From positions 310,001 to 374,000 of IMG/VR virus record IMGVR_UViG_3300032236_001850: a DNA stretch of 64,000 bases; one strand, written 5' to 3'. Below are positions 1 through 64,000 of this stretch, piece by piece; positions within the stretch are counted from its first letter, which is position 1; each line of letters begins with the position of its first letter. The position numbers were made by a program, and so were the translations under genes. Below the pieces are notes generated by a model. It saw only the letters and a program-made list of their open reading frames with translations. It was not told where the DNA came from and ran no database searches.

Positions 1-17
1 ACGAGGAGGCTTCTCCC

Positions 18-929
18 ATGTATGACGAGATACCAGAAGTAAAATCAATATCTGATGATGGATATGAGATAGAGGCAGAAAGATTTGATGATGAAAATCA
101 GGATCCACCATTTGGTAAGGTGTTACTAACAAAGGATTCTCCTAAAAATGTTAGACTTTCCTTTCATAACTATAAAGGTAAAAAAATTAAGGATTTGTGG
201 ATACCTAAGGATCATTGCCAGATTAAGGACGGTAAGGATGATTCGTGTTTGGTGACAATACCTGGTGATAGCAATTGGTTAAATTCTGATGAGAATAGAA
301 ATAAACTTGAGGATTTTATAGAGGGATTATATAATAGTAAGATGAGGGATAAGCTTTATTCCGATGATATAATTGAAACCATAAAAAATGACGTGTATCA
401 TATAATGGATATGATCGGTATACCTTGTGAGGTTGTAAGTGTTAATAAACTTGATGGTGATAACGAATATGAGGTTGTGTTGGATAATGATATTTCAATA
501 GACGTTAATAAAAAATCAGCAAAAGAGCTTCTTGGAAATTTTAAGATGTACAAGAACAATAGAGAAACATCTCCTTCGGTTGAGATAAAAAGCAAGGGTG
601 GAAAGCATAATTTTTATTTCTATAACGAAGATTTGCCAAATTTAGAGGATGAATCAGATTTAATAGACGTTAAGAAGAATCATAGATTATATTACTTGCT
701 TAAAAAATCATTAGGTGTTGATAATAATGAGGATAGAGAAATTTTTTACAATCATTTTGAGGCGAAATCTAAAAATTTTAACAATGAGAATGGCGAAAAA
801 CTAAATCCTGAAATGAAAAGAATGAGAATTGAGGACGGTAAAAAGTTAAAAGATCTTAAGAATATTGCAAGTACTTTTAAACCAGAGAATGAAATAATAA
901 AAATATTTCCAAAAAACTTAGTAAATTAG
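18..929 (+). CDS. hypothetical protein, probably 5'-truncated by the window edge
   Basis: 303-aa ORF; frame is open from position 3 (EEASP-M), so the true start may lie upstream; no recognisable motif. Confidence 0.7.
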   Translation: MYDEIPEVKSISDDGYEIEAERFDDENQDPPFGKVLLTKDSPKNVRLSFHNYKGKKIKDLWIPKDHCQIKDGKDDSCLVTIPGDSNWLNSDENRNKLEDFIEGLYNSKMRDKLYSDDIIETIKNDVYHIMDMIGIPCEVVSVNKLDGDNEYEVVLDNDISIDVNKKSAKELLGNFKMYKNNRETSPSVEIKSKGGKHNFYFYNEDLPNLEDESDLIDVKKNHRLYYLLKKSLGVDNNEDREIFYNHFEAKSKNFNNENGEKLNPEMKRMRIEDGKKLKDLKNIASTFKPENEIIKIFPKNLVN

Positions 930-944
930 TAAAAATAACGAAAC

Positions 945-990
945 AAAACTCCATTATGTAATCTACAATGTTTATGTAATGGAGTTTTTG
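945..990 (+). terminator. stem-loop, putative intrinsic terminator or operator
   Basis: Perfect 12-bp inverted repeat AAAACTCCATTA (945-956) / TAATGGAGTTTT (977-988), extendable inward with G-U pairs; intergenic. Confidence 0.5.
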
Positions 991-1031
991 TATGTGAAGA
1001 ACTCGAAAAAGAAAAAAGAAACTCTAAAATA

Positions 1032-1688
1032 ATGATATCAGGTATTAAAAATCTTTTTTCCTCAAAAAATAAAAAACCTAAAAGAATGAATTTAGCTGAA
1101 ATTAAAACTATTGATGAAGTAAAAGCGCTTTATAACAATATGGAATTCCAATGGATCAAGGGTGATGATGTTGGTGCTATTGAATCTTATAAGAATGTGA
1201 CATCTGTTGGTGATGATTTTTTCCTTGAGTTTAACAGTGGCAAAAGAATGAATGTGAATCTTGTGGATGAGTTTCTGATGTACTATCCAGCCCCACCTAA
1301 ACAGGATCTTGGAATAAAAGCTGAATTTGTTGAGGTCTCTAAACCTTCAAGTGTTACGTCAATAATCTATAATGACACTCCGACTAGAAATGAATTCGAA
1401 GAATCACCGATATATAAGCTGTTAAAAAAGCAGAAAAAAAATTCTGTTGAGGTTGGAATAAAACTCAAATTAAACCTTCCATCAAAAGAACTCTATGGCG
1501 TTTTATCAAGTTCATTTGAAGATGCGGAGAAAGAAATAATAGATTTTGTTCTCTCTGGTGTTGATATAGATGATATTAAGGCATCACTTGCTGATTCGAT
1601 AAAAAGAACCTATTACGTTTCTGAAGATAAAAAGGAAACAGTGAAACCTGCTAGAGGTCAAGCAAATAAAAAAGAAACAAATGAGTAA
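1032..1688 (+). CDS. hypothetical protein
   Basis: 218-aa ORF (start could be a later Met, MNLAEIK); overlaps next gene by 8 nt. Confidence 0.75.
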   Translation: MISGIKNLFSSKNKKPKRMNLAEIKTIDEVKALYNNMEFQWIKGDDVGAIESYKNVTSVGDDFFLEFNSGKRMNVNLVDEFLMYYPAPPKQDLGIKAEFVEVSKPSSVTSIIYNDTPTRNEFEESPIYKLLKKQKKNSVEVGIKLKLNLPSKELYGVLSSSFEDAEKEIIDFVLSGVDIDDIKASLADSIKRTYYVSEDKKETVKPARGQANKKETNE

Positions 1689-2265
1689 AGAAAAAATATT
1701 ACTTGAAACCCCCAAATTTGATGTTGTAGAAAGAGGTGAAAAACCTGGTGTAGTTTCAAGAGTTGAGACTGTTATGATCCTCCCCTTTATAAGCGACGAT
1801 CAGGGGCTACCTTTAATGATTGGTGTTCTTAAAGAACAAAATCTTTTCAGAGATGGCGGAAATGCTCAAAGTCTAATAACAGGAACATGTGACGAGGAGG
1901 ATCCTGATTATTTAGCAACAGCAAAAAGGGAGCTTCTTGAGGAATCAGGCTATGATGTACCTGATAATAATAAGTGGTATTTTTTAGGTACAGTTTCCGG
2001 AAATAAATTTGTTGACAAAGAATACCCATCCTTTGCAGTTGATGTTACAGGAATAGAAAAGGGTAAAGCAGAGGGTGATGGTTCGGAGCAAGAAAAAAAT
2101 GCAGTTTTCCATTTCATTCCTGCAAACGATGTCGTAAAAGCCAAGGATATTTTTATACCTGGTCTTTTTCTAAAGCTTTTTAAATTTGTTGTTGGAATGG
2201 ATTTATACAACAGAGAAGATTCAGTTTTCGGTAAGGAGAGTGGATTTAATGATGTTGAAATTTAA
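1681..2265 (+). CDS. Nudix hydrolase (ADP-ribose pyrophosphatase-like)
   Basis: Nudix box variant GTCDEEDPDYLATAKRELLEESGY preceded by the VMILPF strand. Confidence 0.85.
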   Translation: MSKEKILLETPKFDVVERGEKPGVVSRVETVMILPFISDDQGLPLMIGVLKEQNLFRDGGNAQSLITGTCDEEDPDYLATAKRELLEESGYDVPDNNKWYFLGTVSGNKFVDKEYPSFAVDVTGIEKGKAEGDGSEQEKNAVFHFIPANDVVKAKDIFIPGLFLKLFKFVVGMDLYNREDSVFGKESGFNDVEI

Positions 2266-2275
2266 TATGTAATTT

Positions 2276-2566
2276 ATGAGCAACAGAAGACAAAGAAGAC
2301 AAATTTTAAGATCGATGGGTTTATTAAATATATCTAAGAAAGATCCATTTGATAACAAAGCAAAGATAGAGGAGGGTAAAAATAAACACCGTCTGCATCT
2401 TCAGAATGTTAAAAACAACCAAATACAAAAAGAAAATAAAAATGATTCCGAGGATGATTTCTTCATGTATAGACAACAGGATTCGGAATATTCTTCGTTC
2501 CAATCCATGCTTATGAAAAGAGATTGGGATAGTCTGGAATCTAATGATGCTAATGCAGGAAATTAA
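2276..2566 (+). CDS. small hypothetical protein with basic N-terminus
   Basis: 96-aa ORF MSNRRQRRQ..., tightly packed in the operon. Confidence 0.65.
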   Translation: MSNRRQRRQILRSMGLLNISKKDPFDNKAKIEEGKNKHRLHLQNVKNNQIQKENKNDSEDDFFMYRQQDSEYSSFQSMLMKRDWDSLESNDANAGN

Positions 2567-2879
2567 AGTAAATTTTTATTTATCGAAATATTCACCTAAA
2601 GAGGCCAAGAAAAGATCAACAATTGGTTCAGATTTCTATGTTGTGGATATATCCAAAATAATAAGAGATCTTGGTTATGAACTAGATAATCTAACTAGAG
2701 AATCGGAGTTTGTAATAAACTACACTATTCGAAAGAAAATACTACAAGGAATATATAGTACAAAGTGTGATGGTATACTTGTGTGCTATAAGAACATAAA
2801 TCAAGATTTTATAGAAAATCTTGAAAATCTATTAGACGAACACCCAGAAGAAATACAGTATTCCATTCACAATCTTTAA
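2544..2879 (+). CDS. hypothetical protein
   Basis: 111-aa ORF overlapping the previous gene; exact start uncertain. Confidence 0.65.
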   Translation: MMLMQEIKVNFYLSKYSPKEAKKRSTIGSDFYVVDISKIIRDLGYELDNLTRESEFVINYTIRKKILQGIYSTKCDGILVCYKNINQDFIENLENLLDEHPEEIQYSIHNL

Positions 2880-2891
2880 AAAAAAGATTAG

Positions 2892-4748
2892 ATGTTTATG
2901 GGTCCAACGATAAATACTGGAACTAGTGCTCCTACATTAGAGGAGATTAGAGGCCAAGGTATATTGAACACCTCTGTTCAGAAGTGGAGTAATTTAGGTT
3001 CTGATAATCCATTCAAAGGTCCAACTGCAAGAACTCTTTTCTATGAGGCTGCAAAAAGAAAACCGGGTAAATATGGGCAATTTTTACTTTACTCTTTCGG
3101 TAACCATGAAAATAATTTTATAGATGCCTATTACAGATCTGAAAACAGAGAACATAACAGATCGATATCTCCTAGATTGTCTAAAAATCCCTCGGCTGGT
3201 CATCTGGTAAGGGAAACCGGTAATCTGGAATCTGTTATTTATAATTGTAATCATTCGGTTACGGGACTTACTTCAAATCTCGAAAAAAGTATAGTTGGAG
3301 GATTATCTGCACCTTATTATTGGAAAGATTTTCTTTTCTGTAAATATTACGCAACGATCCCAAATAACTACATGATAACTTTAAGAAGATTTCCTACCCC
3401 AGTTTTGGATAATCTCTCAGTTCCTGCTGCTATAAAAACAAGCGGTGCTTTCAATATTGAGGGTGCTGCAAGACCTGTTGCACAAGCAGTAACATGGTTT
3501 GGTGGAAATACCGGAAATAAATTGAATGATTTACTGTCATTTAGTGCTGGTATAAAATGGAAAGAAAAGGATCAAAGCTCAATAGCTGAACAGCAATCCA
3601 TGACTCAAGGATTTATAAACGATGGTTCAAAAATTATCGGTGATGTTTTTGGTAGTGGAATAGGTGACAGCGGATTTCTTAAAAATGGTAAATCTGTGCT
3701 TGAATCGTTAGGTATTGCAGCAGATCCAAGTAATACCAGTATAGAGAATTACAAATTTATGAAATTCAGGGAGTTGATTAAAGATAGTAGACAAGGTGCT
3801 GGACTTATGGGTGAATATATTTGGACATCTGTCGATGTTGTTAATAAAACACACCTCAGAGATATGGGCTTGCCTTTTACATGGGGTTCTGGAGCTATAT
3901 CAGTTAACTTCGAATATGAATTAACATCAGTCGGTGAGGTTAACAGTAAAGCAACAATGTTGGATATTTTGGGTAATCTCCTAAGTATCGGTACAAATTA
4001 TGGTTCCTTTTTAACCCCTGATTTTAGATATAATGCAAATTTATCCGCATTTGGATTTCCTGGAGGTAATAAAGGACTTGAAACTTTTTATAAAAATCCC
4101 TTAAAGTGGTTTGTTGATTTTGGCGATAAACTTACAAATCCATCAAATAAAGATGCATCAGCAGATAGTCTAAACAGAGGTGGTTTTAGTAGTGATCAAC
4201 TTGCAGAATTTAAAAATCAAATGCAAACATTAACAAAAAATGCAAATGGTAACTTTTCAGCTGTTGCTGATGCATTGAAAAAAACTTTTGGTGATGCTGC
4301 TGAAAGATTGCTTCAATTAACAGTAACACCAACATTAATTGAGGCTTTCCAATTTCCAGCCAGTATTTTAACAGGTGCACCAATAGGGGAATGGCATCTT
4401 GTAATAGGTAATCCTTGCAATCCCATAGCTATGATTGGAAATCTTATATGTGAAGGTGTTAAAATATCTTTTGGAGAGGTTTTAGGACCTGATGATTTCC
4501 CTACCACTTTGAAAGCCACATTCACTTTGAAACATGGTAGAGATAGAGAAAGAGGTGAAATTGAAAGTATCTTCAATAGAGGTGATGGTAGACTTTACCA
4601 GTCATCAATGCCAACTACAGCAGATTCTCAATCAGTTAATGGAATAGTAAACTCGGAAGGAGCTAATCTTCAATTAGCTGTCAGTGGAGCACTTTCTGGA
4701 GACTCTTATGGTAGGACAGTAAATAACCAACAATCACCTGGAAAATAA
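2892..4748 (+). CDS. putative baseplate/tail-tube-initiator-type structural protein
   Basis: 618 aa; directly upstream of gp53- and gp27-like genes; C-terminal strand pattern (IGNLICEGVKISFG...FPTTLKATFTLK) resembles tube-fold baseplate proteins; assignment mostly from context. Confidence 0.45.
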   Translation: MFMGPTINTGTSAPTLEEIRGQGILNTSVQKWSNLGSDNPFKGPTARTLFYEAAKRKPGKYGQFLLYSFGNHENNFIDAYYRSENREHNRSISPRLSKNPSAGHLVRETGNLESVIYNCNHSVTGLTSNLEKSIVGGLSAPYYWKDFLFCKYYATIPNNYMITLRRFPTPVLDNLSVPAAIKTSGAFNIEGAARPVAQAVTWFGGNTGNKLNDLLSFSAGIKWKEKDQSSIAEQQSMTQGFINDGSKIIGDVFGSGIGDSGFLKNGKSVLESLGIAADPSNTSIENYKFMKFRELIKDSRQGAGLMGEYIWTSVDVVNKTHLRDMGLPFTWGSGAISVNFEYELTSVGEVNSKATMLDILGNLLSIGTNYGSFLTPDFRYNANLSAFGFPGGNKGLETFYKNPLKWFVDFGDKLTNPSNKDASADSLNRGGFSSDQLAEFKNQMQTLTKNANGNFSAVADALKKTFGDAAERLLQLTVTPTLIEAFQFPASILTGAPIGEWHLVIGNPCNPIAMIGNLICEGVKISFGEVLGPDDFPTTLKATFTLKHGRDRERGEIESIFNRGDGRLYQSSMPTTADSQSVNGIVNSEGANLQLAVSGALSGDSYGRTVNNQQSPGK

Positions 4749-4759
4749 AATAATTTAAA

Positions 4760-5356
4760 ATGTCAAATTTTCAAATAGATACATTATCAAGAAATAAAAG
4801 TATATTTAATCCGGTACCTTCGAGGGATTCATCCGCATTTGGTATATGGGATCTTACCCGTTCTTCAATAAATTATTTGAGTGGAATGGGGTTGGATGAT
4901 TTTTTTGTTGTGACTGAATATTATCAGATGAGACCAGACATAATCGCTGCTATAAAATTCGGTGACCATGGTATGGTTGGATCGCTTCTTAAATTTAATA
5001 GTATAAGTAATCCATTTGCAATAATGGAGGGAAATGTTTTAATGATACCCAATTCAGATTCCATTGAAAATTCTTTTAATACTAAAACTAAATTAAGTCA
5101 GGCACAAGCACTTTCAGACAATAACACAAACACTGATCAAAACACACAATTTAAAAAAAATCAGGAGAGTAAGAAATTTAAGGTTAGTGATGCTAGAAGA
5201 AAATTTCTGGAGCAAAAAGTTAAAAATCAACCAAATATTGTGCTTCCTCCTAATGTACTTCAACCTAACGAGAAAGCAACACCTATGAAAAAAGATGGAT
5301 TCCTGATTTTTGCACCTAATGCAGGTGGTGGTGGATTTAATAAACCAGTTAATTAA
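4760..5356 (+). CDS. baseplate wedge protein, T4 gp53-like (LysM-like)
   Basis: RPDIIAAIKFG...LLKFNSISNPF matches the gp53-type RPDxIA..YG...N.I.NPF pattern. Confidence 0.7.
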   Translation: MSNFQIDTLSRNKSIFNPVPSRDSSAFGIWDLTRSSINYLSGMGLDDFFVVTEYYQMRPDIIAAIKFGDHGMVGSLLKFNSISNPFAIMEGNVLMIPNSDSIENSFNTKTKLSQAQALSDNNTNTDQNTQFKKNQESKKFKVSDARRKFLEQKVKNQPNIVLPPNVLQPNEKATPMKKDGFLIFAPNAGGGGFNKPVN

Positions 5357-5358
5357 TA

Positions 5359-6897
5359 ATGACGGAGAAGGATATAAAAATAAATTCAATTGCTTTAAAT
5401 AACATCAAACTTGATGAGCTGCTAAAGGTCGATAATGCTGATGGATCGGAAGACATTAACGTACAGAGAGACACTAATGCTTCGGAGGAGAAATCTACAG
5501 GTTTGTTATCTCCTTATGTTTATATAAATGGTTATAACGTTTCCAGATTTATGACAAATTTTAATTTGGATCTTTCTGGATTTATGCCTGTTCTTAGATT
5601 TACATTTTCTGCTGCAGATACGATATTCATTTCAGTGAATTATCCAAAAGATGGTGATTTAGTTTCTGTATACATAAGATCTGCCGACAACTATTATAAG
5701 CCATTCAGAATGGATTTTCTAATACTTAGCGTTGTTGGTGATGTTTCTAGTTCATATTCTGATGAGGGATCAGATCCGGAAGGTGAATATTTTAGATTCT
5801 CTGTTATTGCTGAATGCTACATTCCAGGTATCTATAAGCAAAGAATAAAAGCATTTCCAAATATGAATTCAATAGATGCTCTATTGGAAGTGTCACAAGA
5901 CATAAATTTAGGCTTTTCTACGAACGATAAATCAACCAATGATATAATGTCTTGGATATGTCCAAACTATTCGTATTATGACTTTATACAGGAAATTGCG
6001 ATTAGATCATATAAGGATGACGAGGTAAGCTTTTATGATTGTTGGATAGATTCGTATTATAATTTGAACTTTGTTAATCTGGGTGCGCAATTTGCATTTG
6101 AGGGAGAAGTAAAAGAGGAATGTTATTTTGTTCCTGGTTATACCCCAAAAAGCCCAAAGGTTGATACAATTCCCGGAACACCAACACCTGGAATATCATC
6201 ATCTCCTCTACTTCTTACTAATTTTGCAGGATATGAGATAACCCCATTTTTTATAAATGGGTATACATTAACATCAAGAGCTGGTAATAATAGCAATCAA
6301 ATGGGCTATATTACAAGTATAGGTTTTTATGATGATATTGATCAACCTGGTAATCCTGTACAAAAATATGTAAAATATGATATTGAATCGATAACGACTG
6401 ATAATGTTTCAACTGGAACAATGTTACAGAAAGGCAGGGTAAAAAGTAAAGATTATAAGGAAGAAACAAGAAGTGAATGGCTCGGTGTGCTTAATAGATT
6501 TTCTGATGGTTCTGGTGTTCATCAGAATTATTTGCATTCTAAATATCAGAATCTTGTAAATCTAAATGATGTAACTAAAATGACATTGGAGGTTGAACTG
6601 TCAACCTATTATCCAGGTATAATAAGGGGTCAAGTAATACCTGTTGCAATATATGTTACTAAAGGTGGAAATCGTCAGCAAAATGTTGGTAAAATACCAA
6701 ACAATCAGCTAAATAAAACACTTCAGCCAACTCTTGATTCCTTTCTCTCTGGTAATTATGTTGTCATGGGTATGGAAGTTTATTGGACATTAAGTGGGGG
6801 AATGAGACAAAAATTAATATTAGCAAGGAGAACATGGCAAGCAAATTCATCGGGTGCTACACAAAAAGGTTCACCAATAAGCATACTTAACAGATAA
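5359..6897 (+). CDS. baseplate hub protein, T4 gp27-like
   Basis: 512 aa between gp53-like and gp5-like genes; C-terminal LSGNYVVMGMEVYW...QKLILARR typical of hub proteins. Confidence 0.55.
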   Translation: MTEKDIKINSIALNNIKLDELLKVDNADGSEDINVQRDTNASEEKSTGLLSPYVYINGYNVSRFMTNFNLDLSGFMPVLRFTFSAADTIFISVNYPKDGDLVSVYIRSADNYYKPFRMDFLILSVVGDVSSSYSDEGSDPEGEYFRFSVIAECYIPGIYKQRIKAFPNMNSIDALLEVSQDINLGFSTNDKSTNDIMSWICPNYSYYDFIQEIAIRSYKDDEVSFYDCWIDSYYNLNFVNLGAQFAFEGEVKEECYFVPGYTPKSPKVDTIPGTPTPGISSSPLLLTNFAGYEITPFFINGYTLTSRAGNNSNQMGYITSIGFYDDIDQPGNPVQKYVKYDIESITTDNVSTGTMLQKGRVKSKDYKEETRSEWLGVLNRFSDGSGVHQNYLHSKYQNLVNLNDVTKMTLEVELSTYYPGIIRGQVIPVAIYVTKGGNRQQNVGKIPNNQLNKTLQPTLDSFLSGNYVVMGMEVYWTLSGGMRQKLILARRTWQANSSGATQKGSPISILNR

Positions 6898-6912
6898 AAA
6901 TAAGATAACAGA

Positions 6913-9294
6913 ATGTCATTAGGAGCAACGGATAAACAAAGGAGTTTATTTCTCAAAGGATTTAAACTTTCCAAACAGGGTCAATATGAGGATCCAACAT
7001 ATCTTGGATTTAAGATTGTTGTTGATTTTGGTACCCTGCCAATAAATTCGGAGGATGGACTACCACCGAGTCCACTTTTTAAGGCTACCAGTTATCTGTA
7101 TGGTAATTCCAATGATTTTTGGGCTAGAAATCCTTTCGGACAGGAGCAGTATAATTTCAGAACCCAAACAAATGTGGCATATTATAGTGCCACCAGTTAT
7201 CTGGAGGAGAGGGAAGCAGATTTCCAATATGGTGGTAAAAGATCGGATATGATAAGACAATTCACTAATTCATTTAGTGATCTTTTGAATAACACCCCGT
7301 GGTTCATTCAATCTATACAGGGTTTGGATGAACTTATGAAGGCTCCGAGGGGTGGATATGCGTCACAGGGTGATGCTGCCAATGTTTTTAATCCACAAAG
7401 AACAGCTAATAAAACTTTAACTTTCAATACTCTAGAATCCATGAATCTTAGAGTAACAGCTCTAGCTGATTTGTATAATCAAGCAACTTTTGATTATGAT
7501 TTTATGAGGGAGGTTGTTCCTAGGAATCTTAGAAAATTTACGATGTACATATTTGTTTCTGAAATAAGAAATTTCTTCAAAACTTCAAGACTTATAGGAT
7601 CATCTGCAGCATTAACAGCAATAGATGATTTATCATCATTACTAGGATCTGGTAATAATCCAGGAAGCAGTGTGGCTGCAGCAACAGATGTTGCTTCACA
7701 ACAAAATTCAACATATAGTAATGGTTCACCTGGAGATTTGAATCCTGCAAGTTCATTCAATTCCTTTGTTGGTAATATATTCAACCAAGCTGGCTTGGAT
7801 AATGATTTTTCATTATTGAAAAATCAGCAGGATCAGTCAGGTATAAAACCGATGCTTGTTTTTGAATGTAGAAATTGTGAATTTGATTTTAGTGAGAGCA
7901 CACCGATACCTACTGAAATACATGCAGGTACAGCACAGGGTAGCGCTACACCAGAATCTCAAAAATTCAAAGTGCATGTTGGAAGAGTAAGAATGAGAAA
8001 TCAATATCCTAATATAAGATTAGATGGTAAGCCTTTAGTACTGGGTGATAGCTGGGACGGTGCAAGATCATCAGTTCAGAAATCTCCAAGTGGAGAAGCA
8101 TCAGACCTGTTAAGTTTAGGTGGTGAACTGCTAACAAATTTTGTGAGTAATTCATTAAATGATCTTATAAATGAGGGAGTAGCAAATCTTGCAAAAAATC
8201 TGGCCGGTGCGGATAAAGCAGTTCTTGGTAATGCTTATAGTTTTAATCCAAGTGAGCTTTTAACGCATCTATCTTTTAACAGTGCCCAAGATTTTCTTTC
8301 TCAGCTGGGTGGAGCAAATATAGGTATAACTAAAACCACAATACCTAATCCACAATCTATGGGACTTGGTGGTCCACCAAATAGAATTTATAACGCTCCT
8401 TCGGGTGATGAATATCCAACTTCACCAGGACAGGATCTAGGTGTTCCTCAAAGAATTTATAACGCTCCTTCTGGAGATGCTTATCCAACTTCACCTGGAC
8501 CAGATCTTGGATTACCTCAAAGGGTTTATCCAGCACCGGGTGGTGATGAATATCCAACTTCACCTGGACCAGATCTTGGATTACCTCAAAGGGTTTATCC
8601 AGCACCGGGTGGTGATGAATATCCAACTTCTCCGGGACCAGATCTAGGTGTTCCTAATAGAATATATCCAGCACCTGGAGGTGACGAATATCCAACTTCA
8701 CCAGGACCGGATTTAGGTGTTCCTAATAGAATTTACCCACCAACCACTGGTGACGAATATCCAACTTCGCCTGGACCAGATCTAGGGGTTCCAAATAGAA
8801 TTTATCCACCAACTACTGGTGATAAGTATCCAACTTCGCCTGGACCAGATCTCGGAGTACCGAATAGAATATATCCAGCACCAGGTGGTGATGCTTATAG
8901 TGGAGTTCCTGGGCAGGATCTTGGGGTTCCAAATAGAATTTATCCAAGCCCATCTGGTGACGAATATCCTGGATCACCAGGAGCTGATCTTGGAGTTCCT
9001 GGAAGAGCATACGGAACGGTAAATCAAAACGTTTATCCGAATCAAGGTGTAGTTTCTAATAGTGGACAATTAATAAATGAAAATAATAGTTTTCAGCAAC
9101 CACCAGGTACAGTTTATAGTGCACCTCCTACCAACACTAACACAATATCAAGGGGTGACCTCGAAAAGGCATATCCACCAACTAGTGGGGATTTCAAGGT
9201 GGAAAAACCATTAAATCTTGGAAACCTAAAACCTCCTACTAAATATAATATAAGTACTGATGGATTTAATTCCGATAAAAATGACTTTGTATAA
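6913..9294 (+). CDS. putative tail/baseplate structural protein with Pro-rich tandem repeats
   Basis: 793 aa within the baseplate cluster; globular N-terminal region, nine 23-aa repeats near the C-terminus. Confidence 0.55.
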   Translation: MSLGATDKQRSLFLKGFKLSKQGQYEDPTYLGFKIVVDFGTLPINSEDGLPPSPLFKATSYLYGNSNDFWARNPFGQEQYNFRTQTNVAYYSATSYLEEREADFQYGGKRSDMIRQFTNSFSDLLNNTPWFIQSIQGLDELMKAPRGGYASQGDAANVFNPQRTANKTLTFNTLESMNLRVTALADLYNQATFDYDFMREVVPRNLRKFTMYIFVSEIRNFFKTSRLIGSSAALTAIDDLSSLLGSGNNPGSSVAAATDVASQQNSTYSNGSPGDLNPASSFNSFVGNIFNQAGLDNDFSLLKNQQDQSGIKPMLVFECRNCEFDFSESTPIPTEIHAGTAQGSATPESQKFKVHVGRVRMRNQYPNIRLDGKPLVLGDSWDGARSSVQKSPSGEASDLLSLGGELLTNFVSNSLNDLINEGVANLAKNLAGADKAVLGNAYSFNPSELLTHLSFNSAQDFLSQLGGANIGITKTTIPNPQSMGLGGPPNRIYNAPSGDEYPTSPGQDLGVPQRIYNAPSGDAYPTSPGPDLGLPQRVYPAPGGDEYPTSPGPDLGLPQRVYPAPGGDEYPTSPGPDLGVPNRIYPAPGGDEYPTSPGPDLGVPNRIYPPTTGDEYPTSPGPDLGVPNRIYPPTTGDKYPTSPGPDLGVPNRIYPAPGGDAYSGVPGQDLGVPNRIYPSPSGDEYPGSPGADLGVPGRAYGTVNQNVYPNQGVVSNSGQLINENNSFQQPPGTVYSAPPTNTNTISRGDLEKAYPPTSGDFKVEKPLNLGNLKPPTKYNISTDGFNSDKNDFV
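8383..9003 (+). repeat. coding tandem repeat, 9 x 69 bp (23 aa)
   Basis: Consensus RIYPAPGGDEYPTSPGPDLGVPN; 69-nt period checked (units start at 8521 and 8590). Confidence 0.95.
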
Positions 9295-9296
9295 TT

Positions 9297-9974
9297 ATGC
9301 CTAGTGAAAAAACCTACCTCGGTCAGATTGTAGATATTAGTGATCCACTTAAACAGGGAAGAGCTAAAGTTGCTGTTTTTGGTCTCTTTGATAACATACC
9401 AATAGAGAATATACCATGGGCTGAACAAAATTCAGGTTTATCTTTTGGTTCCAATTACGGCGGAGGTAATATAACAGTTCCTAGACTTGGTGCGGTTGTT
9501 TCTGTTCACTTCGAAGAGGAAAACTACTATAAGATAACATATGACTATATTAAAGAACAGTCACATGATATTGCAGCTGAATTGCAGGAAGAAAATTCAT
9601 ACGAAGGAACTCAATCAATTGTATTTGATGGTGAAGCTTTACCAGGAACACTGAAGATAATATACACCAGAAAGAAAGGTCTAGTTATGGCTTTGGGTGA
9701 TGCCAAAGTTCAACTTGACACACAGAATGGTGGTGAACTTAGAATAGTTATTAAAATGGGTGATGATGAAATTAGAATGGAACAGAATAAAGTTATAGTA
9801 AAGTCTGAACATATTGAACTTGGTGAGGGTGCTGTTGAAAAACTTGTTAAAGGTAGCACGTTTTTAAATTACTTCAATTCACATACCCATCAAACCGGTG
9901 TGGGACCTTCTGGAGTTCCAATTGTTCTTATGACGGATGCAGAACATCTTAGTCAAGTTTCAAAAACAAAATAA
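9297..9974 (+). CDS. baseplate central spike, gp5/gpV-like (OB-fold, no lysozyme domain)
   Basis: N-terminal DPLKQGRAKVAVFG...PWA...VPRLGAVVSVHFE (Gp5 OB domain); C-terminal FNSHTH metal-binding apex motif. Confidence 0.85.
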   Translation: MPSEKTYLGQIVDISDPLKQGRAKVAVFGLFDNIPIENIPWAEQNSGLSFGSNYGGGNITVPRLGAVVSVHFEEENYYKITYDYIKEQSHDIAAELQEENSYEGTQSIVFDGEALPGTLKIIYTRKKGLVMALGDAKVQLDTQNGGELRIVIKMGDDEIRMEQNKVIVKSEHIELGEGAVEKLVKGSTFLNYFNSHTHQTGVGPSGVPIVLMTDAEHLSQVSKTK

Positions 9975-9975
9975 C

Positions 9976-11802
9976 ATGGCAGCAGATTGGACAACATTCA
10001 TATCTGATGTAAGCGATAAGCTGGCATCCCAATCTATTGGATCGTACGAGGAGATGGCGGATTTTCTTAGAAATGAATATATTTCTGCAACCGTCGGTAA
10101 AGCAGCATCCCCGTACGGCGAGATGCACGTGCAGGGGAAAGATGATATAATGTTTGAGGGTTTTAAAAAAGGATTTAAAATACTTTATGAAGGTGGGGAT
10201 TTAACATTCGAGGAAAAGAAAACAAGTCCTGAATATGCTGATCTTGATGTACAACCACCAACAATAGACATTTCCGGAGCTGTTGATCAGGTTGATCTCG
10301 ATTTTAGAGATTGGGCTGAAGCAAATAAAGACACAATTCCTCCTTTTGTTTATTCTCAATTTTTTTCACAATATCCAAATTTTCCGAAAGATAGAAATCA
10401 AGCAGTTCTTGAGATTGCTAGAAAAATTCTACACCAGTTTGATGGTACAAGTTCCTACATACAATGGATGATGTCATTGAGAACAGGACCATATAGTGAT
10501 TGGGGAAATCTAATAATGGATCAGGTTGTTAATATTATAAACGTTGCTGATAGTAGCGAACTAAAACCTGGTGATTTGGTAAGAGGATTTGCTAAGTATA
10601 AAAACGTTGATAATATTTTTATTAAATCCGTTGTTGGTGATAATATAGATTATATTATTCAGCCTGATGATGGACATAATTATTACGAATATTACGCAAT
10701 CTATGGCAGAGGTGCTACTGTTAGCGGGAATGACGTCTTTAATTATATAAAAGGTGATACTGACATAGATAATACAAAGGAATTTACGCAATCGCGATTA
10801 GATACTAACAACCTGCAGGAAACTGATCTTATAGAAGGAAAGATAGTTTCTGTGCTTGATGTTAAGGGAGGACGCAATATTAAAATATCCTTTTATGATA
10901 AAAAATATAATAAAAATTTCATAAAAGAATTGATACCAGGCACAGTTACTAGGAAATTGTCTCTTAGTGATCTTGCTGGAAATATACCGTCGGTGGATAT
11001 AACCCGTCAGATTTTCCAGGATCAGCATTTGAGCAATCCTAATAAAATTCCAGATTATATGACATCGAATTTTATAATACATTTTACATATTCTAAATAT
11101 GATGCTGGATATCTTAGTGAATGGTTAAGAAGATATACTAATGGTGGAACCGCCGATGAGATTCTTAGAGAATTTGATGGCTCATATAGTTATGGTAGCG
11201 ATATTATTGGAATTTTGGGAAGAGGTGGTCTATATTCAACAAAATTATATCGTGATAATTCCAATATTTTTTCTTATGGTGGAGGATTTCTAAATGATTT
11301 CTCATGGATTAGTCAAATGCGTAACACAAATAAATATTTTGAATATACTGCGGAAGAAAACAGATTTAGAGAGCTCAAGATAAGATGGATAAACGAGATA
11401 GCTGATAAAGCAAGAAAAAATGAGGATCCTGATAAACCAGAGGATGCATATAATCTCATGGCTAAAGGTGTTTTAGACTATTGGAAATCCTGTGCACAAC
11501 AACCTTTAACTAATGAACCCGGTGCTCCCCCATGTTTATTTTCTCCACCACAGGGCGGTATTTATGTTCCCATTTATTATGGAAGTCAAACAATGTTGGG
11601 TAACAATATAAAAAGAGCTTTTAATACGGGTAAAAGATTCACACAGCCAGGCGAAAAAATAGTAGCTGCAAAAATGGTTGCTTCAGCTCTTGCTTATTCC
11701 TTTTCCATGCATCTCCTTGAATTAAAGTTCATCTATCAGGGTGGTATACCTGGACCAGATGGACCTATTCCTATGATTGGATTTATTCCACTTGTATATT
11801 AA
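9976..11802 (+). CDS. hypothetical protein, probably virion-associated
   Basis: Track gives 9937; the ATG at 9976 (MAADW), 1 nt after the spike stop codon, is the more likely start. Confidence 0.65.
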   Translation: MAADWTTFISDVSDKLASQSIGSYEEMADFLRNEYISATVGKAASPYGEMHVQGKDDIMFEGFKKGFKILYEGGDLTFEEKKTSPEYADLDVQPPTIDISGAVDQVDLDFRDWAEANKDTIPPFVYSQFFSQYPNFPKDRNQAVLEIARKILHQFDGTSSYIQWMMSLRTGPYSDWGNLIMDQVVNIINVADSSELKPGDLVRGFAKYKNVDNIFIKSVVGDNIDYIIQPDDGHNYYEYYAIYGRGATVSGNDVFNYIKGDTDIDNTKEFTQSRLDTNNLQETDLIEGKIVSVLDVKGGRNIKISFYDKKYNKNFIKELIPGTVTRKLSLSDLAGNIPSVDITRQIFQDQHLSNPNKIPDYMTSNFIIHFTYSKYDAGYLSEWLRRYTNGGTADEILREFDGSYSYGSDIIGILGRGGLYSTKLYRDNSNIFSYGGGFLNDFSWISQMRNTNKYFEYTAEENRFRELKIRWINEIADKARKNEDPDKPEDAYNLMAKGVLDYWKSCAQQPLTNEPGAPPCLFSPPQGGIYVPIYYGSQTMLGNNIKRAFNTGKRFTQPGEKIVAAKMVASALAYSFSMHLLELKFIYQGGIPGPDGPIPMIGFIPLVY

Positions 11803-11834
11803 AATATCCAGCAATTTAAAGGAACTAAAGATGA

Positions 11835-11842
11835 GATATATA
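11835..11842 (+). promoter_or_regulatory. GATATATA motif, putative late promoter
   Basis: One of 8 intergenic copies; 42 nt before the S1 gene start. Confidence 0.5.
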
Positions 11843-11884
11843 GTATAATTAATAGTAACGTATAATCATCTAAAACTAAAAAAA

Positions 11885-13045
11885 ATGAATTTTGATTCCT
11901 TAGAAAATTTTGAATGGGACTTACCTAATGGTTTATCTGTCAATTCTAAAATCAAATCCCCGGCAGGATCTAAAATATATTGCCACGAACCTTATGCTGA
12001 CGAACTAGCGAAACTTTATTTTGAAAGCAATGATAAATTCGAAGGAGGATCCAAGGATCTTTTGGACGGTGGAGTTTATCCTTGCACAATTATAAGTGTT
12101 AAAGCTGATGAGGCTTTAGCGCAAACTAACTCTGGTCAAACAATCTATATTGATTTGAAAAGAGAAAGAAGAGATGCAGAGAAACTTAATATTACCGGGA
12201 TTGGTTTTTATCCTGGTGAGGAGCTTAAAGCAAGAGTTCGAAAAATGAACGGAAGCTATTCCGGTTCTATCATAGAATATTACATACACAGTCTTAGAGC
12301 TGAGTTATTTGAACAAATCAAAAAAGAAAGTAATGCTTACCTTGTTAAGATTGTTAGTATCAACAAGGGTGGATATATTGCTGAATTGTCAGGTATCAAA
12401 TGTTTCATGCCTGGTTCATTAGCAGCAGCAAACAAAATAACTGATTTCGAATCGTACATTGGTAAAGAAATGCACGTAATGATTGAAGGTTACGTTGAAG
12501 CTAAGGATATATTCATAGTTTCTTATAAGAAATATCTTAATAGAATCATGGATTCCAAAATACAGGAACTTGATCTTACTAAGAAATACAAAGGGTATGT
12601 TACAGGAACAAGTGACTTTGGTGTGTTTGTTGAATGGGATGATGTTTATACAGGTCTTATACACAAAACAGAATTTGCTGAAGGAAACAGCTTAGCTTCA
12701 CTTTCTCCTGGTATAGAAATTGAATTCTATGTTAAAGAGATAAAAGACAACAACAGACTGACACTTACTCTAGATCAACCACTTGAAAGAAACGTAATCA
12801 TTCAAGATTTGGAATCTCAAGTTAATGATGGAACTGTTGAACCTATGGAAGCAAAGGTTAAACACAAAAGAAAAAATGGAGCTTTGGTAGAAATACAAGG
12901 ACTTGGTCTTCTAGCTCTAATACCTCAAGATAAATTGGGTAAGAAAGGAAACAGTATTAAAGTTGGAGACGACGTTACTGTTATTCCTTACGAGGTTGAA
13001 ACGATCTCGGGAAAAATATTCGTTAAAGTAGTAGATGTCGGATAA
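11885..13045 (+). CDS. rpsA: ribosomal protein S1-like protein (about 4 S1/OB domains)
   Basis: NKGGYIAELSGIKCFMPGSLA and GYVTGTSDFGVFVEWDDVYTGLIHKTE match bS1 domain 2 and domain 3 patterns. Confidence 0.8.
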   Translation: MNFDSLENFEWDLPNGLSVNSKIKSPAGSKIYCHEPYADELAKLYFESNDKFEGGSKDLLDGGVYPCTIISVKADEALAQTNSGQTIYIDLKRERRDAEKLNITGIGFYPGEELKARVRKMNGSYSGSIIEYYIHSLRAELFEQIKKESNAYLVKIVSINKGGYIAELSGIKCFMPGSLAAANKITDFESYIGKEMHVMIEGYVEAKDIFIVSYKKYLNRIMDSKIQELDLTKKYKGYVTGTSDFGVFVEWDDVYTGLIHKTEFAEGNSLASLSPGIEIEFYVKEIKDNNRLTLTLDQPLERNVIIQDLESQVNDGTVEPMEAKVKHKRKNGALVEIQGLGLLALIPQDKLGKKGNSIKVGDDVTVIPYEVETISGKIFVKVVDVG

Positions 13046-14441
13046 TAGAACACATTTTGATAAGCTCAATGCACTTAGCTCTTCCGTAATTGGATTTGAA
13101 TTTGAATTTTTTACTGACCTTTTAAAAGGTAGGGCTGCCGAAGCATTATCCAAACTTATCAAAAAGAAAGTTGTAGTTTCCGAAAAATATCACTCAAAAA
13201 CACCTGTAGATGCCAACAATTTTAAAATTGAACCTGATTATTCTGGTGGTAATAAAATGGTTGAGCTCATCACAGGACCTCTTCCTTACATGGAAGCAAT
13301 TCCAATTTTAATAAAAATATTAAAATGGATAGATGAAAATGGATGGACAAATGATAGATGTGCATTCCAATTTTCTGTAAGCTTCGATAAAAACAGACCG
13401 GAAGTAAAGAACAAAATTGAAACTATCGATAAACTTAAGTTTATATTAGGCCTTGATGAAGGCCTAATATATTCCAAGTTTGGAACTAGAGAAAAAAATG
13501 TTTATGCCAAGTCTGTTAAAAAAGTACTTCCTAGAAATAGATTTTCAATACTTGAAAACATCACCAGCATAGATCCTAAAATGTACCGAGTACCAGAGGA
13601 CAAATATTATGGTGTAAATTTTACAAAGATACCAAAGGGTTACATAGAATTTAGATATCTTGGTAACAGAGATTATCAAAAAAAGATAAAGGACATAAGG
13701 GAAATAATTGATTATATAGTTCTTTACCTTTATGATATTCTAAGCGGAAGAATCAGTGGGTACACTAAACAAGATCTTGCTACTCTCCAGGGTATGATGA
13801 ACAAATATGCTAAAGTTGTTAGATCTTTTAGCGATCCTGAAGTTTTCTTTAGAAATTATCCAGATTTTCACATATTCATAGATTTAAAGGGTTGGGATGA
13901 AAATGTTAAGACCTATTTTTTTGCAATAAGGGACAAAATATTTGATCTTATTGTGGATGGTAATATAACATCCTGTTATTTTAACTATGATACAACAACT
14001 GGTAGATTCCAAGTTAAGGAAGCTAGAAGTAGAGGTGCATTTGAAATAAGTGGGGTTGATCTTATATTATGTGATATAAAAAATGCAACAGTTAGAAATT
14101 GTAACATTTACAACTGCTCCATAAAAAAATCATGCATCGAGGATTCTTATATTTTTGGTGGAACTAAGGTTATATCATCTAAAATAAAAGCAACCATAAT
14201 TGATTTCGGTAACGAGCTCAAGGATTCCTTTGTCGATTGTGAAAATAAGAATATAAATTGTAAGATAATTGGTGGAGTATTTAGAGCGGGGATACTTGGT
14301 GATAATTCAGAACTAAGTAAAGAAACCATAAAAATTAAAGCTCCGGAGGATATTAGAATGACAAGATTTGTTACTGATAGTAGACTTAAAAATCTTAACG
14401 ACAAATATGGTGGTTCCAAGTTTGGAAACATGAACTACTAA
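13035..14441 (+). CDS. putative amidoligase (COOH-NH2 ligase, Amidoligase_2-like) with C-terminal beta-helix-like repeats
   Basis: IGFEFEF, EPDYSGG, VELITGP, TNDRCAFQ, KYYGVNF and YIEFRYLG motifs in family order; C-terminal I-x-x-C/S-x-I repeats. Confidence 0.65.
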   Translation: MSDNRTHFDKLNALSSSVIGFEFEFFTDLLKGRAAEALSKLIKKKVVVSEKYHSKTPVDANNFKIEPDYSGGNKMVELITGPLPYMEAIPILIKILKWIDENGWTNDRCAFQFSVSFDKNRPEVKNKIETIDKLKFILGLDEGLIYSKFGTREKNVYAKSVKKVLPRNRFSILENITSIDPKMYRVPEDKYYGVNFTKIPKGYIEFRYLGNRDYQKKIKDIREIIDYIVLYLYDILSGRISGYTKQDLATLQGMMNKYAKVVRSFSDPEVFFRNYPDFHIFIDLKGWDENVKTYFFAIRDKIFDLIVDGNITSCYFNYDTTTGRFQVKEARSRGAFEISGVDLILCDIKNATVRNCNIYNCSIKKSCIEDSYIFGGTKVISSKIKATIIDFGNELKDSFVDCENKNINCKIIGGVFRAGILGDNSELSKETIKIKAPEDIRMTRFVTDSRLKNLNDKYGGSKFGNMNY

Positions 14442-14455
14442 AATAAAAACTTAAC

Positions 14456-15250
14456 ATGACACAGGAAGAATTAGTACAAGAAATCGAGGATGCTCTAAAT
14501 TTTAGCTGCGCATTACCTTATAGCTTAAATGGAACTGAGGTTGAAAGAATCATAAAGAGAGCAAAGGCTTGGTTTTATGACAACTATCAATATGCAGTAG
14601 AGGATAGAGTTTTTGTTATAGCAAATAATATTTTCGCACATCCAGAATTCAGAAGAACCAGACAGATAGTACTTCCACCTTCAATAGTTGGTGTATATGA
14701 GGTTAGAGAACTGGGTGGTTATGGTGTATCAGGAACACCGGATAGAGATTTCGGTGATTCAAAATTGCTTGGTTCTGAATTACTTCTTTCTCCTTTTATG
14801 GGTGACAATATGGTTTATAGAACCGTTATGTACTCATATTTTGATTTATCAAAAGCATATCAACTAAACACCTTCGCTTACAAATACAATAAAAATACGA
14901 AAGCTCTAACCATACTTGGTAGAGATCCTAATAGATCTGGTATGGGTGCAAGCCAATCTGCACAATTAGCCCAAGGTTTTAACGGTTCTGGTGGTATGGA
15001 CGTTTCTGTTAGATGTCACGTAGCCATTCCTGATGAATACCTGTTTGATGATGAACTTTTTGTTAGATATTGTATAGCTAAATCTAAAATAGCACTTTCT
15101 CAGATGCTTGGTGTATTCACATACAATCTTCCTGGCGGTGTTACAATTAACGCCAGTGAAATAGGAACTCAAGGTACTACTGAACTTCAGGAGGTCATGG
15201 ATATGATCACTGGAGAAAATACTCCGTCCTATTTCTTACAATGGAATTAA
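14456..15250 (+). CDS. neck protein, T4 gp13-like
   Basis: C-terminal NLPGGVTINASEI signature; size and position fit. Confidence 0.75.
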   Translation: MTQEELVQEIEDALNFSCALPYSLNGTEVERIIKRAKAWFYDNYQYAVEDRVFVIANNIFAHPEFRRTRQIVLPPSIVGVYEVRELGGYGVSGTPDRDFGDSKLLGSELLLSPFMGDNMVYRTVMYSYFDLSKAYQLNTFAYKYNKNTKALTILGRDPNRSGMGASQSAQLAQGFNGSGGMDVSVRCHVAIPDEYLFDDELFVRYCIAKSKIALSQMLGVFTYNLPGGVTINASEIGTQGTTELQEVMDMITGENTPSYFLQWN

Positions 15251-15254
15251 TCTC

Positions 15255-15278
15255 GATATATAAGGGGAATTAATTCCC
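15255..15278 (+). promoter_or_regulatory. GATATATA motif followed by a 14-bp palindrome
   Basis: GATATATA at 15255-15262; GGGAATTAATTCCC at 15265-15278; ATG at 15280. Confidence 0.55.
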
Positions 15279-15279
15279 T

Positions 15280-15651
15280 ATGAGAGAAATTTATAATAGA
15301 GATCCCGACGATCCAAAGTACAATCCTTACCAATTAGAGGTAACAGATCCAATAGAAATCTGTACTGGTCAACTTAAAATGCTTCTCCTTACCAATAAAG
15401 GTGAGGTTCTTGGTGATCCTAAATTTGGTTTAAATTTAGAGGATCTTATTTTCAATCTGGAACTTTCTGAATATAGTATAAAAAAGGAACTTGATCTCAA
15501 TCTTAAGGTCTACGTTCCTCTTTTTTCTACGCTAGGTGGGACCTATGATTTAAAATTCTATCAGGGAACTCTAAGAGACATTGCAACCCTTGATTTTTAT
15601 ATACAAGCTGATGGTGGACTAAGTCCATTAGTAACCCTAAAATTAACATAA
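15280..15651 (+). CDS. baseplate wedge protein, T4 gp25-like
   Basis: LLLTNKGEVLGDPKFGLNL matches the gp25/gpW pattern L.T..GER...P.FG. Confidence 0.85.
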   Translation: MREIYNRDPDDPKYNPYQLEVTDPIEICTGQLKMLLLTNKGEVLGDPKFGLNLEDLIFNLELSEYSIKKELDLNLKVYVPLFSTLGGTYDLKFYQGTLRDIATLDFYIQADGGLSPLVTLKLT

Positions 15652-15655
15652 TAAA

Positions 15656-17380
15656 ATGAATATATTTAAGAAGAATAATATACTTATAGATGGATTACTT
15701 GGTGATACATTTACCTTTCTACAAAGTACATATAATCAAACAGCAAATGTCTTCACCGTTGCTTCCGCTTGGGGACAAATTCTTTTTGTTTTGCAGAATC
15801 TTTCTCAGCTTATACTTTATTTTATTGAGGATTCCATAACAGAGTTAAACATTCAGGAAGCAACGAGGGACTATTCAATAAGAAGCTTAGCAAGGATTGC
15901 AGGTTATGACCCAGGTAGAGCTTCTGCTGCGCAGGGAGAAATTAGTATGGCTTGGAATACCAGGGAAGGTGATGTTTCTGGTGGTGCAGTTATTATAAAA
16001 AATAATTCTCAAATAAGATGCCTACAAAATGGTAAAATATATTCACTCAGATTTGGAAGTAGTGAGGTTACAATTCCGTTGGTAAGAGGTAATAGTATAG
16101 CAGCAAAAATAGTTCAGGGTAATTTCGAAACAGCAACACTTACTGGTACTGGAGTAGGTTTACAAAGTTATAATCTTCCATCAGCTTCCGGAGCTTATAT
16201 AGATCAATTTTATATAGATGTTTATGTGAATGAGGAGAATTGGAAAAGATATGATTCTTTATATGATATACCGCTTAATGGGAAAGGTTATCTTGTTAGA
16301 AGTGGAATACAGGAGGGAATAGATCTTTACTTTGGAAATTCTAATTTTGGTATGGTTCCGCCACCTGGTTCAATGATTAGGGTTGAATATTTACAAACTA
16401 GTGGTGTAAGCGGCAATACAAATTCAACAAAAGAATATCCATTGACTTATAAATTCGTAACCAGTGGAACTGATTTGTTTGGTAGTGAGGTTGATCTCAA
16501 TCTTTACATAGACATGAAAAATGTTATTGATCCATCTTTTGGAACAAATCCTGAAGCAATCTCTCTAATAAGATTAGTAGCACCAAAAACAAGTAGATCT
16601 TTTGTTTTTGCAAATCCGGAAAATTATGAAATCTTCCTAAGTAAATTTGGTGTTTTTTCACAAATACAAGCATTTTCCACTTTTGATGATGATTATCTTG
16701 ACGACGATAACATAGTTTATCTTTACTTAGTTCCTGATATCACGTTAAATCTTACAACAAATGAGGACTATTTTAGTGTACCAGATGCTGACTTTTTACT
16801 TACTACCCAACAAAAAACAAAGATTATAAATCTTTTACAGGATTCTGGTTCAATGATAGCTACAACAGTTGTTAAAATCGTTGAACCTGTTATAACAAGA
16901 TATGTTGTTAATGTCGTAATATCCATATTTGAAGGTTATGATCCTGAGACTATAAAACAAACAATAAGAAAAAGATTCTCCGATTATATGCTAGGTAATA
17001 AAAGAAGAGATAAAATACCCAAATCCGATCTTATTGCGATAGTTGAGGGAATACTTGGTGTTGATTCAGTTTCTTTATTTTTCGTTGGTCAAAAGAATGA
17101 GGCTAATCAAATAGCAATTAAGGATCTTACGAATGTTAGTGATGCTCAATATAATGAGGTTATAGGAATGGATAACTTTGGTGACATATTAATAGGTAGA
17201 AATGAACTAGTAATACTCAGAGGTGGATGGTCAGATAGGAATGGTACATTCTTTACTGATTCAATTGTAGCTGGTAAACCAGGACCTCTTAATATAACTA
17301 TTGCATCAATCGTACCTAAAAATTTAAGAAGCGGTCTAACAGATGATCTAAAAACACAATTAGCAGCACAAAATAAATAA
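15656..17380 (+). CDS. baseplate wedge protein, T4 gp6-like (baseplate J-like)
   Basis: SIRSLARIAGYDPGRASAA; LYFGNSNFGMVPPPGSMIRVEYLQTSG; follows gp25-like gene. Confidence 0.85.
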   Translation: MNIFKKNNILIDGLLGDTFTFLQSTYNQTANVFTVASAWGQILFVLQNLSQLILYFIEDSITELNIQEATRDYSIRSLARIAGYDPGRASAAQGEISMAWNTREGDVSGGAVIIKNNSQIRCLQNGKIYSLRFGSSEVTIPLVRGNSIAAKIVQGNFETATLTGTGVGLQSYNLPSASGAYIDQFYIDVYVNEENWKRYDSLYDIPLNGKGYLVRSGIQEGIDLYFGNSNFGMVPPPGSMIRVEYLQTSGVSGNTNSTKEYPLTYKFVTSGTDLFGSEVDLNLYIDMKNVIDPSFGTNPEAISLIRLVAPKTSRSFVFANPENYEIFLSKFGVFSQIQAFSTFDDDYLDDDNIVYLYLVPDITLNLTTNEDYFSVPDADFLLTTQQKTKIINLLQDSGSMIATTVVKIVEPVITRYVVNVVISIFEGYDPETIKQTIRKRFSDYMLGNKRRDKIPKSDLIAIVEGILGVDSVSLFFVGQKNEANQIAIKDLTNVSDAQYNEVIGMDNFGDILIGRNELVILRGGWSDRNGTFFTDSIVAGKPGPLNITIASIVPKNLRSGLTDDLKTQLAAQNK

Positions 17381-17385
17381 TAACA

Positions 17386-17916
17386 ATGCAATCATATTCA
17401 CCGTTTTTTCCGGATCCAAATCTTAAAATAAATTACACTGTTAAGGGGATAACTCCAAAAACAACAAACACAACATTTTATAATAGTAAGGATCTTTATT
17501 CAACAATAGAACTTGCGACTAACCGTGCTTATAATATTGGGTGTTCCGGGTATCGTGCTATTACGTCCAATGCAAATGGAAGCTATTTATTTGGCCCGTG
17601 CTCATCGTCCGATGACTATAAAAGAATAATGAAGGAGATGACAACTGAAAGTGTTGATAGAAGATATTATGATTTCGATCCTGGACAAAACATATATGAT
17701 ATAAGGGACACACAAAATGATAATCTTTACAATGGTTTTGATTATAAGGATCAAATTCTTAGAAGAAGTTTATCTAATGTTATATACAGAGACCCTATCA
17801 AGGAAGGAATTCTTAGCTATTTTGAAAGAGTAGTATATGGATTGATTGAATCAACAAAGGAGATAAAAAACTTTGTTAACTATACGGTTAAAAGAAACAA
17901 TAAAAGAGTTTTCTAA
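17386..17916 (+). CDS. hypothetical protein in the baseplate cluster
   Basis: 176 aa; contains IGCSGY...GPC Cys pair. Confidence 0.65.
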   Translation: MQSYSPFFPDPNLKINYTVKGITPKTTNTTFYNSKDLYSTIELATNRAYNIGCSGYRAITSNANGSYLFGPCSSSDDYKRIMKEMTTESVDRRYYDFDPGQNIYDIRDTQNDNLYNGFDYKDQILRRSLSNVIYRDPIKEGILSYFERVVYGLIESTKEIKNFVNYTVKRNNKRVF

Positions 17917-17922
17917 TTTAAA

Positions 17923-20900
17923 ATGGCAAATCTAAATCTTAATTTTTATAATAAAAACGGGAATCCATTAAATTTCGATTATATAGGACCAACCGGACCG
18001 ACTCCTCTTGATACTAAATTCTCCCACATATTAAGTGATTCTCCATTAGTTGCTGGTTATTTTGAATGGACCGACAATCCGGATGACTATACATTAACAC
18101 TAAATATAAATGATGTAAACAATACGAATTTATATAAGTGGTGTATCGAGGCTGAGGATTTTATTGCTAAAGGTGCAACTCTATACCTTAATGGATTAAT
18201 TCCTGTTGCAAATACAAATTTTAAGGGAAAGGTATCCTCAGTTACGATAAATTCTAATCAAACGTTTGACGTTGTTTTACCAAAGAGCCATTTCCTTGGA
18301 CAAAGTATATTAAGCTATGATACCCAAGTTTATTTTGAGGGAACTTATGAGAACAGACCTGGTGGATATTTCAAAGGTAACATTTATTTTGATCCCATTT
18401 CAACTAGTCTTTATGAGAATCAGCAAATATTCGTTGTTCAGGAATTTTTAAATCATTCCGGAGATTTAGTGTATGGATTACCTCACACATCCAATCTTGG
18501 TTTAACCGGAGGTAAATGGAGAACAAGATGGTATAATGATAATTATGGGGATATTGACGTTTCCGAGATTATATTTACCTATGCCATAGAGGACCAGCTG
18601 GAAGGTGGTGACGGACAACCTCTTATTGTTAGTTATCCAAATATGGTTATGCCAGTTGGCTCAAGTCTTAGTGATTCGTATTCAAATGGGTTTATAATTA
18701 GTAATAATATAGTTTCTGATGCTATAGGAATAAATGTTGCACTTAATTCCCCGGATGATCTGGAAAATGTTTATGAAAGGAAACTTATTGTTGAGGACAT
18801 ATCAATCGGAACCCCACAAAAAGTTATAGAAATTGACTTTTATGGACAGACAGTTGGTGAGGATGAGAGGTTTAAGGTGCTTCTTGAAAATATTGGAAGA
18901 TCGTTTTACAATAGTGATTCCATAATACTTAGAGATCACGATCCTGCTGAACCAGTTCCAAACTTTTTGGAAATCAACGAAAAAAGAAAGGAGTTACTTA
19001 TAGCTGGTGAGGATATATTCCCATATATAGGTAGTTATAAAGGCCTTATTAATGCCCTTAAATTCTTCGGTTATCAGGACATGAGAATTAAGGAGTATTG
19101 GTTGAATCTAAATTATAAGAACCTAAAACTTGAATCACCATTACAACAAAACCAATCTTTCCTTAATAAAATAAAAAATGAACAAGCAAAGAATGGTTAT
19201 TCACAATCATACACGATAGGGGATGTTCTTGATAATGAAAATTCAGGTAAATATAAATTAACACAGACATATGGACCTGACAATAAAGGAAATTATGTTC
19301 TTAATGTTACGTCCGAGAATTCTCAACTCCCTAGTAAATCACTAAAGAAAACTTCACTGTTTGGTCTTTATTATGATCTAAATAAGGTTACTGATGATGT
19401 TGACGAGTATGGATACCCTGTGGTTGTTGATGCTTTTAAATTCACTCAAGAGGAAGTTCTTATAAAAATCTTTGCTCTAAAGCAAAGATTGAAAAGAGAT
19501 TATCTTCCATTAAATGCCAGAATAATAGATATCACTGGGGAAGGTGTTTATTTCATGATACAAAACACAAGATCCTGGACTGATCAGATGTTAAGATCTG
19601 ATATAAACATAGGTTATGACTTTGATTTTTTTCCAAACCCAGATTTTGGCTTTATTGAGGATCTTAGAAATTTCACGGTAAGACCAAATCCAAACTATAT
19701 TCAGATCCCAAGCTCCTATGATAATTCATACAGTATTGATGTTTCCTTTCCTGGTGGAACCGGTAGTGCAATAAGATTTACCGGTGATATTCCTAATGGT
19801 ATAACTGGTGATAATCCAATATTAAAATTACAAGCAGGTAAGTCATACACTTTTAATGTTACTGATACTAATTCAACGGGATCGAATCTTAACATTACTT
19901 CCTTTGCTGGGTTTCCAAATTATCCTTACCAGTGGTCAACAAATACACCAACAGGTATTGTTAATAACGGAGCAACCGGTGGGTATTCCTTGCAATGGTA
20001 TATAGCACCTGATGCTTCGGGAACTATACATTATTATTCCACAACAAATCCAAGTCTTATGTCAGGAGTTATACAGATAGTACCTGCAACAGTATCGGAT
20101 CTTGGTAACATTATAAATCCTCTGGATGTCCAACAAAATTATACAGCAGCACAAAACGAATCACTTCTATCAGCAATAGCCAAATTTTATGATTTAAAAC
20201 AGAATGGTGAAATATTGGAACTTGGCGATGGTAGATTTGATCCTCCTGCTTATATAGATCCAGTAACGGGTAAGATGTACGAAACACCTGTGGGAATGCC
20301 GGTAATTCTGGAACTCTCTGCAAATAAGTGGATATGGAATGAATTAAATATAGATTGGGACGCATTACTTGTGCCAACTTATAGACCTGGTGATAGGGTT
20401 AAAGTTAAAGCTACAGGAATATTTGGATCAGTTATTACCGTTTATTATAGTAACGGCGAATATGAAATAGCTCTTGACAATTCAACTACTGGAATATTTG
20501 GTGAGGCTGAATTATACTCTGGTGTACAGAATTACAGCATGCTCAATTGGAAGAATATAGATTTTTCCAATATGATGGAAATTGAGTGGATATTAAATAA
20601 ATCCGCAACACAGACCGGTACACCTTACCATTTCGAATTTAGAGGATCCATAGTTGATTATTATAAACTTGCCCACTTCTTACCTTACACCGGAGAATAT
20701 CAAGTCATATGTAACACGTATGACGCTTTTAACGCAAAGACAACCGTTATTAAAAATGCATCAATCTACGTTGATCCGAAAACTGTCGATATAGATTCTT
20801 GGACTAGATATAGAGAGGTTGAAAATTATCTATGGGATAATGTTGATAGAGAATGGAGAGAATATGAATCCATATGGGAATATCCAGCCGAAGGATCAAC

Positions 20901-22710
20901 CATAGACGAACTTAGAAAAAAAATACCTTCGGAGATTCTTGATTTTGCAACATACGGAAATAAATCAAGAGATGGACAGGATGTTTATGTGAGAACAACT
21001 GAACCACCAACCGGAGCTTATGGTACAATAAAACTAAACCAAACAATTCTAAGTATTTCTTCCGTTGAATCCTTACAGATCTCGACCGGACAATATGGTT
21101 ATGCAAACATTATAACTCCTGTTGTACATGATCTTATGAGTGGTGACGAAGTAACTATAACCGGTAGTATTCCACAAATTAATGGTAGATGGTATGCTAC
21201 TGTTGTAGATCCGTATACGTTTTATATTCCAGTAACTCTTGATTATTCATGGAGCGGTGTTTTGAATCAAAGTACACCACCACAAAAGCTTTATGTTGAT
21301 ACTTCCATATACAATTCTCAAAAAATACTTGGTAGTGGAAGTTTATCTGTGTATGTTAATGATAGACTTATTGGATATAGTGAAACAGGTGACAGTTTAT
21401 ATAACACTGCAAATGAGATAACTTCAGCAATAAATTCATTAAGAACCTATCCTGATTATTTCGCTTCTTGTGAAAATCCACAGGAAGATCCAGTAACAAT
21501 CACAATTTATGCTCCTAGTGAACTTGGAGCAAATCAGAACGGGGTTTCTTTGAGAGTTCAAGAGAGTGGTTCAATTAATATATTTTCATTTACCCCTTCT
21601 CTAACCGGTGGTATTAATCCTAATGATTATTATGTTTATTGGGATGAAAATATGACAGAATATCCCAATCCAAATCTTAAATATTGGGGAACTAAAAGAT
21701 TGAATTGGGAGATATTCAACGAAAGTACCTGGGAGGATGGTTATGCTCATTCTTGGTATGATTATGAATTTAATAATGATTGGCTTGGTGGATATGAGTT
21801 ACATAGTTTAAGACACCTTGACACATTAAAGATATCGACCGCTAATGAAACTTATCCGTTTCCAGAAACTATGGTTTTCAGCGGGAGTGGTAAATTCAAA
21901 ACGTTAACACTTTCTAGTGCAGCAGCACAACTTAATTCTGCTGGACCTAATATAGAAAATTTTTATTATAGAGTTATACCAGACGACACTGGATCCATGC
22001 TAGCTACGGTTGGGCCAATAAATGTTGTTGTTGGTAATAGTGGATTGGTTAATGGACCGTATTATCCGCCACCGTCATTAGTTGGCGGTAGTCCATTGCT
22101 TATCGCTAATTTTGGTTATACTGGAGGTTCTCCTGTTACAACAACTACAACAACCACGACGACTAGTACAACCACAACAACAACGACAACCACAACAACA
22201 ACTAGTACAACCACAACAACAACGTTGCCTCCAACGACAACGACAACCACAACTGCTCCTCTTTATGATTGTAGTTTGTCTGGAACCGCTGTGGTTAATT
22301 ATCCAACTACAACCACAACAACCAGTACAACAAGTACTACTACAACCACAACTGCTCCACCATATGGAACATTTAGGGTTAGAAATAGTACAGGACATAC
22401 AGTAACAGGTAATTTTCAAATTACCTTGAATTCTGTTCCACAAAATGCTTACAGCGCTGGTTATGCCTCAATACCTCATACTGGATATGTTGATTTACCT
22501 TTAAATGTTTCATATACTACACCAATAACTGGATCATACGTGGTAACATTCTCAGGAACTGGTATAGGTACATCTAATTTATGTCAGTTACTTAATGCAC
22601 ATGTTGTTGGACCTGTTAATTTCACTTATATTGGCGGTAGTCAATATTACGCAGGATTCACTCTAAATAGTGGAAATTCTCAAAATGGATTTGAATTTGG
22701 TGTATATTAA
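17923..22710 (+). CDS. large baseplate wedge protein (gp7/P2 gpI-like segment) with C-terminal mucin-like poly-Thr linkers
   Basis: 1595 aa; FPYIGSYKGLINALKFFGY..IKEYW resembles the gp7/gpI wedge motif; follows gp6-like gene. Confidence 0.6.
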   Translation: MANLNLNFYNKNGNPLNFDYIGPTGPTPLDTKFSHILSDSPLVAGYFEWTDNPDDYTLTLNINDVNNTNLYKWCIEAEDFIAKGATLYLNGLIPVANTNFKGKVSSVTINSNQTFDVVLPKSHFLGQSILSYDTQVYFEGTYENRPGGYFKGNIYFDPISTSLYENQQIFVVQEFLNHSGDLVYGLPHTSNLGLTGGKWRTRWYNDNYGDIDVSEIIFTYAIEDQLEGGDGQPLIVSYPNMVMPVGSSLSDSYSNGFIISNNIVSDAIGINVALNSPDDLENVYERKLIVEDISIGTPQKVIEIDFYGQTVGEDERFKVLLENIGRSFYNSDSIILRDHDPAEPVPNFLEINEKRKELLIAGEDIFPYIGSYKGLINALKFFGYQDMRIKEYWLNLNYKNLKLESPLQQNQSFLNKIKNEQAKNGYSQSYTIGDVLDNENSGKYKLTQTYGPDNKGNYVLNVTSENSQLPSKSLKKTSLFGLYYDLNKVTDDVDEYGYPVVVDAFKFTQEEVLIKIFALKQRLKRDYLPLNARIIDITGEGVYFMIQNTRSWTDQMLRSDINIGYDFDFFPNPDFGFIEDLRNFTVRPNPNYIQIPSSYDNSYSIDVSFPGGTGSAIRFTGDIPNGITGDNPILKLQAGKSYTFNVTDTNSTGSNLNITSFAGFPNYPYQWSTNTPTGIVNNGATGGYSLQWYIAPDASGTIHYYSTTNPSLMSGVIQIVPATVSDLGNIINPLDVQQNYTAAQNESLLSAIAKFYDLKQNGEILELGDGRFDPPAYIDPVTGKMYETPVGMPVILELSANKWIWNELNIDWDALLVPTYRPGDRVKVKATGIFGSVITVYYSNGEYEIALDNSTTGIFGEAELYSGVQNYSMLNWKNIDFSNMMEIEWILNKSATQTGTPYHFEFRGSIVDYYKLAHFLPYTGEYQVICNTYDAFNAKTTVIKNASIYVDPKTVDIDSWTRYREVENYLWDNVDREWREYESIWEYPAEGSTIDELRKKIPSEILDFATYGNKSRDGQDVYVRTTEPPTGAYGTIKLNQTILSISSVESLQISTGQYGYANIITPVVHDLMSGDEVTITGSIPQINGRWYATVVDPYTFYIPVTLDYSWSGVLNQSTPPQKLYVDTSIYNSQKILGSGSLSVYVNDRLIGYSETGDSLYNTANEITSAINSLRTYPDYFASCENPQEDPVTITIYAPSELGANQNGVSLRVQESGSINIFSFTPSLTGGINPNDYYVYWDENMTEYPNPNLKYWGTKRLNWEIFNESTWEDGYAHSWYDYEFNNDWLGGYELHSLRHLDTLKISTANETYPFPETMVFSGSGKFKTLTLSSAAAQLNSAGPNIENFYYRVIPDDTGSMLATVGPINVVVGNSGLVNGPYYPPPSLVGGSPLLIANFGYTGGSPVTTTTTTTTTSTTTTTTTTTTTTSTTTTTTLPPTTTTTTTAPLYDCSLSGTAVVNYPTTTTTTSTTSTTTTTTAPPYGTFRVRNSTGHTVTGNFQITLNSVPQNAYSAGYASIPHTGYVDLPLNVSYTTPITGSYVVTFSGTGIGTSNLCQLLNAHVVGPVNFTYIGGSQYYAGFTLNSGNSQNGFEFGVY
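22138..22353 (+). repeat. low-complexity ACN-codon repeat encoding poly-Thr tracts
   Basis: A run of about 28 Thr/Ser, then LPP-T7-AP, then YP followed by about 16 Thr/Ser; synonymous codons are mixed. Confidence 0.95.
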
Positions 22711-22723
22711 AATTATATAAAAA

Positions 22724-23662
22724 ATGACAGTAACAATACAATTAACAGCAGCAGGAGCAGATACCGGATCATTTTCAATATTTTCCAATTTGGATCTAGT
22801 GACTCCCATAGTAACAGGTATTTCTAGAGCCTCTTTGTTAACCGGGTATGCGGTGGTTGTTCCCAATGGAGCTACAAGTGTTATAGTAAAATCAAACTCT
22901 ACACATTGTACAAATCAAGTAACTATACCTATAACAGGAATAACTACAACAACCACGACAACAACACAGATGTGTACAAGTGCAACTTACGGATATGATC
23001 CCGATATTGGACAAACAGCATGCGATAATTATATAAGTGGACCGAGTGGTCAATCTGTATATCAATGGAATGGATCTATTCTCTATAATTACTCATCTAC
23101 CGATCCTTGCGGATTAACAGCATCTATTGCTGATCCTGGCTATTATTCAGATGGAACGAACATTTGGTATTGGGACGGATCTGGTAGTTTCACCTATGAT
23201 AGTGCATGTAGTAATCTTAGAAATATAACAATCCATGCTAAGAGAAATGGATCAATAGTATCATCCGATAATCACGTAAGAATTGTTGTTAGTCAGGACG
23301 GTGGGGCAACTTGGAATGTAATAACCCCTAATTCAGTATTAACAGCCTCCTTTACATCAACAAATCAATGGACATACAGTGCAACTGCAGGAAATCCTTT
23401 ATGGATTGGTGCACTCCTTAGTGATGCTTTTACTGGAATCTCATTTGGTTCGGCCCTATCACCATCAAACACAACCTGTTTAAATCTTATGGCATATTGT
23501 GGTAATCCTTCGACTGTATCAGTGGTAGCTCCTGGGTGTACTTCCTTTGCTGGTCCGTTCTCATATAATTATGGAATAGTTAGCACTGATGCTGACATAT
23601 ATTTGAATTTTAATACGGTGTATGACGAGTTTTTAGGTAATATTTATATAAGATGCTATTAG
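22724..23662 (+). CDS. Cys-rich putative virion surface protein with a Thr8 linker
   Basis: 312 aa; small beta-rich N-terminal domain, TTTTTTTT at 22943-22966, several Cys. Confidence 0.65.
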   Translation: MTVTIQLTAAGADTGSFSIFSNLDLVTPIVTGISRASLLTGYAVVVPNGATSVIVKSNSTHCTNQVTIPITGITTTTTTTTQMCTSATYGYDPDIGQTACDNYISGPSGQSVYQWNGSILYNYSSTDPCGLTASIADPGYYSDGTNIWYWDGSGSFTYDSACSNLRNITIHAKRNGSIVSSDNHVRIVVSQDGGATWNVITPNSVLTASFTSTNQWTYSATAGNPLWIGALLSDAFTGISFGSALSPSNTTCLNLMAYCGNPSTVSVVAPGCTSFAGPFSYNYGIVSTDADIYLNFNTVYDEFLGNIYIRCY

Positions 23663-23705
23663 AAACAAACTTTGCTAGCTATCTATAATAATTAAAAGCT
23701 AATTG

Positions 23706-24668
23706 ATGTTAAATAAGGTTGTTTTTATTTGTGCCCAACCGGATGTTCCATATTTTCATTGGCAAGTGGAGGTTTTCATTCATAATGCAATGAAAAGTGG
23801 AATAAATCCAAATTGGATAGAAATTTTGTTCGGATATGATAATAACCCATCCCCCGAAGGTATGGCTCTTGCTAGAAAATATCCGTATGTGAGGGTTTTC
23901 TTTTATAAGAAGGATGTAATTGAAAATTACGGGTACATTCCAATAATAAGACCAAATATTCTTGCAAAACATTTTGCAGCATATCCTGGATTATCTGATG
24001 AAAATATTTTTTATCATGACTCTGATATAATATTCAGAGAACTCCCAAATTTTGATTCCTTAATAAAAGATAAAACATGGTATCTTAGTGATACTGTTTC
24101 ATATATAGGATCAGATTATATAAAGGGAAAATCTGTTGAATTATTCAACGAGATGTGTAATATAGCTGGTGTTGACCCTTTGTTAGTGGAGGAGAACAAT
24201 AAAAATTCAGGGGGTGCTCAATATTTAATGAAGGGAATAGATAGCGATTTCTGGAAGGAAGTCGAGTTTGTTTCCCTTGATCTTTATAAATACATGAGCG
24301 ACAGGGAGACGGAGGAAAGAAATAAATTATCAGAAACTGAGAATGAAACTTATAATCCAATCCAAAAATGGTGCGCAGACATGTGGGCAGTATTATGGTG
24401 CGGACTTAAAAGAGGTAATGAAATTAGAATATCTGATGAGCTTGGATTTAGCTGGGGATCATCCTACGGTACAACTGAATGGTACAAATATAAAATCATG
24501 CATAATGCCGGTGTAACTAATAATTTAAACGGCAAGGTTTTCTACAAAGGTGATTTTATAAACGAAGCTCCATGGGATCACGATTTTAGTGATATTGATA
24601 AAACCCACAATTCATATAACTACGTCCAAGCAATATTGTACGCTAAGGAAAAAAGGGATTCCCAATAG
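23706..24668 (+). CDS. GT-A glycosyltransferase resembling peptidyl-Ser/Hyp O-glycosyltransferases (GT96/GT95-like)
   Basis: DxD motif FYHDSDIIFR; PYFHWQ..HN..KSG, YIPIIRP, GGAQYLM, KWCADMWA and late HN motif; ATG at 23706 preferred over TTG at 23703. Confidence 0.7.
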   Translation: MLNKVVFICAQPDVPYFHWQVEVFIHNAMKSGINPNWIEILFGYDNNPSPEGMALARKYPYVRVFFYKKDVIENYGYIPIIRPNILAKHFAAYPGLSDENIFYHDSDIIFRELPNFDSLIKDKTWYLSDTVSYIGSDYIKGKSVELFNEMCNIAGVDPLLVEENNKNSGGAQYLMKGIDSDFWKEVEFVSLDLYKYMSDRETEERNKLSETENETYNPIQKWCADMWAVLWCGLKRGNEIRISDELGFSWGSSYGTTEWYKYKIMHNAGVTNNLNGKVFYKGDFINEAPWDHDFSDIDKTHNSYNYVQAILYAKEKRDSQ

Positions 24669-24689
24669 TTTTTGTGCCTATTTTATTTA

Positions 24690-24697
24690 GATATATA
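24690..24697 (+). promoter_or_regulatory. GATATATA motif, putative late promoter
   Basis: Intergenic, 20 nt before ATG 24718. Confidence 0.55.
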
Positions 24698-24717
24698 ATC
24701 TGAATATAAATCGACAG

Positions 24718-26598
24718 ATGGCAGATCAACAATTAGGTATAAATCAAGGGGATCATATTTATTATTATGACCTTAGCACCGGAGGGTTATCAAGAAATTG
24801 GACTTTCCAGGGAGGAACACCGCCCGGTGCTACTTCATATGGACCTGATGTTAGATATTATGGCGTTAATTATGATGGATATAGCACGGGATTGGTTATA
24901 ACTGGTGCAGGTGGTATAACTGCTGCTGCATACAAACCAAACATAATTGTGGTTTATCCTGAGATATTCGATCCTGGCATCCAGATAACGCAGGGTATGG
25001 CTGAGGTTATTGATAGCCCAATGAGTAAGGTTGTTACATATTCAGTATCTGGATCTGCAAGTAGTGGTTTTTCTATGTATAATTGGACCATACCTCAATT
25101 AGGTCCAACATCCGGATCCCTATTATCTTATGTGAATTATGCTTGTACTGATTGGTACACCCTAACTGGAAGCTATCTTGGATCTCCAAATGCATCTTAT
25201 GTTGCAACTGTAGGTCTGGATGTTATCTCAACTGTGGGTAACGAATCTGCTATGACAGCATCATTTAATTTCAGAAAGATAGGAGTTGTTGAGAACGTAA
25301 ACTATTGGTCACCCGGTACATACGCAACAGCTGGGAGATATTACGACTCCTCAACATTGCCACAAAGAACCTCTGCGTTAGGTTTAGGTGGAACCTCTTT
25401 AATATTTAAGATTGATCTTGCTCCTTATACCCCGAAGTGGAATAATACAAGTTTTCATTCCACTCAAGAAGCTGTTTATTTTTGGCCAAATAGTCCCGAC
25501 GTTTCTAAAACATATTCTTCGATAAAAACAAATATCATACTTAACGGTTCTGCTCTATCTAGCGCAGGTATAACTGGTGGATACACAACATCTCCAAGGA
25601 CAATGTCTGGTAATTATATAATACCTGGGGACATAGCATCAAATTTCAATAGTAAATTTTACATCAGTGATAATCTATCCGGTAATATTTTTACAACCCT
25701 GGTTGATGGACTCAGGAAATGGAACACTGCTGCAGTTAGTGATTTTGTTTTAAATAAATACTATCTCTCCGGGTCAAGTAAGTTTATAGAACTTGGCGGA
25801 TATAAGAAGGTTTTTATAGAAAGCCCTGATCCATTAGGTTTTGGTTACTTTATTAGACCACCTTTTGCTGATCTTGCATCGGGAATAGGGTATAAGAATA
25901 ATTATCTTAGTTATCTTTGGGATGGTGGATGGGCAGCAGAAGATGGCTACGGTTTACCAACCTCTGCATATCACGGCATTTGTATACCCACAAGTGCTTT
26001 TATAGAGGAAATATACGGTGGAGGTGTTGTTAATGTAGATGTGAGAATAATATTGAAAGATTCTGCAGGTTCCACCATAACGGATTTCCAATTCGATCTT
26101 TCAGCTTCAAGTAATACCGGTAATACCCCAGATTTTTACATGATAAGTGCTTGCGATACCTCATATGGTAACTTTTCAGGAATAGTAACTTTGCTAAATG
26201 CAGGGATAGCGGCTAGACCCGGTGGGCTTTCCAATAATATAATATTTGAATTAAATAATAGTCTTGCACCATATTACGATGGTGGTGCGGAGGGAATTTA
26301 TTTGGCTAATTCTTATTTTGGTGGGATGAAGATGTCAATTAAAGATCCTAAAACGAGTTCAACTTATTCCAACCGTTATATACATTCCATGGAAATATCA
26401 TGGGGATCTCAGATGCAAAGCTTTTTAACTGAAGTTGGATTGGATTTTGGACCTTTCCCAACAGCCCCTTTTGCATCTAGCGTTACTGCTAGTGGAGCTG
26501 CTATGGCATCCTGGACGGGTCTACCGTCCAAAATAACAGTCCCAACATCATCATATACTAATTATTTTAGAGGTTGGAAAATTGGTGGGTCTTTATAA
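24718..26598 (+). CDS. putative virion protein with N-terminal PKD-like domain
   Basis: YYDLSTGGLSRNWTFQGGTP...PDVRY is a PKD-type pattern; G/S/T/Y-rich. Confidence 0.6.
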   Translation: MADQQLGINQGDHIYYYDLSTGGLSRNWTFQGGTPPGATSYGPDVRYYGVNYDGYSTGLVITGAGGITAAAYKPNIIVVYPEIFDPGIQITQGMAEVIDSPMSKVVTYSVSGSASSGFSMYNWTIPQLGPTSGSLLSYVNYACTDWYTLTGSYLGSPNASYVATVGLDVISTVGNESAMTASFNFRKIGVVENVNYWSPGTYATAGRYYDSSTLPQRTSALGLGGTSLIFKIDLAPYTPKWNNTSFHSTQEAVYFWPNSPDVSKTYSSIKTNIILNGSALSSAGITGGYTTSPRTMSGNYIIPGDIASNFNSKFYISDNLSGNIFTTLVDGLRKWNTAAVSDFVLNKYYLSGSSKFIELGGYKKVFIESPDPLGFGYFIRPPFADLASGIGYKNNYLSYLWDGGWAAEDGYGLPTSAYHGICIPTSAFIEEIYGGGVVNVDVRIILKDSAGSTITDFQFDLSASSNTGNTPDFYMISACDTSYGNFSGIVTLLNAGIAARPGGLSNNIIFELNNSLAPYYDGGAEGIYLANSYFGGMKMSIKDPKTSSTYSNRYIHSMEISWGSQMQSFLTEVGLDFGPFPTAPFASSVTASGAAMASWTGLPSKITVPTSSYTNYFRGWKIGGSL

Positions 26599-26618
26599 AA
26601 AATTAATAAAATAGATAA

Positions 26619-29600
26619 ATGGCAAGTTACAGCTTAATAATGAATCAAATAGCTCTAGATAGTGAATTCTATGTTTGGGGATGTGGTCAGGATCTTAGGA
26701 GATTCAATGGTGATTCTTGGGAATATTATGATTATACTAATTCTGCAGTTCCTAGCGGATTTCCATATTTTCTTGATACTAGAAGTATTGACATTGATAA
26801 TGAAGATGTTTTATGGTGTGGAGTTGCACAGGGGCCAACTGCTGGACTTAATGAAGTTGCAGTTTTTTCTATGAATACAAATGATGTTTCTTTGGGAAAA
26901 AGTTGGAAATTTTCAGATCTTGGGGTCTTTAATCAACCCCAAGAAATATCCCTTGTTTATGCTTGTCCTTTTGGTGATGATGTTCTTGCATTTTCAACTC
27001 CTTTGAATGGTATAGGTGGTACTGGAACTACTGGATATACTGAGGTTAATGGTGTTACTGGCGGTAGACTTTTTTATTATCTGAAGGAAATTGATAAATG
27101 GCAAGAAACAGTACCTGGTTATAAATGGCCTCATATCTACGACATAAAGGCTAAAGGTTACGAGGGAAAGGATTATTTTTATTATGTTGCAACTTCAGAA
27201 GGACTATTTACTATGCCTCAAGGATCGCAGGAGGTACAATACCTAGATTCTGTTGGTGAGATAGTGGAGCAGGTTGAGGTTTATAATACAAAAACCTCGG
27301 AAATAATATCCGATAACATTTACTCAATAGATCTTGACGAGGATGGAAATCTTTGGATTGGAACTGATCTTGGCTTATCTTTTTTTAATGGCAAAAAATT
27401 CTGGAATTTCCCAAATGACCAGTATGTTGGTGTTGATGGACCAGTAACTAAAGTTCTTTCTAGACCTAATGGACACGTGTTTTTCACTATTGGTGACGGT
27501 GAATTACATCAAGGTACAGGTTTTTATCATTTTAATGGATCAAGCATTAATAATTTTACCGATGGATCTCCATCCCCAAGTAGTACACAAACTTATATAG
27601 GAAACAATGATGTTCTTGATTTGAAATTAATAAAGCATAACACCAAACAGGGAAATCTCACCCTTTATGAAAATTCATTATGGGTTCTTTGTTATAATGA
27701 TCTTGCATCATTTAATTACGATCAACCGCACGTTTATGGTTCTTCCAGAAATGCTGGTGCAACAGGTTGGAACTTTACATATTTTAATGAAGCTAAAGGA
27801 TTGGACAATATTCCAATACCAAAGGTTAACAAATACACCTGGTCATATCCAGAATGGAGAGTTTATCAGGACGAATACCTTGCTAAAAGATTTCCAGGTC
27901 TTGACGAAAGAAATCTTTTTCTCACCACAAAACTGAGCGATATAGCTGACGGAAGTGCAGGAAAGCAGTCATATTGGAATAATTGGCCAATTCAAACTTT
28001 TGAAGATAAGCAAAAGGAAGATTCAATACAACCAACTTACTTCAACAATCAGATAACATTAGCACATTTGTCACCACCTGATATATTTGGACAACTAAGT
28101 GGATCTATAACAATAACTTGTTCAACTTCTTTAAAAACGAGACATGGTATAAAATATTACGTTGGTGGATATCTAAATGGAAATGTTGAAGCAACATTTG
28201 GTTATGATTACAATGGTAATCCTATTTCTTTGAAGAATCTTAATCCAACTTTGGGAGGTAACATAGATTATGGAACATATCCATCAAATTCTCATGATTA
28301 TGGTGCAATGGGATTTGTTGTAACGTTTAGTGAATATGGCACTGTTGATGCGATAATTCCATTTAGAGGTTATAGAACATACGTTCAGGATATTGCACCT
28401 TCCGAGGATGAAAATTTTATTGCTGTTTCTGGTTATTTTTCAAGGTTTATAGAGAATGGTCCGTATATATGGGATTCTTTAGAAACAGAAAATGCATTGA
28501 GAGGTGGTCCAACAGGAGCACCAGCTGGATTAACTAATAATAATTATTACACTTCTCACTCCTCTGATTTTCCTTGGTGTAATTCAACATCAACTATAGG
28601 ATCTGGAACTTGGCAATACACAACAACGGTTCCACCAATAAGTACTGGTTTTAATGTGAATTTTCAGAATAATCAAAATTTTGAGGAAGTTGTTTCTTTC
28701 TCCTTCAATTATAATGATATTTTTGGTAACCAAACAAGTCAATTACAGTCGTTCGTTACTGGTAACGTTCTTAATGTAACGTACGGTGCTGTTAACGCAT
28801 CCTATATAATAAATTCTGTAGAGAATATTGAGACTCTTTCTGGTCTTATCTATAATGTTACTTATGCTTCTGGTGCAACTGGTCCTTTCACTCCCACACC
28901 TGGTAGTAATTATAATTTCCTCTTCTATGATACAAAATCTGGAGTTTTTCCCGCAGTTAAAGGACTAAGATCCAGAGCTCAATATTGGAACACAAACCAA
29001 ATCATCTGTAATAGTCCATTCGTTGCTAAAATTGGTAGGGATCTAGGAAATACCACCTCATTTACAGGGCTAGGACAGAATTCAGATTTTACAAGTGATG
29101 TTAGAAAATCTTACAGAGGTCTTGGCTTCAGACATTTTCCTGCAAAATATATGTCGAAAAGAACAGATCTTAAAAATTCCAAGGTGGATATAACTAAATA
29201 TTCTATAAATCTTGCATTGTCATCCTTTGTTAATCTTTCCGTTAATAGATCCGTTATAAAAACAGCTGACGTCTCAACCCTTAAAAATCTTTGGAAAAGA
29301 ACCAATGATGGATTTTATACAAGCGAGAAAATATTAGGAACAACATACCCAATATCACAAACTTGGTCCGGGGATTCCGTTATGTCATATGTTAGATTAT
29401 CTTCCGATGATTTGTCATTAATGGCAACAACAAATTCACAAACGTATCAAATTGGATCTTTAACATCCTCAACTAAAAATCTTAGTATTGCTAAGTCCAT
29501 GCATAATGATTCAAGTACTATCATAACAGGTAATTCTAATAGATCATTTAGTATGGCAGGAATAGATTTTTTTAATGGTACTCAGGGAACATATAATCAA

Positions 29601-30713
29601 TTCTATATCCTTATCGATGGTAAAGGTTTAGGAATAACCGGCGGATACGTGAATGGTAAATCTGGATCTTCGTATTTACCTAAAGCCACGAATGATCAAT
29701 CAGTTTATTATGTCACGACTGAATTTGGAGCATCTGGTAGCTATTTTGGAAATAATTTTATTGCTGAATCCGCAACTGGTTCCTATTTCCTTACATCAAC
29801 GATAACTGAACAGGGAACACCGAAGACTTTCTATAAAACTTTTGTTGGAAGACCTTCCATCTCAACTTTCCTTGATGATGTTGAGTTATCGGGTGATGAT
29901 CAATATTTAATAACATATAAAACGATAGGTTCCACAAATCCACCGTTTTATAACATGCTTAAAACTGATTTAACTGGTGTTCCTCTTGCTTCTATTAATT
30001 TTGGTGGTGCGAATCTAAATTGTTTTACTTCCACAACTGATCCGGATGGAAATATTTTTATGTCTGGTTATTATTACAGAACAGATGGATTTGATTATGA
30101 TGGTTACATATATTTGTCGAACGATAGTGGATTCAGTCTCTTATCAAAAAGACATAAAGCAGATCTTGGTTTAAATATGGGTCAAATTATATCAAGACCT
30201 GGATCCGGTGCATGGACATGGTGTGATGTTCACTCTACAAATAGCGGAATGCAAATACCACTAATGACAACGGTTGTCTTTAATAATTATGCTTCCAACA
30301 TATACGGCAAGAAAAATAATAAATGGATACTTAGTGATTCTGTGACTGGTGAGGAGATTTTAAACGTAAAAAACACCCCTTATTTCATCTATACTTTTAC
30401 AGCACCTGGTAACTATACAATTTACAATAGTGTTGAGGACGCGGCAGGTAACGTGTACGTACAGACCAATCCTGGGTACATCGAAGTTATAAATCACAAA
30501 CAAAAAAATCCAAACGATAAACGTCCGGATTTTGTTAATTCGTTTGATTATGGACAGCCTGAAGTATTTCCTGGAAGAGATTATCAAGTTCATAAATTAG
30601 CTAAAGATATGGAACAAGAACAAGCCTCTATATTAAAAGGTGAAGCCGTTCCTTTTGGTGCAGGCTTTACAGTTTATCATAATCCTGATGCAACATTTAG
30701 ACAGGATGGATAA
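26619..30713 (+). CDS. large putative virion protein with beta-propeller repeats and a C-terminal PKD-like segment
   Basis: IYSIDLDEDGNLWIGTDLGLSFFNG (two-component regulator propeller-like repeat); YTFTAPGNYTI. Confidence 0.6.
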   Translation: MASYSLIMNQIALDSEFYVWGCGQDLRRFNGDSWEYYDYTNSAVPSGFPYFLDTRSIDIDNEDVLWCGVAQGPTAGLNEVAVFSMNTNDVSLGKSWKFSDLGVFNQPQEISLVYACPFGDDVLAFSTPLNGIGGTGTTGYTEVNGVTGGRLFYYLKEIDKWQETVPGYKWPHIYDIKAKGYEGKDYFYYVATSEGLFTMPQGSQEVQYLDSVGEIVEQVEVYNTKTSEIISDNIYSIDLDEDGNLWIGTDLGLSFFNGKKFWNFPNDQYVGVDGPVTKVLSRPNGHVFFTIGDGELHQGTGFYHFNGSSINNFTDGSPSPSSTQTYIGNNDVLDLKLIKHNTKQGNLTLYENSLWVLCYNDLASFNYDQPHVYGSSRNAGATGWNFTYFNEAKGLDNIPIPKVNKYTWSYPEWRVYQDEYLAKRFPGLDERNLFLTTKLSDIADGSAGKQSYWNNWPIQTFEDKQKEDSIQPTYFNNQITLAHLSPPDIFGQLSGSITITCSTSLKTRHGIKYYVGGYLNGNVEATFGYDYNGNPISLKNLNPTLGGNIDYGTYPSNSHDYGAMGFVVTFSEYGTVDAIIPFRGYRTYVQDIAPSEDENFIAVSGYFSRFIENGPYIWDSLETENALRGGPTGAPAGLTNNNYYTSHSSDFPWCNSTSTIGSGTWQYTTTVPPISTGFNVNFQNNQNFEEVVSFSFNYNDIFGNQTSQLQSFVTGNVLNVTYGAVNASYIINSVENIETLSGLIYNVTYASGATGPFTPTPGSNYNFLFYDTKSGVFPAVKGLRSRAQYWNTNQIICNSPFVAKIGRDLGNTTSFTGLGQNSDFTSDVRKSYRGLGFRHFPAKYMSKRTDLKNSKVDITKYSINLALSSFVNLSVNRSVIKTADVSTLKNLWKRTNDGFYTSEKILGTTYPISQTWSGDSVMSYVRLSSDDLSLMATTNSQTYQIGSLTSSTKNLSIAKSMHNDSSTIITGNSNRSFSMAGIDFFNGTQGTYNQFYILIDGKGLGITGGYVNGKSGSSYLPKATNDQSVYYVTTEFGASGSYFGNNFIAESATGSYFLTSTITEQGTPKTFYKTFVGRPSISTFLDDVELSGDDQYLITYKTIGSTNPPFYNMLKTDLTGVPLASINFGGANLNCFTSTTDPDGNIFMSGYYYRTDGFDYDGYIYLSNDSGFSLLSKRHKADLGLNMGQIISRPGSGAWTWCDVHSTNSGMQIPLMTTVVFNNYASNIYGKKNNKWILSDSVTGEEILNVKNTPYFIYTFTAPGNYTIYNSVEDAAGNVYVQTNPGYIEVINHKQKNPNDKRPDFVNSFDYGQPEVFPGRDYQVHKLAKDMEQEQASILKGEAVPFGAGFTVYHNPDATFRQDG

Positions 30714-31487
30714 TTAATCTAAATTGTTATCCTCTTTGTATTTTTCGTAGTTATCTGTTAACTCAACTAGAATAGGATTTCTTACTATATCCTCCCTTGT
30801 AAAAGTGAATGAATCACATTGACCTACTCCGTTTGCTATTTTTTCTGAAAATGTAAGTAGGTCTTTTTTTCTTGCTTTTAAATCCCATTGTGTGATGTCC
30901 CCACAAATAACTATTCTAGAATTCTGACCCATTCTGGTTACAACAAGCATTATTTGTCTAAGGTCTGCATTTTGTGCCTCATCCAAGATTAATATGGTGT
31001 CATCGAAAGTTCTACTTCTCATAAAAGCTAGTGGCTGCATATCAATTGTTTTTGTATCAGTCATTAGTTTTATTTTTTCCTTTGCTTTTAGTATTTTTTC
31101 CATGTTAGAGATATAACCTTCCATGTAAGGTGCTATCTTTTCATCAACTGATCCTGGAAGAAATCCAAGATTTTCCCCTGATTCAACTGCTGGTCTAGCA
31201 AGGATGATTTTAGAATGTTCTCCCTTTCTTATAAGATCTAGAGCTGCATAACACGCCACGAATGTTTTCGCTGTTCCTGCCGGTCCAGTGCAGACTGTTA
31301 AGAAATTACTTTCGATTGTTCTAAAAAATTTTAATTGTGAATCTGTGAATTTGATGTGATTGAAATCTTCCTTCTGTAGAATTGGCCCTTTTGGTAAACT
31401 ATCAACTTTAGAAGTTTTTGTTGATTTTGTTTGTTTTTTCTCCGTCTTAATTGGAGCTGGCTCATTTTTTACTTTTTTTCTTGGCAT
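30714..31487 (-). CDS. phoH: PhoH-like ATPase
   Basis: GPAGTAKT Walker A variant, RPAVESGENLGFLPG, LAFMRSRTF, ILDEAQN, GDITQWD, DIVRNP. Confidence 0.95.
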   Translation of the reverse strand: MPRKKVKNEPAPIKTEKKQTKSTKTSKVDSLPKGPILQKEDFNHIKFTDSQLKFFRTIESNFLTVCTGPAGTAKTFVACYAALDLIRKGEHSKIILARPAVESGENLGFLPGSVDEKIAPYMEGYISNMEKILKAKEKIKLMTDTKTIDMQPLAFMRSRTFDDTILILDEAQNADLRQIMLVVTRMGQNSRIVICGDITQWDLKARKKDLLTFSEKIANGVGQCDSFTFTREDIVRNPILVELTDNYEKYKEDNNLD

Positions 31488-31560
31488 TTGTTTTTGTTTT
31501 ATTTAGTTAATAAGAACTTTTTCAGATAACACAAAGGTTTGTAGTGTTGATTTGAACATA

Positions 31561-31568
31561 GATATATA
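31561..31568 (+). promoter_or_regulatory. GATATATA motif, putative late promoter
   Basis: In the divergent intergenic gap, 29 nt before ATG 31598. Confidence 0.55.
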
Positions 31569-31597
31569 TTTCACACAAAAAACAATTAAAAAGAAAA

Positions 31598-32503
31598 ATG
31601 GCAACAGTAAACATTAATGAAATCTTAGGAACCGATTCCATTTCAGGTTCCAGAGTAACCATAAATTCTAACTTTCTAATACTCCAAAATTGGATAAATG
31701 GTTATGTTAGTGTTTTTGGTATAGACACAACAAATGGAATATTAGATTTATCTAATGCTTCTACCGGAAAAGTACAAGCAAAAATTGGTAGATTTGATTC
31801 TTTATCTCTTCCTTCAAGCGGAACTGCTACTGCATCAATTAGTTCTGCCGGAGCAGCTTTATTTTCTGATGTGCAAACCACAACATTTACAGCATCGGGA
31901 GCTCTAGTTGCAAATGGAACAATAACCTTAGGAACAGGTTCAAGCTTTGTTGCTGGAGGAACCGCTTCATTCAATGGCCAATTGGGAGCTAATGCTGCTC
32001 TTGTGCTTGGACCCCAAGGTAGAATAACAAGTCAAAACACAACTTTTGTTAATGGTGCAACAGTGGGTCAAGCATTTCCAGCTACCAATTTAGGTGGCGG
32101 TGGAGTAGCTACTTCGGTTAACTCACCTTATGCTATTACTGGATTGGAGGATGTTATTTATGCTAATTGCGCATCTCCAGGATTCTATATGAAAGTTTGT
32201 GATGGTGTTGCACCTGTTGGTGGTACTGTTGCAGCTATAGCAGCTGGTACAAGAATAACCATCATTAACACTTCCTCTACTGCTGGATATATTGTAACTG
32301 GTGTTACTGGTTCACCTAGCTATTATACTGGGTTTAATACTGCTGCTCTATATGGTGGATTTAATTCACCAGGTATTACAGCTGGTGCCGGAAAGGCATA
32401 TAGATCTGCTATAACTTTACAGTGGGAACCTAGAGTTGGTAAAGGACAAGCAACACAAAATGGTTCTTGGGTAGTTCTAAGCCATAGTAACGTAACACTA
32501 TAA
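31598..32503 (+). CDS. putative short tail fibre/virion protein
   Basis: N-terminal INEILGTDSISGSRVTINSNF resembles the N-termini of the 44007-51133 fibre paralogues; G/A/T-rich. Confidence 0.55.
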   Translation: MATVNINEILGTDSISGSRVTINSNFLILQNWINGYVSVFGIDTTNGILDLSNASTGKVQAKIGRFDSLSLPSSGTATASISSAGAALFSDVQTTTFTASGALVANGTITLGTGSSFVAGGTASFNGQLGANAALVLGPQGRITSQNTTFVNGATVGQAFPATNLGGGGVATSVNSPYAITGLEDVIYANCASPGFYMKVCDGVAPVGGTVAAIAAGTRITIINTSSTAGYIVTGVTGSPSYYTGFNTAALYGGFNSPGITAGAGKAYRSAITLQWEPRVGKGQATQNGSWVVLSHSNVTL

Positions 32504-32520
32504 AATAAAAAACAAATAAA

Positions 32521-34737
32521 ATGGCAAAAACCCCATTTATTAGACCTTTGCAGGTACAGGGAGGAACTTTTTACACATTCTCCTCTTCCGCAGAAGATCT
32601 TTCGTTTACTTTTAATAATACTTCAAACAAATTTAGATTTTCTAAATTTGCTTTGTTGAATATACCAAATTTCGACGATGGTACAGGAACTAAATCCTTT
32701 AGTAATTATGTAAAATTAGATGCTCCAGATAGTTCATTCATAGATTATTCAACATCAGCAGGTAAAATTATAACAGGAAATGGTAATATAGATTTTTCAC
32801 AAAGTTTTCAAAGCTATTGTTTAAATTTGGAATCTACCATAACAGGAACTGATGAGTATGATTCTGGATTGAAACAAAATATTTCAGAGAGAGTATTTTT
32901 CAAATGGCTGAAAGAATTAGGTGCTATTAGATGGAGAAATGCAAATTCTAATGAGGTTGCACCATCACTTAATCAAACAACGGTAACTTACGATTCTGCA
33001 GGATTACCTGTAACCCAAAAAAGGTACGCGGAAGGGGACGCTCCCGCGGGAACAACTGGATCTTATGGCATGACAGGTTCATTCTATAATAGAGTTGTAC
33101 AATATGTTGGTAATTTGGATATAGTAAACTCCGTAAAGAATTCAACAAACACCTATTCGGAAGTTTATGTTTATGTTCCTACAAGGGACGGTAATTCGCC
33201 AACTGTTCTATTTAAAAATGTGGTTGATACCAATTATTATCCTGATTATCAGTGGACAAATAATCCTGCAAATCCTCTTAATGACGAGTATCTTCATGGT
33301 AGAAATTATGATGAAACAAATCCAAGTGGACTTACCAATCTTGCTATATTTGATGATGATGCTCTAGGAGTACCCACATCATCATACATTGATACGTATA
33401 CGGGAGCAACAGGTATTGCTGGAAATTGGTATTCTCCTAGGGATACTGCAAACACATATTTTACAGATTCCCAATCTGCATTTACTGATCCTTCCAATTA
33501 TATAATAACCAAAAATAATAACGGTAGAAGCATCACTTATGTTAGAAGTAAACTTGATTCCATAGGTATAGATTTTGACCCAAATTCATACCAGGGTATA
33601 GTAAGCAATCCAAACATATCAACATTAGAGGAATTTAATGCAACTGCAGATTCAACAGATTTTGAGTTCAATGCGATTCTTATTTATTATGATGTTTACG
33701 ATCCAGCTACACCATCAAGTGTTGCTACAAATCTTTATGGCGTTCTATTCATAGATGATGTTAATTTGGTTAGCAGTGATGTATTTATACCTAGACTTGC
33801 AAAACACAGACCGAATCCGGTAACTAAACTTAATGGTAATTCTTACGGATTTAAAATAAATCTTAAATTTGATACTGATATAGACCAAACAGGGGTTGAG
33901 CAAGCAATAAATGACTATTCGCCATTCTCCTTATCCATGTTTATGGATGCTATGAATGTGTTACAGGACGCTAGCTCAACTTTAAATAACAGTGCAACTG
34001 AATTTATAGATCTTAGCAATAGAGTGACTAATTTGGAAAATATTACATTATCAACTTCCACCGTCACAAATATAGACAAAAGAATTGCAATGTTGGAAGA
34101 AGCATTTGCAGCAAATCAGGCATTGTTTAATAACACACAAGCGGTTATGGGACTTATAAATCAGAATTATGATCTAGTAAGAGCAATTATAAACAACCAA
34201 ACTAGTGTTGAGGTTTCTTATAATCTTGATCTGTTAAAACAAGGTCCTGGTGTTACTTTGGATAGATCCACGCCTAATCAAGTTACTGTCTCAAACTCTA
34301 GCCAGGATTTTAATATGTTAAATACCTTGGGAGTTGGTACATTTACACAAAATGGTGATAATATTATAGATCTTGTTCCATTTTCTAATTATTATAAACA
34401 TGTGAACAATTCCACACCACTGACTTTAAGCGGTGATCTAACAATAAAAATCAACGACGGAACGGTGAACTGGAAAAATGGACAGAGATTTAGATTATCA
34501 TTTGGCGATAAAATATATCCTGGAAATTATATAATAAAGATCCTTACCAATTCACTTGGTAAATATCCAATAGCCAATCCTACAACTTCTCCGTATTCAA
34601 AGATAATAATATCTCTTAATGATGATATCTTTTCTGCTCATGATTATGAACCTGTTTTTGATATAGTTTGTATAGATGAGAATAATCTCAAATTCCAGGT
34701 AGACGTGATAGGAAAAAGCTTAACAAATAATCAATAA
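32521..34737 (+). CDS. putative virion structural protein
   Basis: 738 aa in the structural operon; coiled-coil segment LSNRVTNLE...IDKRIAMLE. Confidence 0.55.
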   Translation: MAKTPFIRPLQVQGGTFYTFSSSAEDLSFTFNNTSNKFRFSKFALLNIPNFDDGTGTKSFSNYVKLDAPDSSFIDYSTSAGKIITGNGNIDFSQSFQSYCLNLESTITGTDEYDSGLKQNISERVFFKWLKELGAIRWRNANSNEVAPSLNQTTVTYDSAGLPVTQKRYAEGDAPAGTTGSYGMTGSFYNRVVQYVGNLDIVNSVKNSTNTYSEVYVYVPTRDGNSPTVLFKNVVDTNYYPDYQWTNNPANPLNDEYLHGRNYDETNPSGLTNLAIFDDDALGVPTSSYIDTYTGATGIAGNWYSPRDTANTYFTDSQSAFTDPSNYIITKNNNGRSITYVRSKLDSIGIDFDPNSYQGIVSNPNISTLEEFNATADSTDFEFNAILIYYDVYDPATPSSVATNLYGVLFIDDVNLVSSDVFIPRLAKHRPNPVTKLNGNSYGFKINLKFDTDIDQTGVEQAINDYSPFSLSMFMDAMNVLQDASSTLNNSATEFIDLSNRVTNLENITLSTSTVTNIDKRIAMLEEAFAANQALFNNTQAVMGLINQNYDLVRAIINNQTSVEVSYNLDLLKQGPGVTLDRSTPNQVTVSNSSQDFNMLNTLGVGTFTQNGDNIIDLVPFSNYYKHVNNSTPLTLSGDLTIKINDGTVNWKNGQRFRLSFGDKIYPGNYIIKILTNSLGKYPIANPTTSPYSKIIISLNDDIFSAHDYEPVFDIVCIDENNLKFQVDVIGKSLTNNQ

Positions 34738-34750
34738 AAAATAACCAAAA

Positions 34751-37700
34751 ATGGCTGGAACACAAAATACAATAAGTTCTTTAGTAGCTCAGTTTTTAAG
34801 ACTTCAGAAAAATTCCCTTGAAATAATCAACGGATTAAATCAAGTTGCGGTATCTACGAACAATACCGTTTCTATTGAGGTTCTTGATGAACAAGGTTTA
34901 CCTAAAACCGCAAATATACCTTCGTATGGATTTCTTAGAGGCGAGATAGACAGGCTTGATAACAATATAAAATCACTTGCTGGTATCGGTGATTCGTCAT
35001 CAACTGTTAGAAATCCAGACGGAACATATTCCCAGGTTTTCAAGGTTGAAACCCTAAAAAATCCACCTAGCTTGAGTAATCTTGCTGTTCCTAGTACATT
35101 TGCTGTTAAGGATAACTGGTTTTTCGAAAGCTTTTTAACTCCCTTACTTTATATAAGCATAAATGTAACTGGGCAAATATCGGATGCTGCTGATAGAATA
35201 GTCGTTAAAAGGGTTATTGCGAACACGCAGACGGATGATCAAAAGGCATACTTTGATGCAAATATAAAGGGAAGAAACGACTTAAGTTATGATCAATATT
35301 TAAAATTGTTAAATGATAACGGTATTGGATATTTTGTTGATGAGGACATAGTTCAACTTCCTTTAAGAACTATAAGATATATCGGAAACTTCGGTGTTAT
35401 AAGCTATTATGATGATACTGTTACGTCAGTTGATGCTAATGGAAATTCGTTCCAGGAGACAAGAAGAAATTATAAGTTAGATAAAATAGCCTACACTGAT
35501 ACATTAACTAACGTTAAAGATGGGAAAAGTCTTGATGCTGGTGATAAAGTTGCAACTCAGGACGGAAGTTTATATCAAGTAACAGCAGTTAATAAGGATC
35601 AAGCTTCTATACAAGCAAAGAGAGTTTCTGGGTATCAACCTATACAGATTGGTGCAAATAGTATATCAATTTCATCCACCGATTTTGGTCCTAGATATGT
35701 TCAGGTAAACGTTGGATATAATGAAAGACAAGGTATATTTTTCAAAACGATAGATGATAACTTTAACATAGTAAGCGCCGATTGGTCAACTGGGGTGGTT
35801 TTCTGGAGTAATGAACTAAAGACAAAAAATTCCAGCGGTGAACTCGTAACTCTTGAAACGTATTATCTCAATGAGGTTTCGGATCTTGGTAAGGCTTTCC
35901 TTGGTGCTGCTAAGGAGAATAAAATTCCTGCCATTCAGGGTCTCAGACCTGATGCTCCAAAGGTTACCGTTGATAGTTTTAAGGTTGTTCAGATAAACAA
36001 GCAGGTTACTGATTCAACTTCAGTTAAAGTTGTTGAAGATAAGTTAAATCTAAAGACAACTCTAAAAAGTGAAATTGATGCGCTTGACCAAGCAATAGCT
36101 GAAACAAGACTTGAACTGAATGCTGGATTATCCAGACACGTCACACATACTCAGTCACCAAGGTCTTTCATTAGTGATTACACACAATTCGGAAATGGTT
36201 ATGATAACGGAATAAACGTTCCGAATAGAAACTATGATAACATCATAACAAATAGTAATATAACTTCACCTCCTGGTACAGATGTTGCTTCCATAAGAGC
36301 AAATCTTAACAGCTTGATTGATGAAAGAACAAAGAAAGCACAATTGTATGCTTCTCTTGTTGATGAGGTGAATGTGTTAGTTAAGGATGTTCCGCAGATA
36401 GTCGAAGCACCTAAATATAGAGTTAGAGGTTTTTGGCCCTTTCCTGCACCTAAGATTGATCCTACGACTGGTGCACAAGAGGTTATCCAATTCAATGTTA
36501 AATATAGATATCTTAGTAACGGTGGAGCTTCACAGCCAGCTGAACAAATTGAATTTGTTGATAATGATGGCGCGAAGAAGAATGCCGCATTTTCAAACTG
36601 GACCGAATATAAAACCGACATTAGAAAAAAAGTATATGATGAAACAAAAGGGATTTATGTTTGGTCAGCTGAGGTAACTTCGGATGCTAATGTTCAGAAC
36701 GTCAATCAGTTGGATATAGCAATAACTAAGGGTGAAAGAGTAGAAATTCAAATATCTTCTATATCGGAAGCTGGATGGCCAGAAAATCCTTTAACATCTG
36801 ATTATTCTGATTCTGTTATTATACAATTCCCTGATAGTTTATCTGTGACTGGTGTTGCTGATACATTGAACACAAATACGCAGGATGCTGCTGTTGTTAA
36901 AATGCAAAGAACCCTTGATTCTCAGGGATTACCTTCGCATCTTTCTCAACAATTCACTGCTGGTAATAATACATATTACCATGACACAACAGGTATAGCT
37001 AGTGGATTCTTTACTAGCGCAGGTACTGTGATAAGCCTGTTTGATAAAATAACCGATTTACAAAATCAGATTACATTATTAACAGCTCAATTATCTAAAG
37101 CTAAAGGTGTTCTTGAAGTTTATATACTTGATTCAAATAACAATAAAATTAAGGTATCTAAAGGGTCAACAGTTAAAATTACTGCTGGTTTTTATTCTGA
37201 TATATTTTCGGATCCTCTTGGATTTGATGCAGGTAAAACAGCCTCATTTACTTACAATCTTCAGCTTTTTAATCAACAAGCTTCCAGCGTTGAACTTGCA
37301 TCGATTATACCTGGAGGTTTAGCACAAAAGGCACCTTCAACTATAAGTGCTTCGTTCCCGGTAGGATATAATGATAATCTTAGATATGGTGATTGTCCTA
37401 TTTCATTAACAGCATTAACTCTAACCGATCCATCCATAATTGATAATAAATGGTTTAGACAAGCACCTCCATTTGCTTCCGCTAATGCATATTCACAATA
37501 CGTTTATCCTAGATTTAAAACAGTTGGATATGATCAGCCGTTATATCAGAGTGATGCTAGCTTATCGACATATTTCATTAATCCACCGGAGACATCCTCA
37601 TACAGTGGTAATGCATTGAGTGCAACAAATTTCGGTATAACAAAAAATGGAACATCTGCAACATATCCTCAGAGTGGTTCATTTATGATACCTTATAATC

Positions 37701-38434
37701 CAACTGTATCTCCTCCGCCAGAATCTGGTCCAACTAATAGTGCTATCTGGAATGGTACTTATTCCGGGGTAACTGGTGGTACTGCTAACGGTGGTGGTTA
37801 TATAACAGAATTTTGTATACATAAGGATCACCCTTATTTAATAACTGTTGGCCAGACTAATGGATATAGTACATATGAATATATGGTTAAACCTTTCGTT
37901 TCTGGTGGTAAGGTTTATCCTCCATTTAGACACACCCAAACTTTCTGGGGTGATACAACTCTTAACTATTATTGGATTCAACAAGCCCATAGGGATCCTG
38001 TAAATTTTGCACAAACCTCAACTGACGTTAGAACTGATTCCATGTATGCTGATAAACTCGGGTTTACTGTTAATGATCAATTTTTAATAGGCAAGTATTC
38101 TTGCGGTGCATATTTATATCTTGCTCCACAATCTGGATCATCCATACAGGTTTCTGGTACCACTGCTCTATCTACACTTTCACTTGGAACAGGAGAAACT
38201 AATGCAATAAATGTTCCTATAATATTTCAATTTAGAGCAGTAGATAAACTTGGATATATCGGAGGATGGAGAAAATCAGGAAATCTTTCAAATATAACTT
38301 ATACAAAGAAAATTGGTATTGATATACAAATACAAAATGAGGATTCATTTTCTTTCGATGTACAAGTTACTGGATCATATAAAAATGACACATTAGTTGC
38401 TCCTAATTTTGACAGTGGTCTTACAACTAATTAA
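34751..38434 (+). CDS. large putative virion structural protein
   Basis: 1227 aa with coiled-coil segments and beta-rich regions; structural operon context. Confidence 0.55.
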   Translation: MAGTQNTISSLVAQFLRLQKNSLEIINGLNQVAVSTNNTVSIEVLDEQGLPKTANIPSYGFLRGEIDRLDNNIKSLAGIGDSSSTVRNPDGTYSQVFKVETLKNPPSLSNLAVPSTFAVKDNWFFESFLTPLLYISINVTGQISDAADRIVVKRVIANTQTDDQKAYFDANIKGRNDLSYDQYLKLLNDNGIGYFVDEDIVQLPLRTIRYIGNFGVISYYDDTVTSVDANGNSFQETRRNYKLDKIAYTDTLTNVKDGKSLDAGDKVATQDGSLYQVTAVNKDQASIQAKRVSGYQPIQIGANSISISSTDFGPRYVQVNVGYNERQGIFFKTIDDNFNIVSADWSTGVVFWSNELKTKNSSGELVTLETYYLNEVSDLGKAFLGAAKENKIPAIQGLRPDAPKVTVDSFKVVQINKQVTDSTSVKVVEDKLNLKTTLKSEIDALDQAIAETRLELNAGLSRHVTHTQSPRSFISDYTQFGNGYDNGINVPNRNYDNIITNSNITSPPGTDVASIRANLNSLIDERTKKAQLYASLVDEVNVLVKDVPQIVEAPKYRVRGFWPFPAPKIDPTTGAQEVIQFNVKYRYLSNGGASQPAEQIEFVDNDGAKKNAAFSNWTEYKTDIRKKVYDETKGIYVWSAEVTSDANVQNVNQLDIAITKGERVEIQISSISEAGWPENPLTSDYSDSVIIQFPDSLSVTGVADTLNTNTQDAAVVKMQRTLDSQGLPSHLSQQFTAGNNTYYHDTTGIASGFFTSAGTVISLFDKITDLQNQITLLTAQLSKAKGVLEVYILDSNNNKIKVSKGSTVKITAGFYSDIFSDPLGFDAGKTASFTYNLQLFNQQASSVELASIIPGGLAQKAPSTISASFPVGYNDNLRYGDCPISLTALTLTDPSIIDNKWFRQAPPFASANAYSQYVYPRFKTVGYDQPLYQSDASLSTYFINPPETSSYSGNALSATNFGITKNGTSATYPQSGSFMIPYNPTVSPPPESGPTNSAIWNGTYSGVTGGTANGGGYITEFCIHKDHPYLITVGQTNGYSTYEYMVKPFVSGGKVYPPFRHTQTFWGDTTLNYYWIQQAHRDPVNFAQTSTDVRTDSMYADKLGFTVNDQFLIGKYSCGAYLYLAPQSGSSIQVSGTTALSTLSLGTGETNAINVPIIFQFRAVDKLGYIGGWRKSGNLSNITYTKKIGIDIQIQNEDSFSFDVQVTGSYKNDTLVAPNFDSGLTTN

Positions 38435-38454
38435 TAACAAATAATAAATGACAT

Positions 38455-41400
38455 ATGTCTGGATCAAAACTTTTTGATTATAATTCTTCATTTGCCGTTA
38501 TAAGAACAAACCCTAAGATTACTGGTAATCTTAGGGTAACTATTGATTCTTCGGGTAAGGTTTCTTTCAATTCAATGAACGCAAACCAAACTCTTAGTAA
38601 TGATAGATTTAAGAATTTCAACATAACTGGGGAGAATACATTTGCTCTTGATGTTTTTAATTTTTTCGATAAGGGTAAACTAGCAAATAATATAATATTT
38701 GATACAGCAAGATTTACTAGAGGTGACAGAGAAGTTTCCAAAATATTCTCAGATCAATATGATTTTTTTTATGCTAGTGGAGCATCCGCTTTAGCAGATA
38801 AAAATTACACTGAAACTTTTAGTTATTTTGCTCCTATTTGGTTAAAAAATGAAATACCCGATTACTTTGTGATCTTCAAAGTTCCTGGTCCGCTGAGTTA
38901 CATATATTCCAAAAATGAAACTGATATAAAGTCAGGTTTAAAATACAAGATCATAAAACACTATAACAGTGATTCTGATTTTGTTATATCATATGGGAAA
39001 ACACCATCAGGTGAACCCATATACATAAACAGTGGATCCATATTTACTGGATCCAGTGAATATCCTACTTATGAAATTGTTAGTGGCTCTGGTATAGTTT
39101 GTATATTTGATGAATTATATAATATTGATCTCGTTGATGATGTCACAACAACATTCAAGGAAAAAATATTACCAAATTGTTTAGCTATAAAAACATTTGA
39201 TCTTACTAAAACTTCTAAGATTGGTAAATATATCAGAAGTATAGTTTCTGATAAAAATTTTACAGATTCACCAATTGATGTAAATTGGGGACCAAATTCA
39301 TACACATATTATAATGGTGTTTCTGTATCACAGGGTTTATACACAAGAAAGGGTGAAATATTATCCGGATATTTTTCTAGTGATTCGTCAGATACTATGA
39401 TAGATTTTGAATCCTATGTCACTAATGGTTTTTCTAGAAATGGTGTAATCCCACCCAATATATTAAATCTTGAATTTCTTTTTGATGATGATGAGGCTGA
39501 TAACTATTCCATAAATAGATATTTTGGTATGTATGTTTCCAGAAACGATCTTAATGTATTGAGATCTAATGGAGAATTTTATTATAAATTCAAGGACCTT
39601 GATGGTAATGAGAATTTACCCAAACCAACAAGAGATGCTTTTGGATATTATTATAATACTGAAAGTTATGGGATAACTGCAGATTCTGGTGTTAGATTAT
39701 TTTATGAAAAAGACATTAGTGATGGAAGTAGTCCTGGCGTATTACCTGGATCCGATAATGTTAACATATTGGATTCCAATAAACTTTATTATATAACGGA
39801 TAAGAATGGTAATTTTTACAGTCTCAAAAGGGATGAAGACTATGTTAATTTTGGTGGTAATTCTCCTAAATATGCATACGGGCCTTATGACGAATTAACT
39901 GGTACATTTGGTACTACTGGTTCTAATTTTATTTCAACTATGGGAAGTTTTGTTATACAAAATAAAAAAACTGATCTTCTTAATTTCACTGGAATAACTG
40001 AAAAAATATCAACCATTCCAGCAACACATGCAACGACGCCAGGTAGAGCTTATGCTGAAATTAAATTTCTTAAAAGTTATGATAAAATAAAACCTGTAAC
40101 GTTTAGACTGTATTGGCCGAATGGTAAGAATAAGGAGGGTAATAAAAGATTTGATGTAGTTTCTTCTGCGGATCTTTCTGCTGTTCTTGTATGGATTGAT
40201 GGATCTTATTACTCAACCGGATCCTCCTTTTATTTCAATGCAGCAACAGGCAAGACTAGTGATGTTGCTAGCGCTTTTTCCGGTGTTATTAATGATGTTG
40301 ATAGTGTAACTTGGGATGCTGGTGTAAACCTCGATTCCTCCGTAATCAGGCTTAGAGATTACGGAGAGTATGGAAATAATTCATATTCAATAGCGGTTTT
40401 TGATGATTACGATGATTTTTTATTAAGATTTAAAGGTGATTGGTCAAATAGTAAAACTTACTATCAAAATGAAATTGTTTTGTATAATAATATTTTTTAT
40501 TATGCCTCAACTACAATTTATCCATCGTATCAGGGTCCTGGTACATATACATCCTTTTGGATAACATATAATGGATTCAATAACGATGGATATATTGAAA
40601 TCAACGGAACAGATGCCTCCATATATAATGGTCCAGTTAACTTTGTAGGTGGAACTAGAAAATCTGATAGCAGATTAATATTTCCGAGTACCTACTTGGA
40701 TTTTATAAAACCTGGTGATTTTATAAATACCAAGGCTGGTTATACAAAGGTTAATTCAATAACAAGATATATTGACACACCTCAGAGAGATCCGATAAGT
40801 GATAAAATAATTGGATTTGAAAATTTTACCTATAATTATGTTTTAAATATAGATGATAACATTGAAATTGATCTGGGTTACGATAAATCTTTTAATGTTT
40901 ATAAATCTGCTAAAATTAATTTAGGTGTATTTACATTTTTTGACGTTAAGGAATTCGATTTTGATTTCTGGAGTTCCGATTATGGGTACACACCAACTCC
41001 TGAAACATATAAATATTTTCAGATACCAACGGGTGTTACCGGAATAATTAAACCAAATGTACCATATTTGGTTAAGCAGGGACAGGTTGAATATGCTGGA
41101 ATCGTTTATCCACAGAGTGGAAGTGGATCAGTTCAAACATCCAATCTTTTTTATGGCGCCACTGGATACACATCAATAAAAAATGCAAGACCTGATTTAT
41201 TTAAGGAACTTATAGTTATTCCTGCTGAATATTCTGATATCTACTATGATTCATCAACTGATATAATTTATGGAGCAACAGGAAGTCCAATAGGATATAA
41301 TAAAGATCTTGATACATTTAATGGATTTATAGGAATACAGGATATTTCGCCAAGTTCTGTTGGTATAGATCCATCCAAAATACAAATATTTAATAGAGGT

Positions 41401-44004
41401 AAATTAGAAACTGAATATCAGTATTTGAATGAAAACTACAGCACTAGTCTTTCAAATGTTTCTAGAATTGTGCCCTTTATAAACAAGTGGGTTTATACTG
41501 ACGGTACTGATGCTAGAGGCAATGGGTATAGATTAAATTCAAGTCCTGCCTTTTCGCCAACAAATTTTTCTCCGAGTTTCGATAAGAATAATTCCGATTC
41601 CAGATATCTTACCCATGAATGGTTCTTATTAGAACAGCCTCCTAGAAATTTTCCAATCGAGGCTATGAAAAACCAAAATAGTTATCTGCCTGGAAAAATA
41701 GATTTGGATCTGGCTATAGGTGATGGTAATTATTTAGAATCTTATTTTACTGTTGAACCCTCCGATTATCCTCTGGAATTTAGAGATGATAAATCTTACA
41801 CGAAGGAATTGTTTACTACATTCACGTATAACAAATCTAGTGGCTTTTACGAGACCCTTTTCAGAGGAGCTAAGATTGTGCTTAAAAAAAGATCAAATCT
41901 CTCTAATAGTGTCTCAGATTCGTTAGACAGATATATTCCAAAATATAGAAACTATGAGGATTATAAATTTGCTGCTATATTAAGACCAATAGTAGAAAAT
42001 GATGATGTAATACAAGATCCTGTTAGTTATAGAATAATTGAAAATCAAAACCAAAAATTTATACTGTTTGTTTGTGATGTTGTGATGAGGGATTACAAAT
42101 CCCAGGGAGTTGGTTACACTGGAGGAACTGGGGGTGATCCAATATTGGATTATACTCTTCTTTATTCAGTTAACAATAAGGAAAAACTAACATATCCTAT
42201 GGTTCCTGGTTCTAGACTTTATGAGATATCGGACATTAAATTAAGTTCAGCTCTGGATCTTTCTGTTGGATCAGGATCTGTTGTAAATACAACAACGGGT
42301 GGTAAAGTTAATATAATATCTAGTTCAACTTACGATACCGATCTAAGGGAAGAAATTCACACATTCTTCAGTGAAAATTCAGCTAATGCAACTTCTGGTC
42401 CATCTGCAACTGGACCTGGTAGTTTTTATGTGACCCAATTTACACCTTTGGTAACATATCCTTGGCCAATAGGTGTTGGTCCAAATTATTTAGATTTTGC
42501 AAAAATAGTTCCACCAGGAACACCGAATGGTTCAGGAACATCTCCTGAATATACATTCTCTATAAACTTTTCATCTTCCAATCCGGTCATAGTTCCTGTT
42601 GGACCTCAGTCAATTTATAGAAATAAACCGGTTTTCCAAAAATCAGGAGGTCTGGGTTATTATAGTTCTATACTTCAGAGAATATCACTTTCTGGTATTG
42701 CCTCTAGAGTAAATACCAATTCTTCGTATATTAAATATGAAACTTATAAGGATACTGGTGTAGTTTATAATGATTTTGAATTTCATATGGATAAGCCTTC
42801 TAGGATAATAAAATCTAAGGGATCAAAATCAAGTAAATATTACGGAGGTCCACAAACTCTTGGTGAATCGGTAGCAACAGCATACACAATAAATGCAAAT
42901 CTTGATTTGCCGTCAACACTTTTAAGATACTCTGGTGGATATGAGCCTATCTTTAGAAAGATAATACATTTTGATAGAGATAAAAGTGATACAATAGCCC
43001 AAGTTTCTTATGATCCTTGGATATTCGATCTTTCTTTTAGAAATTGTAATTTTGCTCCATATAAAAGATATTTTGGACTATCTAGGAATCTATCTTTTAC
43101 CAAGGTTTCAAACGATAAGAACATATTATCATTGAGTCAAAATTTACCGGAAGGTCCAGTATATCCTCTTGTTGGTCAATCACCTATATGGAAAAAGAAT
43201 TTCAATGTTTTCTCATCCTCTTGGGATCCAGGATATTATGATAGATTTAGCGGACCTTTGACTTACGATAGAGTTGCAGGTACAAGATCTATGCAGGAGT
43301 ATAAAGGTTTCTTGGGTTCAAAGATAATGAAAACTCCTAACACTTTGGAGTTTGATAATTATATAACCCTGGAGATAGTTAGAAATGGAATATCCTATGC
43401 TATCTCTGATGTGGCCCTTATAAATTCCCAGATAGATTCATTTTTAAAATCCATACAAAATATTACTGTTGCTAATTCTGGAACAGGAATAGGTAGACCT
43501 GACCCATATGCTTCGGGTGTTGATTATGATAAACTAGATCTAAATCTTTTTCCTAATGCCGAACTTGTTTGGCAATATTTTCCTGATATAAATAAGGTAA
43601 AAGGTATTATAAGAATGGATAGAATGCTTAGCAGATATCTTCTAAATGATGGCATAAAACAGGTTTTTATAGATAACATTATATCCGAATTTGGTGTAGG
43701 TAATCCGGATTCCATAGATGATGATGTTGCAGAATATGTAAAAAATAACATTATTCCGTTATTCATGGGTGAAAATATGACACTTTTTGCTAAAAAAGAA
43801 TCATCTCCTAATGCACAGGAAACAAACAATACAAAATTAGTTAGAGGTGATATAGCAACAGCATATAAATACCAGGAAGGTTTCTATCCGGAATCTAATT
43901 TTAAATTAACAAAATTGACCAACTTAATATATACATTCGAATATAATCTAGATAACAATTATTTATATTCCTTATTGTTTAATTTAGAAATAACCAAGAT
44001 ATAA
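38455..44004 (+). CDS. very large putative virion/baseplate protein
   Basis: 1849-aa uninterrupted ORF; context only. Confidence 0.55.
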   Translation: MSGSKLFDYNSSFAVIRTNPKITGNLRVTIDSSGKVSFNSMNANQTLSNDRFKNFNITGENTFALDVFNFFDKGKLANNIIFDTARFTRGDREVSKIFSDQYDFFYASGASALADKNYTETFSYFAPIWLKNEIPDYFVIFKVPGPLSYIYSKNETDIKSGLKYKIIKHYNSDSDFVISYGKTPSGEPIYINSGSIFTGSSEYPTYEIVSGSGIVCIFDELYNIDLVDDVTTTFKEKILPNCLAIKTFDLTKTSKIGKYIRSIVSDKNFTDSPIDVNWGPNSYTYYNGVSVSQGLYTRKGEILSGYFSSDSSDTMIDFESYVTNGFSRNGVIPPNILNLEFLFDDDEADNYSINRYFGMYVSRNDLNVLRSNGEFYYKFKDLDGNENLPKPTRDAFGYYYNTESYGITADSGVRLFYEKDISDGSSPGVLPGSDNVNILDSNKLYYITDKNGNFYSLKRDEDYVNFGGNSPKYAYGPYDELTGTFGTTGSNFISTMGSFVIQNKKTDLLNFTGITEKISTIPATHATTPGRAYAEIKFLKSYDKIKPVTFRLYWPNGKNKEGNKRFDVVSSADLSAVLVWIDGSYYSTGSSFYFNAATGKTSDVASAFSGVINDVDSVTWDAGVNLDSSVIRLRDYGEYGNNSYSIAVFDDYDDFLLRFKGDWSNSKTYYQNEIVLYNNIFYYASTTIYPSYQGPGTYTSFWITYNGFNNDGYIEINGTDASIYNGPVNFVGGTRKSDSRLIFPSTYLDFIKPGDFINTKAGYTKVNSITRYIDTPQRDPISDKIIGFENFTYNYVLNIDDNIEIDLGYDKSFNVYKSAKINLGVFTFFDVKEFDFDFWSSDYGYTPTPETYKYFQIPTGVTGIIKPNVPYLVKQGQVEYAGIVYPQSGSGSVQTSNLFYGATGYTSIKNARPDLFKELIVIPAEYSDIYYDSSTDIIYGATGSPIGYNKDLDTFNGFIGIQDISPSSVGIDPSKIQIFNRGKLETEYQYLNENYSTSLSNVSRIVPFINKWVYTDGTDARGNGYRLNSSPAFSPTNFSPSFDKNNSDSRYLTHEWFLLEQPPRNFPIEAMKNQNSYLPGKIDLDLAIGDGNYLESYFTVEPSDYPLEFRDDKSYTKELFTTFTYNKSSGFYETLFRGAKIVLKKRSNLSNSVSDSLDRYIPKYRNYEDYKFAAILRPIVENDDVIQDPVSYRIIENQNQKFILFVCDVVMRDYKSQGVGYTGGTGGDPILDYTLLYSVNNKEKLTYPMVPGSRLYEISDIKLSSALDLSVGSGSVVNTTTGGKVNIISSSTYDTDLREEIHTFFSENSANATSGPSATGPGSFYVTQFTPLVTYPWPIGVGPNYLDFAKIVPPGTPNGSGTSPEYTFSINFSSSNPVIVPVGPQSIYRNKPVFQKSGGLGYYSSILQRISLSGIASRVNTNSSYIKYETYKDTGVVYNDFEFHMDKPSRIIKSKGSKSSKYYGGPQTLGESVATAYTINANLDLPSTLLRYSGGYEPIFRKIIHFDRDKSDTIAQVSYDPWIFDLSFRNCNFAPYKRYFGLSRNLSFTKVSNDKNILSLSQNLPEGPVYPLVGQSPIWKKNFNVFSSSWDPGYYDRFSGPLTYDRVAGTRSMQEYKGFLGSKIMKTPNTLEFDNYITLEIVRNGISYAISDVALINSQIDSFLKSIQNITVANSGTGIGRPDPYASGVDYDKLDLNLFPNAELVWQYFPDINKVKGIIRMDRMLSRYLLNDGIKQVFIDNIISEFGVGNPDSIDDDVAEYVKNNIIPLFMGENMTLFAKKESSPNAQETNNTKLVRGDIATAYKYQEGFYPESNFKLTKLTNLIYTFEYNLDNNYLYSLLFNLEITKI

Positions 44005-44006
44005 TT

Positions 44007-45548
44007 ATGCCGGTAACCAATATAAAATTTATAAATTATAGTGACGGTCAAAATCTAGCAATAGATAAAATAAACCACAATTTTGACGAAATTGTAGAAG
44101 CCCATGGTGGATCTGTTGGAGAAACTGGACCTAGTGGGGATAGAGGACCAATTGGAAGTAATGGTTTAATTGGACCGACTGGAAATGATGGTCCAAGGGG
44201 AACCAAATGGTTTGTGCAGGGAATTATGCCATCAACAACACCCGGAAATTCTGTGGTTTATGGAGATTATTGGGTTAATAATGGGGATAGTTTAATTTAT
44301 CAATTTGGTCCTACTGGATGGAATAGCACAGGATATAGTTTGTCGTCTTCCGGTAATATATTTAATGATGTTACCTCATATTTTACTAATGGAGGAACAG
44401 GAATTTCTGTTAAATTTGATCAGGTTTCACCCGAAAATTATACTTTTATAATTTCGGATAAATCTGCTCAGTCTGGAATAATTAACGAGAAGCTAGCAAA
44501 ATTCCTTATTTCCACAGATACCTCCGGAGATCCTTCGGCTCTTCTTGAATTCATGAAAAGTGATTTGATTTTAAGCAACGCTGGAGATTATGCATTACAT
44601 CCAACTTTCTCGTGGGCTACCAGTTTACCAACTGATAACTCGTTGAAGTTTGATGTTCCTGGTGGATCGTTATTAATAGGAGCATCCGGTGGATTTTCCT
44701 CGAATTCACAAAAAATTGATGTCTCTGCAGGTTCTGCTATAGATATAAATTACGGAGCAACTTCTGGATCTGGTATATCTGCAACTGGTGGAATCAATAT
44801 CATTTCATCAAATCCAACAAACGGTGTTTTTAATATACTAAGTGATAATTTAAGTATAACTGGTGGACATGCATCCTTTAAAAGTAGTGTAGAGTTAAAC
44901 GGAAGTCCAAGTGGTAATTCTCCATCAGTTGAACTCATCATTGGTGGGACATCAGGTTTAAGAACAAGAAGAACAGCAGATAATTTTAACACCATATCAA
45001 ACAGTGTATATAATGTTTCTCTTGAAACACAAGCTGATAAGGAATTCTACATAAACACAAAGGGTAAAATAAGAACTAAAAAACTTAAAACAGGTGTGAC
45101 TTATCAAAGTTATCAGAATTCAGCATTTAGTTCCGGTGGAACAAATTGGTATTTTATATCAAGACCTGGTGGTCCAGTTCAATCTACTGTTATTAAAAAT
45201 GGAAATACTGTTATAGTAACAATAAATGAACCTAACCCAATAGCAAATTTTGGTATTGGTTTGTATAGTGATCCGCTTTATTCTTTATGGGGTCCTGGAT
45301 CAATAGACAATGGACAAGCCATTGATATAAGTGTTTACTGTAGTCCAGATTTAAACCAAGGATCCAATACTCTTTTTAAATATATTGGTGTTGGTACAAC
45401 TGGTGGTGTGGTTCCCAAAGTAACTTTACCTACTCCAGCATCAGCTGTTGATTTTACTATTGTCAAGGGTGTAACTGGTAGTACCACAACAGTTTATTAT
45501 AAAGCTTATACTAGTGCTGGAGGATCTGGAGGATCTTTTACAGTTTGA
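44007..45548 (+). CDS. collagen-like tail fibre protein, paralogue 1
   Basis: KINHNFD, then 10 Gly-X-Y triplets (44109-44198), GTKW...GDYW. Confidence 0.7.
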   Translation: MPVTNIKFINYSDGQNLAIDKINHNFDEIVEAHGGSVGETGPSGDRGPIGSNGLIGPTGNDGPRGTKWFVQGIMPSTTPGNSVVYGDYWVNNGDSLIYQFGPTGWNSTGYSLSSSGNIFNDVTSYFTNGGTGISVKFDQVSPENYTFIISDKSAQSGIINEKLAKFLISTDTSGDPSALLEFMKSDLILSNAGDYALHPTFSWATSLPTDNSLKFDVPGGSLLIGASGGFSSNSQKIDVSAGSAIDINYGATSGSGISATGGINIISSNPTNGVFNILSDNLSITGGHASFKSSVELNGSPSGNSPSVELIIGGTSGLRTRRTADNFNTISNSVYNVSLETQADKEFYINTKGKIRTKKLKTGVTYQSYQNSAFSSGGTNWYFISRPGGPVQSTVIKNGNTVIVTINEPNPIANFGIGLYSDPLYSLWGPGSIDNGQAIDISVYCSPDLNQGSNTLFKYIGVGTTGGVVPKVTLPTPASAVDFTIVKGVTGSTTTVYYKAYTSAGGSGGSFTV

Positions 45549-45554
45549 TATATA
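45547..45554 (+). promoter_or_regulatory. GATATATA motif, putative late promoter
   Basis: Overlaps the TGA stop; 24 nt before ATG 45579. Confidence 0.5.
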
Positions 45555-45578
45555 GTCTAAGATAATTAAACTGTATAG

Positions 45579-47270
45579 ATGGCCCTTATAAAATTACTGA
45601 GAATAGAAGACGGAGATTCCCAAAAAAATCTAACTGACAAGTTAAATTATAACTTTAATAGATTAGTTACTTTTGGTGGTGGACCTTATGGGAGGATGGG
45701 TAAAAAAGGTCCCATTGGTCCAAAGGGACCAACCGGTCCTATTGGATCGCATGGAGATTCTGGTATAAGAGGAACAATCTGGACTGTTGGTGTTTGCCAG
45801 CCTTCCATTGCATCATCCATTGATGGTGATTATTGGCTTAATACTTATTCAGGTAATTTAGTTTATCAATTTTCTCAGAGCTCTGGCTGGAACTACTATG
45901 GATTCAATATAAAATCAACCGATTTATTTGATGTTTTTGGCCCACTTTCAACCTTAAGTGGTGTTAGTGCATATAGAGGATACTTTATAGCTTCACAAAC
46001 CCCTCTAAATTATACAGTTGTTATAAGTGATGCTGATCTTTCAAGCGGTGCAGGAGCAACTGCAGCAAATCTTTTTATTAATCCTCAGTATTCAAAATTT
46101 GTAATTGCGACTGATAGTAATAACACTTCGAAAAATTTATTGGAATTCAGTAAGGGTGACTACGCTGATGATGTGAGCTTCACTTCAAAAACACCAAAGA
46201 TTCTTTGGAATCCTGGTGCAACAGCTGACAGAGGTCCATATGGATTGTTATGGAATAATGACTATCTTAATATAAATGTCAGAAATTCCAGTTCTTCCAA
46301 TGGTTATTTTAATATAAAATCAAATACCGGTAATTTCTTAGTAAATTCTACCGGATTTAATTATTTTTCCAATGATCCCAACCAAATATCCAATCTTATC
46401 TCCTATGGAAATATAATTTTTGATTTAGGGTCGGGTAAAGTTCTTTTCTCTACTAAAAATATATCTTGGAACGTTGATAAATTTTATATAAATTCCTCGC
46501 TTGGTATATCAACTGGAGCATTAGAATCAGAATATGCTTTAGATCTTGTGTCCAGTGATTCTGGGTCTGGAAATCTTAGATATATTTACAATTCAAATGG
46601 TGTTAGAGATGCGGTGCTTATGAATTTCTATCAAAGTAGCCCATCATATTATCAATTATTTACTGTTACTGGTGATGGTGTAACATATGCTGATAAAACA
46701 GTAAGATCTGTACAAACACCGCAACAATTAACTCAAAGTGGAAGTAGTTCAACTTCCATAGGAACGGTTAATTGGGTTTCATTGGTTCCTTCGATAACAA
46801 ATACTGGATATATTAATGGCTGTTTTTATGTTAATAATGGTGCAGACCATATAATAGGAAAATCACCATCAGCATCGGCTGGTAATAGAGGGATATCAAT
46901 ATTTACACCAGCAACGGGTGGATATCTAAATAGCGAAAATGGTGGATGGCTAAATATCCTTGATAATTATGAAGCAATAAGCTTTACTGTAAGAAGCGAT
47001 AATCCAGGAGCAACTGGTAGTTGTTTTAAATACATAGGTCTAAATACAGATTATAATGAACAAACCTCACCTTCAACCCTACCTTCGCAATCGGATGTTA
47101 TTCTTGCTGGGTATGCAGCAAACATCGATATAACGATAATAAACATGACTGGATCTGGAGCAACGTTAAGTTCTAATAGATGGTTTAGAGTTTATTATTC
47201 TGCTTGGGGTGGAACTTTAAACACACCACAATGTGGTGTTATATCAACATATAATTCAATAGCAAATTAA
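45579..47270 (+). CDS. collagen-like tail fibre protein, paralogue 2
   Basis: KLNYNFN, then 10 Gly-X-Y triplets (45681-45770), GTIW...GDYW. Confidence 0.7.
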   Translation: MALIKLLRIEDGDSQKNLTDKLNYNFNRLVTFGGGPYGRMGKKGPIGPKGPTGPIGSHGDSGIRGTIWTVGVCQPSIASSIDGDYWLNTYSGNLVYQFSQSSGWNYYGFNIKSTDLFDVFGPLSTLSGVSAYRGYFIASQTPLNYTVVISDADLSSGAGATAANLFINPQYSKFVIATDSNNTSKNLLEFSKGDYADDVSFTSKTPKILWNPGATADRGPYGLLWNNDYLNINVRNSSSSNGYFNIKSNTGNFLVNSTGFNYFSNDPNQISNLISYGNIIFDLGSGKVLFSTKNISWNVDKFYINSSLGISTGALESEYALDLVSSDSGSGNLRYIYNSNGVRDAVLMNFYQSSPSYYQLFTVTGDGVTYADKTVRSVQTPQQLTQSGSSSTSIGTVNWVSLVPSITNTGYINGCFYVNNGADHIIGKSPSASAGNRGISIFTPATGGYLNSENGGWLNILDNYEAISFTVRSDNPGATGSCFKYIGLNTDYNEQTSPSTLPSQSDVILAGYAANIDITIINMTGSGATLSSNRWFRVYYSAWGGTLNTPQCGVISTYNSIAN

Positions 47271-47278
47271 TAAGGAAG

Positions 47279-50200
47279 ATGCATTTTAATACTAAATACA
47301 TATTTAAGGGTGATACCGAAAAAGAAATAATTGGAAAAATCAATTATAATTTTGATCAAATACTTTCATTTGCAATAGGTCCCGATGGTCATCCTGGTCC
47401 AAGAGGAGCAACAGGTATCTTTGGACCTGCTGGTAAAAGAGGTCCGAGTGGGAGCCCTGGAATTAGAGCATCGAAATGGTATAAGCAACCGACGGAACCT
47501 TCCGATGCACCAAATACTAATGATGTTTGGATAGACAATTCGGTTTCTGATGGAAATATAAAGATATTTAATTATCCTATAACAAATTACCAATGGCAGA
47601 ACAGCGGATATTCTTTTTTGAATTCCAAATATTTCCAATCCTATTCATATATCCAAGGACCTGGTGGTGCTACTGATAAATATGTGATAGGTTTTAAATA
47701 TCCTGGCGGTATAACAGGTTCAGCTAATACCTCTCTTTTAATAAGTGATTTCAATCTTAATTCTGTAAAATCAAATCCTAATAATTCCAAGGTTGTCGTA
47801 TCCACACAAGATCAAATTGATAGGCCCATTATGACTTTTTCTAAAAATGGTGCTATCTCCGATGATGTTCCATCATTCTATTGGAACTCGACAGGTAATA
47901 ATGCTGGATTGAAGTTTGATATTGGCGGTGCTTTTAGTGTAACAACAAATAATGATTTTTCTATAGACAGCGGACTTGCTAGAACCCTTATTACATCCAA
48001 TCTTTCAACATTTAGAAACAATCAGGGTGCATTCAATGTTCACGGTGATGGTGATTTTTTATTTGCTAGTAACATTGGTTTAGGTGTTGGCGGATTTTTA
48101 AGTATAACTACAAAAAATTTACAGGTTGATAATTCTTCTGTAAATCATTATGGCGGTGTAACTATAACATCACCTCTGACATCGACCTATATACTTAATT
48201 CGAAACCGAGTTCCCCGTCATATCTGAATGGAATATCTGCTAATATAAAAACGTCTGCTGTTATAAGAACCTTTGAATTTGAAGATTATACTGGGAATGC
48301 CATTATGTACGGTAAACCATCTGGATCTGTTTCTAGTGGAAATCTTGCACAGACCGTGTTTGGCACTAGCGGTGGTTTTACTGGTGGAACTGGAGGACCT
48401 TTTTCTTACCATGTTAGAAAGGTGAAAGAGGTTAGACAATCAACAACTGGATTAAGTGCTAGACAATATCTAACAACCACAACAAACAATCTAACCGATG
48501 TATTGGATATGTCAACTAATACTATATGGGAAAATGACATAATTCTTGCAACACCTACCGCATACAGTAGCGTTTCTAGTTCAAATTTAGGAAGTTTTAA
48601 AGTTGGTGACATAGATTCAAGCTTTAATTATTCATCGGGCTTAGACATTTTTGGGTCAGGATTTAAAAATTCTTTAACTGGAACCGGTGTTTATGATGCT
48701 GTTGTTAATGATGTTTTTAGATTAACAGATGGAAGCGGAAGCACAATATTTGCTGGAAATTTTAAATATTATAATGATCAGCCAGTGAAAACGGGATCTT
48801 TAACTAATGTATTAGGTCTGGTTAAAGTCAATTCTGATGGTACGATGGATACAACATTCAGAGCCAACATTTCTGCAATTTCTTTAGTTTCTGTTACCTC
48901 CATTAATGGTGCTGTAGTTGATGAGTCTGGTGGTCCTTACGGAAGTGGTCTTATTTATATTTATGGTTGCTTTACTCATACTACAAACAAAAATGGGATA
49001 TTGTGTTTAAATTTGGACGGAACACTATATAGTACGTTCAATTCAAATATGGGTATTGGAATAAATTCTGGTTCCTCTATATTCAAAGCTGGTATCGATC
49101 CAACAGGTACTAATTTATTTGCTGTTGGTGATTTTACTTATTATAAAACAACAACAACTTTTAGAAATAAGTTAATGAAGATAAAAATAAATGGAGCATC
49201 GGATGGATTACTTAATACATCATTTTTAAGTGGATCGACTTCGGTGGGACCTGGATTCGTTGGTTCAAGCAATATTCCCTACTGTTTTGATTTTTTGCCA
49301 AGTGGTAATATAATTGTTGGAGGATCCTTTAATTCCTTCAATTCATCAACGAGCGGTTCACCATTTACTATTAATTCTGTCATTGAATTGAATAGCAGCA
49401 ACGGTTTAAGAGTAACCACTGGAGGATTTGCTAATATAATTTATTCTACATTTATAGCATCTGATCCTATTGTTTCATCTATTAAATATAATAGTTATAA
49501 TTCCTATATCTATATAGGTGGAAGTTTTTCCAAAATAAATGGGACAGATTACGGAAGAATAGCAAGATTTACCATAACCGGAACAACTTTTACCCTCGAT
49601 TCAACTTTATCCTCAACTACAGGATTTAATGATATTGTTTATGATTTTGCTTTTGATGGTAGTAAAGTTTACGTTGGCGGAAGATTTACTTCTTATAGAG
49701 GAACATTATGTCCCGCTTTTGTTAAAATAAATAATAATGGATCAATAGATCCTACCGCTTCGATATATCACAACATTGTTAGTCCTAAATCAATTCAGCC
49801 AACATTTGAATGGACTGTTGGATTGGTTAAAAAAATGTACCTTAGTATAGTTGATAATGAATTCATGTATGTTGGTGGTTTTTTAAATAGTGTATTTTCA
49901 GCATCAGCTTCGAATAACGGAATTTATATCAAGGTACCATCATCCATAACACAAGATTATTTACCTGTTTATACCGATGGTACTACTACTAATTATAGAG
50001 TATTTCTTAATGATCCAGGCAATGATGCAAAGTTACACTATATAAAGGGATTGGTATTTGATGCTGGTTTACCGAATGCTGTGACGTCATATGTTGATTT
50101 TTCACAGGGTGCTACTGGTTGTCAATATGTGGATCTCATGTGGGTTTCTAAAACAAGTACAGCAAATATTGCTAATCCTAGACTTTTTTATAAAAACTGC

Positions 50201-51133
50201 GAGGGTTTTAGCGGTTATGTTGACTTTGGTTCTAATGGTGTTTATTCTACCGCACCTGCATCATCAAATGGTGGACAGAATGTAAGTGTTACCTGGGAAT
50301 TTAGTAGACAACAAACTGGATCGTGTAACATTTATAAAAATGGAACATCAATTTCAAATCTTCTTATAAATAAAACAACTTCAGGAAATGGTTCTTTACC
50401 ATACTCCATAGGAGATAAAATATATTCTAACGTTTCCGCTGGTGGTGCTAGCTCCGGTTATATCGGTGCCTATGCATCATTAAGAATAACGAAAACTTCA
50501 TTAAGTACTGGTATAACAACAACTGAATTCACACAAAGCATTACTGCAGATGTTGGTACTGTTAATAATTTCTCCAATCCTGTTACGTTAGTTGCTGGAT
50601 ATTCTTATTATATAGAATGTGTTGCACAATCTACACCAACAGGTGGAGGTTGTTGTTTTGTTGGTGATACTCTTGTAACCATGTATAATGGAAGTTTAAA
50701 AAATATTTCTAGTGTAATAGCTGGTGATCTTATATTAACATATAATGTTGAAACGGATCAATATGGAAAAGGTACTGTAACGTCAATAGAGTCACCTATA
50801 AAGGACGATATTATAGAATTCATACTATCCAATGGAAATTCAATAAAAGCCACAACTGAGCATCCATTTTGGGTTATAGGAAAGGGTTGGAGCTCTTATA
50901 GTCCTGACAGAACGATGTTTGATCATCAAATGGAAGTTTCTAAATTGTCCATTGGTGATGTACTATTGGACGAAAGTGGAAATGAAATTGAATTATTATT
51001 TATGAATAATGATGCTCAAGATCTTCAAAGAGTTTATAATATTCTTATGGAAGATGGAGATCACACTTATTATGCAAATGGGATATTGGTTCATAACAAG
51101 CTTCAGTATAACGATGGAAATGGTTTAGTATAG
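47279..51133 (+). CDS. collagen-like tail fibre protein, paralogue 3, with delta-60-like beta-propeller repeats and a C-terminal Hint domain
   Basis: KINYNFD, then 10 Gly-X-Y triplets (47378-47467); repeats such as VKVNSDGTMDTTF, IIVGGSFNSFN, VYVGGRFTSY; Hint blocks at the C-terminus. Confidence 0.75.
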   Translation: MHFNTKYIFKGDTEKEIIGKINYNFDQILSFAIGPDGHPGPRGATGIFGPAGKRGPSGSPGIRASKWYKQPTEPSDAPNTNDVWIDNSVSDGNIKIFNYPITNYQWQNSGYSFLNSKYFQSYSYIQGPGGATDKYVIGFKYPGGITGSANTSLLISDFNLNSVKSNPNNSKVVVSTQDQIDRPIMTFSKNGAISDDVPSFYWNSTGNNAGLKFDIGGAFSVTTNNDFSIDSGLARTLITSNLSTFRNNQGAFNVHGDGDFLFASNIGLGVGGFLSITTKNLQVDNSSVNHYGGVTITSPLTSTYILNSKPSSPSYLNGISANIKTSAVIRTFEFEDYTGNAIMYGKPSGSVSSGNLAQTVFGTSGGFTGGTGGPFSYHVRKVKEVRQSTTGLSARQYLTTTTNNLTDVLDMSTNTIWENDIILATPTAYSSVSSSNLGSFKVGDIDSSFNYSSGLDIFGSGFKNSLTGTGVYDAVVNDVFRLTDGSGSTIFAGNFKYYNDQPVKTGSLTNVLGLVKVNSDGTMDTTFRANISAISLVSVTSINGAVVDESGGPYGSGLIYIYGCFTHTTNKNGILCLNLDGTLYSTFNSNMGIGINSGSSIFKAGIDPTGTNLFAVGDFTYYKTTTTFRNKLMKIKINGASDGLLNTSFLSGSTSVGPGFVGSSNIPYCFDFLPSGNIIVGGSFNSFNSSTSGSPFTINSVIELNSSNGLRVTTGGFANIIYSTFIASDPIVSSIKYNSYNSYIYIGGSFSKINGTDYGRIARFTITGTTFTLDSTLSSTTGFNDIVYDFAFDGSKVYVGGRFTSYRGTLCPAFVKINNNGSIDPTASIYHNIVSPKSIQPTFEWTVGLVKKMYLSIVDNEFMYVGGFLNSVFSASASNNGIYIKVPSSITQDYLPVYTDGTTTNYRVFLNDPGNDAKLHYIKGLVFDAGLPNAVTSYVDFSQGATGCQYVDLMWVSKTSTANIANPRLFYKNCEGFSGYVDFGSNGVYSTAPASSNGGQNVSVTWEFSRQQTGSCNIYKNGTSISNLLINKTTSGNGSLPYSIGDKIYSNVSAGGASSGYIGAYASLRITKTSLSTGITTTEFTQSITADVGTVNNFSNPVTLVAGYSYYIECVAQSTPTGGGCCFVGDTLVTMYNGSLKNISSVIAGDLILTYNVETDQYGKGTVTSIESPIKDDIIEFILSNGNSIKATTEHPFWVIGKGWSSYSPDRTMFDHQMEVSKLSIGDVLLDESGNEIELLFMNNDAQDLQRVYNILMEDGDHTYYANGILVHNKLQYNDGNGLV
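50654..51097 (+). other. Hint (intein-like/BIL) autoprocessing domain, 148 aa, no endonuclease
   Basis: Block A CFVGDTLV, block B ATTEHPFW, blocks F/G RVYNI...HTYYANGILVHN; the +1 residue is Lys. Confidence 0.9.
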
Positions 51134-51161
51134 AAACTAAATATCATCAAATAAAAAATGT

Positions 51162-51169
51162 GATATATA
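51162..51169 (+). promoter_or_regulatory. GATATATA motif, putative late promoter
   Basis: Intergenic, 15 nt before ATG 51185. Confidence 0.55.
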
Positions 51170-51184
51170 ATAAAATTATAAAGT

Positions 51185-51430
51185 ATGAAAGATTTAACAG
51201 ATCAAGAAAAAGAAAGATTGCTTAGATTATCTAAAAAGTTTATTAAGGTCCACCAGGACATTTTTAAAATAGAGGAATCTATTAAAATTATGCAAGAGAG
51301 ATCATGTAAACTGATTGGAGATCTTGAGAAATGTAGAGATGCAGAAAAAGATTTCATAAAGGATCTATCTCAAAAATATGGTAATGGAACTTTAGATCCA
51401 CTTACGCTAACCTGGAAAAAAGAAATATAG
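51185..51430 (+). CDS. small coiled-coil protein
   Basis: 81 aa, heptad pattern, ends KYGNGTLDPLTLTW. Confidence 0.7.
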   Translation: MKDLTDQEKERLLRLSKKFIKVHQDIFKIEESIKIMQERSCKLIGDLEKCRDAEKDFIKDLSQKYGNGTLDPLTLTWKKEI

Positions 51431-51943
51431 ATGGCAACTCCTAAAAAAGAAACAGTTAAGAAACAGACACCCAAGAAAAGAGCTCCAAGAAAAGCGACTG
51501 TTGTTGAATCAGTAGAGACAAAGTTAACACCCAAATTTGACATCAAAACGATAGTTATAATTGTACTTCTTGTTTTTAGTTTGATTTTTGGTTTAATGTG
51601 GTTCTTTGGTGGAAACGATGCTTCCAAGGAAAGAGTAAAACAACTTGAAAGTGAATTTAAAAAGCTTGAAGAAGATAAAGCTGCAGCTGATGCTAAAATT
51701 GCAGATTGGCAAAACAAGTATAATGACGCAGATAAAAAGGACAAGGAGCTAGAAACTGAGGTTGTCAAATTGAAATCAGATTCCAAGATAGCACAGGAAA
51801 AGGCTAAAAAATCAAAGGAAGATCTTGATAAAGTTCAAGGCGGGATAACTGAAAATAGAAAGGAAATAGAAAATCTTAAAAATAATCCACCTACATTGAG
51901 CGACGAGCAACTTTTAGAAGCTTTAATCAAAAAAATGAATTAA
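51431..51943 (+). CDS. membrane-anchored coiled-coil protein (i-spanin-like topology)
   Basis: Basic N-terminus, one TM helix (IVIIVLLVFSLIFGLMWFF), long charged coiled coil. Confidence 0.55.
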   Translation: MATPKKETVKKQTPKKRAPRKATVVESVETKLTPKFDIKTIVIIVLLVFSLIFGLMWFFGGNDASKERVKQLESEFKKLEEDKAAADAKIADWQNKYNDADKKDKELETEVVKLKSDSKIAQEKAKKSKEDLDKVQGGITENRKEIENLKNNPPTLSDEQLLEALIKKMN

Positions 51944-51948
51944 TAGAA

Positions 51949-52461
51949 ATGAGAAAAATTTTTACATTATTAATGGCGTTAGTTTTGACGTCGCTATACT
52001 CACAAGTAACACCTGAAATAAAATATCCAAAATTTGAGACAGATTCACTTGGGCAAAAGGTTATAGTTATGACAATCCCGCAAGCGATGAAACTTAACAA
52101 TAACTCAGATCTTTTGGAAAAGTTTGAAGCTCAGGATATAAAAATGAAAGAATACGAGACACTTTGTGTCAAAGTTATTTCTGAAAAGGATGATGTGATT
52201 GCTAAGTTAAACCTAACAATAGGAAAACAAGATGGTCAATTATTAGTTAAGGACGAAAAAATCAAATCCCTCCAAGGTGAAATTTTGGGATGGATGGAAA
52301 GAAATGGTGTTCTTGAAAAACAATTGGCAAATAGACAGCAGGTAATAGATGAAAAAGATAAGCAATTAAGAAGATTAAAAACTAAGATGGTTGTCGGAGG
52401 AATAGGTGGTGGAGCTGTTATAGTTGGCCTTGTTCTTAAAGCTGTAGGAATCATCCACTAA
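51949..52461 (+). CDS. secreted coiled-coil protein with C-terminal Gly-rich hydrophobic helix
   Basis: Signal peptide MRKIFTLLMALVLTSLYS|Q; C-terminus MVVGGIGGGAVIVGLVLKAVGIIH. Confidence 0.55.
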   Translation: MRKIFTLLMALVLTSLYSQVTPEIKYPKFETDSLGQKVIVMTIPQAMKLNNNSDLLEKFEAQDIKMKEYETLCVKVISEKDDVIAKLNLTIGKQDGQLLVKDEKIKSLQGEILGWMERNGVLEKQLANRQQVIDEKDKQLRRLKTKMVVGGIGGGAVIVGLVLKAVGIIH

Positions 52462-52482
52462 AAATATTAAAAAAATATAAAA

Positions 52483-54792
52483 ATGGCATTTAGCACTTCA
52501 TCTAAATACGTTCAGATAACTCCATATTTACTTATGGAATATATGTATGCTGATCAACCTCAACCGGAGACACATTTTGTTAATACCGGTTCTTCGACTG
52601 TTGGTTACGATAAATTAGTAAATGGATTTAGATCGGGTGATGTACAGATTTTCAATCCAAATAATGATTATGATATAACGCATAATACAACACAGGATAG
52701 TGTTGTTAGGATAAGCGAAAACTCCTTTGTTACGTTAGATTCCAACCTTATCATACCATTCAATGATTATGCTGACGAATTAACTAATACTGCTAATTTA
52801 CCAATAGTATTTCCATCAAATCTTTTAGTTGTTTATGATAGCGTTAGGTATCATATTAGAGCTGGATATAATCTTGGAAACATAGATGGTCTTATAATGT
52901 CAATTGAATATACTGATGTAGATAATACACAAGTTCTTGTTTCACAGATACTTATAAAGAAAGGAACAAGCGAAGATTACAATCTAAATCCAAATCCTGT
53001 TACCATTGGTTCAAATATTTATGACAAGTATATTGAGATAAAAATCCCCAACCTTAGGGATATGAATAATAAATACCAAGCTGCTTCGTCTGTATTTAAA
53101 CCACAAACTTTAGCTGGACTTATTAGTCATAGTGGATTTGGATTCATATATAATGCTCCAATAAGAATAACTGCATGGCAAATCCAAAGTACTGTTGATT
53201 ATGCAGGTTATGCTAAATATGATTCTTCAAAAATAGCTACTCTTTCTCTCGAACAGGAAGATCAGTTTGGGAACATAGGTGCAACAATAAGACCTTCTGA
53301 CAGAGGTGAATTTTTTGAATTCTATGCAACTGATAATGAGGGATTCATTGAGGATTTTATATTGTTCCAAAATTCTTTGGGTAATGCTTATTATATAGGA
53401 CACCAAATCGAAGTGTTAGAACAGATTGGTGCATCACTTATAAGAACGTCACATTTTGATTCTGTACAAACAACAGCATATGATTCACCAAACTACTACA
53501 GACCGATAGTTAGGAATGCCGCTGTTGCAGCAAGTTTTACACTTAGATACACAATGACCCTTATTAATAGTGTCGATCAAAGTAGAACCATAAGAATATC
53601 TTCGTACACTTCAGCCAATCCAGCCGAATGGGGATTGAAAATAAAACCAATTCAGCTTAGTACTTTTCCACAGGTTCAGAAAATATACAATAGAATATAT
53701 TCTCAGCCAACAATAAACATGAACAGTAGTAACCCTGCTCCTAAGGAAATCCTAAAATACACTAATGTTTTTATAAATCAGAATTACGTTACAGCGAGCA
53801 TGGATAATCTTACTTTTACCAACAATTCATTAAGAGTTGATTCAGGTTCTTCCCAAACTGTTGCTATAGGTAGTGGTAAACTTACGATATCCATATCTCC
53901 ATTTGACACCTATATGAAATTCAAATTTATAAAAAGTGGACCTTCCGGAGATCCGGTTCCTATAGATCTTACAAGTTCTGGTGAATTCAATATTTCTTTT
54001 ATAGATCTTAGTGGTAGTAAAATACAAATACCTTCATTAAAGGATAACACCCTTGCAAATCCTGGATTGGGTGAGATTGCTTTTAAAATTGACGAATCAG
54101 CAGCTGGTAGAATTTTACAAATCAACGACCGAAGATTTTTCATAACAAATGGTGTTTCTATAAATCAAACAAACCTTTCTGCTACAGAAAAGAGCACAAT
54201 AACTGTGAATGCTGGAACAACAAATAATGTTTTAGAAAAAAGTATTGAAAGCGTTATAGCAGATAGAAGAGATGCTAATAAAGCTATAAAAGGTGCAAAT
54301 AACTATGTTAATACAGCAGCACAGAATAATATATTAACTCCTGTTAACAATTCAAATTCTGTTATATATTGGGGTTATTGGAAAAAGAACGGAGAGGAAG
54401 ATTTTGCTACCGGAGCTACTGGGTCTACAAGCTTACCTGTTTCTATGGGAAGCACAGGAGCAACAGCCGCTGCTGTTCCGAACCAAGTCAATGCTCCTGC
54501 GTCATCAATTAGATCGATAATGCCAGCAACGTCAGGATCAGGTACAGCGGGTATAGGTACGCCAACAGCAGCTTCAACAAATCAAACTCTAGCTGGATCC
54601 GCTTTAATAGCATCATTGAGTGCTGAAATGAACGGTTATAAAGCTATTGGTTGGGCTGATCAAACAGTAATAGATTATTTCCTTACTCCTGGTAAACCTG
54701 GAAGAATAAAATATCCAAATATAACAAAAGCTGATGTTGTTAAAGCTGGTAATGGTATATTAGCGCCTGCATCTTTAAAAAAATTAACTTAA
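52483..54792 (+). CDS. putative virion structural protein
   Basis: 769 aa, beta-rich, with an A/T/G/S-rich linker near the C-terminus. Confidence 0.5.
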   Translation: MAFSTSSKYVQITPYLLMEYMYADQPQPETHFVNTGSSTVGYDKLVNGFRSGDVQIFNPNNDYDITHNTTQDSVVRISENSFVTLDSNLIIPFNDYADELTNTANLPIVFPSNLLVVYDSVRYHIRAGYNLGNIDGLIMSIEYTDVDNTQVLVSQILIKKGTSEDYNLNPNPVTIGSNIYDKYIEIKIPNLRDMNNKYQAASSVFKPQTLAGLISHSGFGFIYNAPIRITAWQIQSTVDYAGYAKYDSSKIATLSLEQEDQFGNIGATIRPSDRGEFFEFYATDNEGFIEDFILFQNSLGNAYYIGHQIEVLEQIGASLIRTSHFDSVQTTAYDSPNYYRPIVRNAAVAASFTLRYTMTLINSVDQSRTIRISSYTSANPAEWGLKIKPIQLSTFPQVQKIYNRIYSQPTINMNSSNPAPKEILKYTNVFINQNYVTASMDNLTFTNNSLRVDSGSSQTVAIGSGKLTISISPFDTYMKFKFIKSGPSGDPVPIDLTSSGEFNISFIDLSGSKIQIPSLKDNTLANPGLGEIAFKIDESAAGRILQINDRRFFITNGVSINQTNLSATEKSTITVNAGTTNNVLEKSIESVIADRRDANKAIKGANNYVNTAAQNNILTPVNNSNSVIYWGYWKKNGEEDFATGATGSTSLPVSMGSTGATAAAVPNQVNAPASSIRSIMPATSGSGTAGIGTPTAASTNQTLAGSALIASLSAEMNGYKAIGWADQTVIDYFLTPGKPGRIKYPNITKADVVKAGNGILAPASLKKLT

Positions 54793-54796
54793 TCCA

Positions 54797-55345
54797 ATGT
54801 TATTAAACCCAAAAGGTAATAGTTTTTATTTTGTATTTCCTAAAGGATTTTTCCCTCCTAAAGTTGTTGATAAATATTTGCCTTATATCAAAAAACAACC
54901 TGTGCCCTTTGATAATATTAGTGATTACATGAATAGCACAATTCAGACTATAGGGTTTCCTAATATGACGATAGATTCAGTGGAACAGATTAGAAATCTC
55001 GGTAAGAAAATATCATACAAGAGTTCAACGAACGTTCAAGATTTATTCTCCCACGATTTTAGTATTGGATTTAAGAATGTCGATGGGTTTATAAACTATT
55101 TCATCATGCTCGATACCATATTACATTTTTTAAATTTTGAAAATCCGGAGTTGAGATTACCAAATTTGCCATTAAGAATAATGGACAATGAAGGAAATAT
55201 AGTAACATCCGTAACGTTCAAAGAGGTAATATTAACATCATATTCGGAATTGCAATTGAGTTATTCAGCTAATGCAAATCAATTCACACCATTTACTTTA
55301 GGTTTCAAATGTAACTACCTTGATATAGTTCTAGAAGCAAAGTAG
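54797..55345 (+). CDS. tail-tube-fold protein, T4 gp3-like tail completion protein
   Basis: 182 aa; IQTIGFPNMTI...FINYFIM...LRIMDNEGN..VTFKEV...L.Y...FTLGF fits the gp3/gp19 fold; lies near uvsY/uvsW as in other T4-like phages. Confidence 0.55.
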   Translation: MLLNPKGNSFYFVFPKGFFPPKVVDKYLPYIKKQPVPFDNISDYMNSTIQTIGFPNMTIDSVEQIRNLGKKISYKSSTNVQDLFSHDFSIGFKNVDGFINYFIMLDTILHFLNFENPELRLPNLPLRIMDNEGNIVTSVTFKEVILTSYSELQLSYSANANQFTPFTLGFKCNYLDIVLEAK

Positions 55346-55352
55346 ATATATA
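55345..55352 (+). promoter_or_regulatory. GATATATA motif, putative late promoter
   Basis: Overlaps the TAG stop; 19 nt before ATG 55372. Confidence 0.5.
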
Positions 55353-55371
55353 CTTAAACAAACAATTTAAA

Positions 55372-55608
55372 ATGAAAACATTCTCAAATTTAAAAGAACT
55401 AAACGAAGCAAAATATGGCCAGCCGTTATATAGCGAAAAGGACCATATGAAGAATCTTCTTATTGCTGCTTGTGGTAATGATAGAAGAGTTCTTGATGAC
55501 ATCGTAGATTGCCTTACTGATGAGCAAGTTAAGTCTTGTTTTACTAAGTTATCTAAAGTGTATGGAACAACAAATTCGGTTGGACAAAAACAGGATATTA
55601 ATCAGTAA
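55372..55608 (+). CDS. small protein with capsid-targeting-like N-terminus (possible internal head protein)
   Basis: MKTFSNLKELNEA; preceded by GATATATA. Confidence 0.55.
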   Translation: MKTFSNLKELNEAKYGQPLYSEKDHMKNLLIAACGNDRRVLDDIVDCLTDEQVKSCFTKLSKVYGTTNSVGQKQDINQ

Positions 55609-55620
55609 TACATAAATTAT

Positions 55621-56334
55621 ATGAATTTAGTCGGAATCGACTTCTCACTGAATTCTCCAGCTTTTTGTTGTTTTAAGAACAATAGATATATATGGGGATC
55701 AGTTTCAAGATCAGACAGAACGTCTGAATCTTTATTAAAAAACAAGAAAAAACCATATTTTATACTTGATTCTAACGATAGCTTTATTGTAAAGATATTA
55801 GAGAAACAGGAATTTACTACAGAGTATTCTGCTAGGGAAAGAGAAAAAATGGGATATTTCTTAGAAATTGTTGAAGTTCTTTGGAATTCTATACTTGAGA
55901 TCATGGGCGATGAGCCATTCCATGTAGCAATGGAGGGTTTAAGTTTTTCGTCCAATGGTAACTCACTTGTAGACATCTCGATGGCAACAGCTCTACTGAG
56001 AGAAAGAATAATAGATAGAATTGGAAGTGAAAATTTTTATGTTTTCTCACCAACAACTCTTAAAAAATTCGCAGTTAAGGGCAACGCAAAAAAGGATGAA
56101 TTGTATCACGCATTATATAATTTAAGAGAGGATGAAACAAACTTGAATGTGTTCTGTAAGATATTAGAAGAGAATAAAAACGAATGGATAACTAAGGCTA
56201 AGGCAATAAACAAGCCAATAGATGATGTTGTCGATTCAACTTGGGTAAACTTGTATTTAAAAGAGGAATTAAGAGGGAATAATGAAATTATTAAAGGAAA
56301 AAAGAATAACAAAACTACAAAGAAATTGGGATAA
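55621..56334 (+). CDS. RuvC-like (RNase H fold) nuclease / Holliday junction resolvase
   Basis: LVGIDFSLNSPA, VAMEGLSF, PTTLKKFA..GNAKKDEL, DDVVDS: acidic catalytic residues in RuvC order. Confidence 0.75.
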   Translation: MNLVGIDFSLNSPAFCCFKNNRYIWGSVSRSDRTSESLLKNKKKPYFILDSNDSFIVKILEKQEFTTEYSAREREKMGYFLEIVEVLWNSILEIMGDEPFHVAMEGLSFSSNGNSLVDISMATALLRERIIDRIGSENFYVFSPTTLKKFAVKGNAKKDELYHALYNLREDETNLNVFCKILEENKNEWITKAKAINKPIDDVVDSTWVNLYLKEELRGNNEIIKGKKNNKTTKKLG

Positions 56335-56405
56335 AATTCTATTGACTCTTTCTGAGCAATCCCCAATAATCGAACAAGCAATCAATATTTTATCATATAC
56401 AATTT

Positions 56406-56436
56406 GACACTAGGTACAACTATCTGGTGTCTTTTT
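56406..56436 (+). terminator. intrinsic terminator-like hairpin
   Basis: 11-bp stem GACACTAGGTA / TATCTGGTGTC (two G-U pairs), loop CAAC, followed by TTTTT. Confidence 0.65.
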
Positions 56437-56491
56437 GCTGTTTGGTATTCACCATAAAAAATAAAAAAAATGTAATATTATAAGATTAGAG

Positions 56492-56572
56492 GAAACAAAA
56501 AGAAAAACAAAAGTAAAATTTAAAGAATTTAAAACAAATTAAAAAACAAAATTAAAAAAAAATTAAGAAAAG
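56492..56572 (+). promoter_or_regulatory. A-rich unstructured leader with ATTAA/TTAAA repeats (putative gp32 autogenous translational operator)
   Basis: AATTTAAAG AATTTAAAAC AAATTAAAAAAC AAAATTAAAAAAA AATTAAGAAAAG then ATG. Confidence 0.5.
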
Positions 56573-57550
56573 ATGAGTAATTTAGACATTTTCAATTTAG
56601 ATGCAGAGGCATTCGTAACAAAAGTTCCAACATCAGGAGGAGACAAAGATGATTTTTATAAACCATACCCAGAAGATGGTAAAGATGGAGTTTATAAATC
56701 ATTAATCAGATTCTTACCAAATCCAGAGAATCCAGCAAAATCAAAAATCCACAAATATTATGTTTATTTGAAAGATCCAGTAAGTGGTGATGGATTTTCT
56801 GCAGACTGTCCTTCAACCGTTGGTAAAAAATCAGTATTAAAGGATTTATTCTGGAAGCTTAAGAATTCACATTCTGCCGCTGACCAGGAGTTATCTAAAA
56901 ACTTCGCAAGAAAAGAGGATTTTTATTCTCTAGTTCAAATCGTACAAGATAAAAATAGACCAGAATTGGAAGGCAAAATTATGATCTTTAAATTCGGTAA
57001 AAAACTTAACGATATGATCGAAGCTCAATTGCAACCAGAATATGGTGCACCTTGTAATCCTTTCGATCTTTTCGAAGGTAGAGAATTTTCTGTAAGTGTA
57101 AGAAAAGTTGGTGAATGGAACAACTACGATCTTTGTTCTTTCGTTGGTGAAAAAACAGCAATCAAAGTTAATGGTAAATCAATGGAGAAAAACCAAAAAG
57201 ATATGGAAGTTATCCTTGCTTACTTAAACGAGGGTCCTAAAAATCTTACTAGCTTTGATTATAAAGACTGGGATGACGATCTTACAGAGAAAGTTATGAA
57301 TGTTATTAGAAATAGCGTTCCTGAGCAAAGAGTTCTTAATGAGATCTTAGGTGGAGCTGCTTCAGCACCTTCTAGACCAGCACCTCAAGCTGCTCCTAGA
57401 TCATCTGCTCCACAAACAAGTAATTCTGCTAATGATCTTTATGATGAGGTTAGCAACACAAAGGTAAGTGGATATGAAAACACTGCACCTTCAGCTCCTA
57501 GCACAGCTAGTGCAACAAATTCATTAGAGGATCTTTATAACGACCTATAA
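56573..57550 (+). CDS. single-stranded DNA-binding protein, T4 gp32-like
   Basis: IRFLP, DCPSTVGK, GKIMIFKFGKK, NPFDLFEGREF, NYD; Ala/Pro linker and acidic tail LEDLYNDL. Confidence 0.9.
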   Translation: MSNLDIFNLDAEAFVTKVPTSGGDKDDFYKPYPEDGKDGVYKSLIRFLPNPENPAKSKIHKYYVYLKDPVSGDGFSADCPSTVGKKSVLKDLFWKLKNSHSAADQELSKNFARKEDFYSLVQIVQDKNRPELEGKIMIFKFGKKLNDMIEAQLQPEYGAPCNPFDLFEGREFSVSVRKVGEWNNYDLCSFVGEKTAIKVNGKSMEKNQKDMEVILAYLNEGPKNLTSFDYKDWDDDLTEKVMNVIRNSVPEQRVLNEILGGAASAPSRPAPQAAPRSSAPQTSNSANDLYDEVSNTKVSGYENTAPSAPSTASATNSLEDLYNDL

Positions 57551-57562
57551 TATTTTATAAAT

Positions 57563-57600
57563 AAAGGGACATCTCCTTAGACGAGTTGTCCCTTTTTATT
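57563..57600 (+). terminator. intrinsic terminator after the SSB gene
   Basis: Stem AAAGGGACA (57563-57571) / TGTCCCTTT (57587-57595), inner CTC/GAG pairing, T-rich tail. Confidence 0.75.
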
Positions 57601-57608
57601 TTATAGAG

Positions 57609-58673
57609 ATGCAACTAGATAAAATCGAAAAAGCGGTAAGGGATGTCCTGGCTAAGGAATTTTCAGGAAATCCAAATAAACAAATAGTTTACAAAGCGGG
57701 GAATCGTTTGAATTTCTCGTGCCCTTATTGTGGAGATTCGAATGATGCTAGAAAGAAAAGAGGTAACTTCTATATGGACACTATGGCTTATAAATGCTAT
57801 AATGGTGGATGTGGAATTTACAAGGATTCTATATCCTTCTTTAAGGATTTTTCTCTGTATGGTAGGTTTAGTGGTGACGAGCGAGAGGAATTAAGATCAA
57901 TCATAGATAATAATAAAACAAGAAGAAGATCTGCTATAGGTAAAATAGACATCACTTATTTCTTTGATAATGATATAAGTGATCTTCTGATACCAAGATC
58001 AGATTTTATTAAGAAGCTTAGATTGCAGGAAGTTTTTGGTTCGTCCATACACAGGTATATTACTAGAAGACAACAAAAGCCAGATATGAAATTTGCTTGG
58101 GATCCAAGAAAGGAAAGACTCTTTCTTTTCAATCTTACTCCCGATGAAAAAATAATCGGGCTCCAAGTTAGAAATATGAACTCAATAAAAGGAAGTTCTA
58201 AGTATTTAACTTATAAGCTTAGTGGAATATACGAAAAGCTCTTAAATGTTACCGATGAGACAATTTTAGATAGAGCAAGAGATGTCGATCCTATATCTAA
58301 TGTTTTTGGTATTGGTAACTTGGATTTTTCTAGTGATATTACAGTTTTTGAAGGTCCTATGGATTCCTTCTTTTGGCCAAACTCTGTTGGTTTATGTTCC
58401 CTTGAGAATAGATTCCCATTCGATGTTGAAAATAAAAAATACTTCTATGACTGGGATAAAGCTGGTATAGGAAAAAGTATGGATCTCCTAAGTAAGGGTG
58501 AGACTGTTTTCAATTGGGGTAAATTCTTAGAGGAGAATGGAATAACAAAGAATCGAAAATGGGATCTTAATGAACTTGTTGTACATCTAAGAGCAATAGG
58601 AAAAAAGGTTAAAAGAATGGATAATTATTTCACTAATGATATACTTGACCTCAGATATTTTATCAATGACTAA
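57609..58673 (+). CDS. DNA primase, T4 gp61-like
   Basis: Zn ribbon CPYCGD...KCYNGGC; TOPRIM motifs VFEGPMDS and YDWDKAG; KWDLNE. Confidence 0.85.
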   Translation: MQLDKIEKAVRDVLAKEFSGNPNKQIVYKAGNRLNFSCPYCGDSNDARKKRGNFYMDTMAYKCYNGGCGIYKDSISFFKDFSLYGRFSGDEREELRSIIDNNKTRRRSAIGKIDITYFFDNDISDLLIPRSDFIKKLRLQEVFGSSIHRYITRRQQKPDMKFAWDPRKERLFLFNLTPDEKIIGLQVRNMNSIKGSSKYLTYKLSGIYEKLLNVTDETILDRARDVDPISNVFGIGNLDFSSDITVFEGPMDSFFWPNSVGLCSLENRFPFDVENKKYFYDWDKAGIGKSMDLLSKGETVFNWGKFLEENGITKNRKWDLNELVVHLRAIGKKVKRMDNYFTNDILDLRYFIND

Positions 58674-58911
58674 AATTGATCAGGAAAATCTAATAGAGGA
58701 TTGGGAGAATGAATTGCTAAAAAATCAGGAATCTAAAATAAAATTCCCGATAATTGTTAAAGGTGATGAATCCTTAAATGTGAATGTGGATTTTTCTGAA
58801 CCAAAAATAAAAGAACCAACCGAGAAAAAGGTTGTTAAAAATAAAAACGAAATCAGGGTTTTAGATCTTCCTAAAAAAAGAAGCTCTAAAAACAAACCAA
58901 AATTATTTTAA
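58666..58911 (+). CDS. hypothetical protein
   Basis: Track gives 58636; the ATG at 58666 overlapping the primase stop is more likely. Confidence 0.55.
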   Translation: MTKIDQENLIEDWENELLKNQESKIKFPIIVKGDESLNVNVDFSEPKIKEPTEKKVVKNKNEIRVLDLPKKRSSKNKPKLF

Positions 58912-58912
58912 T

Positions 58913-59356
58913 ATGTCTGAACAAAAAGCAGATTTCGGAAAGATTTTCGAAAACGAGAGAGAAGAGTGGAAAGAAAAAATACAGGTGCTCTCGTTAAATA
59001 TGAAGGACATCAAAACCTTAGCAAAAGCTCAGGTTGATATGTTCAGTTATAGACAGGTGCTATTGGAATATAGCTATAAATTAGCCGGTATAGTTTCCAA
59101 ATTAAACTCCAAATATAAATCTGACAAGGCACGAAAAATGAGAGAATATTCGGAACAGATGAATGTTAGATATGGAGCAACTGAAAAAATGTTGCTTATC
59201 GAGGGAGATCTGGTTGAGATATCAGAAAAAATGGAACTTGTTGAGAATCATAGAAAATTCATCGATCAGACGATACAGACTGTTGATCACATGTTATATG
59301 GGGTTAGACAAAGAATAGCTTTGGAGGACTATTTAAGAGGCTCCACTGTAAAATAA
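58913..59356 (+). CDS. uvsY: recombination mediator, UvsY-like
   Basis: 147-aa helical protein immediately upstream of uvsW; LLIEGD...FIDQTIQTV..M.Y.VR..I pattern. Confidence 0.6.
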   Translation: MSEQKADFGKIFENEREEWKEKIQVLSLNMKDIKTLAKAQVDMFSYRQVLLEYSYKLAGIVSKLNSKYKSDKARKMREYSEQMNVRYGATEKMLLIEGDLVEISEKMELVENHRKFIDQTIQTVDHMLYGVRQRIALEDYLRGSTVK

Positions 59357-59366
59357 GAATTATAGC

Positions 59367-60908
59367 ATGTTAAAATTTAGAGTAACTGACGATCATCAAT
59401 GGATGCTCCTATTGGAAGCATTGGACGAGGTTGAGAAAAAACAGGTTGAGATATCTTTAACACAAAAGATACATAATCATTTTTTTCACCCTTTGGTGAA
59501 GAAAAAGATATGGGACGGATCAATATGTTTCATAGAAAAGAAGGGTGGATTTTGGAAGGTTCCAATAGGACTCTGGAGAGAACTTTTAGATATTGGAGAA
59601 AAATATAAAATCCAAATCAATATCGAGGGTCTGAATAATGTAATAACCAATGATATAAAACTTGAAGATTTTACTCAATGGGTTATGGAATTCTTTGAAG
59701 GAGGGATTGGTGGAAATCCAGAAAAGATGCCAAGAGATTATCAAATAGAGACAGCATGGAAAATTCTTAGATATAGATATTCAGTTTCTGAGGTTGCTAC
59801 ATCATCAGGAAAAACACTTATTTCATTTATGATATTTGCTTATCTCAAATCTAAAGGTCTTGCTAGAAAGATACTTATGATCGTGCCAAATTCCAATCTG
59901 GTTTTTCAGGGTAATGACGATTTTGAGGAATATGGTCTTGATAAATTGGATGGCGTTAAAATACAGCAAATTGGAGGCGGAAGTAAAATGAAGGATGGCT
60001 GTGATATTATAATAGGAACATACCAATCCCTAGTTAAGAGAGAATCTGATTTTTTCGAGGAGGTTGATTGTGTTTTTATAGATGAGGCACATCATACCAA
60101 TAGTACATCAATAAAGAAGATAGTTTCTCAATGTATGCATTCCAAATGGAGATTTGGCCTTACTGGAACTCTAACAAAAAAAGGGACTGCCGACTATCTA
60201 ACAATCCAACAATTTCTTGGACCTTTAGTTATGGAAATACCTCCAAGTTTTCTTTTTGATAATGGATATGCAACTCCAGTTTCCATAAAGGTTGTCACTA
60301 TGGATTGGCTTGATCCCGTTTATAAGGAAAAGCTAGCAGATTTAAAACTCAGCGACAATAATGTCGAGGGTAACGAAATTTATAATCTTGAAAGAAAATT
60401 AGTTATTGAAAGCAAGGTTAGGCTAAATTATGTTACAGATTTTATAAATAAAACCTCTAAAAATTCTCTTGTTCTTTTCCAATCAGTTAAGGAAGAATAC
60501 GGTAAGCAAATATGGAATCTTCTTAGAGAATTAAATGGCGATAGAGAGGTGTTTTATGTCGATGGCGACACGAGTGAGGCTTTGAGAGAGGAATATAAGA
60601 GAAGAATGTCAATTGGCTCTAATAAGGTCTTAATTGCGACATACGGAACTTTCTCAACAGGTATATCCATAAATAACTTACATAATATATTTCTTGTTGA
60701 GTCCTATAAAAGTGAAATTTTAATTAAACAAAGTTTAGGTAGGGGAATGCGTAAGATGGAGGGCAAGGAAAAAGTTAATGTTATAGATTTCGTTGATGAT
60801 TTTAGCACAAGAAAATATAAGAGCTATTTAGCTAAGCATAGTCTGGAAAGAATAGAAATCTACAAGAAGGAAGGTTTTGAATATAAGATTTACAATGTTA
60901 AACTTTAA
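59367..60908 (+). CDS. uvsW: SF2 DNA helicase, UvsW-like
   Basis: PRDYQ, ATSSGKT, DEAHH, FGLTGT, TFSTGISI, QSLGRGMR, IDFVDD. Confidence 0.9.
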   Translation: MLKFRVTDDHQWMLLLEALDEVEKKQVEISLTQKIHNHFFHPLVKKKIWDGSICFIEKKGGFWKVPIGLWRELLDIGEKYKIQINIEGLNNVITNDIKLEDFTQWVMEFFEGGIGGNPEKMPRDYQIETAWKILRYRYSVSEVATSSGKTLISFMIFAYLKSKGLARKILMIVPNSNLVFQGNDDFEEYGLDKLDGVKIQQIGGGSKMKDGCDIIIGTYQSLVKRESDFFEEVDCVFIDEAHHTNSTSIKKIVSQCMHSKWRFGLTGTLTKKGTADYLTIQQFLGPLVMEIPPSFLFDNGYATPVSIKVVTMDWLDPVYKEKLADLKLSDNNVEGNEIYNLERKLVIESKVRLNYVTDFINKTSKNSLVLFQSVKEEYGKQIWNLLRELNGDREVFYVDGDTSEALREEYKRRMSIGSNKVLIATYGTFSTGISINNLHNIFLVESYKSEILIKQSLGRGMRKMEGKEKVNVIDFVDDFSTRKYKSYLAKHSLERIEIYKKEGFEYKIYNVKL

Positions 60909-60919
60909 TTTTTATTAGG

Positions 60920-60927
60920 GATATATA
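60920..60927 (+). promoter_or_regulatory. GATATATA motif, putative late promoter
   Basis: Intergenic, 18 nt before ATG 60946. Confidence 0.55.
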
Positions 60928-60945
60928 GAAAAACATTTTTTAGCA

Positions 60946-61494
60946 ATGATTATAAAATCTTTTTCTGAATTTAACGAATCCAATCTGGATGAATCATATT
61001 ATGATCAATATCACGAAACCCATGGTAAGACATCTTTTACCAGATGGCTTAGAAAAATAGGTGATAAAATAGGAATAGGAGATAGTGGATATACCAGTTA
61101 CTATGCAGATTCTGATCCCAATTCTGACGCTATACTTAGTGGGAGAAGAGCTATTGCAGCTACTGTAAGTGGACTCGCAAAAGGTACCGCTTCATTTATA
61201 GATTTTTTATCTCCTGGTGAAGATATAAAATCCTGGAAAGATCTTGACAAGGAAGAAATAAAAAGAAGAAAAGAGGAGATTATTAGAAAATGGGAAGCTG
61301 AGCATATAGAGAATAAACATGTTACTGACCACGATGCCGAGGAATTTTATAAATCTGGAGTTCTTAGAGGGAAAAAATATTTTGGTAACGATTTTAAGCC
61401 ACAAGATCCTAAAAGTAAGGATGAAGAGATATACAGAGATTATCTTAGAGATGTAATGAATACCTATTATAGAAAAACCAAAAAGAAAAAATAG
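60946..61494 (+). CDS. hypothetical protein with capsid-targeting-like N-terminus
   Basis: MIIKSFSEFNESNLDES. Confidence 0.65.
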   Translation: MIIKSFSEFNESNLDESYYDQYHETHGKTSFTRWLRKIGDKIGIGDSGYTSYYADSDPNSDAILSGRRAIAATVSGLAKGTASFIDFLSPGEDIKSWKDLDKEEIKRRKEEIIRKWEAEHIENKHVTDHDAEEFYKSGVLRGKKYFGNDFKPQDPKSKDEEIYRDYLRDVMNTYYRKTKKKK

Positions 61495-61505
61495 GATGAG
61501 TAACG

Positions 61506-62426
61506 ATGAATAGGATACTCAATTTTTCTGATTTTATTTTTGAAGGTGGTGCTGCTATAAAAACTTCCAGAAGAATAAGGGAGGATGAATTTCCAGAAAC
61601 ACTGAAGAGTATACAGGAAAATCTTTTTCCGCTTATTGGTATGGTTCCTAGCAGAATCAACGATCAATATGTTGTTATTGGTAGTATAGGTAAAAAACAA
61701 AATCCCGAGGATACATCTGGTGATTTAGATATTGGTTATGATGCAATATGGTATTCACAGGATAATGGCATAGAGAAAAAGGAATGTTCTAGTTTTATTT
61801 ATGAGAAAATAAAAAATGGGATTGGTGATGTGCTTGGATTTGTACCAGAGATTAATTATATGAGAGGACTTAATATAGTTAGTTTGGGATGGCCAATAAA
61901 GGGTGATGAAAATAACGGTTTGGTTCAGCTTGACCTTATTCCTTTATCTGATATGGCATGGGCTGATTTCATATATTATTCACCAAACTACAAAGTTGGT
62001 GAGAGTAAATATAAATCCGCTCATAGAAACTGGCTTTTAGCTGCTATATTATCAGCTAGGAAGGAGATTAGAGAAAGAGATCAATTTGGTGAAATATTGG
62101 ATTATGATACGCCTGTTCTTATTTTAAGTGATGGTCTATATTGGCACACTAAATCATATAGAGGTAAGATAAAAGACAGATTAAAGAATCCTAAAAAAAT
62201 AGAGGGAAGCGAGAGATTTATCACTAATGATCCTCAGGAATTTATAGATTTTGCTTTAGGTAAAGGTTATACGGAAGATGACGTTAAAACTTTTGAGAAG
62301 TTATTTAATATAGTAATTTCACCTGATTTTGAATTAAAAGATAAATTACCAGAAATAAAGGAAAGATTTTTGGAATTTTTACAAAGAGTTGGACTAGAAA
62401 TACCTACAGAGGTTAACGAAATATAA
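61506..62426 (+). CDS. Pol-beta-superfamily nucleotidyltransferase
   Basis: IGSIGKK...SGDLDIG (GS plus DxD) and third Asp in VQLDL; N-terminal MNRILNFSDFIFE. Confidence 0.7.
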   Translation: MNRILNFSDFIFEGGAAIKTSRRIREDEFPETLKSIQENLFPLIGMVPSRINDQYVVIGSIGKKQNPEDTSGDLDIGYDAIWYSQDNGIEKKECSSFIYEKIKNGIGDVLGFVPEINYMRGLNIVSLGWPIKGDENNGLVQLDLIPLSDMAWADFIYYSPNYKVGESKYKSAHRNWLLAAILSARKEIRERDQFGEILDYDTPVLILSDGLYWHTKSYRGKIKDRLKNPKKIEGSERFITNDPQEFIDFALGKGYTEDDVKTFEKLFNIVISPDFELKDKLPEIKERFLEFLQRVGLEIPTEVNEI

Positions 62427-62446
62427 TAAACATTAAAAAGCTAATT

Positions 62447-64000
62447 ATGGCAGGCATCAGTCATTTATATGATATTTATAACAAAAAGGGTAAAGATTTT
62501 ATTGATAATCTCTTTAACTCCTATGTGACAATTAATGAAAAAATGGATGGTTCTGCTTTTGTCTTTGAGAGAGATCCAGAAACGGGCAGATTCAATTTTT
62601 ACAAGAGGGATCAAAGATATCCTATAACTTTAGTTGATCGTACTTTGATGAAATACTACGAGAAGCCCATAAATTATATAGAATCTTTACCTCCACACAT
62701 TCTTAAGGAAATTCCTAGAGGATGGAGATTTGGACTTGAATATTTTTCAAACAACCAACCTGTTGAAATTGCTTATGATAGATTACCTAAGAATAATCTG
62801 ATACTCTCGTACATCCACACCAAAAACGATAATGGTAAACCTGCATCCACAATACAGGATCAGGAACAACTCGATAATTGGGCAGATTTACTTGGTGTTG
62901 AAAGACCACCGATCATATTCCAGGGTATGTTAACTGATGATCAGAAAAATCAGATACTTGATTTTTTAAGAACACCCTTTGATCAATTAGTTTCTGAATT
63001 CAAGACTAAAAGCTTTGTTAGGTACATAATTGGGGTTCTTAATCCCGAAGCTAAAACAAGCGCACTTAATAACGATCTTGATAAACCGATAGAAGGAATA
63101 GTCTTTAGATTTGGTGAGGATGATAATGGTAAAGAACCTATTTTATCCAAAATGGTAGATCCGGTTTTCACCGAGATGGCCAAAGAAAAATATAATAAAA
63201 GATCGACTGAAAGACCTAGCGATTTTCTGGGTCTAACAATAATGGATATAATGAACTTCATTTTAGAGGAGGGAGTTGAATCTTTCAATGTTGCCGGCGA
63301 TACTGATGATGAGAGATACATTTCTTTCATATCTGACGTTTTTGTTAAGTTTCTTTCGGAGTATGCCTATAAATACAGAGGAGCAGATTTTCAGGAACCT
63401 GAATATTTAAAGAAGGATGAATTCAGACTTAATCACGATATGATAAAGGATAAAAGAGTTCTTAAATATCTTGATACTGATGATTCTTACGAATCTCTAT
63501 TCAAGCTTATGCTTAATTCTTTTAGAAAAATAAGAAAAAGAGCAAGCGGAATAATAACTCCCGGTATAATAGATCAATTTAATATAGTTGTTAGTGACAT
63601 AGAAAGAGTTGTTTCTAAAGAACCTAAACCTGCTATACAAGAGTCCGAAGCTATACCATCATTCATGGATTTCAAGAAAAATAATCTGTCATCTAAGAGA
63701 ATAGATTATGTAACTAGCGAATCTGACAATTCTGAGGAAGCTGATACTGATGATCCATTTTATTCATATAACGAGTTCATATCGGCTCTAGAAACAATAG
63801 ACACCACCAAGAAAGATAAATCAAAAGAAATCAACGAGGACACTGAGGAGGATAAAAAGAAACTTCAACCTGTTAATCTATTAGTTGGCAGATTTCAACC
63901 ATTCCATAATGGACATTTAAAAATGGTGGATCAGTTATACAAGGAAAATGATCTTCCTAGCATAATTGCAGTTGTGCATCCTGGTCATAATAAATCCGGT
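62447..64000 (+). CDS. fusion of an RNA/DNA-ligase-type nucleotidyltransferase domain and an HxGH (cytidylyltransferase/NMNAT-like) domain; 3'-truncated
   Basis: Absent from the ORF track (no stop in window); translated by hand, 518 open codons. Motif I EKMDGS (62537-62554), III GLEYF, IV IEGIVFR, V KMVD; then VGRFQPFHNGH (GRFQ starts at 63887). Confidence 0.8.
   Translation, partial: MAGISHLYDIYNKKGKDFIDNLFNSYVTINEKMDGSAFVFERDPETGRFNFYKRDQRYPITLVDRTLMKYYEKPINYIESLPPHILKEIPRGWRFGLEYFSNNQPVEIAYDRLPKNNLILSYIHTKNDNGKPASTIQDQEQLDNWADLLGVERPPIIFQGMLTDDQKNQILDFLRTPFDQLVSEFKTKSFVRYIIGVLNPEAKTSALNNDLDKPIEGIVFRFGEDDNGKEPILSKMVDPVFTEMAKEKYNKRSTERPSDFLGLTIMDIMNFILEEGVESFNVAGDTDDERYISFISDVFVKFLSEYAYKYRGADFQEPEYLKKDEFRLNHDMIKDKRVLKYLDTDDSYESLFKLMLNSFRKIRKRASGIITPGIIDQFNIVVSDIERVVSKEPKPAIQESEAIPSFMDFKKNNLSSKRIDYVTSESDNSEEADTDDPFYSYNEFISALETIDTTKKDKSKEINEDTEEDKKKLQPVNLLVGRFQPFHNGHLKMVDQLYKENDLPSIIAVVHPGHNKSG

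What the first reader, a model, noticed from the sequence alone, without database searches (positions are those of the whole stretch)
11835..60927. Recurring intergenic GATATATA octamer: putative non-T4 late promoter
Seen: exact GATATATA at 11835, 15255, 24690, 31561, 45547, 51162, 55345 and 60920, each on the plus strand 15-42 nt before a start codon, with no shared -35 element. I noticed only two copies inside ORFs (1409, 55685), although coding DNA is over 95% of the window. Copies sit where structural transcription must restart, after the GT and after the inverted phoH. Knowledge: T4 late promoters are a lone TATAAATA read by the gp55 sigma factor. Inference: a phage sigma factor with altered specificity.
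Basis: partly seen in the sequence, partly recalled or inferred. Interest (0 to 1): 0.6.

Follow-up and report, generated by a model that had tools for sequence, protein, structure and literature searches.

The report
Variant T4-type late promoter box
GATATATA is very probably the late-gene promoter of a 434-kb uncultured pond phage of Bacteroidota-type hosts, a two-base variant of phage T4's TATAAATA box read by a stripped-down gp55-like sigma factor, and about a fifth of its copies should produce mRNAs that start right at the ATG.

Summary
The window belongs to a 434,509-bp phage genome related to Lak and other huge Bacteroidota phages.

- **Placement.** All 10 window copies are on the + strand, and 8 lie in the ~1.7% non-coding DNA (P~4e-13). 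Genome-wide, 72 of 92 copies lie within 60 nt upstream of a same-strand start. It is the most upstream-enriched 8-mer and is 2.5-3-fold depleted inside genes on both strands.
- **Anatomy.** Nothing is conserved at -35. An A sits 5 nt after the box in 62 of 72 copies. Spacing to the ATG is bimodal: exactly 4 nt in 14 genes (implying leaderless mRNA) or 13-29 nt.
- **Genes.** The box heads the sheath, portal, prohead protease plus capsid, head-closure, neck, baseplate and fibre genes. Replication and metabolic genes sit behind a separate host-type TTG-N19-TAnnTTTG class.
- **Machinery.** No phage RNA polymerase was found. There are three sigma genes, one a 119-aa gp55 homolog lacking T4's helix-loop-helix (HLH) motif and sliding-clamp-binding tail.
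- **Relatives.** The box, its geometry and its position before orthologous genes recur in related phages. All 32 ATATATA-type loci fall in a minimal-gp55 clade.

No RNA data exist, so start sites and the sigma assignment are inferred. Verdict: a new variant of a known kind.

The parts
11835..11842 (+). GATATATA box; predicted start A at 11847; heads 11885-13045 (S1-domain protein) through the neck-protein homolog 14456-15250
15255..15262 (+). GATATATA box; position 13 is G at 15267; heads 15280-15651, the baseplate wedge gene 15656-17380 and the 1595-aa gene. The 17-nt leader is an inverted repeat AGGGGAATTAATTCCCT
24690..24697 (+). GATATATA box; position 13 is G at 24702; heads 24718-26598 and the 1364-aa gene 26619-30713
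31561..31568 (+). GATATATA box; predicted start A at 31573; restarts + strand transcription after the inverted phoH; heads 31598-32503 and the large genes up to 45548
45547..45554 (+). GATATATA box overlapping the TGA stop of 44007-45548; predicted start A at 45559; heads the collagen-like fibre gene 45579-47270 and 47279-51133
51162..51169 (+). GATATATA box; predicted start A at 51174; heads 51185-51430 and the following genes up to 55345
55345..55352 (+). GATATATA box whose G is the last base of the upstream TAG stop; predicted start A at 55357; heads 55372-55608
60920..60927 (+). GATATATA box just after the DnaB-like helicase gene; predicted start A at 60932; heads 60946-61494 and downstream genes
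1409..1416 (+). GATATATA copy inside ORF 1032-1688 (sense strand), position 13 is G, no start codon nearby; probably a chance or non-functional copy
55685..55692 (+). GATATATA copy inside ORF 55621-56334, position 13 is G; function not shown
30714..31487 (-). Inverted phoH-like gene that interrupts the + strand late units; neither box type within 60 nt upstream of it

Best explanation
GATATATA is the -10-like box of this phage's late promoters. Host RNA polymerase core, carrying the phage's minimal gp55-family sigma (119 aa, genome 281665-282024, made from its own promoter behind a terminator), recognises the box without any -35 contact. It melts the A/T-rich stretch downstream and starts at the purine, usually A, 5 nt after the box. 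That yields either a 9-25-nt leader or, when the ATG sits exactly 4 nt after the box, a leaderless mRNA. Early genes use a separate host-type class (TTG-N19-TAnnTTTGC, leader GTAATTAAA). These include the RpoD-like sigma directly, and the ECF-like sigma via the dCMP-deaminase gene that precedes it in its unit. Shown here: the box, its enrichment, its geometry, the gene classes behind it, the presence of a gp55 homolog and conservation in relatives. Inferred: that the box is a promoter, the start point, the late timing, and which sigma reads it.
For: Placement: 72 of 92 copies lie <=60 nt upstream of a same-strand start, and it is the top upstream-enriched 8-mer at 13.9-fold. Avoidance: inside genes it is depleted on both strands against synonymous-codon shuffles, sense 14 vs 34.1 +/- 4.8 and antisense 6 vs 18.5 +/- 4.2. 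Anatomy: no -35 conservation, A at position 13 in 62/72 copies (47/57 among leadered ones), and an A-rich stretch at positions 13-20. Spacing: bimodal, with 14 cases at exactly 4 nt. The same result appears without any gene calls and in 29 independent viral loci, where 35 cases fall at 4-5 nt and position 13 is A in 126/161. Function: the box heads tail sheath, portal, prohead protease plus MCP, head closure, neck, baseplate hub and wedge, and fibres. TAnnTTTG heads ligase, ATP-dependent protease, dCMP deaminase (with the ECF-like sigma next in its unit) and the RpoD-like sigma, and DNA polymerase pieces fall in such units. Machinery: no RNAP beta subunit or T7-type RNAP found, three sigma-family genes, and the gp55 homolog confirmed. 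Resemblance to T4: 6 of 8 identical to TATAAATA, no -35, A/T-rich downstream, both polarities (PMC2988020). gp55 pocket residues N13, F86, Y97 and T99 are conserved (PMC7892883). Conservation: LR756500.1 has the same top 8-mer with A13 in 28/29. The box is kept before 6 of 8 orthologous genes against 9 of 76 controls, P=3e-4. LR756502 uses AATATATA. All 32 ATATATA-type loci lie in the minimal-gp55 clade.
Against: There is no transcript evidence: only DNA runs hold the sequence. Two other phage sigmas exist whose targets are unknown. No specificity-determining residue in gp55 tracks the ATATATA/ATAAATA switch. Lak-A1 and MA9V-2 sit in the same minimal-gp55 clade yet use T4-like ATAAATA. The implied start, the 5th nt after the box, is one nt closer than at T4 P23, so the register relative to T4 is uncertain. 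gp33 and a sliding clamp, which T4 needs for activated late transcription, were not detected. The gene calls come from a crude ATG-ORF caller.
Confidence: 0.75

Rival explanations
1. The box is a promoter but is read by another sigma, either the phage's 300-aa RpoD-like sigma or its 222-aa ECF-like sigma, for example as an extended -10-type element (TGnTATATA) that needs no -35.
For: Both sigmas exist, the RpoD-like one directly behind an early host-type box and the ECF-like one in an early-box-headed unit. G at box position 1 could act as the G of a TG extension, and in LR756500.1 the base before the G is T in 20 of 29 copies.
Against: In this genome the base before the G is not conserved (T in 19 of 72). 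ECF sigmas normally need a -35. The box is 6/8 identical to the gp55 box of T4, and box type tracks the gp55 clade. The implied 4-nt discriminator is short for sigma-70-type promoters.
Confidence: 0.12
2. The box is a real phage promoter but not late-specific; it is used at middle times or throughout infection.
For: It also heads many small accessory genes, a RimK-like gene, an endonuclease and a gene just after the helicase. There are no timing data.
Against: Every virion hallmark gene identified lies in a box-headed unit, and replication hallmarks with their own signal carry the other class. gp55 homologs are late factors wherever they have been studied (PMC2988020).
Confidence: 0.08
3. The octamer is an RNA-level signal, such as an endonuclease processing site or a translation signal, rather than a promoter.
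For: It lies in the 5' region of mRNAs in sense orientation, and a defined 5' end 5 nt downstream could also arise by cleavage. The T4 review gives the same caution about primer-extension ends.
Against: Depletion inside genes is equally strong on the antisense strand. Minus-strand singleton genes each carry their own copy with no upstream co-directional transcript to process. The variable 13-29-nt spacing excludes a ribosome-binding role.
Confidence: 0.04

Closest known systems
Phage T4 late promoters (TATAAATA at -13..-6) read by gp55 with gp33 and the gp45 clamp
   Same: An 8-bp A/T box about one helical turn before the start, no -35 element, an A/T-rich melted segment downstream, both polarities, placement before virion genes, 6 of 8 positions identical, and a gp55-family sigma with conserved base-flipping pocket residues N13, F86, Y97 and T99.
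   Different: Position 1 is T->G and position 5 is A->T. The inferred start is at the 5th rather than the 6th nt after the box. This gp55 is 119 aa and lacks the HLH motif and the clamp-binding motif that T4 needs for full activity. No gp33 or gp45 was detected. A leaderless class exists.
In-silico late-promoter consensuses of other T4-related phages (KVP40, 44RR and S-PM2 highly similar to T4; Aeh1 with a/gC at -13/-12)
   Same: Shows that the consensus drifts at the upstream end of the box within the T4 superfamily (PMC2988020). The G/A at position 1 here is that kind of change.
   Different: Those variants keep the central AAA. This clade changes the central base to ATATATA, and does so across dozens of uncultured loci.
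Group 2.2 jumbo phages (Lak, PTm1-like) described as lacking an RNAP and encoding minimal and RpoD-like sigmas (PMC7824862)
   Same: Same gene repertoire: no RNAP, a minimal sigma plus RpoD-like sigma(s), gp23-type capsid and T4-like morphogenesis genes.
   Different: That survey gives no promoter consensus. Lak-A1 and MA9V-2 appear to use T4-like [AT]ATAAATA, unlike this phage. The gp33 and DsbA orthologs reported for the group were not found here.
Bacteroidota primary-sigma promoters (-33 TTTG / -7 TAnnTTTG)
   Same: This is the phage's other, early promoter class: TTG-N19-TAtaTTTGc, 77 genes (consensus as used in PMC7641319 and PMC2483708, listed).
   Different: GATATATA has no TTTG and no upstream element, so it is not of this class.

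Membership tests
T4-type (gp55) late promoter | Single 8-bp A/T-rich box with no conserved -35 element | tested here: met
   No upstream position exceeds 0.2 bits in 72 copies.
T4-type (gp55) late promoter | Consensus TATAAATA | tested here: not met
   The consensus is GATATATA (A tolerated at position 1), 6/8 identical. GATAAATA is upstream of genes in only 3 of 23 copies.
T4-type (gp55) late promoter | A/T-rich segment immediately downstream of the box | tested here: met
   Positions 13-20 are 57-86% A, and A+T is 79-93%.
T4-type (gp55) late promoter | Box about one helical turn upstream of a mapped transcription start | not testable with these tools
   No RNA runs exist. The start at box position 13 is inferred from the conserved A and the exact 4-nt leaderless spacing.
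T4-type (gp55) late promoter | Precedes late (virion and assembly) genes, in either polarity | tested here: met
   Sheath, portal, protease plus MCP, head closure, neck, baseplate and fibres; 27 copies on the minus strand before minus genes.
gp55 late sigma family | Sequence homology to the gp55 sigma-region-2-like domain | tested here: met
   phrog_234 at E=2e-15, PDB 7D7C chain F at E=2.5e-4, reciprocal phmmer at 8e-6, cyanophage gp55 at 1e-8.
gp55 late sigma family | Base-flipping pocket residues and RNAP clamp-helix contacts | tested here: met
   N13, F86, Y97 and T99 are conserved and H95 is F, as in cyanophages. Acidic E70 (as D) and E77 are kept, D74 is not (PMC7892883).
gp55 late sigma family | HLH motif (extended H4 plus H5) and C-terminal sliding-clamp-binding motif | tested here: not met
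   The protein ends at 119 aa, aligned to about T4 residue 125. The clade shares only a short tail, DNx[IS][YH]S[IFLV].
T4 late activation complex | gp33 co-activator present | tested here: inconclusive
   No hit with T4 gp33 in a six-frame phmmer search, and no hit for five weak candidates against PHROGs. The protein is small and fast-evolving.
T4 late activation complex | gp45-type sliding clamp present | tested here: inconclusive
   PF09116, PF02916 and PF02768 found nothing. Divergent clamps could be missed.
Sigma-70 extended -10 promoter (TGnTATAAT) | Conserved TG one base upstream of the -10 hexamer | tested here: inconclusive
   G is invariant. The preceding T is present in only 19 of 72 copies here but 20 of 29 in LR756500.1.
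Bacteroidota -33/-7 promoter | TAnnTTTG at -7 with TTTG about 19 nt upstream | tested here: not met
   Absent at GATATATA copies; present at the separate early class.

The most novel reading that the evidence does not exclude
A large, mostly uncultured clade of big Bacteroidota-type phages runs late transcription with a minimal gp55 (about 92-127 aa) that has neither the HLH motif nor the clamp-binding tail, that is, without the T4 sliding-clamp activation mechanism. This sigma reads an ATATATA-type box and starts so close to it that a dedicated set of late mRNAs is leaderless. Many of those mRNAs encode proteins with a T4-internal-protein-like N-terminal capsid-targeting peptide (MKxIKTFxxFE), making them cargo packed into the head for delivery into the next host.
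Probability: 0.3. Interest if true: 0.65.

Novelty: new variant of a known kind. Interest (0 to 1): 0.5.

Why it matters
It gives huge phages of Bacteroidota-type hosts, including relatives of the Lak megaphages, a usable map of transcription units. There are two promoter classes that can be read straight from sequence, which lets early and late genes be told apart in genomes where most proteins have no known function. It shows how far the T4 late system can be pared down and re-tuned: a sigma of about 120 aa and a changed central base in the box. It also predicts a set of leaderless late mRNAs, which suits hosts that largely lack Shine-Dalgarno-led initiation. The box and its sigma would be compact parts for gene-expression tools in Bacteroidota. 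The co-occurring N-terminal peptide points to candidate packaged or ejected proteins.

Tried and rejected
1. **H95F co-variation.** T4 gp55 H95 lines the -9 base pocket and is F here. I rejected this as the cause of the changed base because cyanophage gp55 also has F95 and uses ATAAATA.
2. **Specificity-determining residues across 64 gp55 sequences.** Only T4 F60->Y and V117->K separate the two groups, and both are confounded by phylogeny.
3. **GTAATTAA as a third promoter class.** It is the conserved leader start 3 nt after the early TATATTTGC box.
4. **gp33, DsbA and gp45 searches.** Nothing was found.
5. **Expression evidence.** No RNA run holds the sequence.
6. **Strain-level conservation from pond metagenome contigs.** Nine indels are listed at 51110-51149, just upstream of the 51162 box, and none from 51150 through the box and start codon. 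The substitution table was truncated, so this is only suggestive.
7. **Near-identity search against GenBank phages.** No match.
8. **Terminator-then-promoter layout.** Only 9 of 73 copies have a terminator-like hairpin within 90 nt upstream.
The label for 9937-11802 has no support from Pfam or PHROGs.
10. **Careful maximum-likelihood tree.** It did not finish, so a quick tree was used.
Full report
**Context.** The window is bases 310001-374000 of a single 434,509-bp virus contig (GC 35%, direct terminal repeats). It has no near-identical GenBank phage. Its baseplate wedge protein finds only huge or jumbo phages at 29-37% identity: an uncultured 462-kb phage (LR756500.1), the Prevotella Lak megaphages, uncultured phages of 635-735 kb, and Tenacibaculum, Chryseobacterium, Flavobacterium and Sphingomonas jumbo phages. 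Near-identical DNA occurs only in pond and aquatic DNA metagenomes.

**Observation.** The count alone is unremarkable, at 10 against 6.7 +/- 2.9 in shuffles. However, eight copies sit in the ~1.7% of the window that is non-coding (P~4e-13), 15-42 nt before an ATG. Two of them overlap the stop codon of the gene in front (45547 TGA, 55345 TAG).

The genome has 92 copies. Seventy-two lie <=60 nt upstream of a same-strand start, and the 27 minus-strand copies mostly precede minus-strand genes. GATATATA is the single most upstream-enriched 8-mer, at 13.9-fold. Inside genes it is depleted on both strands relative to synonymous-codon shuffles: sense 14 vs 34.1 +/- 4.8, antisense 6 vs 18.5 +/- 4.2. 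That is what a DNA-level, orientation-dependent signal predicts. An RNA-level signal would be avoided only on the sense strand.

**Anatomy.**
- Nothing is conserved upstream of the box from -44 to 0, so there is no -35 element.
- Within the box only position 1 tolerates change. AATATATA is upstream of genes in 17 of 43 copies, while most other single mismatches fall at background levels (<=13% of copies upstream).
- Position 13, the fifth nt after the box, is A in 62 of 72 copies, and positions 13-20 are A-rich.
- Spacing from box end to ATG is bimodal. It is exactly 4 nt in 14 genes, which puts the A of the ATG on position 13, and 13-29 nt in nearly all others, of which 47 of 57 still have A at position 13. 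An ORF-caller-independent count gives the same picture.

The simplest reading is that transcription starts at position 13, giving short leaders or fully leaderless mRNAs. Only 9 of 73 copies have a terminator-like hairpin within 90 nt upstream, so most are internal re-initiation points.

**Gene classes.** Box-headed units contain:
- the tail sheath (box at genome 265858);
- the portal (282524);
- the head maturation protease followed by the major capsid protein homolog (296778);
- a head-closure protein (260683);
- in the window, the neck, baseplate hub, baseplate wedge and collagen-like fibre genes.

A second, architecturally different class has the layout TTG-N19-TAtaTTTGc plus a GTAATTAAA leader. 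It matches the Bacteroidota -33/-7 layout and heads 77 genes concentrated at 40-70 and 130-200 kb. These include DNA ligase, an ATP-dependent protease, dCMP deaminase and the phage's RpoD-like sigma, with the ECF-like sigma next in the deaminase unit. DNA polymerase pieces fall in such units, and the helicase has only a weak in-gene match. From 240 to 400 kb almost all signals are GATATATA. This supports an early/late split and a Bacteroidota-type host.

**Machinery.** No multisubunit RNAP beta subunit was found. The T7-type RNAP search also found nothing, but its control genomes gave no match either, so it is uninformative. Three sigma-family genes exist:
- a 300-aa RpoD-like one behind an early box;
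- a 222-aa ECF-like one in an early operon;
- a 119-aa protein at genome 281665-282024, next to a gp4-like head-completion gene.

The 119-aa protein matches PHROG 'late sigma transcription factor' at 2e-15. Its only PDB hit is T4 gp55 (7D7C chain F, residues 10-113). It is the reciprocal best hit of T4 gp55, and it finds annotated gp55 genes of T4-like cyanophages. Its gene follows an intrinsic terminator and carries neither box type, so it is not simply self-driven.

**Comparison with T4.** T4 late promoters are an 8-bp TATAAATA at -13 to -6 with no -35 conservation, an A/T-rich melted segment downstream, about 50 sites, and either polarity (PMC2988020). gp55 flips non-template A-12, A-9 and A-8 into pockets lined by Y97, N13/H95 and T99. 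It has an HLH motif important for open-complex formation and a C-terminal clamp-binding motif (PMC7892883).

GATATATA matches TATAAATA at 6 of 8 positions and differs at positions 1 and 5. In the protein, N13, F86, Y97 and T99 are conserved and two of the three acidic RNAP contacts are kept. The chain ends at about T4 residue 125, so the HLH motif and the clamp-binding motif are absent. Relatives share only a short tail, DNx[IS][YH]S[IFLV]. gp33 and a sliding clamp were not detected, which is inconclusive. The idea that H95F explains the A-to-T change at -9 fails, because cyanophage gp55 also has F95. No other residue cleanly tracks box type.

**Relatives.**
- In LR756500.1 (GC 24%, gp55 49.5% identical by tblastn) GATATATA is again the top upstream 8-mer, with A at position 13 in 28 of 29 copies.
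- Among 84 reciprocal-best orthologs (median 34% identity), 6 of 8 genes with the box here also have it there, against 9 of 76 without. This gives P=3e-4 and includes sheath, head closure and protease.
- In a 40-kb stretch of LR756502, AATATATA is upstream of genes in 23 of 31 copies, with the same 4-6-nt class.
- Lak-A1 (40 kb examined) and Chryseobacterium phage MA9V-2 late genes instead carry the T4-like [AT]ATAAATA.
- Among 57 gp55-bearing viral contigs of at least 8 kb, 29 are ATATATA-type. In those, 161 of 210 copies precede an ORF within 60 nt, with a spike at 4-5 nt (35 cases) and A at position 13 in 78%.
- On a quick, midpoint-rooted gp55 tree, all 32 ATATATA-type rows lie in one clade of short gp55s (92-127 aa), separated at 98% support from the T4/cyanophage clade. 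That clade has longer gp55s (137-233 aa) and only ATAAATA-type or unclassified loci. The tree is quick, and locus classification rests on few sites each.

**Side finding.** Twenty-one proteins begin with M-[KR]-x-[IL]-K-x-F-x-x-[FL]-F-E. All lie in box-headed units, 13 directly behind a box (9 of them in the exact 4-nt leaderless class) and none behind an early box. The rest of each protein is mostly unrelated. The same peptide recurs in the leaderless genes of LR756502 and other loci. T4 internal proteins start MKTFKEF (ipI) and MKTYQEFIAE (ipII, ipIII). From my own knowledge, this is the capsid-targeting sequence removed by the gp21 prohead protease after an L/I-x-E motif. A gp21-like protease is present here. 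This is a lead, not a test.

**Limits.** There are no RNA data, so the start sites, the late timing and the sigma-to-box assignment are inferences. Gene calls are from a simple longest-ATG-ORF procedure. The strain comparison from metagenome contigs was truncated and is only suggestive.

**Verdict.** This is a real, strongly non-random regulatory element, best explained as a T4-type late promoter with a shifted consensus, read by a minimal gp55-like sigma on host RNAP. The kind is known. The consensus, the clade-wide switch to ATATATA, the pared-down sigma and the leaderless class are new variations on it.

Noticed in passing
Genome coordinates (outside the window), gene starts 93963-, 127965-, 130684-, 131922+, 164636-165208-, 170609-, 194724+, 197313+, 200218+, 212663+ and others; loci L053, L055, L057-L059: Twenty-one otherwise mostly unrelated proteins share the N-terminal peptide M[KR]x[IL]KxFxx[FL]FE. 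All are in GATATATA-headed units, and 9 have the ATG exactly 4 nt after the box. The peptide resembles the N-termini of T4 internal proteins ipI, ipII and ipIII, suggesting a capsid-targeting and protease-cleavage signal.
   Followed up: partly
Genome 40-70 kb and 130-200 kb; dense tandem array at about 180-193 kb (L058): Second promoter class with the full Bacteroidota-type layout TTG-N19-TAtaTTTGc followed by a conserved leader start GTAATTAAA, about 11-13 nt before the ATG. It has two upstream flavours, ATTTTTTTAT and ATCGTTG. It heads 77 genes, apparently the early set.
   Followed up: partly
Genome 204386-205288(-), 274045-274713(+), 281665-282024(+): Three sigma-family genes in one phage (RpoD-like, ECF-like, gp55-like). 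The targets of the first two are unknown, and no third promoter motif was found. The gp55 gene follows a clear intrinsic terminator and has an unclassified promoter region.
   Followed up: partly
window 15263-15279: The 17-nt leader after the 15255 box is a near-perfect inverted repeat (AGGGGAATTAATTCCCT) ending at the ATG. It would put a hairpin at the very 5' end of that mRNA.
   Followed up: no
window 11885-13045: The first gene behind the 11835 box carries an S1 RNA-binding domain (Pfam 2.8e-12) in the middle of a virion-gene region.
   Followed up: no
window 57550-57608 and 56335-56572: A strong intrinsic terminator (AAAGGGACA...TGTCCCTTTTTATTTT) sits just before the primase gene. A 238-nt A-rich gap without either box precedes the gp32-like SSB gene. 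The replication genes at the right end of the window therefore use other signals.
   Followed up: no
L074 (Lak-A1, 40 kb) and MA9V-2 (L038-L048): Lak-A1 and Chryseobacterium phage MA9V-2 carry T4-like [AT]ATAAATA before genes, including the MA9V-2 capsid gene. MA9V-2 also has a repeated early-looking element, TTTTCATATGTCG...TTAAATTTATACTATAAT.
   Followed up: partly
window 51110-51149: Related strains in pond metagenomes (three studies) show nine listed indels in the spacer just upstream of the 51162 box, and none listed from 51150 through the box and start codon. The table was truncated.
   Followed up: partly
Genome 233884-235980(+) and 396321-397796(+): A 698-aa ATP-dependent protease (phrog_4871, E=3e-244) sits behind an early box, and a RimK-like 'ribosomal protein S6 glutaminyl transferase' homolog sits behind a GATATATA box.
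   Followed up: no
   Followed up: yes

What the first reader, a model, noticed from the sequence alone, without database searches (positions are those of the whole stretch)
17923..54792. Dispersed G-x-T-G motif across unrelated virion proteins: possible modification sequon
Seen: GATG, GVTG, GPTG, GITG, GGTG, GTTG and GYTG recur in nearly all large structural ORFs, for example GPTG/GLTG/GGTG/GITG/GATG/GYTG in 17923, GGTGTTG/GVTG/GATG x2/GPTG/GITG in 26619, GTTGSYGMTGS in 32521, YGATG x2 and GYTGGTGG in 38455, GATGST/GSTG in 52483. My by-eye count is about 35-40 in roughly 11,000 aa; a rough composition estimate (G and T near 9% each) predicts under 10. The motif is nearly absent from the replication enzymes. 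Knowledge: the GPT-rich collagen-like region of Bacillus BclA is O-glycosylated. Inference: these are surface-loop acceptor sites for the neighbouring glycosyltransferase or another modifier.
Basis: partly seen in the sequence, partly recalled or inferred. Interest (0 to 1): 0.7.

Follow-up and report, generated by a model that had tools for sequence, protein, structure and literature searches.

The report
Clade-specific Gly-x-Thr-Gly motif on virion proteins
The four-residue motif G-x-T-G really is about four to five times too frequent in the exposed particle proteins of this 434-kb phage and its close relatives, but it does not depend on the glycosyltransferase gene next door, which instead goes together with poly-threonine tracts, so what the motif is for remains open.

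Summary
Observation confirmed. In the 15 ORFs from 17923 to 54792 (11,802 aa), G-x-T-G occurs 40 times against 8.5±2.9 in shuffles. Permuted patterns sit at expectation, and the DNA pattern is found in the coding frame only. The motif is G-[A/P/V]-T-[G>A]. Thr is strongly preferred over Ser. 26 of the 40 sites are isolated single units and only 4 lie in real collagen-like runs.

The excess is shared by 27 related contigs (701 against 133). It is absent from distant relatives (PAU, PTm1; LR756500 and MaF61 weak at most) and from T4. It is confined to virion proteins, including the capsid and sheath proteins outside the window. The flanks are unrelated in sequence. Sites turn over between relatives while their density is kept.

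A likely GT-A glycosyltransferase does lie in the block (23703-24668). It co-occurs with poly-Thr tracts, in this clade and in four unrelated phages. Three clade members lack both the GT and the poly-Thr tracts, yet keep full G-x-T-G enrichment.

My best reading, held with low confidence, is a Thr-centred recognition or acceptor motif for a different clade-wide factor. The close rival is a purely structural loop unit derived from collagen-type Gly-X-Thr triplets. Neither can be settled without mass spectrometry.

The parts
17923..22710 (+). 1595-aa virion protein with 6 isolated G-x-T-G sites (aa 22, 193, 611, 626, 683, 1398). Its poly-Thr/Ser region is aa 1406-1477 (DNA 22138-22353).
   Evidence: Orthologues in G002 and G003 have 6 and 9 sites; those in LR756500 and PAU have 0. 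Orthologues in G004, G005 and G007 lack the poly-Thr region but carry 5-8 sites.
22724..23662 (+). 312-aa Thr-rich protein with a T8 tract (aa 74-81, DNA 22943-22966) and no G-x-T-G. It belongs to the GT/poly-Thr cassette.
   Evidence: Missing together with the GT in G004, G005 and G007.
23703..24668 (+). The 'neighbouring glycosyltransferase': a 321-aa protein of phrog_4417, predicted GT-A fold.
   Evidence: Its own ESM-Atlas model has pLDDT 0.91. TM is 0.94 to Glyco_transf_7C-containing proteins, 0.71-0.75 to HPAT (GT95) proteins and 0.61 to GT8. FYxDSDxIF, NSGGAQ and KIMHNAGV are invariant in four distant homologues. No Pfam or PDB hit by sequence.
24718..26598 (+). 626-aa virion protein with 1 site (aa 284).
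   Evidence: Orthologues in G004, G005 and G007 have 5, 2 and 5 sites.
26619..30713 (+). 1364-aa virion protein found only in the clade, with 7 sites (aa 133, 136, 145, 380, 630, 752, 1005).
31598..32503 (+). 301-aa Gly/Thr-rich protein with 1 site (GVTG, aa 235), kept in 20 of 22 orthologues.
32521..34737 (+). 738-aa conserved virion protein with 3 sites. GTTGSYGMTG (aa 177-186) is kept in 22/22 and 18/22 orthologues.
   Evidence: The AF2 model is unusable (pLDDT 37).
34751..38434 (+). 1227-aa core virion protein (phrog_29329), shared with PAU, Lak and PTm1 phages. 1 site (aa 1006), not enriched.
38455..44004 (+). 1849-aa virion protein with 6 sites (aa 486, 860, 901, 940, 1220, 1223). At the GYTG-GGTG site the number of units varies from 0 to 6 among orthologues.
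44007..45548 (+). 513-aa fibre-like protein with a collagen-like run of 10 G-X-Y triplets (aa 35-65, DNA 44109-44201; 2 sites inside it) and 4 isolated sites (aa 101, 129, 463, 488).
   Evidence: In the AF2 model (C-terminal part pLDDT 63-86) all four isolated sites lie between β-strands.
45579..47270 (+). 563-aa paralogous fibre-like protein with a collagen-like run (aa 35-65, DNA 45681-45773). 2 sites.
47279..51133 (+). 1284-aa fibre-like protein with a collagen-like run (aa 34-61), DUF5122 propeller repeats and a C-terminal Hint domain. 5 sites.
52483..54792 (+). 769-aa virion protein with 2 sites (aa 644, 656) in a variable segment.

Best explanation
G-x-T-G here is a genuine short linear motif, G-[A/P/V]-T-[G>A], carried on exposed loops of the particle proteins (fibres, baseplate-type proteins, sheath outer domains, a capsid loop). 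It is found in one clade of huge phages.

Shown:
- It acts at the protein level and depends on the order of the residues.
- It is specific for Thr.
- It is absent from the same proteins in more distant relatives.
- It arose many times in unrelated sequence contexts.
- Its density is maintained while individual sites are gained and lost.
- It does not depend on the neighbouring GT-A enzyme. That enzyme's genomic partner is poly-Thr tracts.

Inferred: a four-residue, order-specific, lineage-specific motif that keeps being re-created in unrelated folds is most simply explained by something in this lineage that recognises it. I take it to be a Thr-centred acceptor or recognition site for a different, clade-wide, trans-acting factor. 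O-glycosylation of the Thr is the leading candidate. A 422-aa GT2-family protein is present in every clade genome that covers that region, and a host enzyme is also possible. On this reading the long (G-x-T)n arrays of this genome would be the same site in tandem. No modification has been observed, and the enzyme is not identified.
For: Enrichment and specificity:
- 40 against 8.5±2.9 in the window.
- In seven divergent clade members: G 5.5x and A 3.3x at position 4; Thr 5.5x against Ser 1.3x at position 3; x = Ala 16.6x, Pro 15.5x, Val 10.8x.

Clade-wide, not general:
- 27 related loci give 701 against 132.9, with permuted controls at 0.75-1.8x.
- For non-collagen proteins of 500 aa or more: G002 37/8.1, G003 44/10.2, G000 54/15.8, against PAU 5/5.6 and LR756500 16/9.1.
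- T4 7/5.6 and 4/3.8; PTm1 4/4.1.
- No other G.?G residue is comparably enriched in other phages.

Same proteins, different lineages (G000/G002/G003 against LR756500/PAU):
- sheath 8/5/5 against 1/0
- capsid 4/4/3 against 2/0
- ORF 17923 6/6/9 against 0/0
- ORF 38455 6/4/4 against 0/0

Other points:
- The capsid has a clade-specific GATGATGAT loop insertion, and GPTG where LR756500 has GPLG.
- Flanks are no more alike than control windows.
- Turnover: about 10 shared and about 10 lineage-unique sites per pair at 55-65% identity, against 3.9 expected in all.
- 13% of motif columns are kept in more than half of the orthologues, against 0-8% for permuted motifs.
- Loop location: logo, AF2, and gaps at 19% of motif-Thr columns against 4% elsewhere.
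- The genome is rich in glycosylation genes. The 422-aa GT2 protein is in G001-G003 and G007.

Precedents:
- Glycans on the capsids of mycobacteriophages Che8 and Rita (PMC11256854, citing Freeman 2023).
- Thr preference at Y in prophage collagens, and Thr glycosylation as a stabiliser of collagen (PMC3368898).
Against: - No modification has been seen and no enzyme is tied to the motif.
- The neighbouring GT is not needed.
- GMD and GT25 are patchy across equally enriched genomes.
- Homologues of the 422-aa GT2 occur in other huge phages whose sampled virion regions are not clearly enriched (5/2.5 and 2/1.9). In this genome that gene sits among nucleotide-metabolism genes.
- The motif's Thr is only slightly better conserved than other Thr (0.65 against 0.55, p = 0.09), and its Gly residues are no better conserved than other Gly.
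- Ser is not enriched at all, which many O-glycosyltransferases would tolerate.
- 57 clade-only proteins showed no obvious Thr-modifying enzyme among their top Pfam families.
- Only one usable structural model supports exposure.
Confidence: 0.35

Rival explanations
1. A purely structural and evolutionary unit. G-[A/P/V]-T-G is one collagen-type Gly-X-Thr triplet closed by the next Gly. It serves as a short, uncharged loop or hinge between β-strands. Units arise by point change and by 9-nt duplication, and they expand or contract, giving a continuum from single units to the 36-triplet arrays of this genome. No trans-acting reader is involved.
For: - The x-residue preference matches that of the long arrays (A 66, P 21, V 16).
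- Run lengths form a continuum: 1:76, 2:19, 3:11, 4:13 and so on up to 36.
- The number of units varies at 11 of 52 site clusters, for example 0-6 units at one site of ORF 38455 and 2-3 in the capsid loop.
- Sites lie between strands and in gap-rich columns.
- The motif's Thr and Gly are hardly better conserved than other Thr and Gly.
- Replacements at the Thr are small residues: S 28%, A 14%, P 10%.
Against: - The same folds in PAU, LR756500 and PTm1 do without the motif.
- No structural rule explains Thr 5.5x against Ser 1.3x with no excess of Asp or Asn.
- The clade's own conserved collagen stalks use varied Y residues, yet only G.TG is enriched as a single unit.
- G002 and G003 have no long (G-x-T)n arrays but the same excess.
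- Slippage can only copy adjacent units, while most sites are isolated and lineage-unique sites exceed chance 2.5-3 fold.
Confidence: 0.3
2. One reading: the sites are acceptors of the neighbouring glycosyltransferase (ORF 23703-24668).
For: - The enzyme is GT-A-like, related in fold to protein/peptide O-glycosyltransferases (HPAT), and lies inside the virion block.
- It is present in G001-G003, G006 and G008, and absent from PAU and LR756500, which lack the excess.
Against: - G004, G005 and G007 lack the gene at its syntenic place and anywhere on their contigs, yet score 33/5.3, 29/5.4 and 27/4.7.
- Phages iLp84 (2/3.1) and MA9V-3 (3/2.8) carry the enzyme without any excess.
- In five lineages the enzyme sits with poly-Thr tracts, and in this clade the two are lost together.
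Confidence: 0.05
3. An artefact of composition, of local Gly/Thr-rich patches, of collagen-like runs, or of a repeated homologous domain.
For: - These proteins are richer in Gly and Thr than their outgroup orthologues.
- Four sites lie in true collagen-like runs and ten in runs of 2-3 triplets.
Against: - Block shuffles that keep local composition still give 9.2±2.8 against 40, and 36 against 9.3 with the runs removed.
- Permuted motifs are at expectation.
- Flanking windows are no more similar than controls.
- The pattern is frame-specific.
Confidence: 0.02

Closest known systems
BclA-type collagen-like glycoproteins (Bacillus exosporium BclA; Gly-X-Thr repeats O-glycosylated on Thr). From my own knowledge; the references are listed in PMC3368898.
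   Same: The same tripeptide unit (GPT, GAT, GVT). This genome also has long (G-x-T)n arrays in fibre proteins outside the window (genome 107879-116677 and 230589-233804). A cluster of sugar-nucleotide and glycosyltransferase genes lies 3.5 kb from the smaller arrays.
   Different: In the window, 26 of 40 sites are single units in globular proteins and cannot form a triple helix. Clade members without any long array are just as enriched. No glycosylation has been shown.
Virion glycosylation in mycobacteriophages (Che8, Rita: phage-encoded GTs put glycans on capsid proteins; PMC11256854, citing Freeman et al. 2023).
   Same: A phage-encoded glycosyltransferase inside or beside the structural genes, and Ser/Thr-rich acceptor stretches on major particle proteins. 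This matches the GT plus poly-Thr cassette found here.
   Different: That parallel fits the poly-Thr tracts, not G-x-T-G. The GT family here (phrog_4417, HPAT-like GT-A) has no Pfam assignment. Whether it is the same family as the mycobacteriophage enzymes was not tested.
Collagen-like segments of phage tail fibres (Pfam Collagen PF01391; PHROG 'collagen like minor tail').
   Same: ORFs 44007, 45579 and 47279 each have about 10 G-X-Y triplets near the N-terminus. Thr is a preferred Y residue in prophage collagens (PMC3368898).
   Different: Only 4 of the 40 sites are in these runs. Their Y positions are varied (V, T, S, R, I, N, D), so they do not explain a Thr-specific single-unit excess.
Virus-specific atypical glycosylation sequons, and sequon turnover in viral surface proteins (chlorovirus capsid protein; the G-x-[T/S]-G core of the EGF O-GlcNAc site). 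From my own knowledge, as leads only.
   Same: A short motif, dispersed over surface proteins, with density kept while positions change.
   Different: No chemistry is known here, and the folds, enzymes and cell compartment differ. This is a resemblance, not membership.

Membership tests
Collagen triple helix (PF01391) | An uninterrupted run of many G-X-Y triplets | tested here: not met
   Of the 40 sites, 26 are single units, 8 are in 2-triplet runs and 2 in a 3-triplet run. Only 4 lie in runs of 9-10 triplets. Those three runs match Pfam Collagen only below its threshold (E 8e-4 to 8e-3).
BclA-type glycosylated Gly-X-Thr region | A long tandem G-X-T array in a surface fibre protein | tested here: not met
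   None in the window. Such arrays are present elsewhere in the genome but absent from the equally enriched G002 and G003.
BclA-type glycosylated Gly-X-Thr region | Sugar covalently bound to the Thr | not testable with these tools
   Needs mass spectrometry of virions or of expressed domains.
Acceptor sequon of the neighbouring GT (ORF 23703-24668) | The motif excess co-occurs with the enzyme across phages | tested here: not met
   The excess persists in G004, G005 and G007, which lack the gene. There is no excess in iLp84 and MA9V-3, which carry it.
Acceptor sequon of some Thr-modifying enzyme | An order-specific, residue-specific excess limited to exposed target proteins, gained independently | tested here: met
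   This feature is necessary for such a sequon but does not prove one.
Acceptor sequon of some Thr-modifying enzyme | An identified enzyme whose presence tracks the motif | tested here: inconclusive
   The 422-aa GT2 protein is in G000-G003 and G007 and absent from PAU and LR756500. Distant homologues occur in huge phages without a clear excess.
GT-A glycosyltransferase (for ORF 23703-24668) | GT-A fold | tested here: met
   By ESM-Atlas structure search, TM is 0.94, 0.75 and 0.61 to Glyco_transf_7C, HPAT and GT8 clusters. The protein's own model has pLDDT 0.91. Both sides of the comparison are predicted models.
GT-A glycosyltransferase (for ORF 23703-24668) | DxD metal/nucleotide-sugar motif | tested here: met
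   FYxDSDxIF is invariant in four homologues of 35-72% identity.
GT-A glycosyltransferase (for ORF 23703-24668) | Sequence membership in a curated GT family | tested here: not met
   No Pfam hit even at E 10. No hit to PDB sequences with a profile. PHROG 4417 is annotated 'unknown function'.
Phage virion glycosylation cassette (GT plus Ser/Thr-rich tails) | A GT gene next to particle proteins that carry poly-Thr tracts, the two gained and lost together | tested here: met
   Seen in the window, iLp84, MA9V-3, phiCTP1 and VPE25. Joint absence in G004, G005 and G007. This concerns poly-Thr, not G-x-T-G.

The most novel reading that the evidence does not exclude
G-[A/P/V]-T-G is a new Thr-modification sequon, most plausibly O-glycosylation by an enzyme other than the neighbouring GT. 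A clade of huge phages would use it to coat capsid, sheath, baseplate and fibres. The long (G-x-T)n arrays would be its tandem form. A separate GT/poly-Thr cassette would be a second, optional glycosylation system in the same particles.
Probability: 0.25. Interest if true: 0.8.

Novelty: new variant of a known kind. Interest (0 to 1): 0.55.

Why it matters
I know of no description of a short motif that is selectively kept on the exposed proteins of a whole phage lineage. If it is an acceptor site, it would give a sequence-readable marker of particle modification in uncultured huge phages. That would extend phage virion glycosylation, so far shown in mycobacteriophages, to a new sequon and a new host range. 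It would also bear on particle stability, host recognition and how phages are seen by defence or immune systems.

If it is purely structural, it shows how collagen-type triplets seed and remodel the surface loops of receptor-binding proteins.

Separately, the work links an unannotated and widespread phage protein family (phrog_4417) to poly-Thr tails on capsid and tail-tube proteins. This gives a directly testable prediction of virion O-glycosylation in cultured Lactobacillus, Enterococcus, Clostridium and Chryseobacterium phages.

Tried and rejected
- **Composition or local Gly/Thr patches.** Rejected by whole-protein and block shuffles and by permuted motifs.
- **A DNA-level motif.** Rejected by the frame test. 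The ACT codon bias in the motif (60% against 35%) is largely the general preference for ACT before Gly.
- **A repeated homologous domain.** Rejected, because flanking windows score like control windows.
- **A general property of phage structural proteins, or a lineage 'turn dialect' replacing Asp/Asn.** Rejected: T4, PTm1, PAU, LR756500, MaF61, iLp84, MA9V-3 and LR756501/2 show no comparable G.?G excess.
- **Spill-over from long (G-x-T)n arrays.** Weakened: G002 and G003 have none.
- **The GDP-fucose/GT cluster as the modifier.** Weakened: GMD is only in G001, and GT25 only in G000 and G003.
- **Structure mapping.** The ORF 32521 model failed (pLDDT 37). The ORF 44007 model is only partly usable and had no fold match in PDB. 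PDB sequence searches found nothing.
- **Pfam scan of 57 clade-only proteins.** No kinase or further GT among the top 25 families.
- **Literature searches.** No description of this motif found. Freeman 2023 is not held.

Full report
**Setting.** The window is bases 310001-374000 of a single 434,509-bp virus record with direct terminal repeats and 35% G+C. By tblastn its conserved 1227-aa protein (34751-38434) relates it distantly (24-33% identity) to the uncultured huge phage LR756500, the Lak megaphages, Tenacibaculum phages PTm1/PTm5/pT24, Sphingomonas phage PAU, Chryseobacterium phage MA9V-1 and Flavobacterium phage MaF61. ORFs 17923-54792 form a block of large, mostly unannotated proteins. 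PHROG hits are to families of unknown function and to tail fibres. Three paralogues (44007, 45579, 47279) have short N-terminal collagen-like runs. A PhoH gene lies on the opposite strand (30714-31487). The capsid protein (genome 298781-300505) and the sheath protein (265895-269263) lie outside the window.

G-x-T-G occurs 40 times in the 15 ORFs (11,802 aa).
- Whole-protein shuffles give 8.5±2.9 (maximum 18 in 1000).
- Shuffles inside 15-aa blocks give 9.2±2.8.
- With the three collagen-like runs removed the count is 36 against 9.3.
- Patterns with the same letters in another order give 8-11, and GxSG gives 13.
- Among all 8000 a.bc patterns, G.TG ranks second, after T.TT from the poly-Thr linkers.
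- The DNA pattern GGNNNNACNGG is found 40 times in the reading frame, never in the other two frames, and 4 times on the other strand.
- The other 23 ORFs of the window have 2 sites against 2.5 expected.

**Anatomy of the motif.**
- 26 sites are isolated single units, 8 lie in two-triplet runs, 2 in a three-triplet run, and 4 in real collagen-like runs.
- In seven divergent clade members the preferences are sharp. Position 1 is Gly (5.5x). Position 3 is Thr (5.5x), with Ser only 1.3x and no excess of Asp or Asn. Position 4 is Gly (5.5x), then Ala (3.3x). The x residue is Ala (16.6x), Pro (15.5x) or Val (10.8x).
- A non-redundant logo of 166 contexts shows only weak flanks: hydrophobic at -3, small at +4, hydrophobic from +5. 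This looks like strand-loop-strand.
- In the one usable model (ORF 44007; C-terminal part pLDDT 63-86), all four isolated sites fall between strands.
- Windows around the sites, with the motif masked, are no more similar to each other than control windows. The occurrences are therefore independent and not copies of one domain.

**Who has it.**
- 27 IMG/VR contigs carry an orthologue of ORF 38455 at 45-81% identity. All show the excess: together 701 against 132.9, with permuted controls at 0.75-1.8x.
- For non-collagen proteins of 500 aa or more, whole-record analysis gives G000 54/15.8, G002 37/8.1 and G003 44/10.2. PAU gives 5/5.6 and LR756500 16/9.1.
- T4 (7/5.6 and 4/3.8), PTm1 (4/4.1) and MaF61 (9/4.0) show little or none.
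- No other residue at position 3 is comparably enriched in those phages.
- Orthologue by orthologue, the clade has gained sites. For G000/G002/G003 against LR756500/PAU the counts are: sheath 8/5/5 against 1/0, capsid 4/4/3 against 2/0, ORF 17923 6/6/9 against 0/0, and ORF 38455 6/4/4 against 0/0.
- The clade capsid proteins have a five-residue insertion giving GATGATGAT in a loop, and GPTG where LR756500 has GPLG.
- All eight sheath sites lie in residues 237-570, outside the conserved C-terminal core that matches the sheath PHROGs.
- Genome-wide, G000 has 225 sites against 48 expected. Of these, 150 are in eight proteins with G-X-Y runs, including arrays of up to 36 triplets. G002 and G003 have no such G-x-T arrays and are just as enriched.

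**Dynamics.**
- Some sites are nearly invariant: GTTGSYGMTG in ORF 32521, GVTG in ORF 31598, GYTGGTG in ORF 38455. Many others occur in one to five orthologues.
- The motif's Thr is only slightly better conserved than other Thr (0.65 against 0.55, p = 0.09). Its Gly residues are not better conserved than other Gly. Columns at the motif's Thr are gapped in 19% of comparisons, against 4% for other Thr.
- Against relatives at 55-65% identity, about ten sites are shared and about ten are unique to each side. Chance predicts 3.9 in total.
- 13% of G-x-T-G columns are kept in more than half of the orthologues, against 0-8% for permuted motifs.
- Unit number varies at 11 of 52 site clusters.
- So the motif is continually re-created at more than the chance rate and is retained somewhat better than its permutations.

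**The neighbouring glycosyltransferase.** Pfam finds no GT in the window. ORF 23703-24668 (phrog_4417, 'unknown') has a confident ESM-Atlas model. That model matches Glyco_transf_7C-containing proteins (TM 0.94), hydroxyproline O-arabinosyltransferase-like proteins including PqqD fusions (0.71-0.75) and GT8 (0.61). It also has an invariant FYxDSDxIF motif.

Homologues occur in 77 phage records. In four of them the gene sits beside poly-Thr tracts:
- **iLp84.** The gene lies between the head genes and the adaptor. It is flanked by a capsid protein ending in T7SK, a 125-aa protein that is 34% Thr, and a tail protein ending in T7SK.
- **MA9V-3.** The gene directly follows two proteins with long poly-Thr/Ser tracts.
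- **phiCTP1.** The gene follows a tail-tube protein ending in poly-Thr.
- **VPE25.** The major tail protein ends in poly-Thr.

In the window, the two genes upstream of the GT carry poly-Thr (ORF 17923 aa 1406-1477; ORF 22724 aa 74-81). The same holds in G002 and G003. PAU and LR756500 have neither the GT nor the tracts.

**A natural experiment.** Contigs G004, G005 and G007 have no homologue of the GT. At the syntenic place the ORF 17923 orthologue is shorter, has no poly-Thr, and is followed directly by the ORF 24718 orthologue. The GT and the small poly-Thr protein are both missing. These phages are nonetheless fully enriched: 33/5.3, 29/5.4 and 27/4.7, with 5-8 sites in the 17923 orthologues. 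iLp84 and MA9V-3, which have the GT, are not enriched. The GT's partner is therefore poly-Thr, and G-x-T-G is independent of it. One caveat is that the three contigs are 21-51% complete.

**Other candidate modifiers.**
- The genome has GT2 genes at 94191, 245087, 245785 and 385957.
- A cluster at 237-250 kb holds GT11, GT10, GT25, a nucleotidyl transferase, a methyltransferase, GDP-mannose 4,6-dehydratase and an epimerase. It lies 3.5 kb downstream of small collagen-array fibre genes.
- GMD is found only in G001, and GT25 only in G000 and G003.
- The 422-aa GT2 protein with a helical C-terminal half is present in G001-G003 and G007 at 73-76% identity, and absent from PAU and LR756500 by BLAST. 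It sits among nucleotide-metabolism genes. It has 24-37% homologues in other huge phages whose sampled virion regions are not clearly enriched.
- A Pfam scan of 57 clade-only proteins showed nucleic-acid repair enzymes, ATP-grasp and RimK-like ligases, asparagine synthase and an M28 peptidase among the top 25 families.

**Weighing.** Composition, DNA-level effects, paralogy and a general structural habit are excluded. Two readings remain.

The structural reading sees a single collagen-type unit used as a loop. It fits the loop location, the shared x-residue preference with the arrays, the run-length continuum and the weak positional conservation. It does not explain why the same folds in outgroups lack the motif. 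It does not explain why Thr and not Ser, Asp or Asn, why only the Thr-type triplet is enriched as a single unit when the clade's own collagen stalks use many Y residues, or why isolated sites keep appearing at more than the chance rate.

The recognition reading explains those points: a Thr-centred acceptor or binding site for a clade-wide factor. It has precedents in Thr-glycosylated Gly-X-Thr collagens (PMC3368898) and in glycosylated mycobacteriophage capsids (PMC11256854). It has no direct evidence and no identified enzyme.

I give recognition 0.35, the structural unit 0.30, the neighbouring GT 0.05 and an artefact 0.02. The rest goes to something not yet thought of.

**Verdict.** The motif's lineage-specific, virion-specific excess appears to be undescribed.

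Noticed in passing
window 17923-24668; also L112 5334-9822, L113 17618-20918, L134 2844-4412, L135 3498-6755: A GT-A-like gene family (phrog_4417, annotated 'unknown') lies beside capsid, tail-tube or fibre proteins that carry poly-Thr tracts, in five unrelated phage lineages. In this clade the gene and the tracts are lost together. This predicts O-glycosylation of poly-Thr tails on virions of cultured Lactobacillus, Enterococcus, Clostridium and Chryseobacterium phages.
   Followed up: partly
genome 237362-248293 (locus L034 4362-15293), outside the window: A cluster of GT11, GT10, GT25 and two GT2 genes, a nucleotidyl transferase, a methyltransferase, GDP-mannose 4,6-dehydratase and a GDP-fucose-synthase-like epimerase. 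This amounts to a phage-encoded fucose pathway. It lies 3.5 kb downstream of small fibre genes with (G-x-T)n arrays (230589-233804).
   Followed up: partly
genome 107879-126062 and 230589-233804 (loci L035, L039): Fibre proteins with very long Gly-X-Thr arrays of up to 36 triplets, such as GATGATGSNGSN repeats. Two of them begin with the array directly at the N-terminus (MGSTGATG..., MGATGATG...). G002 and G003 lack these arrays. G003 instead has a 987-aa protein with a 182-triplet G-X-Y run of different composition.
   Followed up: partly
window 47279-51133, aa 1121-1273: The 1284-aa fibre-like protein ends in a Hint/PT-HINT (intein-like, AXH) domain, preceded by DUF5122 β-propeller repeats. 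This may be a self-cleaving C-terminal module on a fibre.
   Followed up: no
window 13035-14441 and 11885-13045: An Amidoligase_2-like protein (E 8e-5) lies next to an S1-domain protein, just upstream of the virion block. Both are conserved in the clade and in LR756500. Elsewhere, clade-only genes include a RimK-like ATP-grasp and an asparagine synthase. These are possible peptide-ligating enzymes.
   Followed up: no
genome 385957-387225 (L037 5957-7225): A 422-aa protein with an N-terminal GT2 domain and a helical, TPR-like C-terminal half lies among ribonucleotide reductase, adenylate kinase, gyrase B and UvdE genes. It is 73-76% conserved across the clade and has distant homologues in 630-735-kb phages and in Tunturiibacter phage Tunturi_5 (annotated there as beta-1,4-glycosyltransferase). 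Whether its target is DNA or protein is unknown.
   Followed up: partly
genome 298781-300505 (L040 2781-4505): The major capsid protein of the clade has a five-residue insertion giving a GATGATGAT mini-array in a loop that is short in LR756500, PAU and MaF61. The number of units differs between clade members (2-3).
   Followed up: partly
Several of them (2892, 5359, 6913, 9297, 14456, 15656) are conserved with PAU and LR756500 structural-region proteins and have no enzyme domains. They are Gly-rich yet carry only 1 G-x-T-G site against about 2 expected.
   Followed up: no
window 51431-52461: Two 170-aa ORFs between the fibre genes have no homologue in G002, G003 or the outgroups. The first has a weak match to Rz-like spanin (phrog_739, E 4e-6).
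   Followed up: no

Follow-up and report, generated by a model that had tools for sequence, protein, structure and literature searches.

A phage gene cassette that pairs poly-threonine tracts with a putative protein glycosyltransferase

Poly-Thr tracts beside the baseplate genes

The window, that is, the whole 64-kb stretch of DNA that was analyzed, carries two consecutive genes with poly-Thr tracts near a baseplate gene.

15656–17380, + strand: gp6-like baseplate wedge gene (PHROG 219 ‘baseplate wedge subunit’, E 2.4e-32), the anchor of the presence/absence test below
17923–22710, + strand: gene for a 1595-aa protein adjoining the baseplate genes; its body (residues 1 to ~1400) is kept in relatives without the enzyme
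22123–22710, + strand: C-terminal extension of the 1595-aa protein, found solely in enzyme-bearing relatives
22138–22224, + strand: poly-Thr tract 1, 29 residues (27 Thr and 2 Ser), a proposed O-glycosylation acceptor
22234–22254, + strand: poly-Thr tract 2, T7
22306–22353, + strand: poly-Thr tract 3, 16 residues (13 Thr and 3 Ser)
22724–23662, + strand: gene for a 312-aa lineage-specific protein, the variable middle gene of the cassette
22943–22966, + strand: poly-Thr tract 4, T8, conserved in position among homologues

Tracts 1–3 lie inside the 1595-aa ORF, whose C-terminal extension is made up of Thr linkers, a spacer of 17 residues, and a domain of ~118 aa at the end. Tract 4 is the linker of the 312-aa protein, between an N-terminal beta domain of ~70 aa and a Cys-rich domain of ~230 aa. 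The latter protein has only 14 homologues among 5.8 billion proteins; in its AlphaFold model (pLDDT 69) the tract is disordered, and a fold search with the model gave no match. Neither tract-bearing protein matched any named family. Because the 1595-aa gene follows the gp6-like baseplate wedge gene, both are presumed from their position to be structural genes encoding virion components.

All four tracts were found where the original prediction had placed them. They are the only Thr-rich Ser/Thr runs of five or more residues in reading frame segments of at least 100 aa across the whole window. Shuffles of the residues inside the 39 main ORFs yielded on average 0.18 runs of six or more residues, compared with the four observed, and a longest Ser/Thr run of at most 9 residues, compared with the observed 29. 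The mixed ACN codons had been taken as a sign of selection on the protein rather than slippage, and further features of the tracts agree with this. Their codons are ACA (31), ACC (9), ACT (9), and ACG (7), together with 4 AGT; identical codons occur at most three in a row, and a search for nucleotide periodicity in the tracts found none. ACT is depleted, with a share of 16% in the tracts versus 38% in the surrounding genes. Tract 4 stays at the same position in nine homologues at 45–63% identity (alignment A2), with a length of 8–17 residues. The mixed codons, the lack of periodicity, the ACT depletion, and the conserved position with variable length support the view that the tracts are under protein-level selection.

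A predicted GT-A enzyme and its plant relatives

The gene that follows encodes a candidate enzyme with several recognizable motifs.

23706–24668, + strand: gene for a soluble 320-aa predicted GT-A glycosyltransferase (PHROG 4417, unannotated), proposed to be a protein Thr O-glycosyltransferase
23751–23765, + strand: YFHWQ motif (W19 invariant, Q20 nearly invariant), aligning with YFDWQ of plant SGT1-type enzymes
24018–24026, + strand: DSD motif (D105-S-D107), the DxD metal and nucleotide-sugar site, aligning with plant DAD
24369–24386, + strand: WCADMW motif (W222 and M226 invariant), aligning with WISEMY
24501–24548, + strand: H266-N-A-G269 to K281 (His, Gly, and Lys invariant in alignment A1), aligning with plant HYG...K at equal spacing

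The ORF starts with ATG at 23706, and an in-frame TTG is present at 23703. Enzyme homologues were aligned in two sets, A1 (53 homologues) and A3 (107 homologues). D105 and D107 are invariant in both, and H266, probably the third metal ligand, is invariant in A1 and nearly so in A3. The AlphaFold model (mean pLDDT 96.8, pTM 0.93) is a single Rossmann-like alpha/beta/alpha domain, in which the chain opens directly on the first beta strand (residues 6–12); no hydrophobic anchor or membrane segment was found. Comparison of the model with the PDB gave 164 matches at E <= 1e-3, and the 50 best listed were nearly all GT-A enzymes. The best matches (E 4e-7 to 5e-5, TM ~0.45–0.5) were retaining GT-A enzymes: WbbM at the top, the UGGT catalytic domain, glycogenin, Skp1 alpha-galactosyltransferase, XXYLT1, and LARGE1. 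A predominance of DNA- or LPS-modifying enzymes among them, which would have counted against the original prediction, was not seen; several (glycogenin, UGGT, Skp1 galactosyltransferase, XXYLT1) act on proteins or glycoproteins. With its Rossmann-like domain, its DxD after a hydrophobic strand, and, by alignment, its C-terminal His, the protein is confidently modeled as a GT-A glycosyltransferase, as had been predicted from its DSD motif, and its fold neighbors suggest that its chemistry is probably of the retaining type.

The closest structural neighbors belong to the GT8 clan (glycogenin, UGGT catalytic domain of GT24, Skp1 alpha-galactosyltransferase of GT77, XXYLT1). They have the GT-A fold, the DxD, and the C-terminal His in common with the phage enzyme, at the TM values given above and only 7–13% identity. 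Glyco_transf_8 (CAZy GT8, PF01501) matched neither the window enzyme nor ~120 homologues even at E 10, and the Pfam GT24 and GT77 models gave no match to the enzyme or its homologues either; the likeness to GT8 is confined to the fold. The enzyme family comprises more than 3,400 clusters at 90% identity; we found no annotation for it anywhere and no prior report.

The original prediction had also named four motifs of a plant peptidyl-serine alpha-galactosyltransferase and proposed kinship with GT95/GT96. A DNA scan for ILDADMIIR retrieved plant and algal genes that do carry YFDWQ, YPAINKP, ILDADMIIR, and WISEMY, in that order; relatives of these genes go under the name peptidyl serine alpha-galactosyltransferase, with Pfam PF23452 HPAT. 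Plant SGT1 (CAZy GT96) and HPAT1–3 (GT95), both of PF23452, have collinear motifs in common with the phage enzyme: YFxWQ; Y-x-[PA]-I-x-[KR]-P; hhhh-DxD-h-I-h-R; GG; and W-x-x-[DE]-M-[WY], the last followed after 42–44 residues by H-x-G and after another 14–15 residues by K. In hhalign, the phage family matched 43 SGT1/HPAT-like proteins at E 3.3e-5 (probability 72%) and plant exon-derived sequences at E 2.7e-4 over 233 collinear columns, whereas all controls were weaker (reversed, E 0.26–0.46; best of 110 shuffles, 3.7e-4). PF23452 was the only Pfam family that recurred on the core domain in scans of the homologues, as sub-threshold matches in 1 of 53 and 3 of 107 (best E 0.019). The window enzyme itself gave no match to PF23452 at E <= 1 and did not reach the gathering threshold, and pairwise BLAST between the phage and plant enzymes was not significant. 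Motifs in the same order and spacing, with coinciding invariant residues, give moderate profile-level support to a remote homology with plant and algal HPAT/SGT1, as distinct from family membership. The pattern would be best explained if the enzyme belongs to a sister clade, bacterial and viral, of the HPAT/SGT1 superfamily.

The plant enzymes modify side-chain hydroxyls within protein tracts that are repetitive, extended, and of low complexity, and a similar acceptor is proposed for the phage enzyme, here poly-Thr as opposed to Ser-Hyp4 or Hyp. Extensins are the plant counterpart of mucins; to our knowledge, bacteria make no Hyp-rich extensins. Unlike SGT1/HPAT, the phage enzyme is a soluble cytoplasmic protein without a signal anchor, ShK, or C-terminal domains; among the algal and plant copies, either a signal peptide or a membrane segment at the C-terminus is present.

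In longer homologues, the enzyme is joined to further glycosyltransferase domains (GT7C, GT2, GT6, and, as weaker, sub-threshold matches, GT25), and these fusions fit with a glycan being built. The second domain found in many homologues is absent in the window, as might be expected if the enzyme only primes a glycan that host enzymes extend. Alternatively, the tracts might be modified with a group other than a plain sugar in glycosidic linkage, such as a sugar-1-phosphate by a Stealth/GNPTAB-type reaction, in line with sub-threshold matches to GNPTAB (E 0.18) and Stealth_CR2 (1 of 53 members, E 0.17). These matches are at noise level, however, GNPTAB is absent from the top 50 structural matches, which are nucleotide-sugar glycosyltransferases, and the homologous plant enzymes SGT1 and HPAT form plain glycosidic bonds. 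We regard this pair of readings as unlikely.

The enzyme gene and the Thr tracts are genetically linked

The association of enzyme homologues with Thr-rich ORFs was very strong. In lists of the best 80 loci, which are phylogenetically non-independent, the Thr-tract density, measured over 1 kb on either side of the enzyme gene, was 119 nt/kb upstream versus 0.8 nt/kb downstream (76 distinct loci), and a same-strand Thr-tract ORF lay within 3 kb upstream at 59 of 70 loci, compared with a tract within 3 kb downstream at 8 of 67. Among sister jumbo phages, anchored on the gp6-like gene, all 22 with the enzyme had tracts and all 15 without it had none (Fisher p 1e-10). Enzyme and tracts changed jointly at least four times on the gp6 tree, although frequent recombination, if it occurs, could make this tree a poor guide to how the cassette evolved. 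In relatives without the enzyme, the orthologue of the 1595-aa protein aligns to residues 6 to ~1400 only, ends exactly at the start of the Thr linker, and lies directly against the following gene. We conclude that the enzyme and the Thr tracts are genetically linked.

In seven isolated phages and nine Firmicutes prophages, tracts were found at the C-termini of capsid and tail-tube proteins (annotated or size-matched) adjoining the enzyme gene. For such C-terminal tails in Gram-positive phages, a surface glycan coat fits better than the stiff, protease-resistant stalks of the original prediction. Neighbors with informative annotation were morphogenesis genes (the window, iLp84, VPE25, phiCTP1, RQ1, phiFL1A). 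Herellevirus Bacchae is the one exception: its enzyme gene comes after recA and sigma factor genes, with Thr-tract ORFs on both sides. Apart from Bacchae, these loci showed no association with hydroxymethyl-pyrimidine synthesis or replication genes. In Bacteroidota, chromosomal homologues sit beside C39-peptidase ABC exporters (40 of 80 genome loci versus 0 of 83 viral loci), and these loci also hold Ser/Thr- and Cys-rich peptides with double-glycine leaders, an independent pointer to peptide acceptors.

The tracts could instead be unmodified flexible linkers that are merely co-inherited with an enzyme acting on a non-protein acceptor such as phage DNA or host LPS, teichoic acid, or capsule. 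Most characterized phage glycosyltransferases modify DNA or host surface glycans (PMC12619734), WbbM, the top PDB match, makes O-antigen, and 6 of the 70 viral loci had no tract in the flanks examined. Such an acceptor is difficult to reconcile with an enzyme that has no membrane segment, whose closest named relatives target protein hydroxyls, and whose gene lies within the structural modules of unrelated phage types. Moreover, the partner proteins, with tracts masked, form 59 unrelated clusters that have the tract alone in common, and gain and loss are perfectly joint, with precise deletion of the tract-bearing extension. We consider a non-protein acceptor improbable. A catalytically inactive, glycosyltransferase-like protein that binds Thr-rich segments and serves in assembly or as a minor structural component, as might be suggested by the location among morphogenesis genes and by one database record that names the phiFL2B homologue ‘major tail protein’, is very improbable in view of the DxD, His, and Lys kept across more than 150 diverse sequences (His nearly invariant in A3), the fusions to other glycosyltransferases, and the occurrence of the family in non-phage peptide-export clusters.

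Proposed virion glycosylation and known systems

We consider it likely that the cassette (~22123–24668) is a self-contained virion-protein O-glycosylation module, for which we infer the Thr acceptor, the donor sugar, and the physical consequence. A cytoplasmic, metal-dependent GT-A enzyme, active during late infection, would transfer sugars, most likely from a host UDP-sugar, onto hydroxyls of the poly-Thr tracts carried by the products of the two genes immediately upstream, either ahead of baseplate assembly or while it proceeds. The flexible Thr linkers would thereby become mucin-like segments, extended and hydrophilic, by which variable distal domains are kept off the baseplate. In Gram-positive siphophages, the same family would decorate the C-terminal Thr tails of every capsid and tail-tube subunit, giving a glycan coat.

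Somewhat less firmly, we favor the view that the family is, in prokaryotes and viruses, the sister group to the plant extensin glycosyltransferases and defines a portable ‘poly-Thr glyco-tag’ across jumbo phages, siphophages, and Bacteroidota. If so, gaining a Thr run would be enough for any phage protein to be glycosylated in the cytoplasm of the infected cell. In jumbo phages the tag would serve for baseplate appendages, and in siphophages of lactobacilli, enterococci, staphylococci, and clostridia for coating whole capsids and tails; Bacteroidota would use the enzyme on exported double-glycine-leader peptides. Phage particles coated with glycoprotein would then be far commoner than currently assumed, and the cassette points to a widespread, undescribed route by which phages sugar-coat their own particles.

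Dense O-glycosylation of Ser/Thr-only tracts that yields extended stalks is also known from mucin-type O-glycosylation (GT27 polypeptide GalNAc-transferases) and from serine-rich-repeat adhesins, whose Gram-positive pathway is cytoplasmic, as proposed here. The enzyme families differ, with neither a GT2/GT27 or ricin domain nor a GT-B GtfA/B in the phage system, and the analogy would be functional only. Glycocin clusters combine a double-glycine leader peptide, a C39-peptidase ABC exporter, and glycosyltransferase(s), as in the Bacteroidota branch, whereas their transferases (SunS/GccA type) belong to GT2; we found no characterized member of the present family in glycocin-type clusters.

Mycobacteriophage glycosyltransferases (Che8 gp108-110, Corndog gp38, Myrna) are reported to modify the C-termini of the phages’ own capsid and tail-tube proteins (Freeman et al. 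2023, cited in PMC12363180 and PMC11256854). No homology to Che8 gp108, gp109, or gp110 was detectable (hhalign E 0.11–0.64), no Thr tract is present at the C-termini of the Che8 capsid and tail-tube proteins, and the 77 phage records that contain a homologue include no Mycobacterium phage. In Che8, the enzyme genes lie far from those of their targets, in contrast to the single cassette formed here by enzyme and proposed acceptors. The Thr tracts of Gram-positive phages with this enzyme family nevertheless lie at the same C-terminal positions that are glycosylated in mycobacteriophages.

Threonine tracts and the adjacent glycosyltransferase

The cassette considered here consists of three parts.

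17923-22710, 1595-aa protein with a Thr-linker C-terminal extension
22724-23662, 312-aa Thr-tract protein
23706-24668, + strand, 320-aa GT-A glycosyltransferase (hereafter the enzyme)

The poly-Thr tracts of the original prediction lie at the coordinates given there. There are four of them, distributed between the C-terminal region of the 1595-aa ORF and the 312-aa ORF behind it, and their mixed codons were likewise confirmed, with no repeat unit. The window contains no other tract of this kind, and the four are far more than expected from composition. Among homologues of the 312-aa protein, tract position is constant and tract length varies from 8 to 17 residues. Within the tracts (22138-22353 and 22943-22966), ACT is rarer than in neighbouring genes (16% versus 38% of Thr codons) and ACA is commoner (55% versus 39%).

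The enzyme had been proposed to be of the GT-A type with a DSD motif, and a very high-confidence model (pLDDT 96.8) supports this predicted fold. Among solved structures, the model is closest to retaining GT8, GT24, and GT77 group enzymes, with 7-13% identity. D105-S-D107, H266, and K281 are invariant in the enzyme family. No Pfam or NCBIfam model matched the enzyme, and searching PDB sequences yielded no usable hit; TAL effectors found by PDB profile search were an artefact, in which many ~1-bit matches to the 34-residue repeat were summed. GNPTAB and Stealth matches were at noise level, and an enzyme of that type is a low-probability reading. The family corresponds to PHROG 4417, labelled 'unknown function', and its homologues form 3,438 clusters, all unnamed and publicly labelled 'hypothetical protein' (836 representatives at 50% identity), many of them fusions with other glycosyltransferase domains. 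Neither the family nor its association with Thr tracts was described in the literature that we searched, which covered phages, Thr-rich tracts, O-glycosylation, mucin-like proteins, and the glycosyltransferases of lanthipeptides.

Linkage of the enzyme gene to Thr tracts

We analyzed the best 80 viral loci and three isolates, representing 76 distinct loci. Thr-tract density on the same strand was 119 nt/kb in the first kb upstream of the enzyme gene, 83 nt/kb in the second, and 30 nt/kb in the third, versus 0.8 nt/kb in the first kb downstream. In 59 of 70 loci, the 3 kb upstream contain a tract ORF on the same strand. Six of the 70 had no tract within the flanks examined. After masking of the tracts, the 171 neighbouring tract-bearing (partner) ORFs fell into 59 unrelated clusters, indicating that the enzyme associates with the tract itself and not with one neighbour gene. 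No Pfam domain was detected in the partner proteins of other loci.

Presence and absence were compared in sister jumbo phages for which 10 kb of sequence downstream was available, using the gp6-like baseplate wedge gene (15656..17380, + strand) as anchor. Tracts were present in 22/22 enzyme-bearing phages and in 0/15 enzyme-less phages across ~20 kb (Fisher p 1e-10). Together with the upstream linkage, this result bears out the expected co-occurrence of enzyme homologues with poly-Thr ORFs. Genomes lacking the enzyme have a shorter orthologue of the 1595-aa protein: it stops at residue ~1400, precisely the point at which the first Thr tract begins in the window, and the orthologue of a 626-aa gene follows directly. 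The unit that is present or absent as a whole therefore comprises the Thr linker and terminal domain, the small variable Thr-tract protein, and the enzyme. The cassette state changes at least four times on the gp6 tree.

The gene in the middle of the cassette is hypervariable. Only 14 homologues of the 312-aa protein were found in 5.8 billion proteins, and sister phages (loci L106, L112, and L116) carry unrelated Thr-tract proteins at its position. Its model was mediocre (pLDDT 69), with no significant fold match. Such variability would be expected of distal binding domains that evolve fast. PDB searches found no sequence relatives of the 1595-aa and gp6-like proteins.

Relation to plant enzymes and bacterial homologues

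The original prediction likened the enzyme to plant SGT1/HPAT, that is, peptidyl-serine galactosyltransferase (GT96) and Hyp arabinosyltransferase (GT95). Pfam HPAT (PF23452) was the sole family that recurred on the core domain of the enzyme family, below threshold. A metagenome scan for DNA encoding ILDADMIIR yielded 39 loci, 32 of which contain the peptide itself. Most of the 32 also carry YFDWQ, YPAINKP, and/or WISEMY, and wherever all four are present they follow the order YFDWQ, YPAINKP, ILDADMIIR, WISEMY on one strand, split by introns. An intron-poor algal copy led to proteins named peptidyl serine alpha-galactosyltransferase at NCBI, all with PF23452. Profile-profile comparison of the enzyme family gave E 2.7e-4 over 233 collinear columns with the plant set and E 3.3e-5 (probability 72%) with 43 diverse SGT1/HPAT-like members, and reversed and shuffled controls were always weaker. 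Pairwise BLAST of the enzyme against an algal SGT1-type sequence was not significant; the relation is visible to profile methods only. The invariant residues of the enzyme and plant families coincide, and the spacing from W-x-x-[DE]-M to H-x-G to K is nearly identical. We conclude from these alignments that the enzyme family and plant/algal SGT1/HPAT are remotely homologous, the phage protein being placed outside both GT95 and GT96; the proposed likeness thus holds as remote homology and not as membership. A 2021 deep-learning survey predicted a novel fold for GT96 (PMC8476585). Our alignment with plant and algal proteins, together with the confident GT-A model of the enzyme, suggests that GT96 is instead a GT-A variant.

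Chromosomal homologues of the enzyme occur in Chitinophaga, Pedobacter, Sphingobacterium, Mucilaginibacter, and Elizabethkingia (loci L148-L218). No Thr tracts were found at the chromosomal homologues of Chitinophaga, Pedobacter, Sphingobacterium, and relatives. A C39-peptidase ABC exporter is encoded beside the homologue in 40 of the best 80 genome loci, versus 0/83 viral loci. The clusters (e.g. L148 7125-14190 and L186 3624-13579) also contain LanB- or LanC-like genes, further glycosyltransferases including GT11 and GT2, and peptides in which a double-glycine leader precedes a core rich in Ser, Thr, and Cys. This context again points to peptide acceptors, and these Bacteroidota clusters may represent an uncharacterised class of glycosylated ribosomal peptides.

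Gram-positive phages, proposed mechanism, and gene surroundings

The family ranges from phages of dairy and gut lactobacilli, enterococci, and staphylococci to environmental jumbo phages. In siphophages infecting Lacticaseibacillus, Enterococcus, Staphylococcus, and Clostridium, the gene for the enzyme is found either between those for capsid and connector or directly behind that for the major tail protein. The capsid and tail-tube proteins of these phages end in Thr tracts, which make up their final 8-25 residues. The same arrangement recurs in nine Firmicutes prophages. Small ORFs consisting almost wholly of T7-VKP-type repeats were found directly upstream of the enzyme gene in four loci.

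L003, 5602-5988
L002, 5722-5877
L139, 7628-7987
L140 (Staphylococcus phage RQ1), 7605-7922

In VPE25 this small ORF is unannotated. In RQ1 it overlaps with the gene for the major tail protein at that gene's 3' end and may therefore encode a frameshifted extension of the tail tube protein. The RQ1 'assembly protease' (L140 1370-2491) bears four T7 tracts near its C-terminus, which widens the candidate targets beyond capsid and tail-tube proteins.

The most likely mechanism, which we consider probable, is that the enzyme O-glycosylates the Thr tracts in the cytoplasm; it would transfer sugars to them from a host UDP-sugar. The product may act as a stiff stalk, as a protective coat, or as an adhesive surface. 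The jumbo phage tracts, as interdomain linkers, are compatible with stalks, and those of Gram-positive phages, which form the terminal tail of each capsid and tail-tube subunit, with a coat. To our knowledge, phage-particle glycosylation has been shown for a few mycobacteriophages only, by enzymes unrelated to this family: gp108-110 of Che8, which has its own virion glycosyltransferases, are not similar to the enzyme family, and the Che8 target proteins lack Thr tracts. If the mechanism is correct, glycan coats would influence how stable phages are, how antibodies recognise them during phage therapy, and how they adhere to mucus or host cell walls. They would also matter for reading cryo-EM and proteomic data, in which C-terminal peptides are often absent. 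The mechanism would also provide a simple genetically encoded pair of tag and enzyme for mucin-like glycoproteins in the bacterial cytoplasm, and the first bacterial and viral relatives of plant GT95/GT96 enzymes, with a soluble, easily crystallised model for them.

Over the region compared, the window is 100% identical to the IMG/VR contig UViG_3300032236_001850 (434,509 bp), where it corresponds to positions of about 300001-364000, and related contigs of 270-430 kb place the lineage among jumbo phages. No isolated phage was similar in DNA to the region by megablast. The window (G+C ~34%) encodes a gp6-like baseplate wedge, collagen-repeat fibres, PhoH, SSB, primase, and helicase, and no second glycosyltransferase or sugar-nucleotide enzyme was found among its scanned ORFs. 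Promoter and terminator scans performed no better than on shuffled sequence. Further genes of the surroundings are as follows.

1681-2265, + strand, NUDIX hydrolase, just upstream of the baseplate genes
11885-13045, + strand, S1 RNA-binding domain protein, same region
13035-14441, + strand, Amidoligase_2 protein, same region
30714-31487, - strand, phoH-like gene, the sole sizeable minus-strand gene, amid a long plus-strand structural block
44007-45548 and 45579-47270, + strand, neighbouring fibre-like genes, each with a short N-terminal collagen-like repeat (residues ~35-65)
47279-51133, + strand, 1284-aa protein amid fibre genes, with DUF5122 beta-propeller repeat and C-terminal Hint-type domain (AXH, PT-HINT, and intein-splicing models)

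The domain matches of the 1284-aa protein suggest a self-processing C-terminus on a tail appendage.

What the first reader, a model, noticed from the sequence alone, without database searches (positions are those of the whole stretch)
44007..51133. Three adjacent fibre paralogues with identical collagen register: possible heterotrimeric collagen-like fibre
Seen: all three ORFs have K(I/L)N(H/Y)NF, exactly 8 residues, exactly 10 Gly-X-Y triplets, then (G/A)(T/S)xW, with the triplets starting at residue 34-35. The X/Y residues differ strongly: chain 1 carries acidic residues (GET, GDR, GND), chain 2 is basic early (GRM, GKK, GPK). All three share a C-terminal module (VDFTIV..VYYKA / IDITII..VYYSA / VDLMWV..LFYKN). 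Chain 3 alone has an inserted beta-propeller and a Hint domain. Knowledge: characterised prokaryotic and phage collagen-like proteins are generally homotrimers. Inference: conserved length with divergent sequence suggests 1:1:1 co-assembly displaying one adhesin head per fibre.
Basis: partly seen in the sequence, partly recalled or inferred. Interest (0 to 1): 0.68.

Follow-up and report, generated by a model that had tools for sequence, protein, structure and literature searches.

The report
Tail-fibre gene triad, fixed collagen stalk
Three neighbouring genes of a 434-kb phage encode related tail-fibre proteins that all begin with the same short collagen-like stalk, but related phages with only one such gene have a stalk of the same length, so the shared length does not show that the three chains build one mixed fibre; that remains open.

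Summary
ORFs A (44007-45548), B (45579-47270) and C (47279-51133) each have K(I/L)N(H/Y)NF, 8 residues, 10 Gly-X-Y triplets, then (G/A)xxW. They are paralogues: 28-36% identical over the first 200-260 residues. The window lies in a complete 434.5-kb huge-phage genome, between baseplate-size genes and a tail tube gene.

The 8+10 layout is a family trait. It occurs in 184 of 187 module-bearing ORFs from related viral contigs. About 50 loci carry the same A-B-C triad. About 25 carry a single fibre gene of 875-2008 aa, some with homotrimer-type domains (Peptidase_S74, Tail Collar).

A and B are homologous end to end. C shares only the N-terminal ~250 residues significantly. The window's C is a canonical C plus a DUF5122 propeller insert and a C-terminal intein-like Hint.

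A heterotrimer is not excluded. An A+B+C fold passed its controls (0.65 versus 0.08). Its register, B-A-C, is also the best of six by charge pairing. No homotrimer fold could be run for comparison.

My estimates are separate homotrimers ~0.45 and heterotrimer ~0.35.

The parts
44007..45548 (+). Chain A, 513 aa: tail-fibre paralogue with the N-terminal anchor module and the A/B-type C-terminal beta-sandwich
   Evidence: ORF. Paralogy. Orthologues are 495-536 aa, all 'hypothetical' and metagenomic. The AF2 monomer has helix 15-31, a beta domain at 68-111 and a C-terminal beta-sandwich at 370-513 with pLDDT 80-90.
45579..47270 (+). Chain B, 563 aa: full-length paralogue of A
   Evidence: ORF. hhalign of A against B covers 1-503 / 1-545, E 2e-59.
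47279..51133 (+). Chain C, 1284 aa: paralogue of A and B over the N-terminal ~250 aa, enlarged by a propeller insert, an extension and a Hint domain
   Evidence: Canonical C in relatives is 502-605 aa.
44109..44198 (+). A collagen-like stretch, 10 Gly-X-Y triplets (residues 35-64)
   Evidence: Pfam Collagen E 7.9e-4, below the gathering score.
45681..45770 (+). B collagen-like stretch, 10 Gly-X-Y triplets (residues 35-64)
47378..47467 (+). C collagen-like stretch, 10 Gly-X-Y triplets (residues 34-63), followed by ASKW; the eleventh Gly is absent
   Evidence: By my count of the sequences listed, the eleventh position of C is Ala, Ser or Pro in about 22 of 36 distinct triads and is always Gly in A and B.
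45189..45545 (+). A/B-type C-terminal module in A (residues ~395-513)
   Evidence: hmmsearch of the A+B profile against the whole genome hits only A (9e-33) and B (5e-44). Exactly two copies occur in all 50 triad loci and none in 23 single loci.
46827..47255 (+). A/B-type C-terminal module in B (residues ~417-559)
48644..49915 (+). Insert in C (residues ~456-879) holding a DUF5122 beta-propeller; the boundaries are approximate
   Evidence: Pfam PF17164, 5 stretches, E 6.9e-19. The insert is flanked by segments that align to short canonical C.
49916..50254 (+). Canonical C-terminal end module of chain C (residues 880-992, containing VDLMWV..LFYKN)
   Evidence: hhalign against the C-terminus of short C orthologues gives E 4e-41. 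Against the A/B module it gives only E 0.06.
50255..50653 (+). Extension domain of C (residues 993-1125), all-beta by a poor model; function unknown
   Evidence: It is present in the long C orthologues L002, L004, L009 and L010. No Pfam hit. The AF2 model is unusable, pLDDT 46.
50654..51097 (+). Mini-intein-like Hint domain (residues 1126-1273): Cys1, a TxEH block and terminal VHN, followed by Lys and a 10-residue tail
   Evidence: PT-HINT 1.2e-8, Hint and Intein_splicing. TIGR01445 at 1126-1198 and TIGR01443 at 1252-1273. Alignment with L009 and L010.
38455..44004 (+). Conserved 1849-aa upstream neighbour (phrog_31887), a probable baseplate protein; it marks the syntenic slot of the fibre gene or genes
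   Evidence: Its size is ~1820-1850 aa in most single and triad genomes, with outliers in both.
52483..55345 (+). Conserved downstream neighbours: a 769-aa protein (possibly the sheath, not shown) and the tail tube (182 aa)
   Evidence: phrog_45 tail tube, E 8.8e-10. Both are colinear in relatives.

Best explanation
A, B and C are the products of one ancient triplication of a tail-fibre gene in a lineage of huge phages.

Every member of the family starts with the same N-terminal anchor, whether the genome has one gene or the triad. The anchor is a short strand, a helix carrying K-x-N-x-N-F, an 8-residue linker, exactly 10 Gly-X-Y triplets and a small Trp-rich beta domain. The fixed length is therefore an inherited constraint of the anchor. 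I infer that the way the stalk sits on the baseplate sets this length. It is not a mark of mixed assembly.

I think it most likely that each chain trimerises with itself, giving three kinds of fibre. A3 and B3 would be conserved structural fibres with a common distal beta-sandwich. C3 would be the variable, receptor-facing fibre. In this phage C carries a DUF5122 propeller. It also carries a terminal Hint domain that probably cuts itself off during maturation.

Shown here: the paralogy, the family-wide register, the synteny and the domain content. Inferred: the baseplate attachment, the homotrimeric state and the Hint self-cleavage.
For: - Paralogy over the N-terminal 200-260 aa. A and B are homologous over their full length.
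- The 8+10 layout holds in 184 of 187 module ORFs.
- About 50 triads and about 25 singles occupy the same slot between the ~1830-aa protein and the sheath-like and tube genes.
- Single-type contigs that are 79-85% complete hold one copy. Two triad genomes that are 100% complete hold three.
- Singles carry Peptidase_S74 (3.9e-14) or Phage Tail Collar (1.2e-24), which are domains of homotrimeric fibres.
- A tree holding A+B+C as one clade against the singles is not rejected and fits better (p-AU 0.82).
- C alone varies in length (502-1284 aa) and in accessory domains.
- Weak shape matches are all to phage fibre or spike proteins.
- Every characterised phage or bacterial collagen-like fibre that I know of is a homotrimer (from my own knowledge).
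Against: - No homotrimer fold was run, so nothing here shows that A, B or C trimerise alone.
- Three separate fibres would need three docking sites where single-gene relatives need one. Yet the four proteins just upstream have the same sizes in a single-type genome. No extra protein was consistently found in triad genomes.
- A and B are unusually constant in length and rate for independent receptor-binding fibres.
- Each chain has its own conserved X/Y residues, and C has lost the flanking glycines. This would suit fixed positions in a mixed helix.
- Homotrimers score about zero net axial charge pairs, against +1.4 for the B-A-C mix.
Confidence: 0.45

Rival explanations
1. Heterotrimer. After the triplication the three chains each specialised for one of the three staggered positions of a single collagen-like fibre. 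The register is B leading, A middle and C trailing. Each fibre then shows one C head (propeller) and two conserved A/B modules, and occupies the same single docking site as the ancestral homotrimer.
For: - The triad is kept together and in order in 36 distinct triads, apart from loci cut by contig ends and one B gene with a 1-nt indel. The three chains evolve in step, r 0.95-0.97.
- The A+B+C fold of residues 1-140 scored ipSAE 0.65 against a best control of 0.08. That mark was reached by 58 of 80 solved complexes and 2 of 110 mismatched pairs. The runs agree in at least 92% of contacts, and partner pLDDT is at least 73.
- The model's contacts imply register B-A-C. That same register has the highest net axial charge pairing of six: +1.42 against about -0.1 to +0.3 for four registers and for homotrimers, and 1.03 for C-B-A. 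Native triads beat partner-shuffled ones in 300 of 300 shuffles.
- C Y7 (K/R) pairs with B X9 (D) in 25 of 36 triads. A Y4 (R/K) pairs with C X5 (Y/F) in 15 of 15 cases, against 4 of 21 otherwise.
- Triad chains carry charged and aromatic residues at chain-specific conserved positions, whereas the main clade of singles is GPQ-rich.
- Upstream baseplate proteins are the same size in single and triad genomes.
Against: - The equal register does not favour this reading, because singles have it too.
- The fold controls use unrelated proteins. Close cousins of a true partner are known to pass, and homotrimers were not tested.
- The charge signal rests mostly on one conserved K/D pair. Non-physical offsets reach 0.6-0.8 against 1.0 for that pair.
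- Some clades have no such pairs: my reading of the L087 and L090 sequences finds none.
- Independent contrasts number 1 to 3, p at least 0.25.
- I saw the C Y7-B X9 pair before scoring the registers.
- One to two salt bridges cannot specify composition on their own.
- The distal half of C is not detectably homologous to A and B and varies from 502 to 1284 aa.
- No natural phage or bacterial heterotrimeric collagen is known to me.
Confidence: 0.35
2. Segmented or branched fibre. A3, B3 and C3 are homotrimers joined to one another. The A/B C-terminal module serves as the socket for the next chain's N-terminal anchor, and C forms the variable tip, as in the T4 long tail fibre.
For: - A and B share a distal module that C lacks, and only C has a variable end.
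- The module can be a separate polypeptide. In the L065 clade A is split into a 387-396-aa chain and a ~175-aa ORF carrying the module.
Against: - No copy of the module lies in any other protein of the genome, so the baseplate socket for the first anchor would be unrelated.
- Singles lack the module.
- No binding test was run.
Confidence: 0.08

Closest known systems
Complement C1q (A, B and C chains)
   Same: Three tandem paralogous genes. Each has a short N-terminal region, a collagen-like stretch in a common register and a globular C-terminal part.
   Different: C1q's heterotrimer is demonstrated, and all three chains end in homologous gC1q domains that select the chains. Here there is no C1q domain. 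Only A and B share a C-terminal module, the helix has 10 triplets, and the assembly state is untested.
Homotrimeric collagen-like proteins of bacteria and phages (Scl1/Scl2, BclA, PRD1 P5, phage hyaluronidase HylP)
   Same: Short Hyp-free Gly-X-Y runs flanked by trimerising domains in surface or tail fibres. The only family matches of the collagen part are weak ones to Scl-type and phage tail-fibre models.
   Different: Those proteins are single genes with variable repeat numbers. Here the repeat number is fixed at 10 across a large family, and the gene is triplicated in one lineage.
Multi-fibre phages whose paralogous fibres share an N-terminal anchor (CBA120 TSP1-4, T4 gp10/gp11/gp12 cluster)
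   Same: Adjacent genes for trimeric baseplate fibres, with related N-terminal parts and different distal parts.
   Different: Those fibres are known homotrimers with mapped docking sites. Here neither is known, and the anchor contains a collagen helix.
Self-cleaving C-terminal domains of tail fibres (Peptidase_S74 intramolecular chaperone) and bacterial intein-like / pretoxin HINT domains
   Same: A C-terminal autoprocessing domain on a fibre. The single-gene relative LR756500.1 has S74 at this position. The window's C has a Hint with Cys1, TxEH and terminal HN.
   Different: Hint is a different fold and chemistry from S74. There is no +1 Cys/Ser/Thr (Lys instead), so splicing is not expected, and no toxin follows it as it does after PT-HINT.

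Membership tests
Collagen-like triple-helix repeat (Pfam PF01391) | Uninterrupted Gly-X-Y repeats long enough for a triple helix | tested here: met
   10 uninterrupted triplets in each chain. The Pfam scores of 16-20 bits are below the 27.2 gathering score because the run is short. The complex model has continuous inter-chain contacts over residues 34-68.
Phage tail fibre | Encoded in the tail/baseplate module | tested here: met
   The genes lie between large conserved structural proteins and a tail tube gene (phrog_45, 8.8e-10). The order is conserved in relatives.
Phage tail fibre | Recognised trimeric fibre domains | tested here: inconclusive
   There are none in the window's A, B or C beyond the collagen run. 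Single-gene relatives with the same anchor carry Peptidase_S74 or Tail Collar. Shape matches to T4 gp34, HylP and tailspikes are below significance.
Phage tail fibre | Present in the virion at the baseplate | not testable with these tools
   The phage is uncultured and metagenomic. There are no proteomic or imaging data.
C1q-like heterotrimeric collagen | Three adjacent paralogous chains with the same collagen register | tested here: met
C1q-like heterotrimeric collagen | Homologous C-terminal chain-selecting domain in all three chains | tested here: not met
   A-B gives E 5e-17. A-C and B-C give E 0.11 and 0.26 for the last ~100-150 aa, and E 0.06-0.09 for the A+B profile against C. No C1q family hit.
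C1q-like heterotrimeric collagen | 1:1:1 assembly of the three chains | tested here: inconclusive
   The A+B+C fold passed (0.65 against 0.08) but no homotrimer comparison was run. The charge and covariation signals are weak.
Intein / bacterial intein-like Hint domain | N-terminal Cys/Ser, block B TxxH, C-terminal His-Asn | tested here: met
   C1126, TTEH and VHN at 1271-1273. TIGR01445 scores 23.7 bits, just under its 24.5 cutoff. TIGR01443 scores 20.6 bits, over its 15.6 cutoff. PT-HINT scores 35.7 bits, over 27.7, when the C-terminal 292 aa are scanned alone.
Intein / bacterial intein-like Hint domain | Nucleophile (Cys/Ser/Thr) at +1 of the C-extein, needed for splicing | tested here: not met
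   The residue after HN is Lys in the window and in L009 and L010, and K, I or V in other relatives. Cleavage is expected, not splicing.

The most novel reading that the evidence does not exclude
The triad encodes a natural register-specific A-B-C collagen-like heterotrimer, with B leading, A middle and C trailing. It would have evolved from a homotrimeric tail fibre by triplication and would present one receptor-binding head per fibre. To my knowledge this would be the first heterotrimeric collagen outside animals and the first heterotrimeric phage fibre.
Probability: 0.35. Interest if true: 0.8.

Novelty: new variant of a known kind. Interest (0 to 1): 0.5.

Why it matters
Collagen-like phage fibres are known. 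This family is unannotated: all hits are 'hypothetical' and metagenomic. It is also unusual in two ways.

First, the collagen stalk has a fixed length of 10 triplets across very divergent huge phages. This points to a precise geometric role at the baseplate.

Second, one lineage has kept a three-gene version as a unit. If the three chains do co-assemble, this would be a natural model for how homotrimers become register-specific heterotrimers. It would also be a Hyp-free template for designing collagen heterotrimers.

The recurrent C-terminal Hint on chain C suggests an autoprocessing route for fibre maturation different from the S74 chaperone.

Tried and rejected
- DNA and protein searches of the deposited phage collection with the fibre region found nothing. 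Only the upstream protein linked the window to LR756500.1, the Lak phages, PTm1 and PAU.
- The regex count suggested some two-gene loci. All proved to be triads with variant motifs, contig ends or a 1-nt indel.
- A first tree placed the singles next to B. The AU test shows this is not robust: A+B+C held as one clade fits better.
- Independent-contrast tests of the candidate inter-chain pairs had 1-3 contrasts, so they have no power.
- A host-guest propensity scale recalled from memory gave only a small difference between singles (42.3) and triad chains (40.3-40.8). I do not rely on it.
- The AF2 monomer of A gave no significant PDB or Atlas fold match. The Z 3.3-3.8 likeness of residues 63-123 to collagen XV/XVIII trimerisation domains is below noise.
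- The AF2 model of C 880-1284 was unusable, pLDDT 46.
- I searched the genome for another copy of the A/B distal module as a possible socket and found none.
- I looked for triad-specific extra baseplate proteins and found none that were consistent.
- Literature searches found no description of this family, of heterotrimeric phage collagen fibres or of Hint-tipped fibres.
- The large representative-protein search, the sequencing-run tools and other genetic codes were not needed and were not used.
Full report
**Context.** The window is bases 310001-374000 of a complete virus genome of 434,509 bp. It has direct terminal repeats and about 33% GC, and nearly every gene is on the + strand. The 1849-aa protein just upstream of the finding is related to proteins of huge phages: LR756500.1 (462 kb), the Prevotella Lak phages, Tenacibaculum PTm1 and Sphingomonas PAU. 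Downstream lie a conserved 769-aa protein and a tail tube gene (phrog_45). The three ORFs therefore sit in the tail/baseplate module.

**The observation.** The three ORFs are A (44007-45548, 513 aa), B (45579-47270, 563 aa) and C (47279-51133, 1284 aa).
- Each has K(I/L)N(H/Y)NF at residues 20-26, exactly 8 residues, exactly 10 Gly-X-Y triplets, then GTKW, GTIW or ASKW.
- They are paralogues. A-B is 36% identical over 1-202 (1e-24), A-C 30% over 5-234 (1e-16) and B-C 28% over 9-257 (6e-16).
- Only these three ORFs in the genome have the full module. Other collagen-like ORFs elsewhere have different contexts and 5-37 triplets.
- Pfam finds a DUF5122 propeller and a Hint domain only in C.

**Relatives.** Two scans of viral contigs with the module, plus one with the upstream protein, gave about 130 loci.
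- In 184 of 187 module-bearing ORFs, all ten Gly positions after the 8-residue spacer are Gly.
- About 50 loci (36 distinct collagen triads) carry A, B and C adjacent and in the same order.
- About 25 loci carry one gene of 875-2008 aa with the same 8+10 layout at the same syntenic slot.
- Whole-contig searches confirm one copy in single-type contigs (79-85% complete) and three in two complete triad genomes.
- LR756500.1 and one IMG/VR contig have a single gene with 7 triplets.
- Singles carry Peptidase_S74 (3.9e-14) or the Phage Tail Collar domain (1.2e-24). Both are domains of homotrimeric fibres. A lone collagen-forming chain must in any case be a homotrimer.
- Holding A+B+C as one clade against 19 singles fits better than the free tree (p-AU 0.82). 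One triplication of a homotrimeric ancestor is therefore the simplest history.

The fixed length is a trait of the anchor module. The acidic-A, basic-B contrast is also not general: mean net charges are +0.4, +1.4 and +2.4.

**Architecture.**
- Profile comparison shows A and B are homologous end to end (E 2e-59). Their last ~100 residues alone give E 5e-17.
- C is significantly similar to A and B only over the N-terminal ~250 residues. The C-terminal halves give E 1e-3 to 0.26, although the best alignment is colinear.
- The A/B distal module occurs exactly twice in every triad locus, never in single loci and nowhere else in this genome.
- In one clade the module is a separate ~175-aa ORF after a shortened A.
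- Canonical C is 502-605 aa. The window's C is that protein plus three additions: an insert of ~420 aa with the propeller, a 993-1125 extension and the Hint at 1126-1273.
- The Hint has Cys1, TxEH and terminal HN but Lys at +1. I therefore expect self-cleavage, not splicing.
- Close relatives without the Hint end where it begins.
- Hint domains of two sequence types recur on C in many relatives and never on A or B.

**Homotrimers or a heterotrimer?** Several points favour a mixed fibre.
- The triad is inherited as a unit with no loss or gain, and pairwise identities of the three chains correlate at 0.95-0.97.
- Each chain has its own conserved, non-generic X/Y residues. The main clade of singles is GPQ-rich.
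- C has lost the glycines flanking the helix.
- A fold of A+B+C (residues 1-140, with alignments) scored 0.65 against a best control of 0.08. That mark was reached by 58 of 80 solved complexes and 2 of 110 mismatched pairs. The runs agree in at least 92% of contacts, and partner pLDDT is at least 73.
- The model's contacts imply register B-A-C. A simple count of axial charge pairs over 36 triads also ranks B-A-C first of six. It scores +1.42. Homotrimers and four other registers score about zero, and C-B-A scores 1.03. Native triads beat shuffled partners.
- The four proteins upstream have the same sizes in a single-type genome. No extra protein is consistently tied to triads. Three new docking sites are therefore not evident.

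Other points weigh against giving these much weight.
- The fold controls are unrelated proteins, and cousins of true partners are known to pass. No homotrimer could be folded because the cap is one job.
- The charge signal rests mainly on one K/R-D pair (25 of 36). Non-physical offsets reach 0.6-0.8, and some clades have no pairs.
- Phylogenetically independent contrasts number 1-3.
- I saw that pair before scoring the registers.
- The contact rules for the helix are recalled from the literature, not tested here.
- The distal half of C is unrelated in sequence to those of A and B and is very variable in size.
- No natural heterotrimeric phage fibre or bacterial collagen is known to me or was found in the literature.

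**Verdict.** My estimates are separate homotrimers 0.45, a B-A-C heterotrimer 0.35 and a serial or branched arrangement about 0.08. The rest is unassigned.

Noticed in passing
window 50654-51133; also the C genes of L005, L009, L010, L012, L013, L016, L017, L018, L023, L028 and L037: A C-terminal mini-intein-like Hint follows a Gly/Ser/Pro linker on chain C in many relatives. It comes in two sequence types (CF.GDT.. and CPTPDM..). All end in HN followed by K, I or V and a 7-18-residue tail. It is never found on A or B. The close relatives L002 and L004 lack it and end where it begins.
   Followed up: partly
L065:11202-11726, L066:11205-11729, L071:11138-11653, L077:11165-11710: In one clade chain A is split. 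A 387-396-aa chain carries the anchor, and a separate ~175-aa ORF carries the A/B C-terminal module (hmmsearch 1e-9 to 6e-11). The module can therefore act as a free subunit.
   Followed up: partly
L041:11594-13345: This B gene is 99.94% identical to that of L038 but has a single-base indel inside the collagen-coding part. This is either a frameshifted B or an assembly error.
   Followed up: partly
own genome G000:C1 107-123 kb and 230-233 kb (outside the window): There are several other collagen-like ORFs (1839, 1211, 1087, 277 and 214 aa) with runs of up to 37 GXY triplets and repeated 'STVPGP' breaks. They lack the KxNxNF anchor.
   Followed up: no
own genome ends (G000:C1 1-250 and 434300-434509): A Gly/Ser/Asn-rich repeat ORF (GSSGSN...) lies at both ends of the record, within the direct terminal repeat.
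   Followed up: no
window 17923-30713: The 1595-aa and 1364-aa ORFs match the two halves of one 2263-aa ORF in a single-type relative (G001). In the window three ORFs (312, 320 and 626 aa) lie between them. These are patchily present in other triad genomes.
   Followed up: partly
window 30714-31487 (- strand): This 257-aa ORF appears to be the only real minus-strand gene of the window. It fills the gap between two + strand structural genes. The other minus-strand ORFs in the list overlap + strand genes.
   Followed up: no
window 44007-44375 (A residues 63-123): The small beta domain after the collagen run gave weak shape matches to the trimerisation domains of collagens XV and XVIII (Z 3.3-3.8). 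This is below the noise level of the search.
   Followed up: no
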